Part shown: positions 1 through 64,000 of the stretch, in pieces
Numbering within the stretch: the stretch's first letter is position 1
How the letters are laid out: every line of letters begins with the position of its first letter
Assembly: GCA_963666055.2 (NCBI GenBank)
Contig: CAXWPH010000015.1
Span: 1,344,001 to 1,408,000 of the forward strand
Direction of reading: 5' to 3'
Length of the DNA stretch: 64,000 nucleotides
DNA from: Acidobacteriota bacterium
GTDB lineage: Bacteria > Acidobacteriota > UBA890 > WLXD01
Program-made: the position numbers and the translations under genes
Notes under the pieces: model-generated
The model's input: the letters and a program-made list of their open reading frames with translations, nothing else
What the model was told of the DNA's origin: nothing
Databases searched by the model: none

Positions 1-180
1 GGCGACGCGGCCGCCCGGGCAGTCGAGAAGGTTGTCGGTGAGCGTGTGCGCGAGCCCTCGGGTGAACGACCCGGTCATCGGCAGATCGCCGATCTGCGCG
101 GTGGGTGGCACGGTATCGGTGGGCTCGCCGCAGGCGGCGACGATCGCAGCGATGACCGTGATGCCAAGCAAACTGCGCAT
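1..180 (-). CDS. Putative lipoprotein, N-terminal part (runs off the window start)
   Basis: ATG at 180 preceded by AGGAG; translation MRSLLGITVIAAIVAACGEP has a signal peptide with lipobox VAAC; frame open to position 1. Confidence 0.65.
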   Translation of the reverse strand, partial: MRSLLGITVIAAIVAACGEPTDTVPPTAQIGDLPMTGSFTRGLAHTLTDNLLDCPGGRVA

Positions 181-594
181 CGTGGATCTCCTGTCGGGGT
201 GCCATCCGGAGCGGATCGCGGCTACGTTCGCAGCCGCTACCCGACCTGGTTCGGTGGCGGAAGTCCGCCAGACGCAGGGTATCGATCTCCGCTGTCAAAG
301 GAAACGGTGGGAACTGGCTCCCCGGGTCACATCCGGTGTGCCTGACGCGCCGCCTCCAATCAGCAGGGTGGAGGCAATGTGCCGGCGGGAAGATCCGTTG
401 CCGCGCCCCCACGTGAGAGCTATCGTTGCCTCGTCGGAGCCGCGGGGCCGCACAGTTGCCACCGCCCGACGAGACATCGGAGAGCGTGGCGCTTGGTCGC
501 GAACCGGCTTCGAAGCAGCGTAGCCGACCACACGGAACTGTCCACGGCCCCTCGTTTCGGTGTCATCCCTCCTTGTTGCAACGGAAGGTGTCCG

Positions 595-2673
595 ATGCGC
601 CCCGTGTGCTGTCGAGCTCGCTGCCAGGTCCGCATTTTCTCGGTAGCAGTATTGTTTTCCCTCGTGGCGACTGTCGCCGATCACTCGGCGATTGCGGCAG
701 GACAGCAATCCGCTCGGCTCCCCATGACCGTCGACGATGCGCTGCGCTTGAAGCGGCTCGGGAACGTGCTGCTGTCGCCTGACGGCGAACGAGTCTTCTA
801 TTCGGTATCGGAGCTCGACTGGGACGAGAATAGGCGCCGAACCCGCTACTTCATGGTTCCTTTCTCAGGGGGCGAGGCGCGCCAGTACATCAGCGATGCT
901 GGCGGCCGCTCGTTTCGCTTCTCGCCGGACGGCGACCACCTGACGTTTCTTCGCGACGTCGACGATGAAGCGCAGGTGTTCGGCTTGCCAACCGACGGCG
1001 GCGAAGCGCGCCAGCTCACGGCCCACAAGGGTGGGATCGAAGCATACAGATGGTCGCCTGATGGCAGCGCGATCTTCTTTTCCGCTGAAGAGATACGCAG
1101 CGACGACGAGCAACGCGAGCACGACCTCGGCCTCGATCCGGTGTTCGTTGACGAAGCCCCCAACGGCAAGCACGAGGCTCGCTTCAGCAACCTGTGGTTG
1201 CACGACATGGCCTCGGATACGGAGACACGCTTGACGAACGAGGAGCTCATCGTCGGCGCCTTCGACATTTCGCCTGACGGCGGACAGGTGGTGCTCACCG
1301 CACGACCCGACGATCGCACCAACTACCCCTTCCTGTCGGAGCTTTACCTCTACGAGCGGGCGAGCACCCGGCTCATGCGCCTGACCGACAACAACGCCCC
1401 CGAGGACGATCCGCAGTGGGCTCCCGACGGTGGCTCCATTCTGTATCGCGCTCCGTCCGATGCCGACTTCGACCTGAGCAACGGCTACTTCTGGATCATG
1501 GATGTGGCCTCACATCGAGCGCGTCGTCTCGACGGCCAGAACCAGGGCGAAGTCGACAACGTGGCCTGGGCCGCCGATGGCACCGGCATCCTGTTCAACG
1601 AGACCCGCGGCACCAACACGAACCTGTATCGGCTAGATTTCGGATCTGGCGACGTCACCACACTCACTCGTCGTCTCGGCACAATGCGATCGCGAGCCTT
1701 CTCGGCCGACCGGAAGCGAGCAATTTTCTCATACGAGAACTTCACCACTCCTATCGATCTATGGGCGGTGCACCTCGAAGGTGGCGACCCGGCTCGATTA
1801 ACCGATGTGAATCCCGCGATAGGCGACACCATCAGGGTTGTCGACGGCGAAGTGCTCACTTGGGGCGGCAAGAACGACATGAGCATCGAGGGGGTCTTCA
1901 TGAACTCCCTCGACCATCAACACGGCGACACCCAGCCATTGATCGTGCACATCCATGGTGGCCCGGCGGGTGTCGTCACCAACAGCTTCGATGCCGAGTT
2001 CCAGACGCTCGCCGGCCTCGGCTACGCCATTCTGGCCCCCAACGTTCGCGGCAGCAGCGGCTACGGCGATGAGGTGCTGGGCGGCCTCATCGGCGAGGTC
2101 GGCGACGGGGAGCTCTTCGACATGATGGCCGGTCTCGACTATGCGATTGCGAATCGCGACATCGACCCCGAACGTCTTGGTGTGCGCGGCTGGAGCTGGG
2201 GCGGCGTTGCAACCAGCTACACGATCACCCAGACCAACCGCTTCATGGCCGCCTCGGTCGGCGCGATGGTGGGCAACTGGGCCGCCGAAACCGGCCCAGG
2301 CTTCAACTTCGACGTGTCCCTTTGGTATATCGGTGACGCCCCCTGGAGCCACCCGGAAGAATGGGCGAAACGCTCGTCGATCACGCACGTGAGAAACGTA
2401 ACCACGCCGACGATCATCTTCCATGGTGCTCGCGACGAGACCTCGAGTGTCGGCCAGAGCTTGATGTTCTTCACGGCGCTGCGAGACCTCGGCAAGGCTC
2501 CGGTACGCTACATCAAATTCCCACGGCAGGGCCACGGCATCGAGGAGCCGCGGCTGGAGCGCGTGCACCTGGTGGAGGAGATCCGCTGGTTCAAGAAGCA
2601 CATCGAAGGCGTTAGCTGGGAGCCGTGGGAGTTGCCGAAGACAGTGGCAGCCGGAAGGAGAACAGGCCGATGA
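595..2673 (+). CDS. S9 family (prolyl oligopeptidase/acylaminoacyl peptidase-like) secreted peptidase
   Basis: PD40-like propeller (SPDG repeats), HGGP, GWSWGG nucleophile, HGARD and GHG triad motifs; start chosen at ATG 595 after GGAAGG. Confidence 0.9.
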   Translation: MRPVCCRARCQVRIFSVAVLFSLVATVADHSAIAAGQQSARLPMTVDDALRLKRLGNVLLSPDGERVFYSVSELDWDENRRRTRYFMVPFSGGEARQYISDAGGRSFRFSPDGDHLTFLRDVDDEAQVFGLPTDGGEARQLTAHKGGIEAYRWSPDGSAIFFSAEEIRSDDEQREHDLGLDPVFVDEAPNGKHEARFSNLWLHDMASDTETRLTNEELIVGAFDISPDGGQVVLTARPDDRTNYPFLSELYLYERASTRLMRLTDNNAPEDDPQWAPDGGSILYRAPSDADFDLSNGYFWIMDVASHRARRLDGQNQGEVDNVAWAADGTGILFNETRGTNTNLYRLDFGSGDVTTLTRRLGTMRSRAFSADRKRAIFSYENFTTPIDLWAVHLEGGDPARLTDVNPAIGDTIRVVDGEVLTWGGKNDMSIEGVFMNSLDHQHGDTQPLIVHIHGGPAGVVTNSFDAEFQTLAGLGYAILAPNVRGSSGYGDEVLGGLIGEVGDGELFDMMAGLDYAIANRDIDPERLGVRGWSWGGVATSYTITQTNRFMAASVGAMVGNWAAETGPGFNFDVSLWYIGDAPWSHPEEWAKRSSITHVRNVTTPTIIFHGARDETSSVGQSLMFFTALRDLGKAPVRYIKFPRQGHGIEEPRLERVHLVEEIRWFKKHIEGVSWEPWELPKTVAAGRRTGR

Positions 2674-5600
2674 AGCAGCCTCAACTGTGTCGCCGATGCG
2701 TGGCCGCGGTGTTGGGAACGGCGTTGGTCGTGGTGGCACCAGGCCTCCTGGCCCAAGAGCTCGACCCGGCCATGTACGGGGCGCTTCGCTATCGACACAT
2801 CGGGCCAGAAGGCAACCGGGTCATCGCTATTGCCAGCCATCCCGGCAACCGGGACGTCATTTATGCCGGAGCTGCTTCGGGTGGCGTCTGGAAAACGACC
2901 GACGGCGGGCTCAACTGGGACCCGGTGTTCGATGATACCGATGTGGCTTCGGTAGGCGCATTGGCGGTTTCGATCTCCGACCCGAACGTGGTCTGGGCAG
3001 GCACCGGCGAGACCAACATCCGCAGCATGATCTCGAGCGGCAACGGGATCTACAAATCGACCGACGCTGGCAATACCTGGCAACACATGGGGCTGCGCGA
3101 GACGGGGAGAATTGGCCGCGTGGTCATCCATCCGGACAATCCTGACGTCGTCTTTGCCGCTGCCGTCGGGACCGCTTACGGTCCGCAGCAGGAGCGCGGC
3201 GTATTCCGCACCGTAGACGGCGGCGATTCCTGGCAACGTGTTCTCTTCGTGGGCGAGGACACGGGTGCCTCCGACATCGCCATGGATCCGTCCAACCCGC
3301 GCAACCTGGTCGCTGGCATGTGGCCGATCGACATCAAGACCTGGCAGAGAACCAGCGGCGGCCACAACGGCGGCATCTTCGTTACCCATGACGGCGGTGA
3401 CAGCTGGGAGCGCGCCACAGAGGGTTTGCCCGAGCCACCGACCGGAAAGATCGCCGTAGCTTATGCGCCGAGTAACCCCGAGCGCATCTATGCGCTTATC
3501 GAGACCGACCAGTACGAGTTCAAAGGCGTGCTGTGGCGCTCCGACGACGGCGGTGATTCCTGGCAGTTGATCAGTCGCGACCAGCAGTACCACACGCGTC
3601 CCCATTACTACACGCGGCTGGTGGTAGCACCCGACAACGATGAAGAAGTTTACTTCCTCGCGACGCGTCTGGCGCGCACGCTCGATGGCGGCGATACTGC
3701 CTCGATTCTGCGCAACGCGGGTGGCGATCATCACGACATGTGGATCGACCCGGCGATCCCCGACCGGATTCTGCTGGCTAACGACGGCGGGGTTCACATC
3801 AGCCTTAATCGAGCTGGTTCTTGGTACCACCCGGACCTTCCGATTGCTCAGATGTATCACGTCGCCGTCGATGACCAGGTGCCCTACTTCGTCTATGGCA
3901 ACAGGCAGGACGGGCCGACGCGTCGCGGACCGAGCAACAGCTTGGCAGGTGGCAACTGGCACTCGGTCGGCGGCGGCGAGGCTGGCTGGACGATACCGGA
4001 TCCGTTCGACAACAACATCGTCTGGGCCTCCAATGAGCAGGGCGTGCTGACTCGCTACGATCTACGCACCGGCCACACGACCAACGTGCAGGTGTGGCCC
4101 GAGACACCCGTGGGTAAATCGCCGCGCGACATCAAGTACCGCTGGGTATGGAGCTACCCGGTGGTGGTGTCGCGCCACACCCCTGGCACGCTGTACGTCG
4201 GCAGCCAATACGTCCACAAGACAGCGGACGGTGGGCAAACCTGGAACGAGATCAGCCCCGACCTGACCACCGACGACGAGACCAAACAGGTGGACTCGGG
4301 CGGACTCACCTTCGACAACGTTGGCGTTGACTACGGCACGACGTTGTTCGCCATCGGCGAGTCGCCGCTCGACCCCGACATCCTCTGGGCGGGTAGCAAC
4401 GACGGATTGGTTCACGTGACGCGCGATGGCGGCGACAGCTGGACAAACGTAACTCCGAATGGCGACAGCCTGCCACCCTGGGGCACGGTGAGCAGCATTG
4501 AGGCCTCACGCTTCGATGCGGGCAGCGCTTATATCGCAGTCGACCTGCACCAGGTCGACGATCGCGACCCCTACGTGTATCGAACCAAGGATTTCGGCGC
4601 CTCGTGGACGCGCATCACGAACGGTATTCCGCGCAGCATGCTCAGCTACGTGCATGTAGTGCGCGAGGATCCCCAACGCCCCGGCATGCTCTACCTGGGC
4701 ACCGAGAACACCGTCTACATCAGCGTCGACGACGGCGACATTTGGCTGCCGCTGCGCAACAACCTGCCGCCGGCGCCGATCCACTGGCTGACCGTTCAAG
4801 AGCGCTTCGGCGATCTGGTACTCGGCACCTACGGGCGCCGCTTCTGGATTCTCGACGATCTGTCGCCAATGCGGCAGCTCACGTCAGACGTGCTGTCGAA
4901 AGAGCTGCACCTGTTCGAGCCGCGGCCGGCCTACCGGCTTTTGCGCCGCAGCCTGCCGGGCGAGCGGGTTCGCGGCGCGCCCCCCGGGTACGTGGAAGAC
5001 CCTCCTTTTGGCGCCGCGATCAACCACTACCTCGCCAATTCCACCGACCAACCTGCGACGATCACGATTCGCGATCAGGCGGGCAACGTGGTGCGTACAC
5101 TGCGTGGAACGACGAACGCCGGGATCAATCGCTCCTACTGGGACCTCCGACACGAAGAATCGCCCGCAGTGAAGCTTCGTACCCCGCCCCTCGGACACCC
5201 GGGAATCGCCTTCGGGCCTGAGAGCATTCGCTACAACGCCGACGGTTGGCGCGAGCTCGACGTCGAGGGCAGCGGCGGCAACGGCCCGCTGGCGCTGCCT
5301 GGCACCTACACCGTTGAGCTCCAGATCGGCTCGAGGCAGCTCAGAACGAGCCTCGAGGTGCTCAAGGACCCCACTTCGGCGGCCAGTGGAGAGGACATTC
5401 GAGCGCAGCTCGACCTGGCGCTTCGTATTCGCGACGAGGTGAGCGCGTTGACGGCAATGGGCAATTCCATCGAGTGGATCCGCAAGCAAATCGACGACCT
5501 CGAGGATCTGGTGCGAGGCCGCGCCGATATGACCGAGGTCGAAGATGCCGCGACCGCGTTCGATCAGCAGTTGATCGCGCTCGAGCGTGAGTTCTACATC

Positions 5601-5861
5601 CTGCGAACCACCGGGGCATCGGAGAATCTACTGCGCTTTCCCGCCGGCTTGTTTTCGCACTTCCAGATGCTCGGTCGCTACGTGATGACCGGTGACGCGC
5701 GCCCTACACCTTCCAAATACGCGGTGTTTGATGAGTTGTCGGCCCGCCTGGAACAATACAGAGAAGTCTACGGCACACTGATTTCCCGGGACCTTGACGA
5801 ATTCAACGCGATCGTTCGAGCGCATGGGCTCGCCGGCATTGCCGTGCGACCACAGGACTGA
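2670..5861 (+). CDS. VPS10/sortilin-like BNR-repeat glycosyl hydrolase-like protein
   Basis: Many Asp-box repeats (S/TxDGGxxW), signal peptide, ATGA overlap with the upstream stop. Confidence 0.85.
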   Translation: MKQPQLCRRCVAAVLGTALVVVAPGLLAQELDPAMYGALRYRHIGPEGNRVIAIASHPGNRDVIYAGAASGGVWKTTDGGLNWDPVFDDTDVASVGALAVSISDPNVVWAGTGETNIRSMISSGNGIYKSTDAGNTWQHMGLRETGRIGRVVIHPDNPDVVFAAAVGTAYGPQQERGVFRTVDGGDSWQRVLFVGEDTGASDIAMDPSNPRNLVAGMWPIDIKTWQRTSGGHNGGIFVTHDGGDSWERATEGLPEPPTGKIAVAYAPSNPERIYALIETDQYEFKGVLWRSDDGGDSWQLISRDQQYHTRPHYYTRLVVAPDNDEEVYFLATRLARTLDGGDTASILRNAGGDHHDMWIDPAIPDRILLANDGGVHISLNRAGSWYHPDLPIAQMYHVAVDDQVPYFVYGNRQDGPTRRGPSNSLAGGNWHSVGGGEAGWTIPDPFDNNIVWASNEQGVLTRYDLRTGHTTNVQVWPETPVGKSPRDIKYRWVWSYPVVVSRHTPGTLYVGSQYVHKTADGGQTWNEISPDLTTDDETKQVDSGGLTFDNVGVDYGTTLFAIGESPLDPDILWAGSNDGLVHVTRDGGDSWTNVTPNGDSLPPWGTVSSIEASRFDAGSAYIAVDLHQVDDRDPYVYRTKDFGASWTRITNGIPRSMLSYVHVVREDPQRPGMLYLGTENTVYISVDDGDIWLPLRNNLPPAPIHWLTVQERFGDLVLGTYGRRFWILDDLSPMRQLTSDVLSKELHLFEPRPAYRLLRRSLPGERVRGAPPGYVEDPPFGAAINHYLANSTDQPATITIRDQAGNVVRTLRGTTNAGINRSYWDLRHEESPAVKLRTPPLGHPGIAFGPESIRYNADGWRELDVEGSGGNGPLALPGTYTVELQIGSRQLRTSLEVLKDPTSAASGEDIRAQLDLALRIRDEVSALTAMGNSIEWIRKQIDDLEDLVRGRADMTEVEDAATAFDQQLIALEREFYILRTTGASENLLRFPAGLFSHFQMLGRYVMTGDARPTPSKYAVFDELSARLEQYREVYGTLISRDLDEFNAIVRAHGLAGIAVRPQD

Positions 5862-5937
5862 TCGCCGAGCTCAGCGTTCGCGGCCAACAACCAGACGATT
5901 GGTACCGCACCCATAGTGACAACGAAGGGAGTTAGCG

Positions 5938-7218
5938 ATGAAGCAACGGTTGATTGTGCTGGTTGCGACGATGGTTGTCGCCTCGACGGTCCTGGCTCAG
6001 GAAGGACCCGATCCGAATCGTCCCGGGGCGAGGGAGGTGATCGAATACGATGTGCCTGACGAGGTCGATATCGACTACGAGGTGCTCGACAACATCGACA
6101 CTTCGTCGTCGGAGTTCGGCGTCGTGCCGCTACCAGACGAGGTTGGCAAGACCCTGACGGGCCTGTTCAGCAAGTACACGAAGCACGTTGCTCCCAACGG
6201 TAAGCCGATCCACATCCTCGGCCAATCGCGGGTGAGTGATCTACAGATGGCGCGCGCCCGGGAGATTCTCAAATACCACCTCGCGGATGCGCCCGGCACC
6301 CGGTACGGCAGTGACAAGGCTGCCATCGCCAACCGGATGGGGGACGTGCGAGCGACGCTCATCTACACAGACACCCAGGCCAGGGCGTTCGCGATGTACG
6401 ACATCATCGGAGAGTCGGAACTCGCGCTCCAGGACCTGTATGCCACCGAATCTCCCGTGGAGGGCGGCTACGTCTACCTTCACAACGAGGCCGAGGCGGG
6501 AGGCTTCTTCACGCGTGATGCCTCGTACGAGGAAATCCTGCATCTCGTGCATGCCAAAGGCATAGAGGAGGTGCTCCCCGAGTACCATGCGGCGATCGTG
6601 GAAGCCGAGCGGCGCGCCACAGACGCCGGGATCTACAAGTACGGCAGGCTGGCCCCCCACGAGTACATCATCAGCGGCTTCGACATCTACTTTGGCCTGT
6701 GGGACCACGATCCCCAGGGCGACGGGGCCTCGTACGGCGGCGAGTATCCCTACCACACAAGCGAGGAAATGAAGGCAGGCGACCGGCCCCTCTTCGATCT
6801 CATCGACGAGTTCTGGCCCGAGTACCTGACCTACAACGCCTACATCGACCCGTCTTTCGAGGGCACCTTCTTGATAGCCCACGACGAAGGTGTCGAATAC
6901 ACCAACAAGTCTCGGTTCCTGGTTGAGGTCTCGTTGACCGGCTCGAATGATTCGGGGGTCGTGGGGAACGACCAGGACAACGTGCTCACCGGCAATGCAG
7001 GTAACAACGATTTCACCGGGGCTGCGGGAGACGATTTCATCACCGGCGCGGCCGGAACCGATCGGGCCACCTTCGTTGGGGTCGCATCCGAGTATCGAAT
7101 CGACACGAGTGGGTCGACAACGACAGTGGCCGATACGGTGGAAGGTCGCGACGGGACGGACCGATTGACCGGCGTCGAGATCCTCGTCTTTCGCGACAAA
7201 GAGATGGATATCGAGTAA
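5938..7218 (+). CDS. Secreted protein with possible metal-binding EEILHLVH motif and C-terminal RTX-like Ca-binding repeats
   Basis: Signal peptide; GNxxDNxLxGNAGNN, GAAGDD and DGTDRLTGVE repeats. Confidence 0.7.
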   Translation: MKQRLIVLVATMVVASTVLAQEGPDPNRPGAREVIEYDVPDEVDIDYEVLDNIDTSSSEFGVVPLPDEVGKTLTGLFSKYTKHVAPNGKPIHILGQSRVSDLQMARAREILKYHLADAPGTRYGSDKAAIANRMGDVRATLIYTDTQARAFAMYDIIGESELALQDLYATESPVEGGYVYLHNEAEAGGFFTRDASYEEILHLVHAKGIEEVLPEYHAAIVEAERRATDAGIYKYGRLAPHEYIISGFDIYFGLWDHDPQGDGASYGGEYPYHTSEEMKAGDRPLFDLIDEFWPEYLTYNAYIDPSFEGTFLIAHDEGVEYTNKSRFLVEVSLTGSNDSGVVGNDQDNVLTGNAGNNDFTGAAGDDFITGAAGTDRATFVGVASEYRIDTSGSTTTVADTVEGRDGTDRLTGVEILVFRDKEMDIE

Positions 7219-7251
7219 GTAACCATCCTGGAAGTCGCCGGAGGAGGAGGG

Positions 7252-7427
7252 CTAGCAGGCCGTGGTGAAAGTGTGGTGGGTCTGGCGACAGGGTCTTGCG
7301 AAGTGGAGGCAAGGAGAGAGGAGGAGGCGATGGTTACCCCATCGTTGACGAGGAACGACGCAGCATGCGCGCGCAACCCCCTGTCGCCCGAAGGGTTACC
7401 CACCACACTTTCACCACGGCCTGCTAG
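7252..7427. mobile_element. MITE-like element with about 30-bp terminal inverted repeats, flanked by CTAG
   Basis: CTAGCAGGCCGTGGTGAAAGTGTGGTGGGT at 7252 and its reverse complement ending at 7427; no transposase. Confidence 0.8.
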
Positions 7428-8097
7428 CATTCCTCCTCCGAACCGAGCGCAGGCCTCCGCCAGGCTCTCCAGGCTGCCGATGTCGTACCAAGATCCGGTA
7501 AACCGGCTCGCATAGCACGGGACGCGCTCCACCAGCCACGCCAGAAAGTGGCCTGGGGCGTCGTGGCTTCCGTGCTCCAGGTACTCGTCGAGGCGCTTCA
7601 GGTCCTCCGACTGGAAGAAGTAGAGGGCGATCGCGGCGAGGTCGGTGCGGGGCTCCGCGGGCTTCTCGCGAAACTGCTCGATGCGCCCGTCATCCGCCAG
7701 CGTCACCTCGTTATAGCGCGACGGTCCGCTATCGGGCTGCACACGGCGGACGACCAGGGTGGTTCGGGCGCTGGCGCGGAACTCCCGCTGTACCGGCCGC
7801 AGGTCCATGTCGAAGAGGTTGTCGCTGGCGAGAACGACCGCCCCATCTTCGTCTGGGGGCTCGTGCTCGAGCGCCAGGCGGAGGTCACCGAGGGCACCGA
7901 GACGTCCATCGTTCGAGGTCGTTCCGTCGTTGAGGAGCGTGAAGCGAGCCCACGGCTCCAGCATCTCCGACCATTGCTGGAAGTGACCGTAGAAGCGATC
8001 GTTTGTCACGATGACGACGTCGGTCAGGCCGTCGAGGACCCGCAGGCTGGTCCGGGTCGTCATTGGCAATCGCGACGAGACCCAGTCGAGCATTCGT
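7428..8097 (-). pseudogene. Sugar-phosphate nucleotidyltransferase (NTP_transferase) lacking its N-terminus
   Basis: VTN..F, RLGALGD, SDNLF, FREKP and WYDIG motifs; the N-terminal LAAGxxTR motif is absent; the 3' end reads into the MITE. Confidence 0.7.
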
Positions 8098-8167
8098 GAG
8101 TTAGAGTTCACCGAACAACCTCCGCGACCACGACGGCAACCGGTACAACCGAAGGCCGCGAAATAGC

Positions 8168-9700
8168 ATGGATCATTCACGAAAGCGAGCGGAGGACTAC
8201 ATCGACTTGATCGACGCGGCGGTCGTATATGAAGTGGCGACGAGGACCCCGCTCGAACTCGCCGGCAGCCTGTCCGCGCGACTCGGCAACCGGATTCTAC
8301 TGAAACGAGAGGACCTGCAGCCGATCTTCTCGTTCAAGCTCCGCGGTGCGTACAACAAGATCGCATCACTCTCGCAGCGGGCGCTGGGCGCAGGGGTCGT
8401 ATGCAGCTCGGCCGGGAACCACGCGCAGGGCGTGGCACTCGCCGCGCGACGGAAAGACGCGCGGGCGGTAATCGTCATGCCGGTCACGACACCTGACATC
8501 AAGGTCGATGCCGTGATGGCGTTGGGGGGCGAGGTCGTATTGCATGGCGACACCTACGACGATGCCTACATCAGGGCGCGGGAGCTCGAGAAGGCCGACG
8601 GCCTGACGTTCATCCACCCTTTCGACGATCCCGCGGTCATCGCCGGCCAGGGCACGATCGGCAAGGAGATCCTCGAGCAAGCGGACGAAGCCGTGAGCGC
8701 CGTCTTCGTTCCCATTGGTGGCGGTGGGCTTATCTCGGGAATCGCAGCCTATATCAAGGCGAAGCGGCCAGGAATCCGCATCATCGGCGTCGAGCCGGAG
8801 GATTCGGCGGTGATGCGGGACTCGGTCGCCGCCGGAGAGCGCGTCATCCTGGAGCATGTCGGCATCTTTGCCGATGGGGTCGCCGTCAAGCAGGTGGGCG
8901 AGGAGACCTTTCGGCTCTGCCGGGAGCTGGTCGACGATTTCGTCACCGTCGATACGGATCAGATCTGCGCCGCCGTTCGCGACATATTCGAGGACACGCG
9001 CTCGATCGTCGAGCCCGCCGGCGCGCTAGCGGTCGCCGGCGCCAAGCAGTATCTCGCTGAACACGCAGCGCGGGACGAGACGTTCGTGGTGATCAACTGC
9101 GGCGCCAACGTCAACTTCGACCGGCTACGTCATATCGCCGAGCGTGCCGCTGTCGGTGACCAACAGGAGATGTTGCTAGCGGTCGAGATTCCCGAGAAGC
9201 CCGGTAGTTTTCAGAAGTTCTCGGAAGCCGTCGGCCGGCGCGGCGTCACCGAGTTCAATTACCGCTACAGCGACCCGAAGAACGCGCACATCTTCGTCGG
9301 CATCCAACTGCGCCGTGGAGCGCAGGAACGAGCGGAGCTGATCGAGGCGCTGAAGGGGCTCGGCTATCCACTGGTCGACCTGAGCGATGACGAGATGGCC
9401 AAGCTCCACATCCGGCATATGGTCGGTGGCAGGACAGCGAACCTAGAGAACGAACGGCTGTTCCGCTTCGAGTTTCCGGAACGTCCCGGTGCGCTGCTCG
9501 ACTTCCTCACCGCGATCGGCGCGAACTGGAACATCAGCCTGTTCCACTACAGGAATCACGGCTCCGACCACGGCCGGATCCTTGCCGGCATCCAGGTACC
9601 CGAGGAGGAGTCGGACGAACTCGAGGCATACCTTTCCGAGCTCGGCTATCCGCACTGGGAGGAGAGCGACAATCCGGCGTACGCGATGTTCCTGGCCTGA
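8168..9700 (+). CDS. ilvA: Threonine ammonia-lyase, biosynthetic long form
   Basis: KREDLQPIFSFKLRGAYN (PLP lysine), SAGNHAQG, two C-terminal regulatory domains, FHYRNHG. Confidence 0.95.
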   Translation: MDHSRKRAEDYIDLIDAAVVYEVATRTPLELAGSLSARLGNRILLKREDLQPIFSFKLRGAYNKIASLSQRALGAGVVCSSAGNHAQGVALAARRKDARAVIVMPVTTPDIKVDAVMALGGEVVLHGDTYDDAYIRARELEKADGLTFIHPFDDPAVIAGQGTIGKEILEQADEAVSAVFVPIGGGGLISGIAAYIKAKRPGIRIIGVEPEDSAVMRDSVAAGERVILEHVGIFADGVAVKQVGEETFRLCRELVDDFVTVDTDQICAAVRDIFEDTRSIVEPAGALAVAGAKQYLAEHAARDETFVVINCGANVNFDRLRHIAERAAVGDQQEMLLAVEIPEKPGSFQKFSEAVGRRGVTEFNYRYSDPKNAHIFVGIQLRRGAQERAELIEALKGLGYPLVDLSDDEMAKLHIRHMVGGRTANLENERLFRFEFPERPGALLDFLTAIGANWNISLFHYRNHGSDHGRILAGIQVPEEESDELEAYLSELGYPHWEESDNPAYAMFLA

Positions 9701-9781
9701 TGCCGAACCCGTGCTTTTTCGGAGAGTTACAGGCCACTAGTTGCCAGCGCAACTGATCGGGTCGCTGCCACGGAGTCCTTC

Positions 9782-9826
9782 ACCGGTACCCGACTGGGCC
9801 GTTACGAGATCCTCGACCGCCTCGGC
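9782..9826 (+). pseudogene. Ser/Thr kinase N-terminal micro-fragment
   Basis: Translates as TGTRLGRYEILDRLG, matching the kinase start at 59562 (PGTRLGHYEILAPLG). Confidence 0.65.
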
Positions 9827-9922
9827 TTTGTTGCGTCGGCCTCTCGCCGCGGGGCCATGCTAGTCGAGAGCCGGCACCACATCTAAGGGGTTTCCGGTGA
9901 CCGCTTGATACTCCCCAACCCG

Positions 9923-11310
9923 CTACTGCCGCCACGCGGGGATATCGAGTTGTGTCGGCGCCGGCACGAGACCCGCCCGGTGCTCCTCGACGATCGACAC
10001 CAAGTCCGCGATCAGCTCGGGGTGATCGGCGGCGACGTCGAACCGCTCGGCGGGATCCTCCTCGACGTTGTAGAGGGCCGGCGGGTCGCGGGCCACCGGC
10101 TGGTCGCCGACGTACGCTGATTGGGTGATGAAGTGCAGCTTCCAGGGGCCCCTGCGCACGGCGAAGAGGCGTGTCCCTCGATAGTAGTAAACGACGTCCC
10201 GCACTTGTTCGCGCTCGCCTCTCATCACCGGCGTCAGATCCACACCGTCGACGATGCGGTCGGCGGGGAGGGGGACGCCGGCGAGAGCCAACGCGGTGGC
10301 ATAAAGATCCATGGTCGTAGCCAGCGCCGTGGAGGTGAGCCCCGCCTCGATGGTGCCCGGCCACCAGGCCAGCGCGGGCACCCGCATGCCGCCCTCCCAG
10401 GTCGTACCCTTGCCGTCGTGCAGCAACCCGGCGGAGCCGCCTTCGAGCTTCTGCGTGATCCACGGGCCGTTGTCGCTGGTGAAGACCACGAGCGTGTTTT
10501 CGTCCAGGCCCGACTCCCGCAGTGTCGCCAGAATCTCGCCGGTGCTCCAGTCAAGCTCCTCGACCACGTCGCCGTACAGGCCGCGCGGGCTGTTGCCCGC
10601 GAAATCCTCGCCGGCAAACAACGGCACATGAGGGAAAGTGTGGGGTAGGTAGAGGAAGAATGGCCGCCCGCGGTTCCTACGGATGAACGCGATCGCTTCT
10701 TCCGTGTAGCGGCGGGTGAGCGTGCGCTGATCAGGTTCCTTCTCGATGGTCTGGACGCCACGCACGAGCGGTAGCGCCGTGTACCCGCGTTCCGCCAGCT
10801 GCGGGTACATCACGGCGCTCATGTCGTTGGAGTAGGGCACGCCGAAGTACTCGTCGAAACCGTGGTTCGGCGGCAGGTGTTCGGGTCGGTGGCCGAGATG
10901 CCACTTGCCGAAGATGCCGGTCGCGTAGCCCGCGGTCTTGAGCGCCTCCGCGATCGTCAGCTCGGAAGCCGGTAAGCTTCCCTGGGAGGGGGAAAGATCA
11001 CCCGGAAGCGGTCGTTGGCCATCCCGCTTCGGATCGGCAGGCGCCCTGTCATCAACGCCGCGCGGCTCGGCGTGCATACCGAGGCGCCGACGTAGAACTG
11101 CGTGAACTTCATGCCCTCGGCCGCCATGCGATCGAGGTTGGGGGTGCGGATCGTCGGGTTGCCGTAAATGCCGAGGTCGCCGTAGCCGAGGTCGTCGGCG
11201 AACAGAATGACGATGTTCGGGAGGTCGGACGGCGAGATTTCGGGCGCTGATGCGCACCCGGGAAGCATGGCCGCGCCGACGACGATCGCGGCAAGCACGG
11301 ATCTGGACAT
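9923..11310 (-). CDS. Arylsulfatase A-like sulfatase (lipoprotein); frameshift at the G-run 10988-10992
   Basis: [33 protein letters not shown] and GKGTTWEGG motifs split over two frames. Confidence 0.9.
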
Positions 11311-11397
11311 GACGCGGGGATTCTAGTCGCTCGATGGGGCTTTCCGAGCATCACGTGCACGCCTTTTCGCCAACCATGGAGCCGATTGCCATGGCGG

Positions 11398-11416
11398 TTC
11401 TTCAGCACCCTGCTAG
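11398..11416. repeat. Solo IS/MITE terminal repeat
   Basis: Reverse complement CTAGCAGGGTGCTGAAGAA resembles the end at 30737 and the 7252 TIR. Confidence 0.5.
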
Positions 11417-11430
11417 TGGACGGACGACCC

Positions 11431-12906
11431 CTAATCTTGATTACGGATCGAGTACAGGCGGCTCTGAGTCCGCAGAAGCAGTCGATCACCGACGATGGCG
11501 GGCGAGGCTAGCGTCCACTCGTTCAGGTCGTTGATATGGGACAGCCGGTACTCCCGGCCGGCCTCGATCACGAAGGTATCGCCCTCCTCGCCCATCGCGA
11601 AGATCTTGCCGTTGTAAGCCCACGGCGTGGTCGTGAACGCCGAGGCGCCCGGTGCAACGCGGGAGCGATAGACTCGCTCACCGGTCTCGACTTCGTAGCG
11701 GGCGAAGATGCCTCTCGAGGTGAGCACGTACAGCGCGCTGTCGTAGATGATCGGCGTCGGCAGATACGTGCCCCCTGCGACAGGGTTGTACCAGACGACA
11801 TGCTCGTTCTTGTCCGCCTGGGCTTTCGGCGTGATGTCTCCCGACGCGCCCGGACGGATCGAAGCGATGGCCCTGTCTTGCTGTCCGGAGGACCCGGAGG
11901 TCACGAACAGGTGGCCGCCCCAGACGAACGGACTCTGGATGGTGGTGGTCGCCATGCCGTGCATCCGCCACAGCTCCTCGCCCTCCAGGCTATAGCTGAT
12001 GACAGCGCGGGGTCCGACCGTGACGATCTCGGTGCGCAGCTCGTGCTCCCAAACGAAGGGCGTCGACCAGCCGGTCTTTCGCCCTTCGCCCATGTCCCGC
12101 AGCGTGCGCCACAGCTCCTTGCCGGTTCGTTTGTCGAACGCGGCGACGAACCCCTGCTCTTCGTTGTCGTTCAAGACGATCACACGGTCACCATGAAGTG
12201 CGGGAGATGCGCCGGTGCCGAAATCCCGGACCTTCTGAAACAGCTTTAGCGGCGTCGCCCACACCGGGTTCCCGTCCAAGTCGAAGGCGAAGAGCCCAAG
12301 GTGTCCTAAGTAGACGTAGACGCGCTCACCGTCGGTCACTGGTGTCTCGGACGCGAAGCTGTTTTTTCGGTGCCGCCCGCCCGGCGGGTTGCCGTGGTAG
12401 ACCTGGCGCTCCCAGAGGGGCGCACCGCTCTCGAGATCGAAGCAGTAGAGCATCAGGTCGATCACGACCTCGTGTGGCATCTCGCGATCGCGCGCATAGA
12501 GCCGGTCGTTGGCCTCCTCGCTCGACAAACCCTCGGCCCGCATCTCCGCAAGGTACTCATTGCTGAAGTCGGTCCCCAACGAGGGCTGCTTCATCGGCCG
12601 ATCGCTGACGGCTGAAGTCAGGAAGACCTTGCCGTCCCAGACGATCGGCGAAGACCATCCGATGCCGGGCACCTCGATCACCCACTCGACGTTTTCGGTC
12701 GTCGACCACCGCTCCGGCAGCCTCGGGTTGTCGGCGATGGGGAGGGAATCGGGCCCCAGGAAGCGAGGCCAATTGTGCGTCGGCTTGTCTTCATCAACGG
12801 CCTGGAGAGGCGGCGCCCCGGTCGGTGCGGGAGGTTCCTGTCGGGCTGCGGCGGCAACGCAGCCCATCGCGACCAGCACAGCTACGATCGCCCGGCTAGT
12901 GCTCAT
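11431..12906 (-). CDS. PQQ-binding-like (BamB-like) beta-propeller protein
   Basis: NWPRFLG, GWSSPIVW, ASETPVTDG and ASPAI motifs; signal peptide. Confidence 0.85.
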   Translation of the reverse strand: MSTSRAIVAVLVAMGCVAAAARQEPPAPTGAPPLQAVDEDKPTHNWPRFLGPDSLPIADNPRLPERWSTTENVEWVIEVPGIGWSSPIVWDGKVFLTSAVSDRPMKQPSLGTDFSNEYLAEMRAEGLSSEEANDRLYARDREMPHEVVIDLMLYCFDLESGAPLWERQVYHGNPPGGRHRKNSFASETPVTDGERVYVYLGHLGLFAFDLDGNPVWATPLKLFQKVRDFGTGASPALHGDRVIVLNDNEEQGFVAAFDKRTGKELWRTLRDMGEGRKTGWSTPFVWEHELRTEIVTVGPRAVISYSLEGEELWRMHGMATTTIQSPFVWGGHLFVTSGSSGQQDRAIASIRPGASGDITPKAQADKNEHVVWYNPVAGGTYLPTPIIYDSALYVLTSRGIFARYEVETGERVYRSRVAPGASAFTTTPWAYNGKIFAMGEEGDTFVIEAGREYRLSHINDLNEWTLASPAIVGDRLLLRTQSRLYSIRNQD

Positions 12907-13071
12907 CGATCAGTCCTCCACGAATTCGGCGACAATCCGATTGCTGTTCATGGGCCGCGGAGCCGCAGATCCGCGCCGCACGCGACCATCACGTATTCAG
13001 TGCTGCAGTCCGAACTGTGCCCACGATTGTGCCCGCGGGAACTAACCAGCGCCAACTGGGCCCGTTTGGTC

Positions 13072-13110
13072 TTAGAAGTCCGCTGCTCTATCCAGCTGAG
13101 CTACGGGCGC
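13072..13110 (-). tRNA. 5' half of tRNA-Arg(UCU), truncated after the anticodon loop (att relic)
   Basis: GCGCCCGTAGCTCAGCTGGATAGAGCAGCGGACTTCTAA followed by non-tRNA sequence; no T-arm. Confidence 0.85.
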
Positions 13111-13125
13111 GTGAGAGTTAAGTAT

Positions 13126-13686
13126 CTATTTCACAGCAAGTTGAGACGTATCAGAGAAATCGACAATACGACCAAATCGGCCTGATTGTCCCTTTTCTGT
13201 CCCCTTTCCGCCGGCGAGCCGCCCGAGTGCGCTCCTCAGATCGGCCTCATCGACGATGTCGTAGCGGTCGAAAACGGAGCGCGTCTTGTGACCGGTGATC
13301 GCCATTGCCGTCTTCTCGGGTACGCCGGCGCGGACCAGGTTGCGGACTGCTGTCCGGCGAAAGTCATGCAGCAGCTTGCCCGGGCACCCGGCGGCTTTGC
13401 AAGCTGACGCCCAAGCCTTGCGGAACCCCTTGATCGCCTTTCCATCTCTGTGGAACACGTAGGGACAGATAGTGTCGTCAGCCGTCAGGCGCTGGTGCTC
13501 TTGCCACTGCCGCTCGATGACCTGGACCAGTTCCGGGAGTAGATCGTAGGGAAGTGTTCGCCCCTCAGAGTTCTTCGTGGTTCCGGGTTCGAGCCGCACC
13601 GTTCGCGACGCCCTGTCCACGTGTGCCCAGGTGAGCAGGAGGATTTCTGAGGGGACTCGCCAGCCGGTGTAGTAAGCGAACGTTCC
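13126..13686 (-). pseudogene. Tyrosine recombinase/integrase catalytic domain only (N-terminal domains lost)
   Basis: AYYTGWR, TKN, HDFRR, TGH and FDRY motifs. Confidence 0.9.
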
Positions 13687-13753
13687 GCCGTCTCAACACG
13701 AGCCCTCCTACCGGGCGGTCGGCCGCCGTGCGGAAGACGTAGCCCAACGACCG

Positions 13754-14479
13754 CTAGAAGAGGGATCGGATGAGGTCCTCGCGGAAGTCCGATCCCGGCG
13801 CCAGGTAGCCACCCAGCACGGCACGACGATGCTCGGACCCCTCCTGCCTGCGGTCGATGAGGACGCTCCCGTCCAGCGCCTGAAAAGCCACGTGGAGGGT
13901 GTCGCCCCGGATCCGGTACCAAATAGTCTCGCCGTCCCGGATACCTCGATCGCGGATCGGCTCGTACTGGGCCTCGATCTCGGGAAGCAGGGTCCGAACC
14001 TCCTCCGACGACAGGAAACCGGCGTCCCGGGCGTGTTCCATGTTCTCGCGAATCCCGTCCAGGAACTGCTCGAGGCTGACGTCGCGGAGGAAGCGGCTCC
14101 GAACCAGCAGGTCCTGGGATTCGACGGCGGCTCGCACGACCGACTCGGCCAGCTCGTCGGTGTACTGCCGGCCGTCAACAAGGTGCTCCAGCTCGGCGGC
14201 AGTCTGCGCTCCGAACCGCAGCGTCAGGCGCAGGACGTCCACCCGGAAGATCGTTCGCTCGTAGACCATTTCCAGGGAGGCGTACGGACCCGAGGCCAGT
14301 CCGGTGGCGTCTACGGGAATCGCGGCGGCGGCGCCTTCGTCCTGGTCCCGGACCGCCGGCGCGCGCCCCGGCACGGCGAGGACGAGCGCCAGCGCCGGGA
14401 CTGCGATCCCGAGGGGTTCCCTCGCGGTTCGCGGGGTGCGGCCGCGGTCGTCGACACCCACCCTCGCCATCGTCAACAT
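13754..14479 (-). CDS. Hypothetical exported protein
   Basis: 241-aa ORF with hydrophobic N-terminal segment, overlapping the upstream methyltransferase stop. Confidence 0.6.
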   Translation of the reverse strand: MLTMARVGVDDRGRTPRTAREPLGIAVPALALVLAVPGRAPAVRDQDEGAAAAIPVDATGLASGPYASLEMVYERTIFRVDVLRLTLRFGAQTAAELEHLVDGRQYTDELAESVVRAAVESQDLLVRSRFLRDVSLEQFLDGIRENMEHARDAGFLSSEEVRTLLPEIEAQYEPIRDRGIRDGETIWYRIRGDTLHVAFQALDGSVLIDRRQEGSEHRRAVLGGYLAPGSDFREDLIRSLF

Positions 14480-15381
14480 CGTTCCCGGGGCCCCGGGTCA
14501 TCCTCCCGAGGGCGGCGGGCGGTGAGCATCGCGTACCGCATCGCCCCGACCCGATACGCCAGCCAGATGCGCACCATCGTCCGAGCGAAGACCCGTTCCT
14601 CCCGGCTCCGGTCCAGGATGAAGCGTCGATAGTCGGAACGTCGGAGGAGCGCTCCAGCGAGCCGGCGGAGACAGATCGTCCACGTCCTCCGGACCTTTCG
14701 GGTGAGGTCCTCGACCTCCACGACCCGGAGGCCGGCCGCCTCCACCGCTGCCCGCAGGCTCGATCCGGTGGGGAGCCACGCCAGCCGGCCCTCCCGGCGG
14801 ATGGGTTCGAGGAGATGCCGCCGCGCCCATCCCGACGGCGCTTCGGCCGCGAGCCAGGCACAGACCACCAGCCGTCCCTCCGGTCTGAGGACCCGTCGCG
14901 CCTCGCGGAACGCTCGACGCGGATCCGCCATGTGCTCGGTGCTCTCGATGGCCAGGACCGCATCGAAGGCTTCCGCCGGCAGCCCGTTGTCGAGCCAATC
15001 CCGAAGCAGATGGCATGGATTCGGGCCCGGCGCAGCACGGACGGCGTACCGGTGCTGCGCCGGCGAGATGGTGAGGGCCGTCACCCGGGCGTCCCTCTCC
15101 CCGGCCAGGAGACGGGCGGTGCCGCCGTACCCCGAGCCGGCGTCGCAGACTTGGTCGCGAGGCCCGATCCCCGCCCGGTCCGCGGCGCTGCGCACCAGTG
15201 CTTCCACCGCCTCCTGCTGCGTCTCCCGGCCGGTGATCCACAGGCCGTGATGCACGTGTTCCCCCCAGAACTCCCGGTAGAAGCGGTCGAGCTGATCGTA
15301 ATGGCGGGCCACCGCCAGTGGTAAGTCAAACACTCGCCCCCCGCATTCACTCGAACTCACACGGCCGACCTTCGCCTTCAT
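14473..15381 (-). CDS. Class I SAM-dependent methyltransferase (tocopherol/sterol methyltransferase-like)
   Basis: HYD...WGEHVHHGLW, DAGSGYGG and AIESTEHM motifs; exact start uncertain. Confidence 0.85.
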   Translation of the reverse strand: MKAKVGRVSSSECGGRVFDLPLAVARHYDQLDRFYREFWGEHVHHGLWITGRETQQEAVEALVRSAADRAGIGPRDQVCDAGSGYGGTARLLAGERDARVTALTISPAQHRYAVRAAPGPNPCHLLRDWLDNGLPAEAFDAVLAIESTEHMADPRRAFREARRVLRPEGRLVVCAWLAAEAPSGWARRHLLEPIRREGRLAWLPTGSSLRAAVEAAGLRVVEVEDLTRKVRRTWTICLRRLAGALLRRSDYRRFILDRSREERVFARTMVRIWLAYRVGAMRYAMLTARRPREDDPGPRERC

Positions 15382-15554
15382 GAGGTTGATCCTCCCGGGA
15401 TCCCTTACGCGAGCATCTCTCCAACTTTCAGGTTCTGATCAGCTCAAGAGACGGGCTGCCTGCTTGACGCCCCGACCGCAGCCTGTCGACTCCAGTCGAG
15501 CGCATACAGCACGTAGGCTGGGTAGATCCCGGTGCCCTGTGGCCCGGAGATCCT

Positions 15555-15804
15555 GTAGGTGCCGTCTTCGGTGCCGACATCAAAGACCGAGGCTAATGTG
15601 CGGGTGGTTCAGGGCGGCAGCAGCGCGGGCCTCCTGCTCGAAGCGGGCCAGGCGCTCGGGGTCAGAGGCGAACTCGGCGGGTAGCACCTTGATGGCCACC
15701 TTGCGGCCCAGGCGTGTGTCCTCAGCTAGCCACACTTCGCCCATACCGCCAGCACCGAGCTGCTCGGTGATCTCGTAGTGGCCTAGTTTGGTGCCGGGTT
15801 CCAT
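15555..15804 (-). pseudogene. Ser/Thr kinase N-terminal fragment (subdomains I-IV)
   Basis: [45 protein letters not shown], then frameshifted [11 protein letters not shown]. Confidence 0.9.
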
Positions 15805-15867
15805 GGCGCTACCGGAGGATGGTGGATGAGCGCCTGAAGCCTATCGCCGGAGTCTACGCGGGTCCAC
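15805..15867 (-). promoter_or_regulatory. Kinase-family promoter/leader, copy A
   Basis: GTGGAC-N18-TAGGCT then TCAGGCGCTCATCCA...GGTAGCGCC-ATG. Confidence 0.65.
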
Positions 15868-15991
15868 GGAAGACGTCGTCACGGGCTTTTACTAGCGCCG
15901 AATGGCCCATACGCGAGCGTATCGGGAGACCTATATATACGGACGTGGCTCCGCCACCCACACATCGTTGGCAGCCTAGTTCACCCTGGAC

Positions 15992-16093
15992 GGGGACAAA
16001 ATAGGGACAATCAGTCGATCGGAGCGATCCGTTTGATTATCGTGATCCCGATAAGTCCTTTGTTTTCAAGTACCGAGGGAGGGACTCGAACCC
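15992..16093. mobile_element. Relic integrase attachment site with 3' fragment of a tRNA (probably Leu)
   Basis: GGGACA direct repeats at 15993 and 16004; minus strand 16070-16093 reads GGGTTCGAGTCCCTCCCTCGGTAC (T-arm plus acceptor strand). Confidence 0.7.
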
Positions 16094-16172
16094 GATCTAG
16101 CGGATTCTGCTAAGTGGTTGATGGCGCACGGCTTTCGCCGTTTCTCGTTGGCAGGGACTCGCTCACGAGGGC

Positions 16173-18086
16173 TCACGTTGTCGACAACAAGTCCGTCACC
16201 GCCCGATGCGCCTCACCAATGGCAACCTCGGTCATGGCCCACGCGCCCGCGTCGGAGTTGGCGATGGCGATCCGGCCAAAAGGTTGGCGGGCGACGAGCC
16301 ACGGACGACGCTCGGGCGGTAGATCATCGGGTCTCCACGCGACCTCACCCGTCTTCGGATCCTGGCCGTATGCATAGCCGTGTGGCCAGCGATTCACGGT
16401 TATCGCCGCGATGTCGCGCGCCGGGTCGAAGCCTCCGGCTGACAGTATCCGGCCGAGCTGATCCCTGATCTTGCGCTCGAAGGTCGCGAACGTCGTCGCC
16501 AGCAGACGCCGGCGCGCGGCCTTCCACTGCTCAGGCACGGACCGCCCGCGGGCCTCCGGCACCAGGGGAATGCGGAACATACGCACGACGATGGGCTCGT
16601 CAGGCGTGCTCGCGTGTCGGTAGCTCCCAATGCTGAGCGGTCGCTGCACATTAACGTTCTCGAAGTAGCTGCCTGGGCAGCGCACCCTGCTCACACCGAG
16701 CTTGGCGAAGGCGGTCCAGTTGCGGATCAGGACGTTGGTGTAGATAAGGGGCGCCTTGAGTGCGATCGATAGCGCGTGTTTTTGCGGATCCGGCAGTTCC
16801 TCGCAAATCAAAGGGATCACGGCGTTGTAGCAGGCGAGCACGCAACGACCGGCGCGAACTCGCCGGGCGTGGCCGTGGCGGACGTAGGTGACCTCGACTT
16901 CCTTGGCGATTCGCCGATCGCCACGGTGAGCTACCTGCACCGCTGTGCTCTCCAGCCGCACGCGGACAGCCGAGCCCTCCCGATCGAGCTTGCCATAGTC
17001 GAACGGAGCGTCGACAACGTCCTCCATCGTGCTGCCGGAAGCGACCTCTGGGATCAGCGACCGGACGATCAGACGCGCGATTGACGCGTTGCCATCCGGA
17101 AACTGGAAGAAAGCACGCTCCTCGACGGGTTCGGCATCGTCGTCGCCGAGCCCCAGCCCGGTGGTCCCAGGCCAGCTGCCGGCGACGAGCCAGGCGGGGA
17201 CGCCATCGAGGCCGATAGTCCAACCGCCGGAGGTCTCGAGGAAGGAGATTGCCTCGCGACCGACCTTGGCCACCTTCAAGAGAAAGTCCTCGTAGCTCGT
17301 GCGCCGAAGAAACGCGGCCTTCTCCTCCAAGCTGAGGTGGGCCAAGTAATCGATGCTCGAGTCGTGGAGTCGTAGGATGTCATCACGTGCCCCTTCGGAC
17401 AGGGGCGCGCGCGCCAGGAACTCGCGCCAAGAGGGCTCGCCTTCGCCTACTAGCAGGCGATCGGTGCCGAACGTTTCGCGGTCGAAGAAAACCGATCTGC
17501 GCAGGCCGAGCGAGCTGTACAGGTCGCTATCGACGAATTCGGAGTAACGGCTTACGTCGATGCCAATCCCGCGGATCAGGCGCTGGGCTCCTTCACCGTA
17601 CTCGTTCAGGTTGGAGATAAAGACCGTGCCGCCATGCGACAGGAACACCCGACCGTCGAGCCGGAACTCGTTGCGCTTGGCATGACCGCCGAAGTCGTCG
17701 TGGTTGTCGAGAATCAAGATGCGGGCGCCGGGAACAGCTTCTTGATAGAACCACGCCGCCGCGAGGCCGCTGAGGCCACCGCCAACCACGACCAGATCAT
17801 AGAGCTCACCCGTCTCCTCCGCGTTGTCCCAGCGCATGCCTTCGACAAGCTGGTGGGCAACCTCGTAGGAGCCGTCGTGGCTGCCGCGCATACCAGTGCG
17901 GATGGGTGGATACGTGTCGGCGAGGGCCTGTGAGACTCTTCCCGGAGCCTCAGGGCTCGCCAGGGCGTTCGTCTGCGCCCATGGGAGCGTGAGACTGCCG
18001 CTCAGCGCAACGCTGATACCGGAGACAAAGTCGCGACGGTTAATCTCCCGGTGCATCCCGAGATCACGATCATCACTGCTGGACAT
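16173..18086 (-). CDS. Spermidine dehydrogenase SpdH-like FAD oxidoreductase with Tat signal, copy 1
   Basis: NRRDFV, GMRGSHDGS, GGGLSG, DNHDDFGGHAKRNEF, FPDGNAS and VNRWPHGYAY motifs. Confidence 0.85.
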   Translation of the reverse strand: MSSSDDRDLGMHREINRRDFVSGISVALSGSLTLPWAQTNALASPEAPGRVSQALADTYPPIRTGMRGSHDGSYEVAHQLVEGMRWDNAEETGELYDLVVVGGGLSGLAAAWFYQEAVPGARILILDNHDDFGGHAKRNEFRLDGRVFLSHGGTVFISNLNEYGEGAQRLIRGIGIDVSRYSEFVDSDLYSSLGLRRSVFFDRETFGTDRLLVGEGEPSWREFLARAPLSEGARDDILRLHDSSIDYLAHLSLEEKAAFLRRTSYEDFLLKVAKVGREAISFLETSGGWTIGLDGVPAWLVAGSWPGTTGLGLGDDDAEPVEERAFFQFPDGNASIARLIVRSLIPEVASGSTMEDVVDAPFDYGKLDREGSAVRVRLESTAVQVAHRGDRRIAKEVEVTYVRHGHARRVRAGRCVLACYNAVIPLICEELPDPQKHALSIALKAPLIYTNVLIRNWTAFAKLGVSRVRCPGSYFENVNVQRPLSIGSYRHASTPDEPIVVRMFRIPLVPEARGRSVPEQWKAARRRLLATTFATFERKIRDQLGRILSAGGFDPARDIAAITVNRWPHGYAYGQDPKTGEVAWRPDDLPPERRPWLVARQPFGRIAIANSDAGAWAMTEVAIGEAHRAVTDLLSTT

Positions 18087-18238
18087 AGGTCGTCCTCCAG
18101 CTTCTCTGACGCCGTAGCTGCGCGGATCGTCGGTTCTCGAGTCCCTACCGATTCCCCTCGTGTCCAAACTCTACCGTTCCGGAGCCTAATGCCCAGCTGC
18201 GCTGAGCGCCACGGCACGTCGGAGGGGAATCCGCCGAT

Positions 18239-18328
18239 CGTGTCGCGTGCTCGACACACCTGCCCCATACCGCTTTCACCGAGCGGGGCGAGGGTCTCGT
18301 AGTGGCCTAATCGCGTGCCAGGTTCCAT
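18239..18328 (-). pseudogene. Ser/Thr kinase N-terminal fragment (30 codons)
   Basis: MEPGTRLGHYETLAPLGESGMGQVCRARDT. Confidence 0.85.
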
Positions 18329-18391
18329 AGCGCTGCCAGCCGGGGTTGGGTGGGCGCGTGAAGCCTATCGTCGGGGCACGCGGGGGTCTAC
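18329..18391 (-). promoter_or_regulatory. Kinase-family promoter/leader, copy B
   Basis: GTAGAC-N18-TAGGCT then TCACGCGCCCACCCA...GGCAGCGCT-ATG. Confidence 0.6.
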
Positions 18392-18557
18392 GGGCGGGCA
18401 CCGCCGTGGCCCCAGCTTCGCGTGCCGGAACGCCCCGATACCTCAAGTAGTCGACTCCAGTCGACTGGCGTCTACTGGAGTGAACCCCAGTCGTGGAGAC
18501 GTTTTGGAGACGGCAAGTCAGCGACGCGGCGGATCTTGGTGGTCTGCGCTGGGTAGG

Positions 18558-18990
18558 CTACGGCTCCGTCGGCACGAGCCGCTTCAGCTCGTCGAACCAT
18601 TTGAGCACAACTTCGATCTGGGTAACCGGCTCCGCCGGCTCGGAGAATTTGATCATCACAAGATCGCCGTCGGGAGTGATGTCGTAGGCTCGGACGGGGC
18701 TCGTCCAGACCACCCCCGGCGCCTCAAACAACACGCTCGGCGTTCCGAGATCGAGTGTTTCACCGCCGGTGACTGTGACCTCGACGATCATCATCCGCTC
18801 ATACAGCTCTCCTGCTCGATACAAGAGCGCTTGCCCGTCCCTCCCCCACACCGGGCTGGTGCCACCGTTCGTCGAGATCCGTATCTCTGGGTCTGGTCCC
18901 GGGAAAGGCCGCACGTAAATCTCGTGCTGCCCCGTGTGATCGGAGGCATAGGCTAACCACGTCCCAACTGGCGAGAACGTCGGGGGATAC
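18558..18990 (-). pseudogene. C-terminal TolB/PD40 fragment of a Ser/Thr kinase
   Basis: WLAYASD.TG..EIYVRPFPG and terminal VVLKWFDELKRLVPTEP, nearly identical to the end of the kinase at 62189. Confidence 0.85.
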
Positions 18991-19043
18991 GCCCCCGAGG
19001 ACCCCAAGGGGTGTAAGCTCGGGAAAATCGCCGTGAGGGAATT

Positions 19044-19259
19044 ATGTTCGGCTCGATCGGGGGCACTGAGCTCCTCATTATCCTGGTGATCGCGCTCGTG
19101 GCGTTCGGCCCGAAGCGTCTGCCGGAGCTGGGGCGCACGATTGGCAAGGGCCTGCGTGAGTTCCGACGAGCCTCGAACGACCTGAAACGCTCGCTTGAAG
19201 ATGAGATCATGCTCGATGAGCACCGTAGCGAGCGGACGGGTTCTCGCGATACTGACTGA
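19044..19259 (+). CDS. tatA: Twin-arginine translocase TatA/TatB subunit
   Basis: MFGSIGGTELLIILVIALVAFGPKRLPELGRTIGKGLREFRRA. Confidence 0.85.
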   Translation: MFGSIGGTELLIILVIALVAFGPKRLPELGRTIGKGLREFRRASNDLKRSLEDEIMLDEHRSERTGSRDTD

Positions 19260-19371
19260 GCGAGTGAACCGACTGGACGAGTGGTCGGAGTAACCGCGCG
19301 GTGAGCGAGTCTGAAGGCGCGACGATGGCCGAGGACCAGCCGGGAGCTGGCCGGACGAGACGCTACCGGAA

Positions 19372-19484
19372 ATGACGTTGCTCGGTCACCTGACCGAGCT
19401 CCGCCGACGCCTCATCGTCAGCTTGGTGACGTTCGTCATCGGGATGGTGGTGTGCTGGGCGTTCGCGGCGGACATCTACAGGCG
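19372..19484 (+). pseudogene. tatC: TatC N-terminal fragment
   Basis: MTLLGHLTELRRRLI and the first TM helix, then similarity stops. Confidence 0.8.
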
Positions 19485-19616
19485 GATGTCCCAGCTCGTC
19501 CCAGGACGCTGTTCCTGGAAGACCAAGTTCCCGTCGAACGACCAGGCCCATGGGGATTGGATGTTCGGGCTCTTGGTGAGCTGCTCGACCTCCCCGCTGC
19601 CGTCGGCCCTCTGGAT
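19485..19616 (-). pseudogene. Internal PD40/TolB fragment of a Ser/Thr kinase
   Basis: RADGSGEVEQLTKSPNIQSPWAWSFDGNLVFQEQRPGTSWDI aligns with the kinase region around 61560-61700. Confidence 0.7.
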
Positions 19617-20049
19617 CAGTTTGGACCTCGTCTGGACCCTGGCGTTGGGCGTTACCGGCGTGCTGCCCCTGTTGTTGGGGAGTGGGTAACGGCGGGGGAA
19701 CGTGAGCCCCCCGTGATCGCTACGGCGCTATGTCGCTTCGATGAGCGCCTCGATCGCCAGATGCGCCGCGCCGATCGCACCTTCGGTCATCGCTCGTGCA
19801 CGCTCCACAGAGTCATCGGATCGCTCCAGAGGTCGTAGAGCAGCAGTGGGGAGGTGCGCGTATCCGGATCGTTGATCTCCAACGAAGCGCCCCAGTGACC
19901 GTCCACCACCTCGATGACGCCCTCCAGCTCGCCGCCATCGGCATCGAACCCCTGGCGCTCCTCGTTGCTCAGACAAAGCATCCGATCACTACCTCACGGC
20001 CAGACGGGGCAGCGGCACCGTGGGCCTCGACTTTCGGGCGGGCGGGCTT

Positions 20050-21957
20050 CTACGCCAGCAGATCGCGGATCGCCCGGTGTCCTTGGTCGATGGCACAATC
20101 GACGTAGGCTTCGCCACCGGCATCCGAGTTGGCAACTGCCACCCTTCCGAACGGCTTACGGCCGATGACACAGGGCATGTCCTCGTCGGTCCAGTCCGGC
20201 TCGCCGAGGTAGGCGTACTCGTAGGCGTAGCCGTGCGGCCAACGGTTGACGGTAATGGCCTCGATATCGGAGGCTGGATCAAAGCCTCCGGCACCGAGGA
20301 TGCGGCCGAGTTGGTCCCGAATGTTGTGCTCGAAGACCCTGAAGGGGGTCGTCAACAGCTCATAGCGTCCCGCCCGGAACTGCTCTTTGGGCGGCAAGCC
20401 GGGCTTCGTCGAGCTGCGAGAGAGGTGCAACGCCGTCGGCTCATCCGGAGAGCTCGGGTAGCGATAGTCGCCGAGGCTGACAGGGAAGTCCAGGCTGACT
20501 CCGGCGAAATAACTACCCGGACAGGAGACACCGCTAATCCCCAGCTTGTGGAAGCAGCGCCAGTTGCGGATCACGACGTTCGTATAGGTTAGCGGCAGCT
20601 TCACTGCATAGGAGAGGGCTTGCTTTTGTTGCTCCGGCATCTCCGGGCAAAGATACGGAATGACGCTGTTCCAACAGGCCAGTACCGCGTAACTACCCCT
20701 CACCCGCTCTGCTTTGCCGGCTCGCACGTAGGTTAGCTCGACATCGGCGGCACTCTCGGGCGCCCCCCGATGGAGCACCCGGACCACCGTGCTGTCGAGA
20801 CGCACTCGCGCCGGCGCACCGGGCTCGTCGAGCCGACCGTAATCGAAGCGCGCGGTCACCACATCGTCCATCGTGTTGCCTGCTGCGACGGCCGGGATCA
20901 ACGCCCGTACGATCAGCCGTGGGATCGAGGCGTTGCCGTCGGGAAAATGGAAGATATAGGGGTCGTCTTGCTGGTTGGCTTTCGCCGGCGCCCCCATTCT
21001 GCTCACCATGCTGCGTTCCAACCCGATTCCGTCGAATCCAGGGTACTCCAGCCTCCAGCCACGGATCGCAGCAACCCCATCGATGCCGATGCCGAACAGA
21101 CCGTTGCTGCGGGTCTGGAGATAGGTGGCGACCATAGGGTCGACCTTGGCATATTGCCGCAAGTAATCCCGGTAGCTTATGGCGCTCAGTCGACGGAGCT
21201 TCTGCTCGGGCGTGAGGTCCGGCATATAGTCGATGGACGCCGTGTAGAGTCGCACCAGATCCTTGCGCGCCGTCTCGGGAAGTGGTGTCAGCGCTGCGAA
21301 CTCCTCCCATGACATGCCGTCACGGACGATCAGCCGATCGTCGCCAAAGGTTTCGCGGTCGAAGAAGACGGCGCGCTTGAGACCGAGGGAGGCGAACAAC
21401 TCGGTGTCGAATGCCTCCTGAAAGCGCTCGAGATCGACCCCCAGATCGCTGAGCAACCGATGGCTCTCGGCGCTGAAGCCGGACGGTGTATCGATCGATT
21501 GGCTGCCTCCATAACCGATTAGCGGTCGTCCGCCAGCCTCGAACTCGTTGCGCTTGGCGTGACCGCCAAAGTCGTCGTGGTTGTCGAGCACCAGAATCTT
21601 GGCTTCCGGCCCAACCGCCTGACGGAAGAAATATGCGGCCGCCAGACCGCTGATACCGGCCCCCACGACGACCAGATCGTAGCGCTCACCCGTATCGGTA
21701 GCTTCGTCCTCCCAGGACCTGCCGTCCTTGAGCTCGTGGGAGGCCTCCCAGGAGCCATCGTGGCTTCCCCGCATGCCCGTGAGCATCGGTGGGTAGGCTG
21801 CGGCTGCCCCGTCGCCTGTGATCTCCAACGGTGTTGCCGACGCCAATCCGCCCAGACCCGGTACCCCGAGCAACGAACCAGCGACGGAGATCCGCACTCC
21901 GTCGAGAAAATCCCGCCGACTGATCGGCCGATTCATGCCGAGATCCCGATCACTCAC
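20050..21957 (-). CDS. Spermidine dehydrogenase SpdH-like FAD oxidoreductase with Tat signal, copy 2
   Basis: SRRDFL, GAGISG, DNHDDFGGHAKRNEF, HFPDGNAS and VNRWPHGYAY motifs. Confidence 0.85.
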   Translation of the reverse strand: MSDRDLGMNRPISRRDFLDGVRISVAGSLLGVPGLGGLASATPLEITGDGAAAAYPPMLTGMRGSHDGSWEASHELKDGRSWEDEATDTGERYDLVVVGAGISGLAAAYFFRQAVGPEAKILVLDNHDDFGGHAKRNEFEAGGRPLIGYGGSQSIDTPSGFSAESHRLLSDLGVDLERFQEAFDTELFASLGLKRAVFFDRETFGDDRLIVRDGMSWEEFAALTPLPETARKDLVRLYTASIDYMPDLTPEQKLRRLSAISYRDYLRQYAKVDPMVATYLQTRSNGLFGIGIDGVAAIRGWRLEYPGFDGIGLERSMVSRMGAPAKANQQDDPYIFHFPDGNASIPRLIVRALIPAVAAGNTMDDVVTARFDYGRLDEPGAPARVRLDSTVVRVLHRGAPESAADVELTYVRAGKAERVRGSYAVLACWNSVIPYLCPEMPEQQKQALSYAVKLPLTYTNVVIRNWRCFHKLGISGVSCPGSYFAGVSLDFPVSLGDYRYPSSPDEPTALHLSRSSTKPGLPPKEQFRAGRYELLTTPFRVFEHNIRDQLGRILGAGGFDPASDIEAITVNRWPHGYAYEYAYLGEPDWTDEDMPCVIGRKPFGRVAVANSDAGGEAYVDCAIDQGHRAIRDLLA

Positions 21958-22124
21958 CGCCGTCTTCCACCTCGTGGATCGAGCCGACCATCGCTCGCAG
22001 ACTCACGGAAACAACACCGCCCCGGAAGGCTCAGGCGGTGATCAAAACACAAAGCCCGCAATCAGAAAAGCGAACCGCAGAAAGACCGGCGGCCAAGAAT
22101 CCGAAGGGCTCGGCGATCACCACC

Positions 22125-22220
22125 CATGGCGATGAAGCGCACGCCGTCCGACTCATCGAACCCGTGGATGGTGGCGATGTTGGGGTGGTTCAGCGAGGCG
22201 AGCAGCTTGGCTTCGCGCTC
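22125..22220 (-). pseudogene. Internal Ser/Thr kinase fragment (subdomains III-V)
   Basis: EREAKLLASLNHPNIATIHGFDESDGVRFIAM, nearly identical to the kinase at about 59727-59822. Confidence 0.9.
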
Positions 22221-22813
22221 CGCCCTTCTTCTTCAGCGAACTTTCCTGGTGCTCACGATAAGCTCAGCGCATCCCGACGAAGCCTGCTATCGACCGCGCC
22301 CTCGCCGCCAGACAAGAGAACGGTACTAAGTGACCGATCCGAAGAGCGACAAACTGTGGACGGCCCAGGACACAGGGAAATATCCGGAGCCTCCTCCTCC
22401 TCCTCGTCCTCCTCTTCCTCCTCCACCTCCGCCGGCGCCGCCCGATCGGCGATGGCCCGCGACTACTTCGCCCCACTATCAGAAATAGGGAAAGTCGCGG
22501 GCAGAACTTAGCTCCCCGACATCATGTAGCCGTGTCCGAGTTGCTCCGTGCTCCCCGCGCTGTAGCCGAGTCGCCCCCGTTGCGACTAGGATGAGGTTTA
22601 CCTCTCGGCGCGGGACAAGGTTGGTCCTCAACCCGACCGCCGCTAGCGGGCAACGCTGGGACCTGCCGGTGAGGGGACCCCTAACGGCGAGAGTCCCGCG
22701 TTGAGGGGTCTCGCATCTAGCCGCGCTTGATCCGGTGCCCCTTCACGGCTGCGGCGCGTCCCGTCCCATGACCCCGACCACCTACCGAGCCCTCCAGTGA
22801 GAGGCCGCCGAGC

Positions 22814-23140
22814 ATGAGCAAGCTGGGCTTCGTCGACGGACGGCACTACTCGGCCTACGTGGTGGAGGTTCGTCACCTCAAGCGGGTGGGCGACTTCGAT
22901 GGCGCGAAGGAGCTTCTCCTGCGCCTGGTGGACGCCTCCGAGGCCGAGGCCGAGGGCGGAGGCTGGTGGGTTGATCCGTGGTACTACGAACACCTGGCTA
23001 TTATCTACCGGAAGAAGAAGCAGCCGGCCGACGAGCTCGCGATCCTCGAGCGGTACGAACGGCAAGCGAAGGCCCTTGGGGCCGTTCCAGAGAGGCTGGC
23101 TAAGCGCCTGGCCGGCTTGCGGGCCGAGGCGGCCCGATGA
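22814..23140 (+). CDS. Hypothetical helical protein (prophage-like)
   Basis: 108-aa ORF with PWYYEHLAIIYRK..E..ILERY; ATGA-coupled to the next ORF. Confidence 0.6.
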   Translation: MSKLGFVDGRHYSAYVVEVRHLKRVGDFDGAKELLLRLVDASEAEAEGGGWWVDPWYYEHLAIIYRKKKQPADELAILERYERQAKALGAVPERLAKRLAGLRAEAAR

Positions 23141-23349
23141 GAAGCCAGCTCATCGCCCTAAAGATGGACCTTCTGTCAGGGCAGGTCAGCTATCGGTGCA
23201 AGTGCAGGCGTATCGTCCGGGTTCACGCCTCGAACCTATCTACCGGAGCGGTCGACTACTGCGGCTGCGGTCATTTGCGGATCAACCTCAGCCAGGCTCA
23301 AGTCAACGGACACCGACAGATGGCCGGTCTCCCCGACCTCGAGGAGTAG
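23137..23349 (+). CDS. Small Cys-rich protein resembling the CxC...L..G...CGC module of phage HNH/AP2 proteins
   Basis: CKC...NLSTGAVDYCGC. Confidence 0.45.
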   Translation: MRSQLIALKMDLLSGQVSYRCKCRRIVRVHASNLSTGAVDYCGCGHLRINLSQAQVNGHRQMAGLPDLEE

Positions 23350-23476
23350 GGGCCCATGAATACGCTCGAGATCATCGACGGCGCCACCCTCGTCGTTCGA
23401 GACGAGGACGGGGCCGAACTCGGCCGGGTTCCAACGACAGCTCCCAATAGCACGAGTACCGACCAGGAGGGAAACC

Positions 23477-23887
23477 ATGCTGTATTCAGAAGCCTTTGCA
23501 CCACTCGGGGACCACGTGCGGGCGGTGGAAGAGGCCGTTCGCACGCGAGACTGGGAAGCCTGGGCCGCATGCTTCATCGAGGAAGGCGTTTTCGTACCGC
23601 CCAACCAGCCCAGTGTCCACGGCCGCTCAGCGCTTGTTGAATACGGGAACGGTTTACCCGCGCTATCTGCCGTCGCGTTCTCCGATGTGCACTTTGACGG
23701 CAGCGGCGAGGTGGCCGTCGGCTGGTCGGCTTATGAGATGACGCTGCTGATCGACGGACAGGAGGTCAAGGACTCGGGATCGCAGCTGTTCTACTGCGTG
23801 GGGCAAACCGATGGAAGCTGGCTGGTCGTGCGCTGGATGTACAACTCGGACTTCCGGCGGTGGGCTGAGGAGCGAAGTCCTGCATAA
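23477..23887 (+). CDS. NTF2/SnoaL-like (DUF4440-type) protein
   Basis: AGGAGG RBS; VPPNQPSVHGR and QTDGSWLV pattern. Confidence 0.75.
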   Translation: MLYSEAFAPLGDHVRAVEEAVRTRDWEAWAACFIEEGVFVPPNQPSVHGRSALVEYGNGLPALSAVAFSDVHFDGSGEVAVGWSAYEMTLLIDGQEVKDSGSQLFYCVGQTDGSWLVVRWMYNSDFRRWAEERSPA

Positions 23888-23980
23888 CGACAGGCCCGCG
23901 CTGGTCGTCGGTCTATCGGACTTCCGGCTGTGGGCGTGTCTCGCTGATCGACTTCGGCGTGGCGAACAACATCATGTCGA

Positions 23981-24214
23981 TCAGGACGATCTCGCCGATC
24001 GACTTCTTCGCCGTGGTCGTAGGTGGATTCTTTTAGGCGGCAGTCTGGTCGCGCCGGGGTACAGACAACGCGAGCAGCCATCGCGCTTGATGATGTCGCG
24101 GACGTCCTCGAGCGTGTACCAGAGCCGGCCACAGTTCTCACAAACCGTCCACACGTAGACGCGGCCGCGGCACTGGTTCTGCTTGTAGACGATTCGGCCG
24201 GGAGCCAGGCGCAT
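23981..24214 (-). CDS. Small putative Zn-ribbon protein
   Basis: CENC...CSRC pairs. Confidence 0.35.
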   Translation of the reverse strand: MRLAPGRIVYKQNQCRGRVYVWTVCENCGRLWYTLEDVRDIIKRDGCSRCLYPGATRLPPKRIHLRPRRRSRSARSS

Positions 24215-24437
24215 TATCGGCGCTGCCTTCGGATCTCTCGCAAGCTCCCACTTCCTACCCACAACCCCTAATCGTCGCACACCCGCCACGCCGACACGCG
24301 AGAGCCGCTTCGAAGGGGTCGTGTTCGTCCCACGTGTGGGCGAGCCGGACATCGGCTCTACGCTTCTGCACGCCCCTTGTAGTCGCCCAAGCCCCGGATC
24401 ACAGTTGCGCCCAGGATCAGCACAACGGACGAGGTGA

Positions 24438-24848
24438 GTGATGAGTCTGGAGCAGCGAGTCGAGCGACTAGAGCGGGAGAACAGGCGGCTGAAGCTCGCC
24501 GGCGGTGCCGTGGTGGCGGTGCTGTTGATCGTTGCGCTGGTGGGTGCAGTGATGCCGCAGGGGATTCCCGAAGTAATAGATGCGCGGATGTTCCGGGTGG
24601 TTGACGAAAGCGGCACTGTACGCGCCACGCTGGGTGCAAGTGCCATCCGCTACTTCGACGAGAACAGCCACCAGCACGTCAGGATGAGCGACGAGGGCAT
24701 CACCTACTTCGACGAGGACCACAACATGCGGGCAACGCTTGGCCGCACCGAGATCGTCACGCCATCAACCGGAGCGACGACGACCTACCCGGCAGCCGTC
24801 GTCCTATACGACGCCGAGGGCAACGTCATCTGGCAAGCGCCACGGTAG
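24438..24848 (+). CDS. Hypothetical membrane-anchored protein (coiled coil, TM, beta-rich tail)
   Basis: LEQRVERLERENRRLK, one TM helix, repeated FD/VD..G..RA motifs; GAGG RBS. Confidence 0.7.
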   Translation: MMSLEQRVERLERENRRLKLAGGAVVAVLLIVALVGAVMPQGIPEVIDARMFRVVDESGTVRATLGASAIRYFDENSHQHVRMSDEGITYFDEDHNMRATLGRTEIVTPSTGATTTYPAAVVLYDAEGNVIWQAPR

Positions 24849-25155
24849 GGTGCCCAGCCCCGACGCTATGTGTTCTCAAAGCCCCCTTATCGAACTCATA
24901 AGTGATCGCGGGCCCGCCATTTGCGGACCTGCCAAGCCCCGCCCGTTCGAGGCAGCTGTCGGCGACGATGCTGCAACGCCGACCGGCCTGGTAGGCTGCA
25001 AAAGCGGTTGAGCAAGTCGCCCTGCGGCAACGTCCATCTGTTGGTACGGCCGAGCAGATGAGCCGCAAACGGAGGCGACTTGGCCGGCTAGAGCTGCTGA
25101 TGCGACAGTCAGAGAGACCTTCTGGAAAAGACTGGTATCAAAGGTACTGTCAAGT

Positions 25156-25388
25156 TTAACTGAACATACCCTTGCGCCACCGGTAGTACGTGTTCTCGCT
25201 GATACCCAGCTTCCGGCATGCCTCCGGTGTCTTGGCTCCCTGCGCCAGCTCGATCTCTGCCTCCCTGAGCTTGGCGATGATCTGCCCTACTGTGTACCGC
25301 TTCCGCGCCATTGTTCCCCCTTCCCGAGCCTTCCTGAGAGCCTCAAATCCTAATTCTCAATCCGGCCCGATTATTGGGGGGCAGGTCA
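25156..25388 (-). mobile_element. IS3-family (IS407-like) remnant: left IR and truncated orfA
   Basis: IRL TGACCTGCCCCCC at 25388; MARKRYTVGQIIAKLREAE...CRKLGISENTYYRWRK at 25311-25156. Confidence 0.85.
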
Positions 25389-25444
25389 TCTCTGACAGCA
25401 GCAACCGTTTGCTAGGCGACGATCCGGCGGGGCGTGGCTGTGAT

Positions 25445-25819
25445 CTAGTCGCTGTCCTCGCCCGCTGGCGTAGCAGGGTCTCTCAGCCGTGCGCCTATCA
25501 ACCCCCCGAGACACGCGGCTACAAGCCCGGAACCGAGGAAGGGCAAGTCGTCCCCAAAGAAGGTTCCGAATTGTCCAGAGGAAATCAGGCCGATCGTGAC
25601 GAGTAGCAGACCGGGCGCCACCACCCACAACCCCCATCTCCAAGTACCACCCGGCCACAGGGTGCCGAGGAGTAGCCCCGCAGCACCGAAAATGGCTGTT
25701 GAAATGAGGATGGCTGTGGCGAAAGACGGCGACTCCAATGGCAGATTGGCTGGCGCGAACGCCGCGAGGAGACCGAAGAAGACGGCGATCGCGTTGGCGT
25801 AGCGTGGCTGCTGGCTCAT
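25445..25819 (-). CDS. Small hypothetical membrane protein (about 4 TM)
   Basis: 124-aa hydrophobic ORF with GAGG RBS. Confidence 0.65.
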   Translation of the reverse strand: MSQQPRYANAIAVFFGLLAAFAPANLPLESPSFATAILISTAIFGAAGLLLGTLWPGGTWRWGLWVVAPGLLLVTIGLISSGQFGTFFGDDLPFLGSGLVAACLGGLIGARLRDPATPAGEDSD

Positions 25820-26442
25820 TGGGACTTCCTCTGAGATGGTGATCGCCGTGTAATGAGGGATCGTATTGTGCCGTTTAACCAGAAACTAGTCCGTCCTGGT
25901 TAGCGCCCGGCGGGGTGAACCACCTAACAAGGGCTTGAAGCTGTCCCGAATAAACTGCGATAGGTCGGCCGGGGGCCGAGTCCCCGGCGGCCCCCTGGGG
26001 GGCAGGTCAGGAACCGATGTGAAACTCCGCTCGGGTCGCACGCCGACGGCCTCAGAGACTATCGGTGGAGGCGAGCGTCGAAGTGAAACACTACGCCTGG
26101 TCGCCCAGTTGCGAGCGCTGGGAGCCTGAGCGTCGCCATTGTCGCCGTCGCCGGGGAGGGATAGCTGACGCTGGGACGATTGGATGACATTCACCCTGAG
26201 CGGGGGTGTGTTCGTCCCCGGGTCAGTCCTCGATCTCGAAATAGTCCCGTAGCGCTCGCTGCACGTGCGCCGAACGATCGCCGAGCCGTGAACTTCACGG
26301 TGAGACCCCGTACAGTCCCGACTGCGCCGGGGTGTCGCTCAACACTGCAGGCGGCGTTACTCGATCACGTAGGCGGTGCCCGCGTTCAACAAGTTCGGGA
26401 TGTGCTGCAACGTTCATTCCGAGGCGCAACACGACAGGGGGT

Positions 26443-26748
26443 ATGAGCATGAGGATGATGTTGAAGGTCGCGATTCCGGTCGAGGCGGGGAATGCCGCCA
26501 TCGCCGATGGCTCGCTGCAGGGTACGGTGATGCAGTTCGTGGAGAAGATGCAGCCGGAGGCGTCGTACTTCCTCCCCGAGGATGGTATGCGCACGGCCCT
26601 GTTCTTCCTGAATATGGAGGATCCGTCCGACATACCGTCGGTCGCCGAGCCGTTCTTTATGAAGCTCAAGGCTAGTGTCACCCTGACGCCGGCGATGGAC
26701 CTGGCGGACATGCAGGCCGGTGTCCAGAAAGCGATGGCGGCAAGCTGA
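26443..26748 (+). CDS. Conserved hypothetical protein of about 100 aa
   Basis: MRMMLKVAIPVEAGNAAIADG...PEASYF...AEPFF; G-rich RBS. Confidence 0.7.
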   Translation: MSMRMMLKVAIPVEAGNAAIADGSLQGTVMQFVEKMQPEASYFLPEDGMRTALFFLNMEDPSDIPSVAEPFFMKLKASVTLTPAMDLADMQAGVQKAMAAS

Positions 26749-26831
26749 GGGAATCGGGCGCGCCCGTGAACCGCAGCAGGCGAGGCGGGCCGATCGGCGT
26801 CACACAAAGAGCTCGGCAGGATCGGTGCTGT

Positions 26832-27267
26832 TTAGGGAAGTGCCATCGTGTAGCAGAGCGCCTCGCCATCGAGCACCAGCGTGCCGTCGTCCCGCACGAC
26901 GGTCGTGGCGAGCTTGGTGATCGGCTTGTCGTCGCGTACTGACAGCACTTCGACGTAGCCGGTGATCGCGTCCCCGGGCCTCACTGGGGCTTTGAAGTTC
27001 CAGTCACAGTGTAGGAAGACTGTCCCCGGGCCGGGAAGGTCCTCGGCGACGACGGCATTCAGGATGGCGCTGGTCACGCCGCCCTGGACGACTATCTCGC
27101 CGAACCGTGTCGCCTTTGCCGCCTCCTCATCGTAGTGGAGTGGGTTGCGGTCGCCGCTGATCTCGGTAAACAGCTCGATGTCTCGCGGCTGTACGAGGCG
27201 TGATCGCTCGGCCTTCTGCCCGACTTCGGGCTTCCCATGGGGGCCAGACTTCGGTCTTCGGGGTCAT
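26832..27267 (-). CDS. MaoC-family dehydratase; frameshift in a homopolymer near 27240
   Basis: ISGDRNPLHYD, LPGPGT and FKAPVRPGD motifs. Confidence 0.85.
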
Positions 27268-27361
27268 CGGTGCACGCTCCACGCCACTGTTCGGGATTAC
27301 ACGTAGGAGCAATCTCCGCCGAGCCCCGGAACAGCGCATATTTTGCTCTGATCTGGGCTGT

Positions 27362-27925
27362 CTACCTCGCGTCGATCGGCACCATCAGGTGTGCATACGG
27401 AGTATCCGGCCACATGACCCACGGGCCACCGTTGAGGTGATCGGTCGAAAAGCTGTCCAGCATCGAGCGATCCGGCAACAGGAACATCATGTGAGCGTGT
27501 AGATCGGTTACCCAATCTTCGGGGCCGGTCGCTTCGGTCGCGAACGGGTCGCTGTTGCTGACCGCCGTATCGCCCTGGAGCATGTAGGCGATTCCGAATT
27601 CTGAGTACGTGGGCTCAGTCCCGCTAACGTAAGCCTGCAGGAAGTTGAGCCACGGGCCGTTCACGCACCATGGATCCGTGCCGGGAGTATCGCGATCCGG
27701 CAGACAGGTCCAGCCGTTGGTACCCTCACGGACGACATTCAGATCCCAGTCCATGATTGTCGCGTCAGCTGCGATCGTTGCTGGCCCGGCGCTCTCGGCA
27801 CTGCGGATCAAGTCGTCTTGGGGCATTCCGGTCGGCTGGATCGACGGTTGGGCAGCGTCTTGGTCGCCGGAGCAGGCACTCGCTATGACCAGTGCGACTA
27901 GCACTCCGATCGTCTTCACATTCAT
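27362..27925 (-). CDS. Hypothetical lipoprotein
   Basis: Lipobox ASAC; EGTNGWTCLPD, IAYMLQGD and VMWPDTPYAHLMVP. Confidence 0.75.
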   Translation of the reverse strand: MNVKTIGVLVALVIASACSGDQDAAQPSIQPTGMPQDDLIRSAESAGPATIAADATIMDWDLNVVREGTNGWTCLPDRDTPGTDPWCVNGPWLNFLQAYVSGTEPTYSEFGIAYMLQGDTAVSNSDPFATEATGPEDWVTDLHAHMMFLLPDRSMLDSFSTDHLNGGPWVMWPDTPYAHLMVPIDAR

Positions 27926-28011
27926 ATTCACCTCTATGGAAAGGGTGTGTTCGAGAAGCCGGCTCCTCCTGGTCGATTGGGATGAAGTGGAGGCCAGAGC
28001 GGTGAGACGGG

Positions 28012-29466
28012 TCAGTGAATACTCTGAATCCCAGCGACAGGTGGCGCGGCGAATTCGACACCTCGCTCCGTGACGACGCCACGCTCGTGCAGACTGCAAT
28101 AGTAAATATGTCTCCCTGCACCCCATTTCGGGACGGGCATATGGACCATGTATTCGATGCCCAAGGTGAGCAGGAGCGGGATCTTCTTGTCCGCGTGCCA
28201 TCTTGCACCCATAGGTGAAACCCGGGGCGCCAGCATGCCCTTGCCAACCTGATGAAGGTCTAGGTGCACTTGGGTCTTTTCGGGGTCCAGGCTCGGGTCG
28301 AATCTGTCTCTGTCGATGTAGGCAAACCCGGCTTCTTCCAACTTGCCGATGATCCGCGCAAGGGCTTGGCGTCCTGTATCGCCGACCCTGATGTTCTTGC
28401 TAATGAGCTTGCGGACTCTCACGACTTCATCCCAGCTCCTTTGGACTTCTGGAGGCGGGCCGGTCTCGCCCTCACGGAGTACGTAGTAGGGGACCATGCC
28501 GCTCTGGAACATGTCGCCGTGCTGGAGGGGGAAATCTTCGAAGGCGCTTTCATCATGATCCCATTCGCGCGTCGAGAACCAGCTGCCCCCTACATCGCGC
28601 AAGGTGGTGACGCCGGGTACGATCTCTTGAAATGTCCTAGTCCGGCGCGGTAGGCCGGAGCCACCAAAGAGAACGATTTCGCCGGCGACACTGCTCGTGA
28701 GGTAGTCCAAGATCATGTTCTCAGCGGAGACCATTCGCTTGGCGTACTTGTCGCCCAACGCGCGAGACAAATGGAGGTGGTCCGCATAGGAAATACCGTC
28801 GGTGAGGGCGAGGGTATATGTCTCGGAGCCCTCGGCGAGTGACAGTTTCTCCGCGTAATTCACACCGATTCGCTTCGGGTCACGTTCGGCGACGAAATCT
28901 CCGAGCCCCATGAACCGGTAGCCCATCTCTGAGTGGGGAACGTCGTTCGGGTTCTCCCTGACGTAGTCCATAATCTCGTAATTCTCTTGATTAATGAACT
29001 TCGACTGGCCGCGGACGATGTCGAAGGCGCCGTCGTCATCAACCTCACCTTCAAAGACGACCCGCTCAATTCTGTCGCCGCCACGATCGGTAAAGACGAG
29101 GACGGCGGCATTGCTGCCGAATTCATAGCGAAGGGGGTCGGTGGAATCGATGTTGCTGTAATTGAGATCGAGGCTCTCTAGTCTTCTGAGCTCGTTTCCG
29201 CTAAAGGTCCAGGGCCGAATAATGTGAATCCACATGTCGACGCGTTCATCACGCATGACGCGGGGTAAAACCAAGTCGAATTTCTCCCGGCGAATGTGGT
29301 TCAGCATTTCTTTGGTCGCATAGGGGTTATCGTCGTCGAAGGCCCCGTAGTAGGTGTCGCTGATGCCGGGCAGGGCTTCAGGATTACGAGCTCGCGTTTG
29401 TGCGGTTGACACGTGTGCGAGGCACAGCAAAGAAAGAGGCTGCCAGCACAAGTCGTAATTCGGTCA
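28012..29466 (-). CDS. M24 (Xaa-Pro aminopeptidase)-like exported protein, paralog 1
   Basis: VLPRVMR...DMWIH, ERDPKRIGVN and EYMVHMPVPKWG; apparent frameshift in the signal region. Confidence 0.65.
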
Positions 29467-29480
29467 CCGGCAATCTCCTG

Positions 29481-30717
29481 CTAGCGGATAATCAGAATCT
29501 CTTGTGTGGGTCGCGCCGGAAAGCTCGACGCCACGTTCGGTGACCATTGCTCCGTCGTGGAGGCAAATGTATAGGTGTTTTCCCTTGCCCCATTCCGGCA
29601 CGGGCATGTGGATCATGTATTCGAGGGCGAAGGTATGGTAGAGGGGAATCTTCAGATCGCGGCCCCAACCGGTTGGAGAAATCCTCGGCGCTTCCTCCTG
29701 TGAAACCATTCTTCCGAGCGCATGGAAGTCGATATGGACCTGCGTTTTCTCCGGGTCCGCGCTCGTGTCATATTGATCCTGATCGATGTAGTGGTATCCG
29801 GCTTGCTCGAGTTGCTCGATGAGGATGTCGAGTGTTTCGGCCCCTGTCCGACCTGCGACGATGTTTCTACGGAACAGTTCACGGGCTCGTAGGGCATGTC
29901 CCCATATACGCTGGATCTCCGGAGGGAGCCCCGTCTCGCCCTGGCGAAGGACGTAGCCGATGCCGCCGTTGTGCTCACTGAATTCCCGCATGTTCGCGTC
30001 GTGCAGTATCCCGACGAGATCGCCGGGTTGGACGACGTAATCGGTATTGTTTTCTTCGTTGCCGTCGAGGTCCCTGACGAATACATTACCGGCAATATCG
30101 CTCAATCGAGTTTCGCCGGGGACGATGCTTGCCAATGCGCTCTCTATGATGTTGGTGCTGTTTATGAGAAGGCGACCATAGAGGGCTACTTCGCTCATCA
30201 CCCTGCCGGCCAAGAAATCCGCTATCAAGTGGTCGGCTGGGACGACTCGATTACTGTATTCGCCGCCCAGTGCTTCAAGGACCCGTGTGCGATCCTCGGT
30301 CGAGATGGTGTCGAAACCGGAACCCTCTTCGGCGTAATTGAGGGCGATACGCCTGGGGTCACGGTCGGCGACGAATCGTCCCAAGTCACTTTCAGGGCCG
30401 AACACGTCATAGAGTTCACGGTCGGCTTGGCCGCCGAGGACAGCCCGCTCGATGCGCGCCTCACCGCGGTCGGTAAAGATATAGACGCCGGAATTGTCGC
30501 CGAGCTCGTAATTGAGGGGGTTCTTTCCTCTGATCACGTGGATCCACATGTCGATGCCGTTGCTCTTCATCGCTTGCGGGAGGACCAAGGCGAATTTCTC
30601 GCCACGAATGAGATTCATCAGGGCCGGAAACGCCTCGAGCTCTTGACGCTGGGCGTGGACTTCTTGGGCAACCAGAAGCATGCACAAGAGTGTGAGGACG
30701 TTCCGTACTCCATACAT
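29481..30717 (-). CDS. M24-like exported protein, paralog 2
   Basis: Same motifs; a 1-nt shift near 29520 restores the EFPARPTQEILIIR-stop ending. Confidence 0.65.
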
Positions 30718-30736
30718 GGTTGGCCTCTGTGCCTTA

Positions 30737-30882
30737 AACAGGGTGCTGAAAAACTCTGGCGGGTCTGGCGCGTGGGTCTTGCTGGCGAGATCAAGGAAGA
30801 GCGACGATGGCGATGCCAGGGTGCATCGTCGAGGAGCTGTAACGCTGAGATCGCCAGCAACCCTCACGCGCCCGAAGGGTTA
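30737..30882. mobile_element. Degenerate MITE related to the 7252 element (one TIR only)
   Basis: CAGGGTGCTGAAAAA end; shares GGGTCTGGCG, GGGTCTTGC, CAAGGA, GGCGATG, CATCGT and GCCCGAAGGGTTA in order with 7252-7427. Confidence 0.65.
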
Positions 30883-30895
30883 CGGCGTCGTGAAT

Positions 30896-32313
30896 CTATT
30901 GAATGATCTGAATCTTGGTGGATTGGTCGGGGTATGGAATCTCCATGCCACGGCTGGTGACGATGCCGCCATCGTGAAAAGCGGCAGACATCTGTTGCCC
31001 AGTGAAATTATTTCCACGAGACCATTCCGGCACGGGCATATAGATCATGTATTCGACGGCGAAGGTGTGAAACAGGCGGATTGTCGTGTTCCAGTGCCAT
31101 TTTGGTCCCATCGGCGAAATCCTGGGCGCGAGAATTCCCTTCCCTTCCGCATGCAAGTCGAGATGGACCTGGGTTCTGTCGGGGTGCGCGACGTATTTGT
31201 TGTATTCCTGGTAGTCCGTATACACGAACCCTGCGTCTTCCAGCTTTCGGGCGAGGAGATCGAGAGTCTCGCCACCCCGGTGCGGCCAACCTCGATGTTG
31301 TGCCGCAGGATGTCACGGACCCTTTTGTTATCCTCCCAGAAGTTCCGTATGTGCTGCGGTAAGTCGGTCTCGCCCTTCCGGAGCACGTAGGCTTGTCCCT
31401 CCCAATCACCAATGAGATCGCCGCGCTGAATCACATAGTCGTCGCCTCTTCGTTCATCTCCATCCTTGTTGATTACCGAGCCAACATCGATATCGCCGAG
31501 CGTGGTGACGCCGGGCACAATATTGGCGAATCTTCTGCCGCTCTCGCGTCGAAGGCCCGAAGTGCCGTAGAGAACTACTTCGCTGGCGACCCTTCTTGAT
31601 AAGTAGTCGAGGATGAGGTGTTCTGCTGAGACCATTCTCTTGGAGTAGATGTCGCCTAACGATTTGGATATCTGGACGTAGTCGGTGTATGAAATACCGT
31701 CACCGAGCGCCATGGTAAAAGTCTCGGAGCCCTCGGCAAACGAGAGTGTTTCGAGGTAGTTCACGGCGATGCGCTTTGGGTTCCGTTCAGCAACGAACCC
31801 GTAGAGGCCCTCGAATCTGAAGTCCAATTCCGACGCGTACTCGTCGCCGGGATTGTCGACGGCGTAATTCATGAACTCATAGTCTTGCTGACTGAGATAC
31901 TTGTATTTCTCGCCGACGATGTCGTAGGCGTCCGGATCTTGGACCTCACCCTGGAAAACGACCCGCTCGATCTGATCGCTGCCGCGATCGGTAAATATGA
32001 GAACGGCGGACTTGGTGCCGAATTCATAGCGAAGAGGATCGGTTCCGCCCCACGCCCAAGGTCGAATGACGTGGATCCACATGTCGATTGCTCTTTCACG
32101 CATAACCCGTGGCAAAATCAGGTAGAAGCGTTCTCTACGGACGTGATTGAGCATGTCAACGGTGGCATAGGGATTGCCGTCATCGAAGGTGCCGTAGTTC
32201 GCATCGTCGATGTTTGCCATGACATCGTCATACTGTTCGCCATATTGCGCAGTGGAGCCTTCAACAAACGAAAGTGTGAGCAAGAGTGTCAATACGGCTG
32301 TGGCTTTACACAT
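30896..32313 (-). CDS. M24-like exported protein, paralog 3; frameshift near 31275
   Basis: Two ORFs (31045-32364 and 30896-31225) together align with paralog 1. Confidence 0.65.
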
Positions 32314-32385
32314 GGGTTGGTTTCCGTAGCGAATGACGCGAGCTCCTAGGACGGTTGGAGACAACTAGCTCGACACGGCGTTGGA

Positions 32386-34119
32386 CTAGTTCAGATCCAG
32401 GTGCGAGTACTTCTCCAGATGGCGGGTCGGCAGCGTCATCGCGTCGCGGCGGAAGGGCGCCGCCAGCACGTTCTCGCCACCCTCGACGATCGCGTTGATG
32501 ACACAAGGCTCGCCGGAAGCCATGGCGTCCCGCACCACGTCCTGGACATCCCGGTAGTCGTCGACGGCGTAGCCCTTGGCGCCCATCGCCTCGGCGAGCT
32601 TGGCGTAGTCGGGATTGTCCGGCAGGTCGACGGCGACGAAGCGGTTGTCGTAGAAGTCGATCTGATTCTTCTTCTCGGCGCCCCACTCGTGGTTGTTCAT
32701 GACGATCGCGACGACGGGGATGTTCTCCCGCACGGCGGTCATCACCTCTGAGAGGCCGCTGATCCCCCAAGCACCATCGCCCTGCATGGCGAAGACCGGC
32801 GCCTGCGGCTTGCCGACCTTGGCGCCCATCGCGCAGCCGTAGGCGAATCCGCAATTGCCCCAGGTGAGCGCGGCGAGGTGCTGCTGGCCCCCCTTGAAGC
32901 CGCGCAGGTACCCGTTGGTGATGGAGCAGGTGTTGCCTACGTCGGTGGCGACGAGGGCGTCGTCGGGGAGCGCGAGCTGCAGCTCCCAGAGGAAGCGCCT
33001 GGGGTGCATGAGCGCGTTGGTCGAAGACGACCGCTCCTCGAGCTCGCCGTCCCACTCGGCCTTCTCACGGGCCACGTCGGCGAGGCGGTCTTCGTCTCTC
33101 GGACGGGCGGGTGCCGCTTCCTTCAGCGCCCCGAGTAGCTCCGTGGTGTACTCCTTCACGTCCGCCATCGAGAAGAGATCCGGGATCTTGCTCAGCCCCC
33201 ACTGCTTCGCATCGCGGTCGACCTGGATCAGAACAGCGTCCTCGGGCCAGTACGCCATGTCGTACTGGGGGAGCAGCCCGAACACGCCGAGCCTCGTGCC
33301 GAGCGCCAACACGACGTCCGCCTTGGCGAGGGTGCGCATCGCGGCCTTCGACCCGAGGTAGCCGAGCGGCCCGCAGCCGAGCGGGTGGGTGTAGGGAAAC
33401 GTGTCGTTGTGCAGGTACGTGTTGACCACGGGCGCGCTAAGGTGCTCGGCGAGCGCCGAGACCTCGGCGAGCGCCTCTCCCTGACTGACGCCGCCGCCGG
33501 AGATGATCACGGGGTACGCGGCCCCCTCGAGGAGGCGCACCGCTTCCGCGATGTCCTCTCGGCGCGGACGGCCCGGGCCGAGCGTCGGGGTGGCGAAGAT
33601 CTCCTGCTCAGTATCCCCGAAGAAGTAATCGCGCGGGACGTTGAGCTGCGTCGGGCCGAGCTCGAGCTTGGCGCGATAGAAGCAGCGCCGGGTGAGCTCG
33701 GCCATGCGGTCGGGCCGGTTGACCCTGACCTGGTACACGGTCTGCTCGGCGAACATCGCCATCTGGTCGAGCTCCTGGAAGCCGCCCGTTCCGATTCCGC
33801 CGGAGCCGGCCTCAGGCGTGATGGCGACGACCGGGGAGTGCGCCCAGTACGCGGCGGCGATCGCGGAGACGAAGTTCGCGGCGCCCGGGCCGTTCTGGGC
33901 GAGACACGTCTGAGGCATGCCGGTGACCCTGGCGAGACCGTCGGCGGCGTGCGCCGCGGCCTGCTCGTGGGCCACCGGGATGAAGCGGATGCCCGCATCC
34001 GGAAAGAGGTCGAGCGCGTCCATGAACGCCGAGCCCACGAGCCCGAATACGTCGGTCACGCCCTCCGCGACGAGCGTTTCGACGAGCGCCTCTGAGGGGG
34101 TCATCCTTTGCTTCGGCAT
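32386..34119 (-). CDS. xsc: Sulfoacetaldehyde acetyltransferase (ThDP-dependent)
   Basis: MTPSEA..ETL..GV..FG.VGSAFMDALDLFP.AGIRF, QNGPG, GDGAWG and WGAEKKNQ.DFY.NRF. Confidence 0.9.
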   Translation of the reverse strand: MPKQRMTPSEALVETLVAEGVTDVFGLVGSAFMDALDLFPDAGIRFIPVAHEQAAAHAADGLARVTGMPQTCLAQNGPGAANFVSAIAAAYWAHSPVVAITPEAGSGGIGTGGFQELDQMAMFAEQTVYQVRVNRPDRMAELTRRCFYRAKLELGPTQLNVPRDYFFGDTEQEIFATPTLGPGRPRREDIAEAVRLLEGAAYPVIISGGGVSQGEALAEVSALAEHLSAPVVNTYLHNDTFPYTHPLGCGPLGYLGSKAAMRTLAKADVVLALGTRLGVFGLLPQYDMAYWPEDAVLIQVDRDAKQWGLSKIPDLFSMADVKEYTTELLGALKEAAPARPRDEDRLADVAREKAEWDGELEERSSSTNALMHPRRFLWELQLALPDDALVATDVGNTCSITNGYLRGFKGGQQHLAALTWGNCGFAYGCAMGAKVGKPQAPVFAMQGDGAWGISGLSEVMTAVRENIPVVAIVMNNHEWGAEKKNQIDFYDNRFVAVDLPDNPDYAKLAEAMGAKGYAVDDYRDVQDVVRDAMASGEPCVINAIVEGGENVLAAPFRRDAMTLPTRHLEKYSHLDLN

Positions 34120-34194
34120 CTAGATCTCCATCTGCCAGGTCGTCCGATTCACTGCCATCTACTCTTTCCGCCGCGCCGTGCGGCGGCCATCGCC

Positions 34195-35904
34195 TCATCG
34201 CGTGTAGACCGACCGACCCCGCGAGAATGTCTCCATGATCGGGATGTTCTCGAGCTCGGCCGGATCTGACGTGAGCGGGTTCTGCCCCAGGATCACGAGA
34301 TCTGCCTGCTTCCCCACGGTGATCGAGCCCTTCCGGTCCTCCTCGAAGTACTGATACGCGGCGCCGAGCGTGACCGCGTGCAGCGCCTCCTGGATCGTGG
34401 CGCGCTGATGGGGTCCGAGCACGTGACTGCTGCGGGTCTTCCGGTTCACGGTGATCGAGATCAGGCGCATCATATTCGGCGGGACGACCGAGGCGTCGTT
34501 GTGCACGGTGAAGCTCACGCCCCGGTCGATCGCCCAGCGTACCGGGCTGATGTTGTTCCCGCGCTCCTCGCCGAAGCTGATCCGGTGCCAGTCGCCCCAG
34601 AAGAAGGCGTGCGCGGCGAAGAACGAGGGCACGACGCTCAGCTCGGCGGCGCGGTCGAGCTGGTCGGCGCGCATGAGCTGTGCGTGGATGATCACCGAGC
34701 GATGATCCGGCGCCGCGTCCATGCCGGAGACCGCCTCGTCGACGCCGTCGAGCATCAGGTCCATAGCGGCGTCGCCGTTGGCGTGGGCGAGGAAGGGCAC
34801 GCCCCGCTCGATCAGCGCCGCAGCCTGGGCCTTGTAGACGTCCGGATCCATCGTCCCGTACGCCCGGTAATCCGCCGGCGTCCCGGGCGGTCCTTCCTCG
34901 TAAGGCTCGGTGACCCACGCGGTGCGCCCTTGGGGCGACCCGTCGAGCACGAACTTGACGCCCGCGACGCGGAAGCCGTTTCGGTAGCTCGGCTCGTGCT
35001 GGAGCCGATCCTCCAGGATCGCGCCAGCGCTCGTGAAGACCGCGAGGTCGGCGAGCAGCGGCTCTCGCTCGGCGACCGCGCGGGTCGTCTCGACCATCTG
35101 CGGGCTCGTGCCGCCACCGTTCTGGATCGTGGTGGTGCCGTAGCCGAGATAGACGTCGATCGACGTGCGGATCAGCTCGTCGAATTCCTCGGGCGTCGGC
35201 GACGAGCCTCCGCCGACGAGAAGCCGGCCGGCGCGTTCCTCGAAGACACCGTTCGGCTCCCTCGAGCCCTCGACCCGCCTGATATGGCCGCCCTCGGGGT
35301 CGGGTGTGTCGGCCGTGATGTTGCTCGACGCGAGCGCTGCGGAGTTGGCCGCCCTGAGATGCCCCGACACGTGACCGAGCACGATCGGGTGCTCGGTCGA
35401 AGCGCGATCGAGATCGAAGCGCGTCGGATGGCGTTTCTCGTCGAGCAGCGAGTCGTCGTAGCCCCCTCCGGAGACGACCTCACCCGGCGGGATCTCCTTC
35501 TCCTCGATCCAGCGCCGAATCTTGGCGACGAGCCCGTCGATGTTCGTGACGTCCCCCACCGGCGGGGAGTGGAGCGACAGAGCATCGAGCGCGCGCCCCG
35601 CTCCGAGGAAGTGACCGTGTGCGTCGATGAAGCCGGGTAGCAGCGCACGCTCACCGAGGTCGACGACGCGCGTCGAGGCGCTTTGCAGCGCCATGATCTC
35701 GTCGAGTGTGCCGGCGGCCGTGATCGTCTCGCCGGTCACCGCCACCGCGTCCACGGACGGCTGGGCGGGGTCCATCGTGACGATGTTGTCGCCGAAGAAG
35801 ATTGTGTCGGCCGGCGGCCCCGAGTCGCCCCCGGGTGCGCATCCGCCGGAGCCGACGACGAGCGTGAGCGTGATTACGACGACCGCTCGTCTCGACCTGT
35901 TCAT
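34195..35904 (-). CDS. Amidohydrolase family 3 (YtcJ-like), exported/lipoprotein
   Basis: PGFIDAHGH, DGSPQGRTA, HANGD, IHAQ, HND and GSITVGKQAD. Confidence 0.9.
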   Translation of the reverse strand: MNRSRRAVVVITLTLVVGSGGCAPGGDSGPPADTIFFGDNIVTMDPAQPSVDAVAVTGETITAAGTLDEIMALQSASTRVVDLGERALLPGFIDAHGHFLGAGRALDALSLHSPPVGDVTNIDGLVAKIRRWIEEKEIPPGEVVSGGGYDDSLLDEKRHPTRFDLDRASTEHPIVLGHVSGHLRAANSAALASSNITADTPDPEGGHIRRVEGSREPNGVFEERAGRLLVGGGSSPTPEEFDELIRTSIDVYLGYGTTTIQNGGGTSPQMVETTRAVAEREPLLADLAVFTSAGAILEDRLQHEPSYRNGFRVAGVKFVLDGSPQGRTAWVTEPYEEGPPGTPADYRAYGTMDPDVYKAQAAALIERGVPFLAHANGDAAMDLMLDGVDEAVSGMDAAPDHRSVIIHAQLMRADQLDRAAELSVVPSFFAAHAFFWGDWHRISFGEERGNNISPVRWAIDRGVSFTVHNDASVVPPNMMRLISITVNRKTRSSHVLGPHQRATIQEALHAVTLGAAYQYFEEDRKGSITVGKQADLVILGQNPLTSDPAELENIPIMETFSRGRSVYTR

Positions 35905-36032
35905 ATAGCCACCCCGCGATCGGTTTGTCCCGACGGTTCGCCTCGGTGCTCGGCCAAGCGCTTCTCAGCGGACCTCGCATCGTTCGAGGCTCGTGATCGT
36001 ACTGTGCGGCCCGGTCGGGCACAAAAGAACGC

Positions 36033-37466
36033 TCAGTAGCGTCCGAGGCGCTCCCGATACGAGATCAGCTCCTCCTTCAAGACCGGGGCGAGAAGGTAGA
36101 GCCCGGCGAGATTCGGGATCGCCACCAGGAAGATCAGCGCGTCCGACAAGTCGATGAGCGCGCCGAGCTGGATGCTGCTGCCGAGGACGATGAAGAGGCA
36201 GAAGAAGAGCTTGAAGCCGATCTCGACGACCGGACGATGTCCTGCCAGGTAGGTGAACGACTTGAGGCCGTAGTAGCTCCAGGACAGCATCGTCGAGAAC
36301 GCGAAGAGCACGGCGGCGATCGACAGCGGAACCGGCGACCATGACAACGTGCTCGCGAACGCGTCCATCGTCAGCTCGATTCCGCTCACCTCGGTCGACG
36401 CCAGTGCCGGGTCGTAGACCGTCGTCACGATGACGAGCGCGGTCATCGTGCAGATGACGACGGTATCGATGAACGGCTCCAGCAGGGCGACGAAGCCTTC
36501 GGTGACGGGCTCGTCGGTACGCACCGCCGAGTGCGCGATCGCCGCGGAGCCGAGGCCGGCTTCGTTCGAGAAGACTGCACGCCGGAAGCCGACGATCATG
36601 ACGCCGATCAGGCCGCCGGCGATCGATTCCGGCGCGAACGCGCCCTGCCAGATCTGGCCCACCGCCCTGGGCAGCTGCTCGAAGTTGAGAACCAAGATGA
36701 GCAGCGCCGAGAGCAGGTACAGCACTGCCATGAACGGGACGAGCTTCGACGTGGTTCTGGCGATGCTCTGGATGCCACCGAAGATCACCAGCGCCACGAC
36801 GACCGCCATCGCGAGGCCCAGCAACCAGGCCCTGCCGAAGAAGAAGCTGTCCGCGCCTCCGGTGACGTCGATCACGATCGCCGCGGCCTGGTTGGACTGG
36901 AACATGTTGCCGATTCCGAGGCACCCGACGACCATCGCGGCTGCGTAGAAGATCCCGAGGGCGCGGCCCACACGGGGCAGCTGTCGCAACGCGAGCCCAC
37001 GTTCCAGGAAGTACATCGGTCCGCCGCTGACCGAGCGGTCCTCGTGCTCGTGCCTGAACTTCACCGCCAGGGTGCACTCGGCGAATTTGGTGCTCATCCC
37101 GAGCAGGCCGGCGATGATCATCCATAGTGTCGCGCCCGGCCCACCGACCGAGATCGCCACCGCAACGCCGGCGATGTTGCCGATGCCGACGGTGCCGGAC
37201 AGCGCGGTCGCCAACGCCTGGAAGTGCGTGACCTCCCCCGGGTGGAGCGGGTCGGCGTACCGGCCGCTGACCAGGTGTAGTGCGTGTCGGAACCCGCGGA
37301 TGTTGATGAAGCGCAGATAGAGCGTGAAGAAGAGCCCCCCGGCGATCAGCCACGCCACGATCAGCGGTAGCTCGGCACCGGCGACCGGCACGGCGTAGAA
37401 GACGAAGCCGTAGATCGCGTCCGCGAGCGGACGCATGAACTGGTCGATGGTTTGGTCGATGCCCAA
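36033..37466 (-). CDS. Alanine/glycine:cation symporter (AGCS family)
   Basis: FQALATALSGTVGIGNIAGV, GGPGA, FSNEAGLGSA and EPFIDT; TTG start after AAGGAG. Confidence 0.92.
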   Translation of the reverse strand: MGIDQTIDQFMRPLADAIYGFVFYAVPVAGAELPLIVAWLIAGGLFFTLYLRFINIRGFRHALHLVSGRYADPLHPGEVTHFQALATALSGTVGIGNIAGVAVAISVGGPGATLWMIIAGLLGMSTKFAECTLAVKFRHEHEDRSVSGGPMYFLERGLALRQLPRVGRALGIFYAAAMVVGCLGIGNMFQSNQAAAIVIDVTGGADSFFFGRAWLLGLAMAVVVALVIFGGIQSIARTTSKLVPFMAVLYLLSALLILVLNFEQLPRAVGQIWQGAFAPESIAGGLIGVMIVGFRRAVFSNEAGLGSAAIAHSAVRTDEPVTEGFVALLEPFIDTVVICTMTALVIVTTVYDPALASTEVSGIELTMDAFASTLSWSPVPLSIAAVLFAFSTMLSWSYYGLKSFTYLAGHRPVVEIGFKLFFCLFIVLGSSIQLGALIDLSDALIFLVAIPNLAGLYLLAPVLKEELISYRERLGRY

Positions 37467-37501
37467 GAGCGAGCTCCTTCCCTGAGCTTGGTGGTGCTCC
37501 A

Positions 37502-37708
37502 GTCGCGACCGAGCGCTCCGTCCCACCGATCGAAGAGAAACGCGGCAAGGGAGCGCTTGCTGAGCTGCTCGAGGAGGTCAGGAACAGTGACGCGTCCGGT
37601 GATCGTGGAGCGTATCGTCACGGACATCGATGCAATAGTCCGCGAGGTTCGGTTCGATGGGTGGCAGAACACGCACGCCGGCGAGCGCGCCGTGAATATC
37701 GCCCTCCG
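37502..37708 (+). pseudogene. Type I restriction subunit HsdR C-terminal fragment
   Basis: RGKGALAELLEEVRN..PVIVERIVTDIDAIVREVRFDGWQNTHAGER recalled as an HsdR tail. Confidence 0.6.
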
Positions 37709-37972
37709 CTACTCGTAGTGCGTCCACATCCGGAGCACCTTGATCACCTTCTCGTCTGCGACGATCTGGTAGACAAGCCTGTGCTGGATGTTGATCCTCC
37801 GGGAGTAAGCACCATCGAGGTCACCGACGAGCTTCTCGAAACGCGGTGGGGATTGATACGGGTTCTCTGAGAGGATCTCGAGAAGAGCCTGCGTCCTGGG
37901 TTTGAGGCCAGCCGCCGCGAGCTTCTTGGCGTCTTTCTTCGCTGCTTTCGTGTAGACGAGTCGCCAGCTCAC
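37709..37972 (-). CDS. yoeB: Txe/YoeB family toxin
   Basis: NPYQSPPRFEKLVGDL.GAYSRRINIQHRLVY...MWTHYE. Confidence 0.92.
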   Translation of the reverse strand: MSWRLVYTKAAKKDAKKLAAAGLKPRTQALLEILSENPYQSPPRFEKLVGDLDGAYSRRINIQHRLVYQIVADEKVIKVLRMWTHYE

Positions 37973-38211
37973 CAGTCGAGCTGTTCCTCGAGCTCGTCAA
38001 CGGGTGTGGCCATACCCTTGCGGATGGACTGGCGCATTCCCGGGATCGATACGAGGTATAGCGTCTCCTGTACCGCGTGCCAGTCGTCCTCGCTGATCAG
38101 TACGGCATTGCCGCGCTTGCCGGTGATCTGCACGGGATCGTGCGATTCCTGCACCTCGTCGATCAGGTTGTAGAGCTTCTTGCGCGCTTCCGTCGCTGTG
38201 ATCGTGGTCAT
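37969..38211 (-). CDS. yefM: Phd/YefM family antitoxin
   Basis: ITATEARKKLY.LIDEV..SH.PV.ITGKRGNAVL...ETLYL. Confidence 0.92.
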   Translation of the reverse strand: MTTITATEARKKLYNLIDEVQESHDPVQITGKRGNAVLISEDDWHAVQETLYLVSIPGMRQSIRKGMATPVDELEEQLDW

Positions 38212-38226
38212 TGCGCACCTCTCTAT

Positions 38227-38248
38227 AACGTACGTATTAGCGTACGTT
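38227..38248. promoter_or_regulatory. Putative YefM-YoeB operator
   Basis: AACGTACGTATTAGCGTACGTT: two GTAC-core palindromes just upstream of yefM. Confidence 0.65.
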
Positions 38249-38276
38249 GAAGCTCCACGAATGTCAACTCATGAGG

Positions 38277-38354
38277 ATGAGCGGCAACACCAACTTCGGC
38301 GAATGCGCCTGCTTCAATGCGCGCCGGGCGGCCCGGATTCTCGGTCAGGCCCAC
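38277..38354 (+). pseudogene. MarR-family regulator N-terminal fragment
   Basis: ECACFNARRAARILGQ matches the CxCxxxRRAAR start of a MarR subfamily. Confidence 0.55.
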
Positions 38355-38454
38355 AAGAGCCCCGAGTGGCGGGCCTCGGCCGAGCGGCAGGAGCTGTTCC
38401 TGCTGGCTGGCGCAGCCGGGAAGGTCTGACCTCCGGTCCGCCCGCTCTCGCCTG

Positions 38455-38538
38455 TTGGCTCTCGTCCGGTCCGGCGATAGGCTGCAGGTGCCCAAGCACC
38501 TCTCTCTGGTAGCGCTGGAACCCGGTACTCGACTAGGC
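38455..38538 (+). promoter_or_regulatory. Kinase-family promoter/leader, copy C, with 7 kinase codons (ATG lost)
   Basis: TTGGCT-N17-TAGGCT...GGTAGCGCTG-GAACCCGGTACTCGACTAGGC (EPGTRLG). Confidence 0.7.
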
Positions 38539-38558
38539 CTGCCCTGGAGTCACCCCCC

Positions 38559-40367
38559 GTGAAGCATGTGAAACGGAGCCCGTATGGGTACGCGAAATCC
38601 CGAGCTCGGGTTCTGCTGATCAGCGGATCGCTCGCTGGTGTCCTGATCCTCGCCAGCAGTTGCAGCAACTCCGCCGACACCGTGCTTGAACCGACCGCCC
38701 TCCAGTACCAGGAAGTCGCCTCGGATCTCGAGGAGTCGTGGTACGAGGCATTCACCCTGTTGGATCACTACGCCCAGCAGCAGATCGATGAATGGGCCCT
38801 GCCGGGCATGGCGCTGGCGCTCACCGACGCGGATCGTCTCCTGGGGGTCTGGACCTACGGCTTTGCCAACCTCGATGCCCGCAGCCCGGTGCGGCCGGAC
38901 ACGCTGTTTCTGATGGGCTCGATCGGCAAGTCGTTTACCGGCATTGCCATCCTGCAGGAGCACGAGCGGGGAACGATCGATCTGCACGCCCCGGTGCACA
39001 CCTACCTTCCTTGGTTCGAGATCCAGTCCGATCGGCCACCGATTACCGTGCACGATCTGCTCACCCATACGGCGGGGATTATCGGCGGCTCGGACCTCGC
39101 ACCGCACGGGTACTACGAGGCGTGGGCCCTGCGCCACTCGCGGCTCTCCGCCGGACCGGGCGAGCGCTTCCACTACTCCAACGTCGGGTACAAGACCCTG
39201 GGGCTGTTGCTCGAAGCGGTACGCGGCGAGCCACTCGGTAAGATTCTCGAGGCTGGCATCTTGGAGCCGCTCGGCATGGCAGCGTCGCACGGGTCGATCA
39301 CCGCTGAGACGCGACAGCTGTCCGCCGTCGCCTACCGACCCCTGCACGACGATCGTCCGACCCTTCCCGGGGCGCCCCTTGTCCCGGCCGGCTGGCACGA
39401 ATACGGAGCCGGCGATGGCAGCGTCACGTCGACTCCGGCCGACATGGCCGCCTACCTGCGCATGCTGCTCAACGGCGGCCAGGGGCCCGCTGGCCGGATC
39501 CTGTCCGAGGGCAGCTTTCGGCTGCTTACCAGCCGGTGGACCGAGTTTGCGGAGAACGCCCATTACGGATATGGCCTTAACGTCTTGGAGGCAGACGGTC
39601 GTACGCTCCTGTCTCACGGCGGTGGTCATCTCTCGTTCGTGTCAAGCATCATCGCGGACCTGGATGCGGGGGTGGGTGCGGCGGTGATGATGAACGCCGG
39701 AGGCCCGGCCGGAGCCGTGGCGCGTTTCGCGCTCGACCTGGCCGTAGCGGTTCGCCGTGGCGAGAAGCTACCCGCGTTGCCGCAGGCGCAGGATCGCGAG
39801 CGCATCGAGGACACACAGGAGTACACCGGCATCTACCGATCCGACTCCAGACAGGTGGCGGTCGTAGCGGATGGAGGCAGGCTCTTCCTCGAGGTTGCCC
39901 CCAGCCGCGGCTCCGAGTCCAACTCGGCACCGGAGCGGATTCGCCTGTTGCGCTTGAGGAACGATGCGTTCGTCGTCGACTACCCGGAGTTCGCACGGTT
40001 CCCGCTTGTCGTCGGGCGTGAGGACGGCGCCGTGGTGGAGGCGTTCCACGGCGCCGAGTGGTTCCGCCACGAGCGCTACCGAGGACCTGAGAGCTTCGAG
40101 CTGCCGCAGTCGTGGCGCTCCTACGAGGGTCATTACCGCTCGCACAACCCCTGGATGAGCAACTTCCGCGTCCTGGCTCGCAAGGGGCGCCTCTACCTGG
40201 TCTATCCGCAGGGATCGGCGCAGCAACTCTTCCCCCTCGAGGACGGTGTTTTTGCCGTCGGGAATGAAGACGCCGCAGAACGGATCCGCTTTGGCGCCCT
40301 CGCGGTCGGCAGGGCCCTGTCCGCACGGTACGCGGGGGGCGACTACTACCGGGCGCTCAATCCGTAG
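38559..40367 (+). CDS. Serine hydrolase, beta-lactamase/AmpC-like family
   Basis: SIGK (SxxK), LLTHTAG, YSN and HGG motifs. Confidence 0.88.
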   Translation: MKHVKRSPYGYAKSRARVLLISGSLAGVLILASSCSNSADTVLEPTALQYQEVASDLEESWYEAFTLLDHYAQQQIDEWALPGMALALTDADRLLGVWTYGFANLDARSPVRPDTLFLMGSIGKSFTGIAILQEHERGTIDLHAPVHTYLPWFEIQSDRPPITVHDLLTHTAGIIGGSDLAPHGYYEAWALRHSRLSAGPGERFHYSNVGYKTLGLLLEAVRGEPLGKILEAGILEPLGMAASHGSITAETRQLSAVAYRPLHDDRPTLPGAPLVPAGWHEYGAGDGSVTSTPADMAAYLRMLLNGGQGPAGRILSEGSFRLLTSRWTEFAENAHYGYGLNVLEADGRTLLSHGGGHLSFVSSIIADLDAGVGAAVMMNAGGPAGAVARFALDLAVAVRRGEKLPALPQAQDRERIEDTQEYTGIYRSDSRQVAVVADGGRLFLEVAPSRGSESNSAPERIRLLRLRNDAFVVDYPEFARFPLVVGREDGAVVEAFHGAEWFRHERYRGPESFELPQSWRSYEGHYRSHNPWMSNFRVLARKGRLYLVYPQGSAQQLFPLEDGVFAVGNEDAAERIRFGALAVGRALSARYAGGDYYRALNP

Positions 40368-40484
40368 CGGATCGACGAAGTGGGCAAGAAGGGTGCCTGT
40401 CTTCGGTGCCCGGGCTGCACCTTGCCAATTCTCCCGTCGTGGAACTCGAAGACCTGAGCGAAGCGCAAGCCATCCGAGCCTCGG

Positions 40485-41372
40485 TTAGCCCGGCTCCAAG
40501 CCAAGCGCCCACCGGATACCTCCCACCAGGTGAGCTCGAAAAACGGGGTCGCTGCTCCAAATATCGTCGCGGTGGCCAAGCGAAGTGTAGAACGATCGTC
40601 CCTCACCAAAGTCCTGATACCAGGCTTGGGGATAGTCGCCGCCCCGCTCCATATCGTCGAGCCCTTCGAGGTCGGTTCGCTCGGTGTCGATGCTGAGCAA
40701 TACATGCACACGCCCCCGTGACAACCCGAGTGGGATGCGGTTGTCGAAGAGCACGTCCACGTTCTCCTCCGGTCGGTCCGCCGTCCACGCCGCGGTGCCG
40801 TACTGGTAGAATTCGTCGACGATTGGCCAACTGTCTCCCAGCATTCTTGTTGCGGGATGGTCTGAATCCTCGACCTCGAGGACGACAACCCGGTTCTGGC
40901 CGACGGTGCGGCGGAAATAGCCGCCCAGCATCTCCCCAAACTCGGGGTAGTCGTACAGGGTCAGGGCGGCGCAGTGGACTCCGATGAAACCGCCGCCATC
41001 GCTCACGAAGTCCACCAGTGCACTTCTCTGCGAGTTCGTGAGAGGTAGGTTTCCGTTGGTCATCATCATGACCCCGTCGAACTGCGCCAGGTATTCGGCG
41101 TCGATCATCGAGAGATCCAGGCGTTCGGCGTCCTGCAAGTATCCCTTCAGCACAGTGACTTCGAAGCCCGCCTCCGGCCCCCAGGAGGTCACCGCGGTTT
41201 CAGCAGGCCCAAGGCTGCTGTGTTTGTAGTACCCGGCGTGCGTGAGGAAGAGCAGCTTCCTGGATTGTTGCTGAGCGGCCACTTGCTCGCCGAAAAGGGC
41301 AACTCCCGCCACCGCCAGGGCGCAGCAAATCCAGAGTCTTGAGACCGACCCGTGCTTTCGAATCGTGAGCAT
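40485..41372 (-). CDS. ThuA-like domain protein
   Basis: H.S, GGGFIGVH, DEFY and GRSFYTSLGH motifs; signal peptide. Confidence 0.85.
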   Translation of the reverse strand: MLTIRKHGSVSRLWICCALAVAGVALFGEQVAAQQQSRKLLFLTHAGYYKHSSLGPAETAVTSWGPEAGFEVTVLKGYLQDAERLDLSMIDAEYLAQFDGVMMMTNGNLPLTNSQRSALVDFVSDGGGFIGVHCAALTLYDYPEFGEMLGGYFRRTVGQNRVVVLEVEDSDHPATRMLGDSWPIVDEFYQYGTAAWTADRPEENVDVLFDNRIPLGLSRGRVHVLLSIDTERTDLEGLDDMERGGDYPQAWYQDFGEGRSFYTSLGHRDDIWSSDPVFRAHLVGGIRWALGLEPG

Positions 41373-41483
41373 TGTCGAGGTATCACCAGAAGCTGGAGAT
41401 CGGCAATTGTCAAAAAGGGCCGGCAGGATTGTAGTCGGCAGACGCGGGTGGCTTACAGGGGCAGGGAAAATGCTGGCGGGGCT

Positions 41484-41680
41484 GATGGGACTTGAAACGG
41501 TTGCTTGCCGCGCTTGGCCAGCATCGAGTGCGGTACCTGATCATTGGTGGCCTCGCGTTCATCTATCACGCCAAGCCCCGCTATACGAGAGATCTCGACC
41601 TGTGGATCGACCCCGATCCGGAGAACGTCGAGCGAGCGAACGCCGCGCTCGCGGAATTCGGCAGTCCTCACCTCCTGTCC
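41484..41680 (+). pseudogene. Nucleotidyltransferase-fold protein N-terminal fragment
   Basis: VRYLIIGGLA..YH..PRYTRDLDLWI. Confidence 0.65.
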
Positions 41681-41699
41681 GGGCAAGCTCCAATCGAGG

Positions 41700-41935
41700 T
41701 CACGTCGAGGCGGCGATGTCGAGCTGACCTGGGGTGACAGCTCCAACAACGAGTCCTACTTCGAAATGCGATGCAAGCCGAAAGGTGGTAAATGGAGCAC
41801 CGTCGCGCGCCCCTATCCGAACGTCGAGCGCGTGACCCTCGACGAGTTCACCGCGGGTACGCGATACAAATGTCGCGTTCGGGCTCGAAACGTGGTCGGG
41901 AATTCAGGGTGGCGCAAGACGAACTTCACGGCCCG
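41700..41935 (+). pseudogene. Isolated fibronectin type III domain fragment
   Basis: VELTWGDSSNNE...GTRYKCRVRARN..GNSGW. Confidence 0.65.
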
Positions 41936-42319
41936 ACTCGGTGCTTCCCGCGGGTCGGCGAGTCGGAGCTGAGCAGATCGGCCAGCATCACCTCACGGAT
42001 TTCGCGGGCTCGATCACGTTCTTCAGCGCTTGCGGGGTCGCGCTCGGTGCGAAGTGATCGCCGGGACTCCACCGATGCAAAGCAGCGGTGCTCCGGAAAC
42101 TATGGTCACGAACTGTTCAAGGAGCATTTCTGGGCCGGCTTTGAAGCTCCAGTTGAACGAGTTGTCAGCACCCGTGTGCGGGCCGAGCTCACCCAGATCG
42201 GGGGTTGGCGGTCGGTCGAACGCGCCGGCTGGCGCATCGACTACCGGACGAACACGTACGCCCAGGTCGTAAACGAGTCGCCCGCCTTTGTCCGCCGCCT
42301 GGATCAGCAACGTCAGCCC

Positions 42320-42458
42320 TACGAAGTGCCGGGCGACGCTGGATGACAACCGCTGAGATATCGATGGTCATGCCGAGCACAAGCAGCGTGATCGGAAAAT
42401 GGACCAGCAACGGATGAACATTTGGCAAGTAGTCAGGCAGCATCGCGAACCCGCTCAC
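42320..42458 (-). pseudogene. DUF2231-like membrane protein N-terminal fragment
   Basis: PNVHPLLVHFPI motif followed by loss of similarity. Confidence 0.6.
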
Positions 42459-42539
42459 TCCGATAAGCCGGTCTCGTTGATCGCTTCCACCTCGCGCACC
42501 GTACCGTTGACCACGCTCTCGTGAACGGGCCGATCGCGC

Positions 42540-44267
42540 TCAATAACCGGCCGCGATGCCGTCCTTGCGCGATTCAGTCGCGCCGTAGAAGACGCCGGTG
42601 GTGGGGTCACGGCGAATGCCTTGATAGCCACCGTACCCACCGGCGCGCACATCAACCGCATGTCCCATGGCCTCCAATTCGGCGATCGTCTGTTCGGAAA
42701 AACCGAACTCCAGATTCACCGAACCGCCGTCCGTCATTAACTGCCCGGTCGGCTGCGAAGAGCCCGAATGGCGCAAGCGCGGCGCGTCTCCCGCCTCCTG
42801 CACGTTCATGCCGAAGTCGATCATGTTTACCAGGATCTGCACGTGCCCTTGCGGCTGCATGGCGCCACCCATGACGCCAAAGCTGAAGAAGGGTTCGCCG
42901 TCCTTGGTAACCATGGCCGGAATGATGGTGTGGAAGGGTCGCTTGCCGGGCTCGTAGGTGTTGAGGTGGCCTTCCTCGAGGTTGAAGAGGGCCCCTCTGT
43001 TCTGCAGCTGAAAACCCAGGCCCAAGGGGGTCATTCCGGACCCGAGTCCCGAATAGTTGCTCTGGATCAACGACACCATGTTGCCGTCACCGTCGGCGAC
43101 CGTCAGGTAGATGGTGTCGCCGTCCTCGAGAATCGGGTCGCCAGCCTCGTACGAGGTGGCGCCATTGCTCAGGTCGATGAGCTTGCGCCTCTGCGCCCCG
43201 TACTCCTTTGAGATCAGCCAGTCGACGGGGATGTCGTTGAAGGCCGGATCGGCGTAGAACTTGGCGCGGTCTTCGTAGGCGAGCTTCTTGGCCTCGATCA
43301 GCAGGTGCAGATAGTCGGGGCTACCGAACCCCATCGATGCGATGTCGAAGCCCTCGAGTATGTTGAGCATCTGCAGCGTCGCGATCCCCTGGCCGTTGGG
43401 CGGCAGCTCCCACACCGTGTAGCCCCGATAGGAGGTCGACGTCGGCTCCACCCAGTTGCCCTCGTGCGCCGCCAGGTCGGCATAGGAAAGGAATCCGCCC
43501 ATCTCTTCCATGTACCGGTCGATGGTGCGAGCGATGTCGCCCTTGTAGAAAGCGTCGCGCCCTTCGCGGCCGATGGTCTCGAGCGTGTCGCCCAGGGAGG
43601 GGTTCTTGAAGATCTCCCCGGCATCCGGCGTCTTGCCGTTTGGCATGTAGATTTCCTTGAAGCCGGGATACTGCTCCCGCTGACGAGCGCCACCCCGCCA
43701 GCCGTTGGCGATTACCTCGGTAACGGCGAATCCGTGGCGCGCATAGTCGACCGCCGGTTGCAGCAGTTCGTTGATCGGCATCCGGCCGAAGCGCTCGTGG
43801 ATCTGAAACCAGCCGTCGACGGCGCCCGGGACCGATACGGCCAGGGGCCCGAGGTTCGGGATACGGTCGAGCTGCTGGCGTCGAAACTCCTCCAGTTTCA
43901 GCGACTTGGGTGATCGACCGCTGCCGTTGAAGCCGGCGATGCGCTTGTTCTCGTTGTCCCAGATGATGACGAACAGATCGCCGCCGATGCCGTTGCCGGT
44001 GGGCTCCACGAGACCGAGCACGGCGTTCGCCGCAATCGCTGCGTCGACGGCGTGGCCGCCGCGCTTGAGAATGTCGAGCGCGGTCATGGTGGCGAGGGGT
44101 TGGCTGGTAGCCGCCATCCCCCGCATTCCCATCGCCACGGAGCGCGTAGCGAAGTCTTTGCCAATACCGCGGTTCTGGGCGTAGTTGTCCTGCGCTGAGA
44201 GAAGACTCCCTGCAACAACCGCGAAGAGCGTCGTGGCGATCATGGATTTCCTAGCGGATTGGGTCAT
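42540..44267 (-). CDS. ggt: Gamma-glutamyltransferase
   Basis: GGHAVDAAIA, GIGGD, VPGAVDGW, Thr nucleophile in DTIYLTVAD, PGKRPFHTIIP and GVMGG.MQPQGH. Confidence 0.93.
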   Translation of the reverse strand: MTQSARKSMIATTLFAVVAGSLLSAQDNYAQNRGIGKDFATRSVAMGMRGMAATSQPLATMTALDILKRGGHAVDAAIAANAVLGLVEPTGNGIGGDLFVIIWDNENKRIAGFNGSGRSPKSLKLEEFRRQQLDRIPNLGPLAVSVPGAVDGWFQIHERFGRMPINELLQPAVDYARHGFAVTEVIANGWRGGARQREQYPGFKEIYMPNGKTPDAGEIFKNPSLGDTLETIGREGRDAFYKGDIARTIDRYMEEMGGFLSYADLAAHEGNWVEPTSTSYRGYTVWELPPNGQGIATLQMLNILEGFDIASMGFGSPDYLHLLIEAKKLAYEDRAKFYADPAFNDIPVDWLISKEYGAQRRKLIDLSNGATSYEAGDPILEDGDTIYLTVADGDGNMVSLIQSNYSGLGSGMTPLGLGFQLQNRGALFNLEEGHLNTYEPGKRPFHTIIPAMVTKDGEPFFSFGVMGGAMQPQGHVQILVNMIDFGMNVQEAGDAPRLRHSGSSQPTGQLMTDGGSVNLEFGFSEQTIAELEAMGHAVDVRAGGYGGYQGIRRDPTTGVFYGATESRKDGIAAGY

Positions 44268-44345
44268 GCTGCCTCATTCAGGTGCGGGGACGGATCGAGA
44301 ACTACGAAACGGTAAGGGTATCAATCGAGTGTACGATTCGGGATC

Positions 44346-45011
44346 GTGAGAGCCGTATCCGGTCCGATCGTCGCGCTCCTTGTACTTGCCGTCGCCAGCA
44401 CGCTGTCGTGCCGCGGGGCCAGCACGGGAACCGGTCCGCCTATCGTGCAGCCCGGCGCGCCCGGCGAGCCGAGTCGCGTGATCAGCGCCGACACTGCAGT
44501 CGATCTGTCGAGGGTCCAGCACACGGCTGCCGACGTGCGGTTCATGCAGGGAATGATTGGCCATCACGCCCAGGCCCTAGAGATGACCGCGCTGGTGCCG
44601 ACGCGGAACAAGCGAGAAGACATGCGGATGTTGGCCCTGCGGATCGAGCTATCTCAGCAAGACGAGATCAAGATGATGGAGCGCTGGCTGGAGGTCCGCG
44701 GCGAGGAGGTCCCGAACGTGCAACACCACCACGAGCCCGGCGCCACGCTGATGCCCGGCATGCTCACGGCTGAGGAAATGAGCCGCCTCAGGGACGCGAC
44801 CAGGACGACGTTCGACCGGCTTTTTCTCGAGTTCATGGTCCAGCATCATGAGGGTGCCTTGATCATGGTCGATGAACTTCTTTCAACCGCCGGTGCCGGC
44901 CAGGAGTCGAACATCTCCGCGTTCGCCGCCGATGTCGTGGCCGACCAGCGCGCCGAAATGGATCGTATGGGCGCCATGCTCAACGCCATGCTCGAGGAGC
45001 AACAACGATGA
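44346..45011 (+). CDS. DUF305 ferritin-like lipoprotein
   Basis: ADVRFMQGMIGHHAQA, MPGML and HHEGA. Confidence 0.88.
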   Translation: MRAVSGPIVALLVLAVASTLSCRGASTGTGPPIVQPGAPGEPSRVISADTAVDLSRVQHTAADVRFMQGMIGHHAQALEMTALVPTRNKREDMRMLALRIELSQQDEIKMMERWLEVRGEEVPNVQHHHEPGATLMPGMLTAEEMSRLRDATRTTFDRLFLEFMVQHHEGALIMVDELLSTAGAGQESNISAFAADVVADQRAEMDRMGAMLNAMLEEQQR

Positions 45012-46960
45012 AGATCATTCCCACAACAGTCCTGTGTCTGTCTGTCGCGATGCCTCTCCTCGGGGCGCCGAGCTTCCAACAGCGACCTGTCGCCGCGGTC
45101 CAGGCCGATCCGCGCGTCGGCCTGGCGCCCGGTTTCCGCGATGCCGGGGTGGCGGCGCGCAACATGGAGCTGGTCATCAACCTGCCGAAGCCGGAAGGCT
45201 TCTACGACCCCGAAGCTCCGGCCGGCCGGCCCAGGCCGCCGCGAGACTCGCCCGCGACACCGGCCGCCGAGCCTGGAGAACAGGCGCAGGCGGCGGCCGC
45301 GCCAGGTGAACCGGCAGCCGCGGCGTCGCCGCGGCCGGGAAGCGGATTGAGCTTTACGAACTCCGACCTCGCTTTCAGTGGCGAGCACCTGTTCATGGGC
45401 AACTACCACGGCTTCAACATTTACAGCATCGAGGACGCCGGCCGGGCCGAGCTCCTCGCTTCCGTGGTGTGTCCTGGCGGCCAGGGGGATTTGTCGGTCC
45501 ACGGCAACCTGCTCTTCATGTCGGTGCAAGATACGCGGGCTCGGCTCGATTGCGGCACCCAGGGCGTCGAGGAGCCAGTCAGCGCCGAGCGCTTCCGGGG
45601 CGTTCGGATCTTCGACATCAGCGATCTGAGGAATCCGCTTCAGGTAGCCGCGGTGCAAACCTGCCGAGGGTCGCACACCCACACGCTGGTGGTGGATCCC
45701 GACGACAACGACAACGTGTACGTGTATGGGTCGGGCACCGGCGCGATCCGGTCGGGCGATGAGCTAGCGGGTTGCTCGGGCGGCGACTCCGAAGACGATC
45801 CCGACAGCGACTCCGAAGACGATCCCGAGGGCGCTCCCGATCCCGACACAGCACTCTTTAGCATCGACGTCATCCAGGTACCTCTCGATGCGCCCGAGGA
45901 GGCGCGCATCGTCAACCGGCCGCGCATCTTTGCCGACCCGGAGACTGGTGCCATCTCGGGGCTCTGGCAGGGCGGCGACCACGGCCGCGGTACGCAGAGC
46001 TCTCGGGAGACCAGGCAGTGCCACGACATCACCGCCTACCCGGAGTTGGGCCTGGCCGCGGGAGCATGTTCGGGCAACGGCATCCTGCTCGACATCTCTG
46101 ACCCGGTGGAACCCGTTCGGCTCGACTATGTGGTCGACGAGAGCTTCGCGTTCTGGCATTCGGCCACGTTCAGCAACGACGGCACCAAGATTATCTTCAC
46201 CGACGAATGGGGCGGAGGGTCTCGCCCGCGCTGCCGGGCGACCGACCCGCCGACCTGGGGGGCGAACGCTATCTTCGACATCGTCGGTGGCAAGATGAGG
46301 TTCAGGGGGTACTACAAGCTACCGGCGCCGCAGACGGAGCAGGAGAATTGCGTCGCCCACAACGGCTCGCTCATCCCGGTGCCAGGCCGCGACATCATGG
46401 TCCAGGGCTGGTACCAGGGCGGTATCTCGGTGTTCGATTTCACCGACTCGGCGAACCCCGTCGAGATCGCGTTCTTCGACCGCGGTCCGGTCGACGCGGC
46501 GGATCTCATCTCGGGCGGTTACTGGTCAGCCTACTGGTACAACGGGTACATCTACGGTGCCGAGATCGCCCGCGGGCTCGACGTGTTCCGGCTCACACCG
46601 AGTGAGCACCTGTCGCAAAACGAGATCGACGCCGCCAGCCTGGCTTTGGCCGAAGAGACCAACGTGCAGCACCAGCAGCGGATCATCTGGCCGCCGAGCT
46701 CGGTGTTGGCGCGCGCCTACCTCGACCAGCTCAACCGAAGCAACGGCATCGAGGCACAACGCGTCGGAGCCGTCAACGAAGCGCTCGGCCGCGCCGACCA
46801 GCTTCGCTCCGCCGCCGGCGACGACGCGGCGGTCGTCGCAGAGCTCGAAGCGCTGGCGGTCGAATTGGAGGGCGACGCCGAAGAGGCCATCTACCACGAT
46901 GTCAGGCACCTGCAGTCGCTGGCTGACACCCTGAGGGGCATTGCGACGATGCTGCGTTGA
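45008..46960 (+). CDS. LVIVD-repeat protein (usual DUF305 partner)
   Basis: NSDLAF, CPGGQGD, GSHTHT, CHDIT, WHSATF and ENCVAHNG. Confidence 0.82.
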   Translation: MKIIPTTVLCLSVAMPLLGAPSFQQRPVAAVQADPRVGLAPGFRDAGVAARNMELVINLPKPEGFYDPEAPAGRPRPPRDSPATPAAEPGEQAQAAAAPGEPAAAASPRPGSGLSFTNSDLAFSGEHLFMGNYHGFNIYSIEDAGRAELLASVVCPGGQGDLSVHGNLLFMSVQDTRARLDCGTQGVEEPVSAERFRGVRIFDISDLRNPLQVAAVQTCRGSHTHTLVVDPDDNDNVYVYGSGTGAIRSGDELAGCSGGDSEDDPDSDSEDDPEGAPDPDTALFSIDVIQVPLDAPEEARIVNRPRIFADPETGAISGLWQGGDHGRGTQSSRETRQCHDITAYPELGLAAGACSGNGILLDISDPVEPVRLDYVVDESFAFWHSATFSNDGTKIIFTDEWGGGSRPRCRATDPPTWGANAIFDIVGGKMRFRGYYKLPAPQTEQENCVAHNGSLIPVPGRDIMVQGWYQGGISVFDFTDSANPVEIAFFDRGPVDAADLISGGYWSAYWYNGYIYGAEIARGLDVFRLTPSEHLSQNEIDAASLALAEETNVQHQQRIIWPPSSVLARAYLDQLNRSNGIEAQRVGAVNEALGRADQLRSAAGDDAAVVAELEALAVELEGDAEEAIYHDVRHLQSLADTLRGIATMLR

Positions 46961-47018
46961 AGCTACGAAAATGCTGCGCGCCTGAGAGCCGGCATCAAGT
47001 CCGACAACAAGGAAAACA

Positions 47019-47813
47019 ATGAACCTCGACAAGAAGACCGCCATCGTAACGGGCGCCGCTCGTGGCATCGGCGCGGCCTGCGCGATGGCGTTCGCAGAGC
47101 ATGGCGCGGCCGTCGTGCTCGCTGACGTTGCTGAAGAGGCGTGCCGTGTCACCGCCGAAGAGATCGCCTCGACCGCTGACGCGCAAACCCTGGCGGTCAC
47201 GGCTGACATCAGCGAGCCGCAGCAGTGTCAGCGTCTGTTCGACGCCTGCATCGACCGCTTCGGCCAATGCGACATATTGCTCAACAACGCCGGCATCATC
47301 ATCGCCGGCTCGATCCTCGACGCCTCGATCGAGGATTTCGACCGGGTTCTGGCCGTCAACCTGCGCGGCGCGTTCCTGCTCAGCAGGTTGGTGGCGCGGC
47401 ACATGGTCGATCAGGGTATCGAGGGCGCAATCATCAACATGTCGTCGACCAGCGCGGTGGTAACGATCCCCGATCAGCTCCCCTACGCAGTGTCAAAAGG
47501 CGGCATCTCACAGCTGACGCGTGTCATGGCAATGGGGCTCGCGTCGCATCGGATCCGCGTCAACGCCATCGGCCCGGGCTCCATCGCCACGGACATGCTG
47601 AAGGAAGTGATGACCAACGACGAGGCGCGCCGGGCGATCCTGTCGCGCACGCCGCTGGGTCGCTTCGGCGAGCCCGACGAGGTCGCCAAGGTGGCGGTGT
47701 TCCTGGCCAGCGACTACGCCTCTTACGTCACCGGGCAAACGGTGTATCCCGACGGCGGTCGCCTGCCGCTCAACTACACGGTGCCAGTGAAAGAGGAGAG
47801 CTCCGACCCGTGA
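47019..47813 (+). CDS. Short-chain dehydrogenase/reductase
   Basis: TGAARGIG, NNAG, YAVSK and VNAIGPG. Confidence 0.93.
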   Translation: MNLDKKTAIVTGAARGIGAACAMAFAEHGAAVVLADVAEEACRVTAEEIASTADAQTLAVTADISEPQQCQRLFDACIDRFGQCDILLNNAGIIIAGSILDASIEDFDRVLAVNLRGAFLLSRLVARHMVDQGIEGAIINMSSTSAVVTIPDQLPYAVSKGGISQLTRVMAMGLASHRIRVNAIGPGSIATDMLKEVMTNDEARRAILSRTPLGRFGEPDEVAKVAVFLASDYASYVTGQTVYPDGGRLPLNYTVPVKEESSDP

Positions 47814-47924
47814 AGAGCGGAACGCACCTCGGCCACTACGAGATCCTCGGGCCGCTCGGTGCGGGCAGTATGGGCGAGCGTGTAACGGGCGCGCGATACG
47901 AATCTTGATCGCGACGTTGCCATC
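47810..47924 (+). pseudogene. Ser/Thr kinase N-terminal fragment with frameshift and stop
   Basis: VKSGTHLGHYEILGPLGAGSMGE / V*RARDTNLDRDVAI. Confidence 0.85.
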
Positions 47925-48031
47925 GCTCCCAGAATCCAGGCCGCATAAGGTGCAGCCACACTGGTGCCGATCTCAACCACACGGATGCCGGATAGAGGCT
48001 GATGGGCGGGCTTTGGGTCAAGTGGGCCCAC
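47919..48031 (-). pseudogene. CaiB/BaiF CoA-transferase N-terminal fragment
   Basis: PLSGIRVVEIGTSVAAPYAAWILG. Confidence 0.75.
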
Positions 48032-48167
48032 CTACTCCGCATCCGCCCCGCCACATTCCCGCCGATCTACGCTCCAACCAGATACAGTGGGATCGGTATC
48101 TTTTGATAGTGCTCTATCGATGTAGTCTATGCCAAAGATCACTCAGTTACTGGAAGGAGATACAAAC

Positions 48168-49049
48168 ATGAGGGGATTGTTCTTAGTGGCGATGTTGGGT
48201 ATCACAGTAACGGCGCTCGGCGTTAACGTCCAGACACCCCAAGCCCCTCCGGGCATGGTCCTGATTCCCGGCGGCTCGTTCATGATGGGTAACGCCGACG
48301 GCCAGGACATGGAGAAACCGGTTCATGAAGTGGAACTGGATGCGTTCTATATGGATACTCATGAGGTCACTTTAGAACAGTTTGGCAACTTCGTGGATAC
48401 GACAAGCTATGTCACTGATGCCGAGACCAATGATGGGTCCACTATTTGGAACGGAGAAGCCTGGGAGAAGACAGAAGGTATTAGCTGGAGGTTCGACGCC
48501 GCGGGCAATGTGCACAAAGCAGAAGACAAGAATCAACCCGTGACGCACCTGAGTTGGAATGACGCCAATACGTACGCCCAGTGGGCTGGAAAACGTTTGC
48601 CCACTGAGGCTGAATGGGAATACGCCGCCCGAGGCGGGGAAGAAGGGTATGAGTTCGCCTGGGGTAACGAGCCCCTGGGAAAGGAAGTGGTAGCCAATGT
48701 CTCTGATGAAACCTTTGTGAAAGCCGTAGCAATCTGGCCTTATACGAAAGGGTATGATGATGGATACACGTTCGGCGCTCCGGTGGGTTCATTCGCGCCC
48801 AACTCGTTCGGACTGTACGATATGTCCGGCAACGCCTGGGAATGGTGTGCCGACTACTTTGATGCAGAATACTACGGCCGGAGCTCGAAAAGGAATCCTA
48901 GAAACGATGACCCTAATGAACGAAGGGTGATGCGTGGCAACTCCTGGGACGGAAGACCAGGAATGATGCGTGCCTCAAGGCGCACCAGCGACCTCCAATC
49001 GAACAGTTATGCAGATACTGGTTTCCGACACGCGAAGGATATCGAGTAG
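48168..49049 (+). CDS. Formylglycine-generating enzyme (FGE-sulfatase) domain protein
   Basis: PGGSFMMG, KRLPTEAEWEYAARGG, NSFGLYDMSGNAWEWC and GFR; AAGGAG RBS. Confidence 0.9.
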   Translation: MRGLFLVAMLGITVTALGVNVQTPQAPPGMVLIPGGSFMMGNADGQDMEKPVHEVELDAFYMDTHEVTLEQFGNFVDTTSYVTDAETNDGSTIWNGEAWEKTEGISWRFDAAGNVHKAEDKNQPVTHLSWNDANTYAQWAGKRLPTEAEWEYAARGGEEGYEFAWGNEPLGKEVVANVSDETFVKAVAIWPYTKGYDDGYTFGAPVGSFAPNSFGLYDMSGNAWEWCADYFDAEYYGRSSKRNPRNDDPNERRVMRGNSWDGRPGMMRASRRTSDLQSNSYADTGFRHAKDIE

Positions 49050-49176
49050 GACATAACGTCCCGAGCCTTCCAGTGTAGCCGGATCTCCTCGATCACTCCG
49101 TTGTCGTGTGGCCGAATTACTGAGATAGGGCATGGTAGTCTCCGCCGAGTCAGGTCAGATCGGCCCACTGAATTGG

Positions 49177-49496
49177 GAGGCACCTACGTGGCCCAGGAGC
49201 CTACCTGGGTGGCGACGCTTCCGGTCGGGCATACGGACGGCTATCCACGCAAGGCCGTGGAGGGGGGTCGCGTCTTGATTGGTTCGAGGACCTACCCGGT
49301 GGTCGGAGCGGTGTCGGCGAGTCACACCATCGTGGAGGTGGGCTCGGACCCGACGGTAGCGGTTGGCGACGTGGCCACCCTACTGGGTCCCGATGCCTCG
49401 CAGATCGACCCGAATTGGCTGTCCGCCGAGGCCGGCGTTTCAATCTACGACATCTTCATGCACCTGAATCCGCAATTGCCGCGGGTGGTTGTTTAG
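49177..49496 (+). pseudogene. Alanine racemase C-terminal domain fragment
   Basis: TWVATLPVGHTDGYPR, YPVVGAVS and VGDVATLLG; PLP barrel domain absent. Confidence 0.75.
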
Positions 49497-49539
49497 CAGG
49501 GTGGATCTCTTCGTGAATGGAACCGTCAGCGGCGAGACG

Positions 49540-50826
49540 TTAGCGAGAAAGCTCGGCTACCTCTGTCACAAAGCGCTCCACCTCATCCTCGCTGTTGTAG
49601 TAGTGCACCGAGGCGCGCACCATGGACTGTAAATTGCGGGCTTCCATGTCGATCCGGCTCGAGGAGCGCTCGGTGACGCTGACGTTCACGCCTCGCGCGC
49701 TCAACGCATTCTTCAGGTCGGATGGCTCCCGGCCGACTACAGTGAAGGTGACGATGCCGCACTTTTCACGCCCGATGTCACGAACCTGGACGCCGGGTGT
49801 CTCCGACAGGGCGCCGCGTAGCGTCGTAGCCAAATGAACCACGCGCTTCCGAATGGGCTCGATGCCCCATTCCAGCGCATAGTCGACGGCGGTGCCGAGC
49901 GCGATGTGCCCGGCCACGTAGGACTCCCAGTTCTCGAAGCGCCGCGCGGTGGGATGGATTTCGTACTCGTTTGGCGCCGTCCAGGAAGCGGCCCGCATGT
50001 CGAGGAAGGGCGGGTCCAACTGTTCGATCATCTCCTTCCGGACATAGAGAAAACCGGTGCCGCGCGGCCCTCGCAGGTACTTTCGCCCGGTGACCGAGAG
50101 CATGTCGCAGCCGAGCGCGTCGACATTGAGCGGCCACTGTCCGGCAGACTGACACGCGTCGAGCAGGAAGGGGACGCCGGCCTCTCGCGTGAGCTTGCCG
50201 ACCTCTTCCGCCGGGTTCACCAGACCGCCGTTCGTGGGCACGTGTGTGATGCCCACCATTGCGACCCTCCCACGCCGGAGCTCGGTGCGGAGCGCGTCTA
50301 GCGAGATCTGGCCGTCGTCGTCGCTGCGCACGACCTCGACCACCGCCCCCGTCTCTCTGGCAACGTGCAAGTACGCCAGGTAGTTGCTGACGTACACCGC
50401 TTCACCGGTGAGGATGCGATCGCCCGACTTGAAGGGCATCGCGTAGAAGGCCATGTCCCAGGCACGCGTGGCGTTCTCGACCAGGGCGATCTCCTCCGTT
50501 TCACAACCTAGGAGCGTTGCGATCGCCTCATAGGTTCGCTGACGCTGCTGCGAGGCCGCATCCGCCGCCTCATACCCGCCCATCTCCGCCTCGGCGCGCA
50601 AGTGCCCGTACAGAGCGTCAAGCACCGGCGTCGGGGTGAGTGAGGAGCCGGCGTTGTTGAAATGCAGTACGCGCTCGGCCCCCGGCGTCTCTCGGCGAGC
50701 CCGAATCACGTCGATCTCTGATCGGACGCGGGGCCATCCTCCCGCCGGGGGGGCCGCGCCGGCGGCGCCTTCCGACAAGGAGGCGGCGCGGAAGCGCGCG
50801 GACGCGACCTTCCGGAGTGGAGTCAA
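49540..50826 (-). CDS. Class V PLP aminotransferase/C-S lyase-like protein
   Basis: HFNNAGS, DACQSAGQ, TGRKYLRGPRG and RASVHYYN. Confidence 0.88.
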   Translation of the reverse strand: MTPLRKVASARFRAASLSEGAAGAAPPAGGWPRVRSEIDVIRARRETPGAERVLHFNNAGSSLTPTPVLDALYGHLRAEAEMGGYEAADAASQQRQRTYEAIATLLGCETEEIALVENATRAWDMAFYAMPFKSGDRILTGEAVYVSNYLAYLHVARETGAVVEVVRSDDDGQISLDALRTELRRGRVAMVGITHVPTNGGLVNPAEEVGKLTREAGVPFLLDACQSAGQWPLNVDALGCDMLSVTGRKYLRGPRGTGFLYVRKEMIEQLDPPFLDMRAASWTAPNEYEIHPTARRFENWESYVAGHIALGTAVDYALEWGIEPIRKRVVHLATTLRGALSETPGVQVRDIGREKCGIVTFTVVGREPSDLKNALSARGVNVSVTERSSSRIDMEARNLQSMVRASVHYYNSEDEVERFVTEVAELSR

Positions 50827-53642
50827 CGACCTGGCGGCGAGGGCCGCAGGGTGAGGATGAGGGTGGGATCGAGGGGGTAGCGTCCAAAGTGGGCGCCGTA
50901 GAGGGCCAGCCCGCCGGGCAGCGCGGCGTCAACCTCGAGCCGGACCGTGAAGACCCCATCGGTCGCCGCCTGCGCCACGGCTGGGCGCGGAATCGGCACG
51001 TGGAGCCGCTCGCCATACGACCCCGCCTCCCGCAGCCGCCGGTCCCCGAGCTGGGCGTGCCAGGAGAGGATGCCGCGATGATCGGCGGGGTCGTCGGGCA
51101 GCTCGTAACGCCCGGCCACCGCCCCGTTTATGTGCACCGTGACAGCGCTCGGGAAGCGGGTTTCATCGGTCATCGGGTAGGAGTTGGGGTTGCGGCTGGG
51201 GTCGAGCGTACCTCCGCCCCGCATGTAGTCGTCCCCCAGGCGCTCGCTGTCGTCGCGGTCCTTGCCGAAAAGTTGTTTGGCCGAGGCCTCGAACACCAAG
51301 GCAGCGGCGTCCACCTCCTCCAGCAGTAGGTCATCCGGCCAGGGAATCTGATATTCGAAGTAACCCGCGCCGGCGCCGTTCACCTTCAGCCCATCGAGCA
51401 CCTGCCACTGTTTGAGCGACCAGTCGGCCTGCACGAAAGCGCCCGGCTCGAAGCGGAGCAAGCGGGCCGTTCTGCCGTTCGCAAGCCGCATTTCATCCGA
51501 TTTCGTGCCCTCGACGACGAAGGTCGTGAAGTTGCGGTGCTGCACCTTGCCCGTCGCATCTTCGAGCGTCAGCGCCAGCACGGCCACGGCAGGCGCGTCC
51601 GGCATCGGCACGGCGAGCGGCTCCAGTGCCCGGCTCATCCAGGGCTGGTAGGGGATCGTCCGAGCGGTCGTGTAGAAGTTCTGCTGCTGGCCCAGCGCAT
51701 CCCATCCGTAGAGGCGGACGCGGAGCGTCAGGGTGTCGCCGTAGGCGGGGCTGCCCGTCATGAAGGAAGCCCAGAGCGGTACCTCGACCGTCGTGCCCGC
51801 CGCCACGGCGCGGCTGAGGTCGCCGCCGGGGGCGATGTAGAGAGGGGCGTGCAGATCGGCCAGCGTCATGCCTTCGACGAGGGCGGCAAGGCCGGTTTCC
51901 TTCTCCGAGCGGTCGTAACGCCAGTAGCCGTTCCACTCGTTGACCACGTCGTGGTGTTCGGTATAGAGCCAGCCCGCAATGCGCGGATGCCGCCGGAAGG
52001 CGTTGACGGCGCGGTGATAGTCCCAACTCCAATCGACATCGCCGGTGCTGCCCTCGTAACCCCAGACGTTGCCGAATTCGCTGTTGATGTTCGGCTGACG
52101 AGCTTGCGTATAGCCTGACTCGAAGTTCCAGGTCGAGCCCGGAAACGTGTTCCGGGTGATCTCGTCGAGGTATTCCTCCCACTCCCAGCCGGGCCGGTAG
52201 GAATGCCACGAGTTGAGATCGGTCTCGGTGTGGCCGACTCCGCAGCAGGGTGAGTTGTCCTCCACCAGCCTCGTGGGGTCGAGGCCTCTGGCCAGATCGA
52301 CCATCGAGACGACCCATTTCTGCGTCTCTGGCAAGTACTGACGCTGTGGGCGTCCCCCCGTATAGAGCCCCCACGTTTCGTTGAAGAGCACCCAGGAGAA
52401 GATGGCGGGATGGTTGTAGTCGCGCCGGATCATCTGGCGGAGCGCGTATTCGACCTCGCCCCGCATCGCATCATCCGGCTCGCCCCAGCTGTTGGGCACA
52501 TCAGCCATGATGAGTAGGCCAAGCCGGTCGGCCCAGTAGAGCTTGCGCGGAATCCCGATCTTGACGTGGATGCGCTGCCCGTTCAGCCCGATCCGGCGCG
52601 ACCGCAAGATCTCGTCGCGCATGAAGTCATCACTCGGAAAGGTATAGAAGCCCTGTGGGTGATACGCCTGATCGAGCGCCAGCTGCAGATAGAGCGGCTC
52701 GCCGTTGAGCGCCACGTAGGGTATGTCGGCCCCCGGCAAATCGACCACCGAGATCTCGCGCATGCCGAAATACGTCTGCACCCGATCCGCGGCCAAGTTC
52801 GCCCCCTCGAGCCGGGCTTCGACTTCGTAGAGAAACGGATCTCCGAGCGACCACAGCCGCGCATCGGGGATGTGTACGTCGAATGTTACCGACTCGGTCC
52901 CAGCAGGCACCGGGTGGCTGACGGGTGCAACGCCGCCCGTTCGAAACGTCAGCCGCAGCGTCAAGTCGGCAGGTGCGGGCTCCAGGAGATACGCGGTCAC
53001 GGTGGCCTTGTCGGCAGCCAGGTCGGGGGTAAAGTGGACGGCGTCGAGGGGGGCGTCGCCGCGCGCTTCCAGGTAGGGCGTCTGCCAGATACCGCGTGCG
53101 GGGCCATAGCCCTGTTTGCCCTCCAACTTGAACGGATGCGGCGTGTCGTCGACGCGAAGCACAAGGCGTTGGGTCGCACCGGGACGTATGTGTGAGGTCA
53201 GCTCGAAGGCGAAAGGGGTGTAGCCGCCCTGATGGTCGCCCAGCTCGTGCCCATCGAGCCAGGCCGTCGTGCGCCAGTCGCTCGCCCCGACGACGAGGAA
53301 GACCCGCCGCCCGGCCCAGGCCACTGGGACTTCGACGCTGCGGGCGTACCAGCCGATGTCAGCTTCGTCGGTCACCCCAGAGAGCGGCGCGCCCCACGAG
53401 AACGGCACGAGGATCTCTTGCTCGAACGTTGCCGAGCCCCGCTCCCACGCCCTCTGCATGCCGTCATCCTGCGGATCAAAGCGAAACGACCACGGCCCGT
53501 TGAGGTTGCGCCATTGCGGGCGTTCGAAGTCGGGGCGAGGGTGTTCCGGCAGCGGGATGTCTTGCGCGGCTGCCGTGAGAGGCACAACGAGCACCAGCAG
53601 CGCGAGAGTGGCCCGCCGCAAACGGTTTTCGAAGCTCGTCAT
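50823..53642 (-). CDS. Glycoside hydrolase family 2
   Basis: EHPRPDF.R..W.NLNG.W, HQGGYTPF, GIWQT, NHPAIFSWVLFNE and NSEFG. Confidence 0.9.
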   Translation of the reverse strand: MTSFENRLRRATLALLVLVVPLTAAAQDIPLPEHPRPDFERPQWRNLNGPWSFRFDPQDDGMQRAWERGSATFEQEILVPFSWGAPLSGVTDEADIGWYARSVEVPVAWAGRRVFLVVGASDWRTTAWLDGHELGDHQGGYTPFAFELTSHIRPGATQRLVLRVDDTPHPFKLEGKQGYGPARGIWQTPYLEARGDAPLDAVHFTPDLAADKATVTAYLLEPAPADLTLRLTFRTGGVAPVSHPVPAGTESVTFDVHIPDARLWSLGDPFLYEVEARLEGANLAADRVQTYFGMREISVVDLPGADIPYVALNGEPLYLQLALDQAYHPQGFYTFPSDDFMRDEILRSRRIGLNGQRIHVKIGIPRKLYWADRLGLLIMADVPNSWGEPDDAMRGEVEYALRQMIRRDYNHPAIFSWVLFNETWGLYTGGRPQRQYLPETQKWVVSMVDLARGLDPTRLVEDNSPCCGVGHTETDLNSWHSYRPGWEWEEYLDEITRNTFPGSTWNFESGYTQARQPNINSEFGNVWGYEGSTGDVDWSWDYHRAVNAFRRHPRIAGWLYTEHHDVVNEWNGYWRYDRSEKETGLAALVEGMTLADLHAPLYIAPGGDLSRAVAAGTTVEVPLWASFMTGSPAYGDTLTLRVRLYGWDALGQQQNFYTTARTIPYQPWMSRALEPLAVPMPDAPAVAVLALTLEDATGKVQHRNFTTFVVEGTKSDEMRLANGRTARLLRFEPGAFVQADWSLKQWQVLDGLKVNGAGAGYFEYQIPWPDDLLLEEVDAAALVFEASAKQLFGKDRDDSERLGDDYMRGGGTLDPSRNPNSYPMTDETRFPSAVTVHINGAVAGRYELPDDPADHRGILSWHAQLGDRRLREAGSYGERLHVPIPRPAVAQAATDGVFTVRLEVDAALPGGLALYGAHFGRYPLDPTLILTLRPSPPGR

Positions 53643-53699
53643 GATGTGGAATCCGGGGCCGAGGTCGTGCCAAGTCCGCCGAGCTCATCTTACTGGGCG

Positions 53700-53869
53700 C
53701 TAGCAGGCCGTGGTGGAAGTGTCGTGGGTGGGTGACAGCCGAGCAGCGGTACTCTCCGCCAGAGGCCTCCCGTCAACCTCCGTTGGATCTCGCACGCGCT
53801 GACGATAGGCTTCAGGCGCTCATCCAAACCGCTTTGTTAGCGCACCACACTTTCACCACGGCCTGTTAG
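53700..53869. mobile_element. MITE-like element with the same TIRs as 7252-7427 but a different interior
   Basis: CTAGCAGGCCGTGGTGGAAGTGT...CACCACACTTTCACCACGGCCTGTTAG. Confidence 0.78.
53783..53843 (+). promoter_or_regulatory. Kinase-family promoter/leader, copy D, inside the MITE
   Basis: TTGGAT-N17-TAGGCT-TCAGGCGCTCATCCAAACCGCTTTGTTAGCGC; aligns with 59501-59561 and 15805-15867. Confidence 0.72.
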
Positions 53870-53892
53870 GGGCGGCGCCCCGATCGAGCGAA

Positions 53893-54681
53893 ATGACTAT
53901 GCGCCGATTCATCCGTCTATCATCCTTGTGGCTCTGTGCCTTTTCGCTGTTCGCTCCCTACGAAGAGGGCGTGGCGCAAGGCCTTGGAGATCATCAGTAC
54001 ACCAGCGCCGATATCGAAGCGGGCTCCCGGCTTTACGCGGCGGAGTGCGCGTTGTGCCATGCACCGACCGGCGACGGTGTGGACGGCGTAAATCTCAGAC
54101 TCGGACAGTTCCGCCAGCCGCTGTCGGATTTCGCTCTCCGCCAGCTGATCACAACAGGGCTGGCCGAGGCGCGCATGCCTGGTTTCGATTTTGACCCGAC
54201 CGAGCTCGACGCAATCGTGGCGTTCATCCGGTCGGGGTTCGATCCTGAGGGCACGGCGGTCAAGGTCGGTGAGGCGACTCGCGGGCGGGTGCTCTTCGAA
54301 GCGGAAGACGGTTGCGCTTCGTGCCATCGCGTCAACGGACGGGGCCCCCGGACCGCGCCGGATCTCAGTGACATTGGCTCCGTTCGCACGCCCGCCGCAC
54401 TGCAGCGGGCCCTGCTCGATCCGGCCGCCGCCCTCTTGCCGATCAACCGACCCGTGCGAGCCGTGACACGCGTTGGCGAGACCATCAGCGGTAGGCGGTT
54501 GAACGAGGACACGTACACGGTGCAACTGATCGATTCGGAGGGGCGACTACGTTCGCTCCTGAAGGCCGATCTGGTGGAGTTCGAGGTGAGTCGATCACCG
54601 ACGATGGAGCCGACGACGCTCTCCAGCGACGAGGTCGCGGATGTCATCGGGTACCTGCTCTCGCTGAGAGGCCTCCAATGA
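53893..54681 (+). CDS. Diheme c-type cytochrome
   Basis: CALCH and CASCH heme motifs; signal peptide. Confidence 0.88.
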   Translation: MTMRRFIRLSSLWLCAFSLFAPYEEGVAQGLGDHQYTSADIEAGSRLYAAECALCHAPTGDGVDGVNLRLGQFRQPLSDFALRQLITTGLAEARMPGFDFDPTELDAIVAFIRSGFDPEGTAVKVGEATRGRVLFEAEDGCASCHRVNGRGPRTAPDLSDIGSVRTPAALQRALLDPAAALLPINRPVRAVTRVGETISGRRLNEDTYTVQLIDSEGRLRSLLKADLVEFEVSRSPTMEPTTLSSDEVADVIGYLLSLRGLQ

Positions 54682-56336
54682 ACACCGTCCAACGCACGAT
54701 GCTGTTGGGGCTCGTCGTCGGAGGTCTGGTGGCGCCCCATCAGCTACTGGCGCAGGTATCGTACGAGCAGATCCTGAGCGCAGCCGACGAGCCGGACAAC
54801 TGGCTCACCTACAACGGCACATACGCGAGTCAGCGCTACAGTCGTCTCGACCAGATCACGGCGTCGAACGTCGACGACTTGGAGCTGAAGTGGATGCTCC
54901 AGAATCAGGCATTCGGGGCCTGGCAGTCGAACCCGATCGTCGTCGACGGAATCATGTACGTCACCGAGCGACCCAACGATGTCATGGCCGTCGATGCCGT
55001 CACCGGGCGGGTCTTCTGGATGTACCGGTACACCAACGCCCCGAACGCTACCGTGTGCTGCGGCGCCAACAACCGCGGCGTGGCGGTGCTCGACGACAAG
55101 GTGTTCATGGGCACCTTGGATGCGCATCTCATCGCCCTCGATGCGATCAATGGTCAACCGCTGTGGAAGGTCGAAGTCGGGGACGTGAATCTCGCCTACT
55201 CGATCACCATGGCGCCCCTGGTCGTGAAGGACAAAGTGATCGTCGGCGTTGGGGGAGGTGAGTTCGGGATACGAGGCTACATCGCGGCGTACGACGCCGA
55301 CACCGGCGAGGAGGCATGGCGCTTCTACACGATTCCCGGTCCCGGCGAGCCTGGCCACGAGACCTGGGAGGGTGACGACTGGGAGCACGGTGGTGCGCCC
55401 GTGTGGATCACGGGCTCGTACGACCCCGAGCTCAACCTGACGTACTGGGGCGTGGGCAACCCGGGTCCCGATTGGAACGCCGACCAGCGTCCGGGCGACA
55501 ACCTCTACTCGGACACGGTGGTGGCCCTCGACGCCGACACCGGTGAGCTGAAGTGGCACTTCCAGTTCACCCCGAACGATGGTTACGACTACGACTCGGT
55601 TCAGGTCCCCGTGCTGGTCGACATGGACTGGAACGGGGTGCCTCGGAACTTGATGTTGTGGGCGAATCGCAACGGTTACTTCTACGTGCTCGATCGCGTC
55701 ACCGGCGAGTTCCTATTGGGGGAGCCGTTCGTCAAGGTGAACTGGTCGAGCGGTCTGGACGACACCGGAAGGCCGATGCCGACGCCTCAGCCGGAGGGCT
55801 CTCCCACGTGGCCGGGCAACCAAGGTGGCACCAACTGGTATCCGCCCTCCTACAGCCCGCGGACGGGGCTGTTCTACTTTGCCGCCTGGGAGGACTACGC
55901 GACGATCTATCGGAAGGAAGTTTCCGAGTATGAACCGGGCCGCCCCTACCTTGGCGGTGGCTTCAGGGTGCTCGCACCGGCGCCTGGCGCGCCGACGATC
56001 GGTATCGGACGATCCTCCCCGATCAACAACTGGACCGACGAGGTCGGACACGGTGCGGTGATCGCCATGGACCCGCTCACCGGCGAGCCGCGGTGGAAGT
56101 TCGATCAATTCGACGTCAGCGACAGCGGCATGCTGACTACGGCGTCGGACTTGCTGTTCACCGGTGGCCGTGAGGGCTACTTCTACGCGATCGACGCGCG
56201 TAGCGGGGAGCTGCTGTGGAAAGCGAGCCTCGGCGGGCAGATCGTGATGGCACCGATCACGTTCATGGTCGATGGACAGCAATACGTCTCGGTGATCTCC
56301 GGGCACACGCTGGTGACGTTCGGTCTGCCCGACTAA
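54678..56336 (+). CDS. PQQ-dependent alcohol dehydrogenase (methanol/ethanol family)
   Basis: QRYSRLDQI, vicinal CC, GGEFG.RG, WGVGNPGP, GDNLY and TPNDGYDYD. Confidence 0.92.
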   Translation: MNTVQRTMLLGLVVGGLVAPHQLLAQVSYEQILSAADEPDNWLTYNGTYASQRYSRLDQITASNVDDLELKWMLQNQAFGAWQSNPIVVDGIMYVTERPNDVMAVDAVTGRVFWMYRYTNAPNATVCCGANNRGVAVLDDKVFMGTLDAHLIALDAINGQPLWKVEVGDVNLAYSITMAPLVVKDKVIVGVGGGEFGIRGYIAAYDADTGEEAWRFYTIPGPGEPGHETWEGDDWEHGGAPVWITGSYDPELNLTYWGVGNPGPDWNADQRPGDNLYSDTVVALDADTGELKWHFQFTPNDGYDYDSVQVPVLVDMDWNGVPRNLMLWANRNGYFYVLDRVTGEFLLGEPFVKVNWSSGLDDTGRPMPTPQPEGSPTWPGNQGGTNWYPPSYSPRTGLFYFAAWEDYATIYRKEVSEYEPGRPYLGGGFRVLAPAPGAPTIGIGRSSPINNWTDEVGHGAVIAMDPLTGEPRWKFDQFDVSDSGMLTTASDLLFTGGREGYFYAIDARSGELLWKASLGGQIVMAPITFMVDGQQYVSVISGHTLVTFGLPD

Positions 56337-56401
56337 GCGGCCCGAGAAAGATAACCGTTCGAGACATGATGCCCGTCGAATCCAAGAGAAGGAGATCGTC
56401 G

Positions 56402-58642
56402 ATGACCAAGAGCGACTACTCGCCTCGGGTTCCCGATCTCTTTTTGGCGTTGGCCATCGCGTGCCTGCCGGTTTGGAGCACTGTCGCTGCCGCCGGCGCT
56501 GTTCCCACGTCGTTGTCGGCGCTGACCCAGGCGCCGCCCGTGCAGAGGCCGACGTTCCGATCGTCGGTCACCCGCGTGCGCGTCGATACCATCGTTACCG
56601 ACAGCGACGGGAACTTCATAGACGACCTGAGAGCAGAGGATTTCCGGGTCTTCGAGGACGGCGTCGAGCAGGAGATCGTCGATGTCCAGCTCACCAGCCT
56701 CAGGAGTGGGCAGATTACCAACGTCGGCTCGCGCGGCGACATGAACACAGACTCGCTGTCCATTCCGCCAAACCCCGCAAGTCTGGGCGCCATCGTTTAC
56801 TTCATTGACCTACCCAGCTTGGATCGGACAAGCCAGCCGCAGCTCGTGCAGACATTTCAGGACTTCTTCGAAGGAGAGGGCGACCTGGACGTCCCGCAGG
56901 GCGTGTTCATGCTCGACAACACCGGCAGGATTCATGAGCTGGCGCCGCTTACGACCGATCGGGAAGCACTCCGCAACGCGGCGGAGATGGTGTCCAACGC
57001 GGGGGCGTCGACCAGCTCGATCTTCAGCCGGATGACGCGCGAGTACGCGCCGATAATGAAGACGGCGATCGACGCGTTGAATTCTGCGGGCACCGTGACC
57101 TCGGCGAACGAGTCGATTTCTATCCCCGTGCGCGAAGTCATCCTGAGCTTGGAGCGCAAGGCACAGAGAGATGGCGAGATTGAGCGTAAGCGCGCCGAGC
57201 AGACGCTCAAGAGACTCATCGAGCTCACCCACGCTCTGTCGGCGATGGAGGGTCGCAGCGCTCTGGTGTGGATCTCCTCGGGTGCGATGATCACCGAGGG
57301 CGGGCCCTACGCGGCCTTCGCAGCGGCAGTGCGCGAGGCCGTCGGTGCGGAGGTAAGAGCCTCGGCGTTGACCAGGTCATCGCCCGATCGTCGGATCCTC
57401 GGCCTGATGGAGCAGCTCTACGAAGTCGCGAATACCGGCAACGTCAGCATCTACACCATCGATCCCCGACCGATCTCGGAGCTCGGCACCCTCGGCACTA
57501 GAGCAGGAGTCGGCAACAACCAGGTCTCCATCGCGCTGCGGCGAAACGTGCGCCCGGCGTACGGCGACCTAACGGCACCACTCGTTGAGGTGGCCACCAA
57601 GACTGGCGGGTGCGCCTTTATCGGGTGGGCTGATCTCGATCGAGCCTTCGAGGAGCAGTACAACGACTCGACCCAGTTCTACCTGATCTTCTACGAGCCG
57701 CCAGCGCCGCACGAAGACGGGGAGTACCACCAGATCGAGGTACGGGTGGATTCCCCGGATGCCGAGGTACGGGCTCGTCCAGGCTACCGGGAGCTTCCAG
57801 ATTCGGTAACCAAGACCCGCAAGGTAGCCGCTGCGCTGGCTCTGCCCGGCTCGGTGATCGGCCGACCCTTGCCGACCAAGGCTTTCCATCGATTCGCCCC
57901 CGACGGCTCGTCCAAGATCCTCGTAATAGCAGGATTGCCGCGACCCGCGGAAACGGTCACCGGTAGTTGGGCGCCGGCGTTCGGGCGAGTCGATCCGGAA
58001 GAGGACCTTCCCGAGGAGATGATCGAGAGACTCGGCATCTCGCTTTTCAGCGTGCATGCGATCGCCTTGAACCGTGTCAGCGGGGTGAGTGGCGAGACCC
58101 ACGAGGCGGTGCGGCCCGGTGGAGATCTGGGAACGCAGGCGCTGGGCGCGTCGTCACGGTACTTCCACTACACGACGGAATGGTCGGTCGGCCCCGGCAC
58201 CTACGAAGTTCGCATGTTGGTGGCCGAAGAAGTCGGTGATCGCCTGGGTACCTCCAGGCTAGAGGTCGATGTTCCGCCGAGCGAGAATCAATGGCTGATG
58301 GCGGATCCGATGCTCGTGGCGGTGGATACGGGCGCCGGGCTGCTCAGACCCTTGCTGACCGAGAGCGTGCCGGTTGGTACCCGGGTTGCTGTAAGCGTTC
58401 AAGTCAGCGGGGCGGTCGGCCCGCATGTTGCGGCTACGATCCGGTATACAACTACGCAGCAGACCATCGTCGAAGTATCGGCCAAGGCGCTACCGCTCGA
58501 GAGCCCGAGCGTGCACGGCGGTGTTCTTCCTCTGCCGTATCTCGACCCCGGTGAGTACCTGGTCGAGTTGCAGATCGTAGATGCGACAGCTGAAGAGCAG
58601 GCGGTTCGGATGTTACCGCTGCACATAGTGGAGGCCAACTAG
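56402..58642 (+). CDS. Acidobacteria-type VWA domain protein
   Basis: PTFRS.V..V.VD.IVTD.DG.FI.DL..EDF.VFEDG.EQ, TGG, and DGEYH.IEV.V....VRARPGY. Confidence 0.8.
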   Translation: MTKSDYSPRVPDLFLALAIACLPVWSTVAAAGAVPTSLSALTQAPPVQRPTFRSSVTRVRVDTIVTDSDGNFIDDLRAEDFRVFEDGVEQEIVDVQLTSLRSGQITNVGSRGDMNTDSLSIPPNPASLGAIVYFIDLPSLDRTSQPQLVQTFQDFFEGEGDLDVPQGVFMLDNTGRIHELAPLTTDREALRNAAEMVSNAGASTSSIFSRMTREYAPIMKTAIDALNSAGTVTSANESISIPVREVILSLERKAQRDGEIERKRAEQTLKRLIELTHALSAMEGRSALVWISSGAMITEGGPYAAFAAAVREAVGAEVRASALTRSSPDRRILGLMEQLYEVANTGNVSIYTIDPRPISELGTLGTRAGVGNNQVSIALRRNVRPAYGDLTAPLVEVATKTGGCAFIGWADLDRAFEEQYNDSTQFYLIFYEPPAPHEDGEYHQIEVRVDSPDAEVRARPGYRELPDSVTKTRKVAAALALPGSVIGRPLPTKAFHRFAPDGSSKILVIAGLPRPAETVTGSWAPAFGRVDPEEDLPEEMIERLGISLFSVHAIALNRVSGVSGETHEAVRPGGDLGTQALGASSRYFHYTTEWSVGPGTYEVRMLVAEEVGDRLGTSRLEVDVPPSENQWLMADPMLVAVDTGAGLLRPLLTESVPVGTRVAVSVQVSGAVGPHVAATIRYTTTQQTIVEVSAKALPLESPSVHGGVLPLPYLDPGEYLVELQIVDATAEEQAVRMLPLHIVEAN

Positions 58643-58666
58643 CGGGCGCCGGCGCATGGTTGCCTG

Positions 58667-58927
58667 CTAGGCGGCGGACTGCCGTGTGATCCACTCTGCC
58701 AGAACGATCTTCATCAGCGATTGGTAAGGGACGTCGCGCCGATTAGCCTCTCGTTTGAGCTCGTCCAGCAACCAACTTGGCATGCGCATGGTGACTCGCG
58801 AGGTGGACGGCTTCAGAGCCGGAAACACCGCAGGACGTGGGCTGCTGAAGTCCACGAACTGCTCGAGACGATCGGCCTGGCTCTCGAGGTAGGCTGCCTC
58901 GTCGCGGTTCTTCTTCATCGTACCCAT
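58667..58927 (-). CDS. BrnA/CopG-like RHH antitoxin
   Basis: FP.LKPST..VTMRMP..LL..LK.EANRRDVPYQSLMK. Confidence 0.85.
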   Translation of the reverse strand: MGTMKKNRDEAAYLESQADRLEQFVDFSSPRPAVFPALKPSTSRVTMRMPSWLLDELKREANRRDVPYQSLMKIVLAEWITRQSAA

Positions 58928-59203
58928 CTCCTGTACTTGCGCTTAGTCGTCCACGCGGTAATCGGCCGGATCCGATCCTCACGAACAGTGAATGGCACGG
59001 TAATGTGCCGACCGTCGTCGGTGAGGCCAATGAGCCAGAAGCGTGGCTCGGAGTCTGAATGCTGCTGGTCCGGAAAGTAGGTTCCGCGACCATTCAGGAA
59101 CGCGCTCTCGACATCGGCAACGGCGAACCTTCGAGACTTTATCTTGCTGAGGTTGGCTGCATCCCAATCTGGATTCCGCCCTGGCGCGGCCGATTGTGGA
59201 CAT
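58915..59203 (-). CDS. BrnT family toxin; apparent frameshift near 59172
   Basis: DWD..N, HS..EPRF..IG.T..GR and FTVRE..IRPI.A. Confidence 0.78.
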
Positions 59204-59447
59204 AGATCACGAGAGGAGAACACACGTGGTTGTCTCAAAGGGTGACAAGAACAGAGCGAAGGGCGTGGAATGGGTGGGCATCGGCGTTGCACTCGGCGTG
59301 GCGCTGGGGGCGGCCATGGACAATATCGGCGCCGGTATCGCGATTGGCGTCGCCATTGGTGCGGCCCTGGCTGCAGGTCAGCGCGGCAGAAAGTCGAGCG
59401 CCGGACAGGCAGACGAAGATGAGACAGGCGGAAAGCCACCGGAGTAA
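59196..59447 (+). CDS. Small glycine-zipper membrane protein
   Basis: GIGVALGVALGAAMDNIGAGIAIGVAIG; start uncertain. Confidence 0.65.
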   Translation: MDIDHERRTHVVVSKGDKNRAKGVEWVGIGVALGVALGAAMDNIGAGIAIGVAIGAALAAGQRGRKSSAGQADEDETGGKPPE

Positions 59448-59500
59448 CCGAACCCGTGGCACCCTCGGCCGTATCTGGCGAGCTCACGCGGTTCCCTCCA

Positions 59501-59561
59501 TTGGATCTCGCACGCTCCGACGATACGCTTAGGCGCTTACCCACACCGCTTTGGTACCGAC
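59501..59561 (+). promoter_or_regulatory. Kinase-family promoter/leader, copy E (native position)
   Basis: TTGGAT-N17-TACGCT, 32 nt upstream of the kinase ATG. Confidence 0.65.
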
Positions 59562-62189
59562 ATGGAACCCGGCACTCGACTAGGTCACTACGAAATCCTC
59601 GCACCGCTCGGTGAAGGCGGGATGGGGGCCGTGTATCGAGCCCGCGACACCACGTTGGAGCGTGATGTCGCCATCAAGGTTCTTCCGGAGGGCTGGGCCA
59701 GCGACCCGGACCGGCTGGCTCGGTTCGAACGTGAAGCGAAGCTACTCGCCTCGGTGAATCACCCCAACATCGCCACCATCCACGGGTTCGAGGAATTCGA
59801 CGGCGTGCGCTTCATCGCCATGGAGGTCGCCGAAGGCAAGAGCCTTGCTGACCGGATCACGGCAGACGGCCGCATCCGACCCGACGAGGCTCTCGACATT
59901 GCCCGCCAGATAGCCCTGGCGCTCGAGGCAGCTCACGCGGCGGGCGTCATCCATCGCGACATGAAGCCGGCCAATGTCCACGTTGCAGCCGACGGCACGG
60001 TGAAGGTGCTGGATCTGGGGCTTGCCAAGGCCTACGAAGAGGATGGATCAGCCTCTGAGGCCTCGCAGAAGTTGAGCGAGTCACCCACGATGATGGAGGC
60101 TACGCGAGCCGGCGTGATCATGGGTACGGCTCCTTACATGAGCCGGAGCAGGCGCGCGGCAAGCCAGTAGACAAGCGCACCGACATCTGGTCGTTCGGCT
60201 GCGTGCTTCTCGAGATGCTGACCGGACAGCCGACGTTCGCCGGCGAGACGGTGAGCGACGTGATCGCGGCGATTCTCGAGCGCGAGCCCGACTGGGACGC
60301 GGTGCCCGACGATGTTCCTTGGAGGATCGTCGACCTGCTTCGACAGTGCTTGGTGAAGAACGCTGATGGACGGTTGCACGACATCGCCGACGCACGCATC
60401 GGCATCGTCACTGCCATCGCGGATCCGGAAGGCGGTGATGCCCCGCCCGCCCGATCTGATCAGGCCGCAAAGCTCTCATGGCGACGGGCGATTCCGACGC
60501 CGGTGGCAGCTGCAATGGTGGTGGTCGCTGCCGTCGCGGTGTGGGTTGCGACGCTGGGATCCAGCGGATCGCCTGCACCACCGATGACCACCAAGTTGAC
60601 CGTCGAGCTGCCCTCGTACGTGCAGCTGCAGGCCGGCGGGGCCCCCTCACCCCTGGCGATCTCGCCGGACGGCAGGCACCTGGTTTACGGAGCCCAAGAG
60701 GCGGGCGTGTACCGGCTCTATCTGAGGCGGCTGGATGAGCTGTCCGCCACGCCGTTGACCGGCTCCGAAGGTGGCTACAATCCCTTCTTCTCGCCGGATG
60801 GCCAGTGGATCGGAGCTGCGCGGGGCGAGCTGGGCTCCGGACGACACCATCATCCTGTCGCCGGGTCTCCAGACCGGTCTGGCGCGAGTGCCTGCGGCCG
60901 GGGGAGAGCCTGAAGCCCTGACGACGGTGGATTTCGACGACGGGCAGGATTCGCACCGCTGGCCAGAGGTGTTGCCGGACGGCAAAACGGTGGTATTCAA
61001 CATCATCGTCAGTTCGCAATACGACGAGGCAGAGATCGCGCTGCTTTCCCTGGAGACCGGGGAGATCACCGTGCTGCCGGTGGTCGGAGCGGACCCCAAT
61101 TACGTCTCCTCCGGCCATCTGATCATGGGGCGGGGAGAATCGTTGGTAGCGGTGCCCTTCGACCTGCAGCGGCTCGAGGTAACGGGCTCTGCCGTTGTCG
61201 TGGTGGAGGACGTATTCGTCACCGCCGGCGGGCCCGGGTCAGCGTTCTTTGCGGCCTCCGCCAGCGGAACGCTCGCCTACACGCCTATTCGTCCGAACGA
61301 TCGCAGGTTGGTGCTGGTTGATCGGCGTGGTCAACAGCGGCCAATACAACTGGAGCCAGGACCGTTCCTTACGCCGCGCTTCTCGCCTGATGGTCAACAG
61401 ATCGCCTACGAAATCGACGATGACATCTGGATCTACGACCTGACTCGGGAAACGTCCGACCGGTTCACTACGGATCCTGCGATCGACAACACCCCGTTAT
61501 GGGCAGCAGACGGTGAGAGTCTCGTGTTCAGCTCCCATCGGGTCGGGTTTTCGGACCTTTTTCAGAAGCCAACGACGGGGCGTGCTCCGGCTGAGCTCTT
61601 GGCAGCGAGCGTGAACTACCAATATGCCGGCTCTTTTTCTGCCGATGGACGCTTCCTCTTGTACGCCGAGCAGGGACTTACTACTGACTGGGACATCTGG
61701 GTGCTGCCCATGGCGGAACCCGACAAGCCCCGACCGTTGATACAAACGGAGTTTGCCGAGGTCCAACCAAACTTTTCAACGGACGGGCAGTGGATTGCAT
61801 ACCAGTCTGACGAATCCGGTGGCGATGAGATCTACGTCGCGCCGTTTTCCGGCGAGGGTAGACGGGTTCGGATCTCGGGCGACGGTGGGCACTCGCCGTT
61901 CTGGGGACCCGATGGAAGCGAGCTCTTCTTCTGGAGCCAGACCACCAACAGGTTGATGGCCGTTCCGATCTCGTTTGAGCCGGAATTTCAGGCGGGGACG
62001 GCGCAATCGCTGTTGGCCGGCGACTACCTCGTGACAAGCATTACCGGTCGTCTCCAACGAGACTTCGACATTGCGCCGAACGGTGAGGAGTTCGTGATGA
62101 TCCGGGAGAGCCAGCAGGAGGCCCCGGACATCGTCATCGTCCTCAATTGGTTCGACGAGCTGAAGCGGCTCGTGCCGACGGACCCTTAG
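59562..62189 (+). CDS. Hanks-type Ser/Thr kinase with TM and TolB/PD40 propeller; frameshifts near 60143 and 60812 (possible pseudogene)
   Basis: GEGGMG, VAIK, HRDMKPAN, DLG, GTAPYMS, DIWSFG, SPDG repeats and WFDELKRLVP end. Confidence 0.88.
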
Positions 62190-62279
62190 TGTCCCCAGCC
62201 GAGTCTGGCGACGCCGGCTATGCGCCTGGATCCAACGAGATCTCCAGATACCTGAAGACACGAAATCAACAAGGAGCTC

Positions 62280-63011
62280 ATGTCCATGCCTCGTCGATAC
62301 GTCCTCGCCGGTGCGCTCCTGGCGGCGGGTTTGGCCATGTTGGCGCCGGTCAGGCTACAAGCGCAGGCTGACCCGGATCCGAACCGCTTTGCCGACGAGA
62401 TCAACGCCTTCGAGCAATGGGACCGTAAGAACGCCGTACCTCGACAGCCGGTCTTGTTCGTCGGCAGTTCGAGCATCCGCTACTGGCTCACGGCCGCGTC
62501 TTTTCCGGATGTCTCGGTCATCAATCGTGGGTTCGGCGGGGCTCACATCTCCGACGTGCACCATTTCGCCGAGCGCATCGTGTTGAAGTATGCGCCGAGC
62601 GCCGTCATTTTCTACGCTGGCGACAACGACGTCGCAGGTGGGAAGAGTCCAGAGCAGGTGTTCGAGGATTACCGTGCCTTCGTCCGCCTGGTGCATGATG
62701 CGTTGCCGGCGACGCCGATCCTCTTTTTGCCCATCAAGCCCAGCCTGAGCCGCTGGGCTCTGTGGCCTCGAATGGAGCAGGCCAACAAACTGATTCGCGA
62801 TTACTCGGACAAGGAACCGCTACTGTTCTACGCTGACATTGCCACGCCAATGCTCGGTCGCGACGGCAACCCTCGCCCGGCGCTGTTTGTCGAAGACGGG
62901 CTGCACCTGAGCGAGACGGGCTACCAGCTGTGGACACGTATCGTGGCGCCGTACCTCGACCGTATGCGATCCGCCGCAGATCAATCGACGAGCACCTCTA
63001 GCGGATCGTGA
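62280..63011 (+). CDS. SGNH/GDSL hydrolase
   Basis: FVGSSSI, NRGFGG, YAGDND and DGLH. Confidence 0.9.
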   Translation: MSMPRRYVLAGALLAAGLAMLAPVRLQAQADPDPNRFADEINAFEQWDRKNAVPRQPVLFVGSSSIRYWLTAASFPDVSVINRGFGGAHISDVHHFAERIVLKYAPSAVIFYAGDNDVAGGKSPEQVFEDYRAFVRLVHDALPATPILFLPIKPSLSRWALWPRMEQANKLIRDYSDKEPLLFYADIATPMLGRDGNPRPALFVEDGLHLSETGYQLWTRIVAPYLDRMRSAADQSTSTSSGS

Positions 63012-63099
63012 CACGAGCTCTGGCTGAGGCGAACGACAGCTAGGCTTCCCGCCACAACGTGGTTGGCGTTGCGCATGTGTTGCGGTCCTTTACTCCATG

Positions 63100-63128
63100 T
63101 TGACGTTAGACCGAACGTTCGATACAGT
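63100..63128 (+). promoter_or_regulatory. Sigma70 promoter with overlapping palindromic TetR operator
   Basis: TTGACG-N17-TACAGT enclosing ACCGAACGTTCGAT; ATG 6 nt after the -10. Confidence 0.7.
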
Positions 63129-63134
63129 AGCCAC

Positions 63135-63701
63135 ATGCCAAGAACCAAATTGCGTCGTGACGAAGTCATCGAACGGATCGCGGAAGAGTTCCGCAGCCAC
63201 GGGTACGCGGCGACCAGCCTGAGCCGAATCGCCGAAGCTACCGGGCTCGGGCGGGCAAGCCTCTACCACCATTTCCCCGGCGGGAAGGACGAGATGGTCC
63301 GAGAGGTGTTCCGGAAAGTCGGCGAGGAGGTGGGCGAGATTCTGGCTCAATTGGAGGGGCCGGGGGATCCGCGTGAGCGAATCACCGGCTCGATGAAGGC
63401 TGTCGAGCGCTTCTACGCCGGCGGCGCCAAGAACTGCCTGCTCGGGTCGATGGTGTTGAGTGGTGGATCCGAGCGCTTCGCAGACGAGCTGGCGGGCGCT
63501 TTCACCGCCTGGGTCGATGCGCTGAGCGCGGTGATCGAAGACGCGAACGTGCCCCGTCGGATTGCGCGATGCCGGGCAGAGGATGCGGTGATGAAACTGC
63601 AGGGAGCGCTCGTGGTTGCGCGGGGTCTGAACGACACCGAACCGTTCCGTCGGATGATGGCGGAGCTCCCAGATGAGCTGCTCGAGGAGAACTCGTCATG
63701 A
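63135..63701 (+). CDS. TetR/AcrR family regulator
   Basis: F...GY.ATSL..IA.ATGLGRASLYHHFPGGK. Confidence 0.92.
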   Translation: MPRTKLRRDEVIERIAEEFRSHGYAATSLSRIAEATGLGRASLYHHFPGGKDEMVREVFRKVGEEVGEILAQLEGPGDPRERITGSMKAVERFYAGGAKNCLLGSMVLSGGSERFADELAGAFTAWVDALSAVIEDANVPRRIARCRAEDAVMKLQGALVVARGLNDTEPFRRMMAELPDELLEENSS

Positions 63702-63726
63702 TCACCATTTTTTGTAAAGGTAGTAA

Positions 63727-63740
63727 ACCGAACGTTCGGT
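63727..63740. promoter_or_regulatory. Second operator palindrome
   Basis: ACCGAACGTTCGGT, a perfect palindrome matching the site at 63110. Confidence 0.72.
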
Positions 63741-63760
63741 ATAAAGCCTCGAAGGAGCAC

Positions 63761-64000
63761 ATGAAGATGACATGCCCGACCAGCGACATCGCTTTCACCT
63801 CTTCAGTGAAGGCGGCACAGCAGCAACGCGGATCCAGAGCTGGATACGCCCGCATGGAGCAAAAGGGTGGATGGAGCGACGAGATTACTCCCGAGCTCGC
63901 CGACTTCATCAGCCAGCGCGACTCCCTCTATCTCGGAACGGCCAGCGCTGACGGTCAACCGTATATCCAACATCGCGGTGGTCCGAAGGGGTTCATCAGG
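63761..64000 (+). CDS. Pyridoxamine 5'-phosphate oxidase-family FMN-binding protein (partial)
   Basis: AAGGAG RBS; DIAFT.SVKAAQ...GSR and GQPYIQHRGGPKGF; runs off the window end. Confidence 0.85.
   Translation, partial: MKMTCPTSDIAFTSSVKAAQQQRGSRAGYARMEQKGGWSDEITPELADFISQRDSLYLGTASADGQPYIQHRGGPKGFIR

Follow-up and report, generated by a model that had tools for sequence, protein, structure and literature searches.

Ends of an expanded kinase gene family as probable recombination arms for unrelated cargo genes in an Acidobacteriota genome

Introduction

In an integron, swappable genes are separated by short repeats that form an array, and the platform provides the promoter. In Neisseria minimal mobile elements and in replacement flexible genomic islands, variable genes are exchanged via homologous recombination in conserved flanks; the flanks of a minimal mobile element are single-copy conserved genes and the exchange is allelic, at one locus (PMC3787668; PMC4033161). 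The dispersed neisserial NIME/dRS3 repeats have been proposed to raise recombination with incoming DNA, and the silent mafB/fhaB cassettes have short repeats in common with the full gene; the NIME repeats are non-coding and the maf/fha cassettes give alternative C-termini of the same protein (PMC1797815). The tandem lpl paralogs of Staphylococcus aureus recombine within a stretch that they conserve, which reshuffles their variable regions, and one-sided illegitimate joints have been invoked; the conserved region used is a central one, within one cluster, and new paralogs result (PMC2568036). Homology-facilitated illegitimate recombination (HFIR) combines one homologous anchor with one non-homologous joint, and its illegitimate joints have 3-10 nt of microhomology (PMC6382021). 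Ku/LigD can capture heterologous DNA (PMC6379672).

Here we describe a 64-kb window (the whole stretch of DNA analysed) in which broken copies of one kinase family adjoin unrelated genes. The arrangement resembles a minimal mobile element in that exchange by homologous recombination is indicated by a sequence signature, namely identity that ends in the arms. However, the flanks here are about 90 and about 70 dispersed paralog ends, the left one with a predicted promoter and start codon, so the exchange is probably ectopic across many loci. Unlike in NIME and maf/fha, gene ends form the repeats, and unrelated enzymes make up the cargo. Whole kinases are mosaic, as in lpl, but the parts probably used here are the gene ends, at sites across the genome, and the body of the gene gives way to foreign genes. 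HFIR and NHEJ capture are single laboratory events, whereas here natural multi-copy anchors would be reused and joints inherited between loci. The outcome is like that of an integron, with short-repeat arrays between swappable genes and a predicted promoter from the platform, but without IntI, attC hairpin or fixed crossover, and with a leader of its own on each arm. A literature search, chiefly of open-access main texts, found no report of such a kinase-end system.

Results

Kinase pieces and leaders within the window

Six-frame translation recovered all eight short kinase pieces and the frameshifted long copy listed by the first-pass annotation (Table 1), and in five of the pieces the first codon is the start codon or lies no more than three codons from it, as it had noted. 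It had also proposed counting full and partial copies, looking for mosaicism among intact paralogs and comparing strains. The family is defined by an N-terminal Pkinase domain and a C-terminal PD40 propeller, both found by Pfam on the three frames of 59562-62189; the nearest Atlas clusters of an intact paralog are Pkinase+PD40, commonest in Acidobacteriota. A leader of ~70 nt, absent from that annotation, precedes the stubs at 15804, 18328 and 38518, and the leader at 53777-53843 was likewise new.

Table 1. Kinase-derived features and associated genes in the 64-kb window
Feature	Position	Strand	Remarks
Kinase 5' stub	9782..9826	+	codons ~3-16, without leader; ilvA (8168-9700) on one side, convergent sulfatase on the other
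SAM methyltransferase	14473..15381	-	cargo behind the 15555 stub
Kinase 5' stub	15555..15804	-	codons 1-83, subfamily A
70-nt leader, predicted promoter	15805..15876	-	sigma70-like TGGACC 15866-15861, 17 nt, TAGGCT 15843-15838
FAD/NAD-binding oxidoreductase	16173..18086	-	cargo
Kinase 5' stub	18239..18328	-	codons 1-30, subfamily B
70-nt leader, predicted promoter	18330..18396	-	
Kinase 3' stub	18558..18990	-	last ~134 codons; ends KWFDELKRLVPTEP; conserved WFDELKRLVPT tail
Captured tatA + 5' tatC piece	19022..19481	+	inverted, between two propeller remnants
Internal propeller remnant	19485..19616	-	profile positions 697-741
Internal kinase remnant	22124..22220	-	codons 56-87
Leader + EPGTRLG stub (ATG lost)	38448..38540	+	stub part 38518-38538
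Serine hydrolase, PF00144 fold	38682-40367		downstream of leader + EPGTRLG stub
Kinase 5' stub	47810..47924	+	codons 1-38; overlaps SDR stop
Leader-only copy	53777-53843	+	before cytochrome c / PQQ dehydrogenase genes, MITE-like ends around
Leader of long kinase copy	59491..59561	+	
Kinase-TM-PD40 propeller pseudogene	59562..62189	+	three frames; Pkinase + PD40 (Pfam on three frames)

The window was compared with three congeneric genomes, G002, G003 and G004, which were sampled in part around kinase matches (1.31, 0.17 and 0.39 Mb, respectively); the compared pairs share ancestry. Around the first stub, the downstream neighbours of ilvA differ in G002-G004 and those of the sulfatase differ in G001. 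The 3' part of the SAM methyltransferase has a 99% identical copy in G002, after a different kinase stub at another locus, and the joint that places the oxidoreductase after kinase codon ~30 recurs behind other kinase starts in the same genome, G000 (C13:42.9k), and in G002 (C9:1412.9k). The tatA/tatC piece matches G000:C14:128669-129129 at 95%, and the remnant at 22124..22220 is 98% identical to an intact paralog at C8:31.5k. No counterpart of the stub at 47810..47924 was found after the same SDR gene in G003. The leader-only copy occupies the same site in G002, a vertical case, and the G002 site syntenic with the long copy has the last ~127 codons only, adjoining a MITE end.

Genome-wide census of kinase ends

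The census covered G000 (5.7 Mb, 95.7% complete), counted without the mirrored part of contig C8 that lies past position 48250. The 70-nt promoter-like leader has 90 copies, 28 before whole kinase domains and 62 cut off, the truncation lying within 200 nt of the start codon in 57 of the 62. Of the 76 kinase-domain fragments, 55 have their beginning at codon 1-3. The 49 remnants of the 3' end, most of them (39/49) of 67 codons or fewer, have a near-invariant 45-nt core, the WFDELKRLVPT tail, with short open frames upstream. No other part of the family is as well conserved as these two arms, the leader with the first codons (90 copies) and the 45-nt tail (~70 copies). Of the 49 3' stubs, 21 have a 5' stub on the same strand in the 6 kb upstream and one has a 5' stub there on the opposite strand. 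In one array (C10:1.5-20 kb) seven of seven leaders are on one strand. The islands in which the stubs are concentrated also hold tRNA pieces, integrase remnants and IS elements.

Run through one pipeline, the kinase family gave 49 short fragments per 36 full copies (ratio 1.36), with 37 fragments in the first tenth of the protein and seven in the last tenth, whereas each of 11 other multi-copy families gave between 0 and 5 (ratio 0-0.25). When kinase pieces of 60-150 nt were held out, they were recovered at 75-100% of positions to ~codon 240, indicating that within the kinase domain the bias towards the 5' end does not come from detection. The simpler account considered at first pass, a fragment density that matches copy number with uniformly spread breakpoints, does not hold, the breakpoints being non-uniform and biased to the ends. 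Such loci are undercounted in short-read assemblies: G001, assembled from short reads, has two tails and five leaders, compared with 13-69 tails and 14-68 leaders in few-contig genomes.

The leader is predicted to function as a sigma70 promoter. Boxes at -35 and -10 with 16-18 nt spacing occur in 54 of the 62 truncated and 26 of the 28 full leaders, the profile itself having been built from such copies, and the T, A, T of the -10 box are invariant in 15 aligned copies. A co-directional gene follows 44 of all 62 truncated leaders, which is not above the 68.5% baseline, indicating that promoter capture is not general.

The same cargo at different loci

Identical stub-plus-cargo joints recur at unrelated loci, both within G000 and between it and its congeneric relatives. 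Thirty-three leader pairs carry the same cargo, and the end of the shared sequence could be measured in 30 of them. It falls inside the predicted promoter, within 33 nt upstream of the -10 box, in 22 of the 30 (nine cargo groups); 33 nt is the 95th percentile of sharing in random leader pairs, which the 22 same-cargo pairs resemble in this respect. In these 22 pairs the cargo averages 91% identity and the promoter core 73%. Sharing ends at 64-72 nt in two of the remaining pairs and beyond 400 nt in six. At the other end, all eight pairs of 3' tails sharing 500 nt of cargo at 94-99% lose similarity within 45 nt of the stop codon. The outer flanks of the same cargo differ in 27 of 33 pairs, rather than being the same flanks at one locus as in a minimal mobile element, and where the upstream flank is the same (27 pairs), the downstream side differs in 18; in several of these, one genome has a whole kinase where the other has cargo.

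A 181-aa gene enclosed between codons 1-32 and the kinase tail is present on G000 C6, on G000 C14 (98%) and in G002 (96%), with identity stopping at the kinase tail. A 3.2-kb duplicate (C6/C15, 99.8%) starts inside the leader and ends mid-gene, its far joint being in a gene possibly with a paralogous partner; the other cassettes are armed on both sides. This duplicate and the tatA piece are compatible with HFIR or NHEJ capture. Ten stub-cargo joints inspected by eye, with donors 87-100% identical, had 0-3 nt of microhomology or a few unmatched bases, less than the 3-10 nt given for HFIR.

Synteny with G002 is broken at 43 of 50 stubs, and at 116 of the 185 island spacers that have no stub (Fisher p=0.002, the sites not being independent). 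Several observations count against the explanation favoured below. Spacers of the islands that lack kinase pieces are themselves broken relative to G002 in 63% of cases, so plasticity does not require the kinase, and six cargo groups are plain vertical inheritance. The same holds for the short microhomology at the joints, the lack of excess co-directional genes after truncated leaders and the MITE end beside one G002 remnant. Among 45 recent two-copy duplications in G000, 8 of the 90 ends meet a kinase feature against ~4.6% expected, a weak enrichment.

Whole paralogs

Among 29 whole loci, kinase and propeller identities are uncorrelated (rho 0.045, 406 pairs), and by this comparison of sequences the intact paralogs are mosaic. 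Most stubs have fewer than 70 codons and no sensor, and are thus too short to form a sensor reservoir. The earlier interpretation of the family as a dispersed repeat anchoring recombination is supported, with crossovers probably at the arms, but its suggestion that the stubs store sensor domains is not; sensor shuffling occurs, but among whole paralogs.

Verification of the assembled joints

Short-read contigs with 0-1 differences span 9680-11198, 18056-18439, 18570-19132, 19443-19933, 47750-48851, 49594-54941 and 55882-59590. The best-matching set, X1, may be the source sample; X2, from a second study, shows five of the seven intervals and part of 18570-19132. The joint at 9782..9826 is bridged in X1, X2 and X4, that at 18239..18328 in X1 and that at 47810..47924 in X1 and X2, and 18558..18990 is covered in X1 and X4; for 15555-15804 there was no bridging piece among the short-read matches listed. 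With most joints bridged, the initial concern that the fragments were assembly chimeras was not borne out. In the long copy, an exact-matching X1 contig has one more base at the first frameshift (~60142), which is therefore likely an error of the assembly. The second break (~60813), with ~75 nt missing relative to a G004 homologue, is real in X1 and X2.

Discussion

The kinase ends are likely crossover arms, because the same joints are found at different loci and sharing stops inside the arms. We consider it probable that the two ends act as homologous-recombination arms that move unrelated cargo between kinase sites, the likely anchors being the promoter-plus-start arm and the 45-nt 3' tail, and the likely moved material unrelated cargo (enzyme genes). 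In a first step, DNA that often comes from the bacterium's own genome or that of kin would enter a kinase gene through a rare non-homologous joint, formed by deletion, by end-joining capture or at the distal side of a homology-facilitated event. The dead kinase middle would then be eroded by deletions, and the short ends would persist because they could give the cargo a promoter or start codon and keep it recombinogenic. A RecA crossover in one arm would then copy the cargo into any other kinase site and replace what followed there, the other side being resolved by a further crossover in the second arm or by illegitimate joining. The donor DNA could come from kin via transformation or from the same chromosome, and the same crossovers between whole paralogs would swap propeller domains. 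Genes for ComEC, DprA, MutS, Ku and LigD are present, yet matches to ComEC and DprA are likewise present in most control genomes. Loss of mismatch repair was rejected as a cause, mutS being intact in 21/21 genomes over the cut-off, with one internal stop and one split.

We read the use of the arms as a by-product of kinase expansion that is exploited by cargo, with no dedicated machine; the plasticity of the surrounding islands and the absence of a downstream orientation bias above baseline both speak against a dedicated system. A more far-reaching interpretation is an integrase-free integron analogue, with ~160 genome-wide sockets in which each left arm would be a ready predicted promoter and start codon, RecA-only spread between sockets and species, an arm set maintained because the cassettes are under selection, and a flexible genome whose growth is driven by kinase expansion. 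This is possible but doubtful.

According to passive erosion, kinases in plastic islands decay by deletion, both ends being left since deletions stop at functional neighbours, and the ends are marks of past events with no later role. The clustering of stubs with tRNA pieces, integrase remnants and IS elements is consistent with this, as are a G002 kinase of which just the two ends remain, on either side of a small inverted piece, the lack of excess downstream orientation and the breakage of 63% of the other island spacers. However, erosion leaves unexplained the identical joints behind different promoter paralogs and flanks, the ending of identity in the arm (22/30 and 8/8) and the 11 other families without such fragments. 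It is unlikely as the whole explanation, although it is probably still one step of the preferred one.

A site-specific recombinase or nuclease, rather than RecA, could act on the leader or tail and insert cassettes, as the integron integrase or the Neisseria dRS3 recombinase do on their targets. The 5' edges of both arms are sharp, same-strand arrays such as that on C10 exist, and the genome has many tyrosine recombinase-like matches, but 0 of 23 matches in G000 (95.7% complete) exceeded the TIGR02249 cut-off, so that no integron IntI was detected there. No attC-like or otherwise significant hairpin was found in eight folds of the window arms (z -0.54 to 1.42), and Rfam and ARAGORN returned nothing within the window. 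Instead of a fixed crossover point, truncations range from -35 to +375 and identity switches at varied positions of the leader, making such an enzyme very improbable.

Less credible again is the creation and movement of stubs by IS/MITE-driven adjacent deletions and composite transposition. There are ~219 MITE-like loci, one MITE end lies at the G002 remnant of the window kinase, and some G002 leaders adjoin IS copies; nevertheless, the 62 truncated-leader joints have no common end sequence, a single one (53843) runs into a MITE end, and MITE-bearing island spacers are broken no more often (7/15) than other spacers. Each arm is fixed at one edge and variable at the other, rather than having terminal inverted repeats with two fixed ends, and a search for an autonomous parent sharing the ends of the MITE, within 3 kb, found none. 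Finally, long-read chimeras or collapsed repeats are almost certainly not the source: contig C8 is mirrored around 48250, one window frameshift is likely a consensus error and 14 of 29 whole kinase loci span more than one frame, but short-read contigs of two studies bridge joints and identical joints occur in the independently assembled G002, G003 and G004, so this explanation is refuted for the bridged joints.

Recombination at kinase ends could be a route by which a lineage-specific gene expansion builds and reshuffles the flexible genome without a mobile-element enzyme, and an acquired gene would receive a predicted promoter on arrival. It would explain the turnover of gene order in the islands of these genomes and predict where strain variation sits. 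The joints may also provide natural, countable events for testing how frequently ectopic insertion is supported by short diverged anchors (45-150 nt, 75-95% identical).

Kinase gene ends across the genome

The eight pieces of Ser/Thr kinase-PD40 propeller genes reported by the first-pass annotation, as well as the long copy at 59562-62189, were all found in the window as described. Most of the pieces are bridged or covered by short-read contigs with 0-1 differences; for the stub (leftover gene end) at 15555, no bridging contig was present among the matches listed. The first frameshift of the long copy is likely an assembly error, and the second break is genuine, with ~75 nt missing near 60813. 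At the matching site of the congeneric genome G002, just the final ~127 kinase codons are left, adjoining a MITE end. The closest Atlas clusters of an intact kinase paralog are mostly from Acidobacteriota, and the cluster of one window protein includes a member named Acidobacteriota, which makes this the likely phylum of the source.

The source genome (G000; 5.73 Mb, 15 contigs, 95.7% completeness; the window is C15:1344001-1408000), with genes called by a purpose-made hexamer model, was searched with a profile built from the 70 nt that precede intact kinase genes, here named the leader. Contig C8 is mirrored about position 48250, with identical genes at summed coordinate 96499, which is probably an assembly artefact; its mirrored half was left out of this census. 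The search found 90 leader copies with sigma70-like boxes spaced by 17 nt, predicted to act as a promoter. A whole kinase domain follows 28/90 leaders, while 62/90 are truncated, with cut points from -35 to +375, and 57 of these 62 end within 200 nt of the ATG. Kinase-domain fragments are likewise end-biased (55/76 begin at codon 1-3), and detection in a planted-fragment control was flat up to about codon 240. The 3' end shows the same behaviour: 49 remnants extend to the C-terminus, 39 of them with at most 67 codons, and have in common a near-invariant 45-nt core, the tail. Whole-gene loci number 29, of which 15 are in a single frame.

When families were compared with a single pipeline (at most eight queries per family), the kinase family yielded 49 short fragments versus 36 full copies, with 44 fragments falling in either the first or the last tenth of the protein, and 11 other multi-copy families had fragment/full-copy ratios of 0-0.25. 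The tail and leader patterns matched 69 and 68 times in G000, and 29 and 40 times in G002, 13 and 15 in G003, and 18 and 14 in G004, all congeneric, counts that favour G000 since the patterns were derived from it. The fragmented short-read assembly G001 contained 2 tails and 5 leaders, and genomes beyond the genus had 0-2 leader matches.

Exchange of flanks and cargo

In 820 kb of contiguous G002 sequence, kinase features lie within mosaic islands, separated by syntenic blocks of 14-64 kb. The relatives' sequence compared (1.31 Mb of G002, 0.39 Mb of G004 and 0.17 Mb of G003, chiefly near kinase matches) is weighted to kinase sites and gives mutually dependent pairs; among 27 leader pairs that share an upstream flank, the downstream side differs in 18, matches in 6 and is a whole kinase in both members in 3. 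Conversely, leader pairs with the same cargo (the unrelated gene beside a stub) have different upstream flanks in 27/33 cases, and leaders combine flanks and cargo in new ways. In 22 of the 30 measurable same-cargo pairs, representing nine cargo groups (one borderline), the shared sequence extends no more than 33 nt upstream of the -10 box; the others stop sharing at 64-72 nt (two) or beyond 400 nt (six). Breakpoints of control island genes, lacking an upstream kinase feature, were scattered across 1.5 kb. At the 3' tail, sharing was lost within 45 nt of the stop in 8/8 cargo-sharing pairs.

Individual joints are recurrent. The window FAD/NAD-binding oxidoreductase (16173-18086) begins after kinase codon ~30, and other kinase starts precede the same joint on contig C13 and in G002. 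This gene and 20050-21957 belong to a family that, with 30 copies, outnumbers every other non-kinase family found in G000. The joint of MEPGTKLG to its cargo occurs in three genomes with three different leaders and flanks, a 181-aa gene lies between kinase codons 1-32 and a tail at three loci, and the window methyltransferase has a 99% identical copy in G002 that lies at another locus and follows another stub. One site carries a whole kinase in G004 versus a stub plus cargo in G000, and a 3.2-kb duplicate (99.8% identity) begins inside a leader and stops mid-gene.

Cargo, surveyed in 24 genes downstream of leaders (Pfam match in 21/24), consists chiefly of hydrolases and oxidoreductases, including sulfatases, serine hydrolases, an amidase, an amine oxidase, and PQQ and FAD enzymes. 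In-frame fusions to non-kinase proteins (393-843 aa) begin at six leaders. Two ~840-aa sulfatase genes (L148:8305-10836 and L150:4882-7404) open in-frame with the first 20-24 kinase codons, and their joints differ. A tatA and partial tatC piece (window 19022-19481) is copied from an operon on contig C14, with more copies at C2:401.7k and in G002.

Other elements

Other elements of the window and of the genome
Element	Position	Strand	Remarks
MITE-like element	window 7239-7440 and 53699-53869		CTAG-flanked inverted arms
Half tRNA-like sequence and adjoining tyrosine integrase remnant	window 13072-13599		tRNA judged by eye
tRNA 3'-like piece	window about 16068-16095		judged by eye
Four tandem paralogous ORFs, one short	window 27362-32313	-	GC 55-61%
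Small toxin-antitoxin-like genes	window 37709-38211 and 58667-58918		
1.26-kb repeat	G000 C15:80066-81328, 208766-210027 and 332495-333762		

The MITE-like element occupies about 219 loci in G000, mostly 150-300 bp end to end, and no autonomous parent with its ends was found there within 3 kb. Its arms at 53.7 kb surround a kinase leader, where G002 has arm vestiges only. The tRNA-like pieces and integrase remnant resemble the attachment scars that an ancient integrative element would leave. The tandem ORFs had no Pfam match, the 58.7-kb locus matched a CopG antitoxin, and the 37.7-kb pair presumably resembles YefM/YoeB. G000 and G002 carry the 1.26-kb repeat, probably an IS, with 100% identity, against ~92% in their syntenic blocks, suggesting that it recently passed between species.

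Mechanism and known systems

Several results stand against a dedicated system. Synteny with G002 is broken at 116/185 non-kinase island spacers and 43/50 stubs, and the islands are unstable even apart from the stubs. Just 8 of the 90 recent duplication ends reach a kinase feature, co-directional genes downstream of truncated leaders (44/62) are in no excess over baseline, and microhomology was slight at 10 joints with a donor-like copy. An integron is excluded because G000 gave no IntI match over the cut-off, eight folds of the window's leaders and tails gave no attC-like hairpin, and there is no fixed crossover.

The first-pass annotation had proposed that the pieces anchor recombination as dispersed repeats or supply a reservoir for sensor-domain shuffling. 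Among whole loci, kinase and propeller identities are uncorrelated (rho 0.045, 406 pairs); in 12 pairs kinase identity reaches 85% or more while that of the propellers is below 60%, and three show the reverse. Sensor shuffling is therefore real among these mosaic intact paralogs, but stubs are not needed for it. For the anchoring, DNA was probably captured inside a kinase gene by a rare non-homologous event, the middle of the gene would then have eroded, and the cargo would spread through crossover in the two remaining kinase ends. Genes for ComEC, DprA, MutS, Ku and LigD were found in G000.

Such a system works like the minimal mobile elements of Neisseria (PMC3787668), replacement islands (PMC4033161), NIME arrays (PMC1797815) and the lpl cluster of S. 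aureus (PMC2568036), and the occasional odd joint is reminiscent of homology-facilitated illegitimate recombination (PMC6382021) or end-joining capture (PMC6379672). No earlier description of a kinase-end system was found in the literature searched. Compared with those four systems, it would differ in that dispersed gene ends serve the ectopic exchange of unrelated genes, and in that one of the two ends bears a predicted promoter.

Follow-up and report, generated by a model that had tools for sequence, protein, structure and literature searches.

Why does a block of about 60 bp that opens a kinase gene at some sites stand at others before enzymes unrelated to kinases? The question is posed by a 64,000-nucleotide stretch of an Acidobacteriota genome (hereafter the window), in which five such blocks, here called leaders, were all recovered at the positions and on the strands given in an earlier note. 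Their core motif occurs five times in the window and in none of 60 third-order Markov simulations. Each leader holds one of the hexamers TGGACC, TAGACC, TTGGCT or TTGGAT, followed at a spacing of 17 nt by TAGGCT or TACGCT, which are predicted to be -35 and -10 boxes:

15805..15867, minus strand: leader copy 1; predicted -35 box TGGACC (15861-15866) and -10 box TAGGCT (15838-15843); a 6-bp stem closes at the ATG
18329..18391, minus strand: leader copy 2; predicted -35 box TAGACC (18385-18390) and -10 box TAGGCT (18362-18367)
38455..38517, plus strand: leader copy 3; predicted -35 box TTGGCT (38455-38460) and -10 box TAGGCT (38478-38483); kinase ATG lost
53783..53843, plus strand: leader copy 4, with zero kinase codons; predicted -35 box TTGGAT (53783-53788) and -10 box TAGGCT (53806-53811)
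59501..59561, plus strand: leader copy 5; predicted -35 box TTGGAT (59501-59506) and -10 box TACGCT (59524-59529)

The profile scan of the whole genome that the earlier note had called for yields 84 leaders at E<=1e-4, of which the window holds five; the best match in a reversed-genome control has an E of 6.5. The count derives from 95 rows at E<=0.02 after removal of the weaker rows and of the inverted duplicate half of contig C8. The genome (G000, with contigs C6, C7, C8, C10, C13, C14 and C15 cited below) is 95.7% complete and was compared with its congeners G001 to G004; the multi-copy motif is restricted to this one genus. A full-span kinase follows 24 of the 84 leaders, a stub follows 41 and the remaining 19 are leader-only copies, the kinase being mostly or wholly gone at 60. 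These orphan leaders align to the leaders of full kinases at 74-100%.

The leader is predicted to be the sigma-70 promoter of a Ser/Thr kinase-beta-propeller family. Consistent with the spacing noted earlier, TGGACC or TTGGAT lies 17 nt from a TAnnnT box in most copies, and positions T1, A2 and T6 of this -10 box are invariant in 84/84 leaders, positions 3 and 4 varying in 10 and 7. Hexamers of the form TAnnnT are enriched upstream of divergent genes in G000 (TAGAAT 14.8-fold, TAGACT 12.2-fold and TAGGCT 3.0-fold). A scan of 13000-19000 with the E. coli consensus (9 of 12 matches) returned no site, and a -35 matrix built from 162 native upstream regions gave no clear signal. G000 orphans that face an antisense gene keep the -10 box just as well (11/11), so that conservation of the box is no proof of its use; better conservation in co-oriented than in antisense orphans was not seen. 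Loss of the kinase ATG fails as a general mark of promoter-only selection, the codon being intact in 27/28 co-oriented stubs and dead only at the beta-lactamase copy. A covarying structured RNA was also rejected, as an Rfam covariance-model scan of the window gave no match and the 6-bp stem, paired in 77-95% of 64 copies, is almost free of compensatory changes.

The surroundings of the leaders were mapped with our own codon-model gene caller, for which start sites and short genes are approximate:

9786..9825, plus strand: short leaderless kinase 5' remnant
13072..13599, minus strand: 3' fragment of a tyrosine recombinase gene, then the 5' half of a tRNA-Arg; a genomic-island scar adjoining the array
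13754..14479, minus strand: 241-aa ORF, no Pfam or NCBIfam match
14473..15333, minus strand: SAM-dependent methyltransferase, open, with methyltransferase family matches
15418..15557, minus strand: 3' end of another, unrelated gene, fused to the 83-codon stub; 92% to C15:1234676-1234815
15555..15804, minus strand: kinase 5' stub of 83 codons (250 nt), stop after codon 74
16173..18086, minus strand: spermidine dehydrogenase SpdH-like gene (E 5e-145 to PDB 7d9i)
18240..18328, minus strand: kinase 5' stub of 30 codons
18526..18983, minus strand: orphan kinase 3' remnant (residues ~765-903) with a conserved end block at 18526-18613, ~170 bp upstream of leader 2
22095..22208, minus strand: internal kinase fragment, residues ~60-100
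38518..38540, plus strand: ~7 kinase codons; the joint, shared with G001 and G002, lies ~20 bp ahead of the following start codon
38559..40367, plus strand: beta-lactamase-family serine hydrolase, far under class C beta-lactamase cut-offs
47818..47920, plus strand: leaderless kinase 5' stub
53704..53865, no strand: two arms of a CTAG-targeting MITE family around leader 4
53926..56336, plus strand: cytochrome c and PQQ alcohol dehydrogenase
59562..62189, plus strand: kinase-TM-PD40/TolB-like propeller gene, full span but broken
62134..62215, plus strand: conserved kinase 3' end block (last 15 codons and ~25 nt past the stop)

The remnants, put earlier at about 80, 30, 7 and 0 codons, measure 250 nt (83 codons, with a stop after codon 74), 89 nt (30), 23 nt (about seven, ATG lost) and zero, and each of the four orphan leaders does precede an intact gene, all four next genes being co-oriented and open. 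About 115 nt of the other gene's 3' end separate the 83-codon stub from the methyltransferase; the SpdH-like gene is one of about 30 paralogues. Two descriptions need amendment. Only one member of the supposed methyltransferase pair, 14473-15333, matches methyltransferase families, 13754-14479 having no Pfam or NCBIfam match at all. The kinase behind the last leader is not the full-length gene it was taken for: a frame-shifting loss near 60815, spanned gap-free by public contigs X1 and X2, breaks it, and the shift of frame at 60142 comes from an assembly error, X1 and X2 carrying one more base there. The MITE was rejected as the promoter carrier at 53783, since G002 has a leader at that site without the outer arms. 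A role in defence, as scored by PADLOC, was also set aside: the kinase-domain matches to PD-T4-6 and others are generic and the propeller has no match.

Misjoined repeats could in principle produce such neighbourhoods, and the assembly does contain at least one indel error (60142) and the inverted duplicate in C8. However, independently assembled public contigs bridge the junctions at 53783 (X1, X2 and X7), at 18329 (X2) and from the 15805 stub to the methyltransferase (X3), so that the joints tested in the window are spanned by contigs of two studies, and other species carry these joints as well. For the region of the 38455 joint, four public runs contain every sampled word of 37800-40400; the runs that best match the window may be the source sample itself, and runs with a small share of words were not counted. 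The RNA run X20 covers hardly any of the window. One joint on X3 (18249-18557), which skips the leader, has a side of 27 letters and was too weak to use. An assembly artefact is hardly credible on this evidence.

Integrons are defined by an integrase (IntI), attI, attC sites and the promoter Pc, and the earlier note had envisaged an integron-like route of capture lacking a recognizable intI. That absence is borne out by G000, which has no intact IntI (TIGR02249, no match over cut-off); its only trace, a 3' fragment at C10:50422, lies 30 kb away from the closest kinase-end element, and IntI is intact in G002. The route itself is not supported. The kinase breakpoints occupy 51 positions among 59 measured of 60 and span -32 to +830 nt, and breaks at so many different positions leave no room for a site-specific system. 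In four clean three-way joints the overlap is 1-2 nt. A heuristic scan for RYYYAAC...GTTRRRY gave 71 attC candidates, none of which overlaps any of the 84 leaders, and did recover attC-like sites beside the G002 IntI: the genus has a true integron, separate from the leaders.

A leader serving as recombination site for a recombinase acting in trans would account for its sharp 5' edge, which in the leader alignment lies just before the -35 box, for the single case of a 3.2-kb duplication (99.8%) that starts at the leader edge, and for tyrosine recombinases near the arrays (11/19 matches within 10 kb of a kinase-end element versus 21.7% by chance, p=0.0006). Yet the scattered breakpoints largely refute site-specific capture, no inverted repeats or target duplication are seen at the leader edge in the alignment, the stem shows hardly any compensatory changes, and neither the missing G000 integrase nor the real attC sites, which flank the IntI of G002, speak for it. 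We regard it as very improbable. What the leaders share with integrons is unrelated genes arrayed on one strand with a repeat between them, and a common promoter type; here there is no intact IntI in G000, no attC at the repeat and no fixed crossover, and the repeat lies upstream and is itself the predicted promoter.

Comparison with congeners upholds the proposal that kinase 5' ends are recombination anchors. The SpdH joint at codon 30 is found in three upstream contexts (the window, C13 and G002), the C13 copy having lost its leader with the gene still intact, and the upstream flank of a full G000 kinase lies upstream of another leader's cargo in G002. A relative with a kinase at a shared site, sought by the earlier note, was found: the tRNA-Met-linked leader is followed in G004 by a kinase of 732 aa, in C14 by a stub of 35 codons and a 756-aa gene, and in C7 by two other contents. 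The beta-lactamase-family hydrolase is present in 4/4 congeners and preceded by a leader in 2/4; its joint is conserved in G000, G001 and G002 across 20% protein divergence, and G003 and G004 retain native upstream DNA. Cytochrome c is likewise in 4/4 congeners, with a leader in G002 and a degenerate one in G003 and G004. The window methyltransferase is found at E<=1e-30 in one of five relatives searched, G002, where it is 5'-truncated behind a leader and a 47-codon stub. Of the last kinase in the window, G002 retains only the 3' end, a deletion having removed its leader and about 770 codons. Relative to G000, G002 is scrambled in these regions also at a distance from kinase ends; a clean exchange of upstream DNA and cargo was seen for 1/40 G002 leaders, 27/40 being unmappable either way. 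Cargo spans many unrelated Pfam families (25 of 42 genome cargo genes scanned) and is mostly native to the genus, contrary to the notion of acquired genes.

Whether the leader works as a portable promoter bears on the strand of the next gene. The next non-kinase gene is co-oriented in 42/53 cases (79%) in G000, 23/36 in G002 and 11/14 in G004, as against 34/59, 18/36 and 7/14 for the upstream gene (Fisher p=0.004 for the three genomes pooled, with kin that are not independent). For G000 the excess has p=0.0008 against the local strand bias given by the 34/59 upstream genes and p=0.016 by Fisher's test on the same counts, and it also exceeds the bias around 3' orphans. It is weaker by other baselines (p=0.06 against the genome-wide neighbour rate of 68.6%; p=0.16 against leaderless stubs, 8/14) and in G002 alone (p=0.066). 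Co-oriented and antisense cases cannot be told apart by their distance to the next gene. The portable-promoter claim is supported as far as co-orientation exceeds local strand bias and falls short in that about a quarter of orphans face an antisense gene (11/53 in G000, 13/36 in G002). Selection for promoter capture, if it acts, would be partial.

The kinase family itself is unusual in its fragmentation. It comprises 61 5'-only and 30 3'-only pieces per 36 near-full genes, compared with at most 9 and 4 in nine other large families, an end bias inflated by the easier detection of conserved ends than of divergent middles. Among 92 kinase 3' ends, 59 are orphans and 46 keep less than 150 nt, so that the 3' end, which lacks such a promoter, is orphaned as frequently as the 5' end; adjacent kinase-end elements share a strand in 115/125 pairs. 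At the ends, median DNA identity is 73-79% and reaches 95-100%, and remnants outnumber genes. The intact paralogues are mosaics with homogenised ends: in 13 of them, identity at synonymous codons amounts to 0.66 at one end and 0.69 at the other, compared with 0.37-0.47 in residues 250-850, and nearest neighbours switch from domain to domain. The kinase at C13:25335 is 95% identical to that at C6:267906 in codons 1-60 and about 50% to anything in the propeller, whereas that at C8:28630 shows the reverse.

Taken together, these data make it probable that random breaks join the leader to new genes, that homologous recombination at the repeated kinase ends moves the joins, and that selection favours capture. 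That most copies stand kinase-less before other genes would be the likely outcome of random breaks and of recombination between near-identical ends. Random, nearly blunt breaks would join a leader or stub to whatever gene lies beyond, whether through deletion, through end-joining or because incoming DNA is integrated illegitimately with the help of homology. The joints could then spread by RecA-type exchange within three stretches, namely the leader, the initial 30-60 codons and the final 15, mostly inside islands linked to tRNA genes and integrases, and the orientation bias may reflect selection for joins that place an intact gene under the putatively active promoter. Under this explanation a dedicated recombinase is unnecessary. 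Ku is present in G000; ComEC occurs in 11/11 genomes, yet is near-universal (10/14 control genomes) and lends weak support to DNA uptake; repair within the genome would fit equally well. The anatomy of homology-facilitated illegitimate recombination is present, with a homologous anchor, joints of 1-2 nt, and the same joint behind different anchors. Against the explanation stand the C13 SpdH copy, intact without a leader, the G002 methyltransferase, truncated behind its leader, and the scrambling of these regions away from kinase ends.

Plain decay would make do with less: costly, fast-turnover paralogues erode in unstable islands, their ends merely stay recognisable, and the position of the promoter is mostly incidental. 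The equally frequent orphaning of the 59 promoter-less 3' ends, the G002 deletion in the window's last kinase, the quarter to third of orphans antisense to the next gene and the scrambling of the islands throughout all fit such erosion. It does not explain why orientation is more biased after leaders than before them (42/53 versus 34/59) or around 3' orphans, why identical joints recur behind different upstream DNA, why synonymous sites are homogenised at kinase ends, or why the leaders before the beta-lactamase and cytochrome c genes are kept from species to species, and we consider it rather unlikely as the main account. Equally doubtful is a more ambitious proposal, that the genus keeps the homogenised ends as a distributed, integrase-free cassette platform on which RecA would swap modules, bounded by a promoter with its stub and by the 3' block, among dozens of sites, reshuffle sensors and put native enzymes on a shared, possibly co-regulated promoter. 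Adaptive diversification, with conserved ends in the role of the UHS/DHS crossover sites of Borrelia hermsii, sensor propellers swapped onto kinase domains, remnants as an archive and cargo capture as a by-product, draws on the mosaic kinases at C13:25335 and C8:28630 and on the co-oriented arrays of remnants; however, most remnants lack the variable middle that an archive would supply (46/92 3' ends are shorter than 150 nt), and boxes on all 84 leaders leave no single expression site, which makes it distinctly unlikely.

Has anything comparable been described? A literature search that covered mostly journals outside subscription listed no paper on this repeat or kinase family. Putative mobile promoters (PMPs; Nijveen, Matus-Garcia and van Passel 2012, PMC3575422) are described there by upstream similarity of >80% across >=50 nt before unrelated genes, occur mostly as pairs, and are proposed as a route of regulatory rewiring whose mode of movement is stated as unknown. 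The leader family shows the corresponding similarity before non-paralogous genes, orphans aligning to the leaders of full kinases at 74-100%, but with 84 copies, a known source gene and a gradient of kinase stubs that records the uncoupling. That survey, as described, excluded promoters running into paralogous coding sequence; here 19 copies are leaders without such sequence and 41 carry stubs. For the effector-immunity clusters of the Vibrio cholerae T6SS and rhs loci, homology-facilitated illegitimate recombination has been proposed (Kirchberger et al. 2017, PMC5361080). Those arrays resemble ours in their conserved anchor on the 5' side and illegitimate joint on the far side, in the 3' remnants of displaced genes and in co-orientation, and differ in that our anchor is a predicted promoter with a kinase N-lobe at about 84 sites and the cargo consists of ordinary metabolic genes.

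The vmp switching of Borrelia hermsii, as reported (PMC6011951), uses one active promoter and silent archives, its UHS excluding the -10 and -35 boxes. Both systems have a conserved leader with first codons, a second 3' block (UHS and DHS in B. hermsii), a variable middle and chimeric genes; unlike B. hermsii, boxes are found here on every copy and the middle is absent from most remnants. Another acidobacterium, Solibacter usitatus, also has a large group of Ser/Thr kinase paralogues, described as less than 50% identical and anciently duplicated (PMC3174227, a paper from which the word 'promoter' is absent), in contrast to the near-identical ends and remnants outnumbering genes found here. The leader family is not an integron; it is probably a new, large version of mobile-promoter and anchor recombination.

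The reuse of a promoter apart from its gene is a question that the mobile-promoter survey left open (PMC3575422). The present family preserves the intermediates, with one predicted promoter in 84 copies and every grade of leftover coding sequence, which can be traced over five species, and genomes and transcript starts can put promoter capture by anchor recombination directly to the test. Even if its effect is neutral, annotation of these genomes calls for caution: short 'kinases' by the dozen are remnants, as are several kinase-fused enzymes. In an uncultured lineage, an ordinary signalling-gene family can be the main repeat by which accessory DNA is reshuffled and, if recombination does move the joins, gene expression in this genus would be rewired without an integrase.

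The five blocks of the window lie where the earlier note had placed them. A profile built from them and iterated once against the 5.7-Mb genome under study (G000) makes them members of a large multi-copy set, which counts 82 copies at E≤1e-6, or 93 when the threshold is relaxed to E≤0.01 (best E in the reversed genome, 6.5), and their core motif occurs in none of 60 Markov simulations of the window. The alignment of these leaders shows a sharp onset of conservation just 5′ of a TGGACC/TTGGAT hexamer, followed after 17 bp by TAGGCT, and conservation stops at the start codon (ATG) of a Ser/Thr kinase-TM-PD40/TolB-like propeller gene. In all 84 leaders the -10 hexamer keeps T1, A2 and T6, the sigma-70 pattern, and positions 3 and 4 are variable. 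The sigma-70-like -35/-10 spacing given in the earlier note fits this predicted promoter. TAnnnT words rank near the top of those enriched ahead of divergent genes in this genome; a promoter scan of 13000-19000 of the window, whose consensus is that of E. coli, calls none of the leader sites. A 19-letter leader pattern is found 74 times in G000; its four congeners (G001-G004) have 42, 24, 21 and 6 occurrences, listed here by size, and 21 further genomes from the order have 0-2 apiece. A literature search of limited coverage found no published description of the repeat.

Our census at E≤1e-4 comprises 84 leaders, leaving out weaker rows and one half of a 13-kb inverted duplicate (contig C8, 29538-42541 and 53958-66961, 99.9% identical, reaching the contig end), which is probably an assembly artefact. 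The leaders precede a full-span kinase (24, of which 14 have an open frame of at least 777 aa), a kinase stub (41) or no kinase (19); 29 long open frames belong to the family, at a median protein identity of 39%. Kinase genes are often coupled in twos, with the stop codon of one overlapping the start of the next (C5:60968, C6:270623, C8:31341, C13:48563 and others); the downstream partner, a second type of kinase, lacks a leader and shows the same kind of truncation. Breakpoints range from -32 to +830 nt. When ten joints were compared with a donor-like copy, four proved clean, with 1-2 nt overlap, two of them mid-gene. These clean joints and scattered breakpoints look like products of illegitimate joining; G000 encodes Ku.

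This bears on the integron-like capture route of the earlier note. The note had seen no recognisable intI, and IntI above the cut-off is absent from G000. No attC-like hairpin overlaps any of the 84 leaders, and there is no fixed crossover position (51 distinct positions among 59 breakpoints measured); the kinase-leader system is therefore not an integron. G000 does hold a fragment of IntI (C10:50422), along with two sites that resemble attC (C15:773819 and 775223). A true integron is present in G002 (C8, ~1206900-1215200), with IntI over the cut-off and about six attC-like sites beside it.

Within the window, kinase debris extends beyond the five leader sites:

15805-15867 (-), leader followed by 83 kinase codons
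18329-18391 (-), leader followed by 30 kinase codons
38455-38517 (+), leader followed by about 7 kinase codons
53783-53843 (+), leader followed by no kinase codon
59501-59561 (+), leader of the last kinase
9786, leaderless kinase 5′ stub
47818, leaderless kinase 5′ stub
22095, internal kinase piece
just upstream of leader 18329, kinase 3′ remnant

The stub lengths agree with the earlier note, and the genes following the first four leaders are all open and co-oriented, as it claimed. The last kinase, described as full-length, is not intact: a frame-shifting loss near 60815 is spanned gap-free by contigs from sequencing runs X1 and X2, and a further frameshift, at 60142, stems from an assembly error. 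Of the supposed methyltransferase pair, just one gene is a methyltransferase. Public contigs bridge the joints at 53783, at 18329 and between stub and methyltransferase, and the joint at 38455 recurs identically in two other species, so that the window joints are not assembly artefacts. Of the window cargo, which the earlier note took to be acquired, only the methyltransferase is patchy; the other three genes occur in all four congeners, and the window cargo has ordinary GC3.

Other elements share the window. They include what we take to be tatA/tatC-like fragments, inserted antisense within a kinase 3′ remnant (~19250-19690), and presumably an IS3-like fragment (25170-25388) with copies in G002 and G004. 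A CTAG-flanked MITE family of ~270 bp (7256-7423 and 53704-53865) has 352 end matches genome-wide, many solo ends retaining just the first 25-35 nt. A BrnT toxin-family match (58667-59170) lies upstream of the fifth leader, and three tandem paralogous genes of ~420-470 aa (28012-32292, -), also in G002, have no Pfam match.

Conservation comparable to that of the leader end is seen in the last 15 kinase codons and ~25 nt past the stop (92 copies in G000, 59 of them orphan). Adjacent kinase-end elements at most 10 kb apart share a strand in 115/125 pairs, and 14/60 orphan leaders have a same-strand orphan 3′ end as their next element, the place of the kinase middle being mostly taken by other genes. 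Tyrosine-recombinase genes lie within 10 kb of a kinase-end element in 11/19 cases versus 21.7% expected, which indicates that the arrays sit in island-like DNA. One island scar, a tyrosine recombinase 3′ fragment and then a tRNA-Arg 5′ half, is found at 13072-13599 (-) of the window.

The orphan leaders number 60, one having no next gene and six being followed by kinase-family frames. In the other 53 the next gene is co-oriented 42 times (79%), compared with 34/59 upstream of the same leaders, 34/59 and 36/58 around orphan kinase 3′ ends, 9/16 after full kinases and 8/14 after leaderless stubs. The bias is significant against 50% (p=1e-5) and 58% (p=8e-4), and not against the 68.6% co-orientation of the downstream neighbour of any gene (p=0.06). 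Loci picked around pattern matches in relatives give 23/36 (40 leaders, G002) and 11/14 (20 leaders, G004). Taken together, these counts suggest that promoter donation to unrelated genes is a tendency and no rule, 11/53 copies departing from it. The 25 cargo genes scanned outside the window include sulfatases, serine hydrolases, an amidase, an amine oxidase, dehydrogenases and peptidases. In several the stub reads on in frame into the enzyme, with ~18-37 kinase codons preceding sulfatases, a serine hydrolase, a cyclase-family protein and a dehydrogenase (C3:2063, C10:10875, C12:29117, C15:414842, C15:1302099 and C2:381476).

Comparison with the congeners shows leaders changing their contents. 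The joint between kinase codon 30 and the SpdH gene follows a leader in the window. At C13 that leader is deleted and the gene persists leaderless, and in G002 a kinase start of a second type precedes the joint, which likely arose once and then moved via kinase homology. SpdH-like oxidoreductases (window 16173-18086 and 20050-21957) have ~30 paralogues per genome in the genus, nearly all intact (25-35 matches in the four congeners, none in genome G007). Such genes are often followed by a short repeat that carries a pair of GTCGAC palindromes (window 18440-18520 and ~15485; 7 genome matches). The DNA that flanks the full kinase of C15:1323196 stands, in G002, before a clipped leader and the cargo that lies behind leader C6:321818 in G000. 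A search for relatives keeping a kinase at the syntenic site was rewarded at tRNA-Met, where the leader of G004 is followed by a 732-aa kinase that an IS interrupts; in G000 it heads a 35-codon stub and a 756-aa gene on C14 and two further contents on C7. The tRNA-Met gene and its two 3′-half copies (C14:334305, C7:13071-13335 and C7:130089-130359) have ~270 bp of downstream DNA in common, ending in a leader, which was likely carried along by successive island integrations. The leader joint of the beta-lactamase-family gene is shared by G000, G001 and G002; in G003 and G004 this gene has its native upstream DNA, and the cytochrome c leader is still present there, degenerate. Only 2/40 G002 leaders match G000 on both flanks (3 including the beta-lactamase site), 27/40 being unmappable; islands are also scrambled between the two genomes away from kinase ends.

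We consider it fairly probable that illegitimate uncoupling, homologous recombination at repeated ends and partial selection for an intact downstream gene act together. Illegitimate joints would separate promoter and kinase, the modules would be spread and reshuffled by homologous recombination at the kinase ends, and selection would partly favour those with an intact gene downstream. The family has 61 5′-only and 30 3′-only pieces versus 36 near-full members, compared with at most 9 and 4 in nine other large families, a comparison in which conserved ends, being easier to detect, favour end pieces. Among 13 intact paralogues, nearest neighbours change among kinase domain, propeller and tail, and identity at synonymous codons reaches 0.66 and 0.69 in the two end regions versus 0.37-0.47 mid-gene (genome expectation, 0.27-0.38), from which we infer that the ends have been homogenised by recombination. 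Against adaptation, the leader-bearing methyltransferase of G002 is truncated, and in that genome a deletion took away the last leader of the window with most of the kinase that follows it. Plain decay of the kinase family is an unlikely account, and a system that diversifies sensors is less probable still.

The combination that we favour would work like the homology-facilitated illegitimate recombination proposed for V. cholerae T6SS arrays (PMC5361080), and the kinase ends resemble in anatomy the B. hermsii UHS/DHS (PMC6011951). The outcome would be what Nijveen et al. (PMC3575422) term putative mobile promoters. The kinase-leader family is real, large and unusually legible, and a variant of processes already known.
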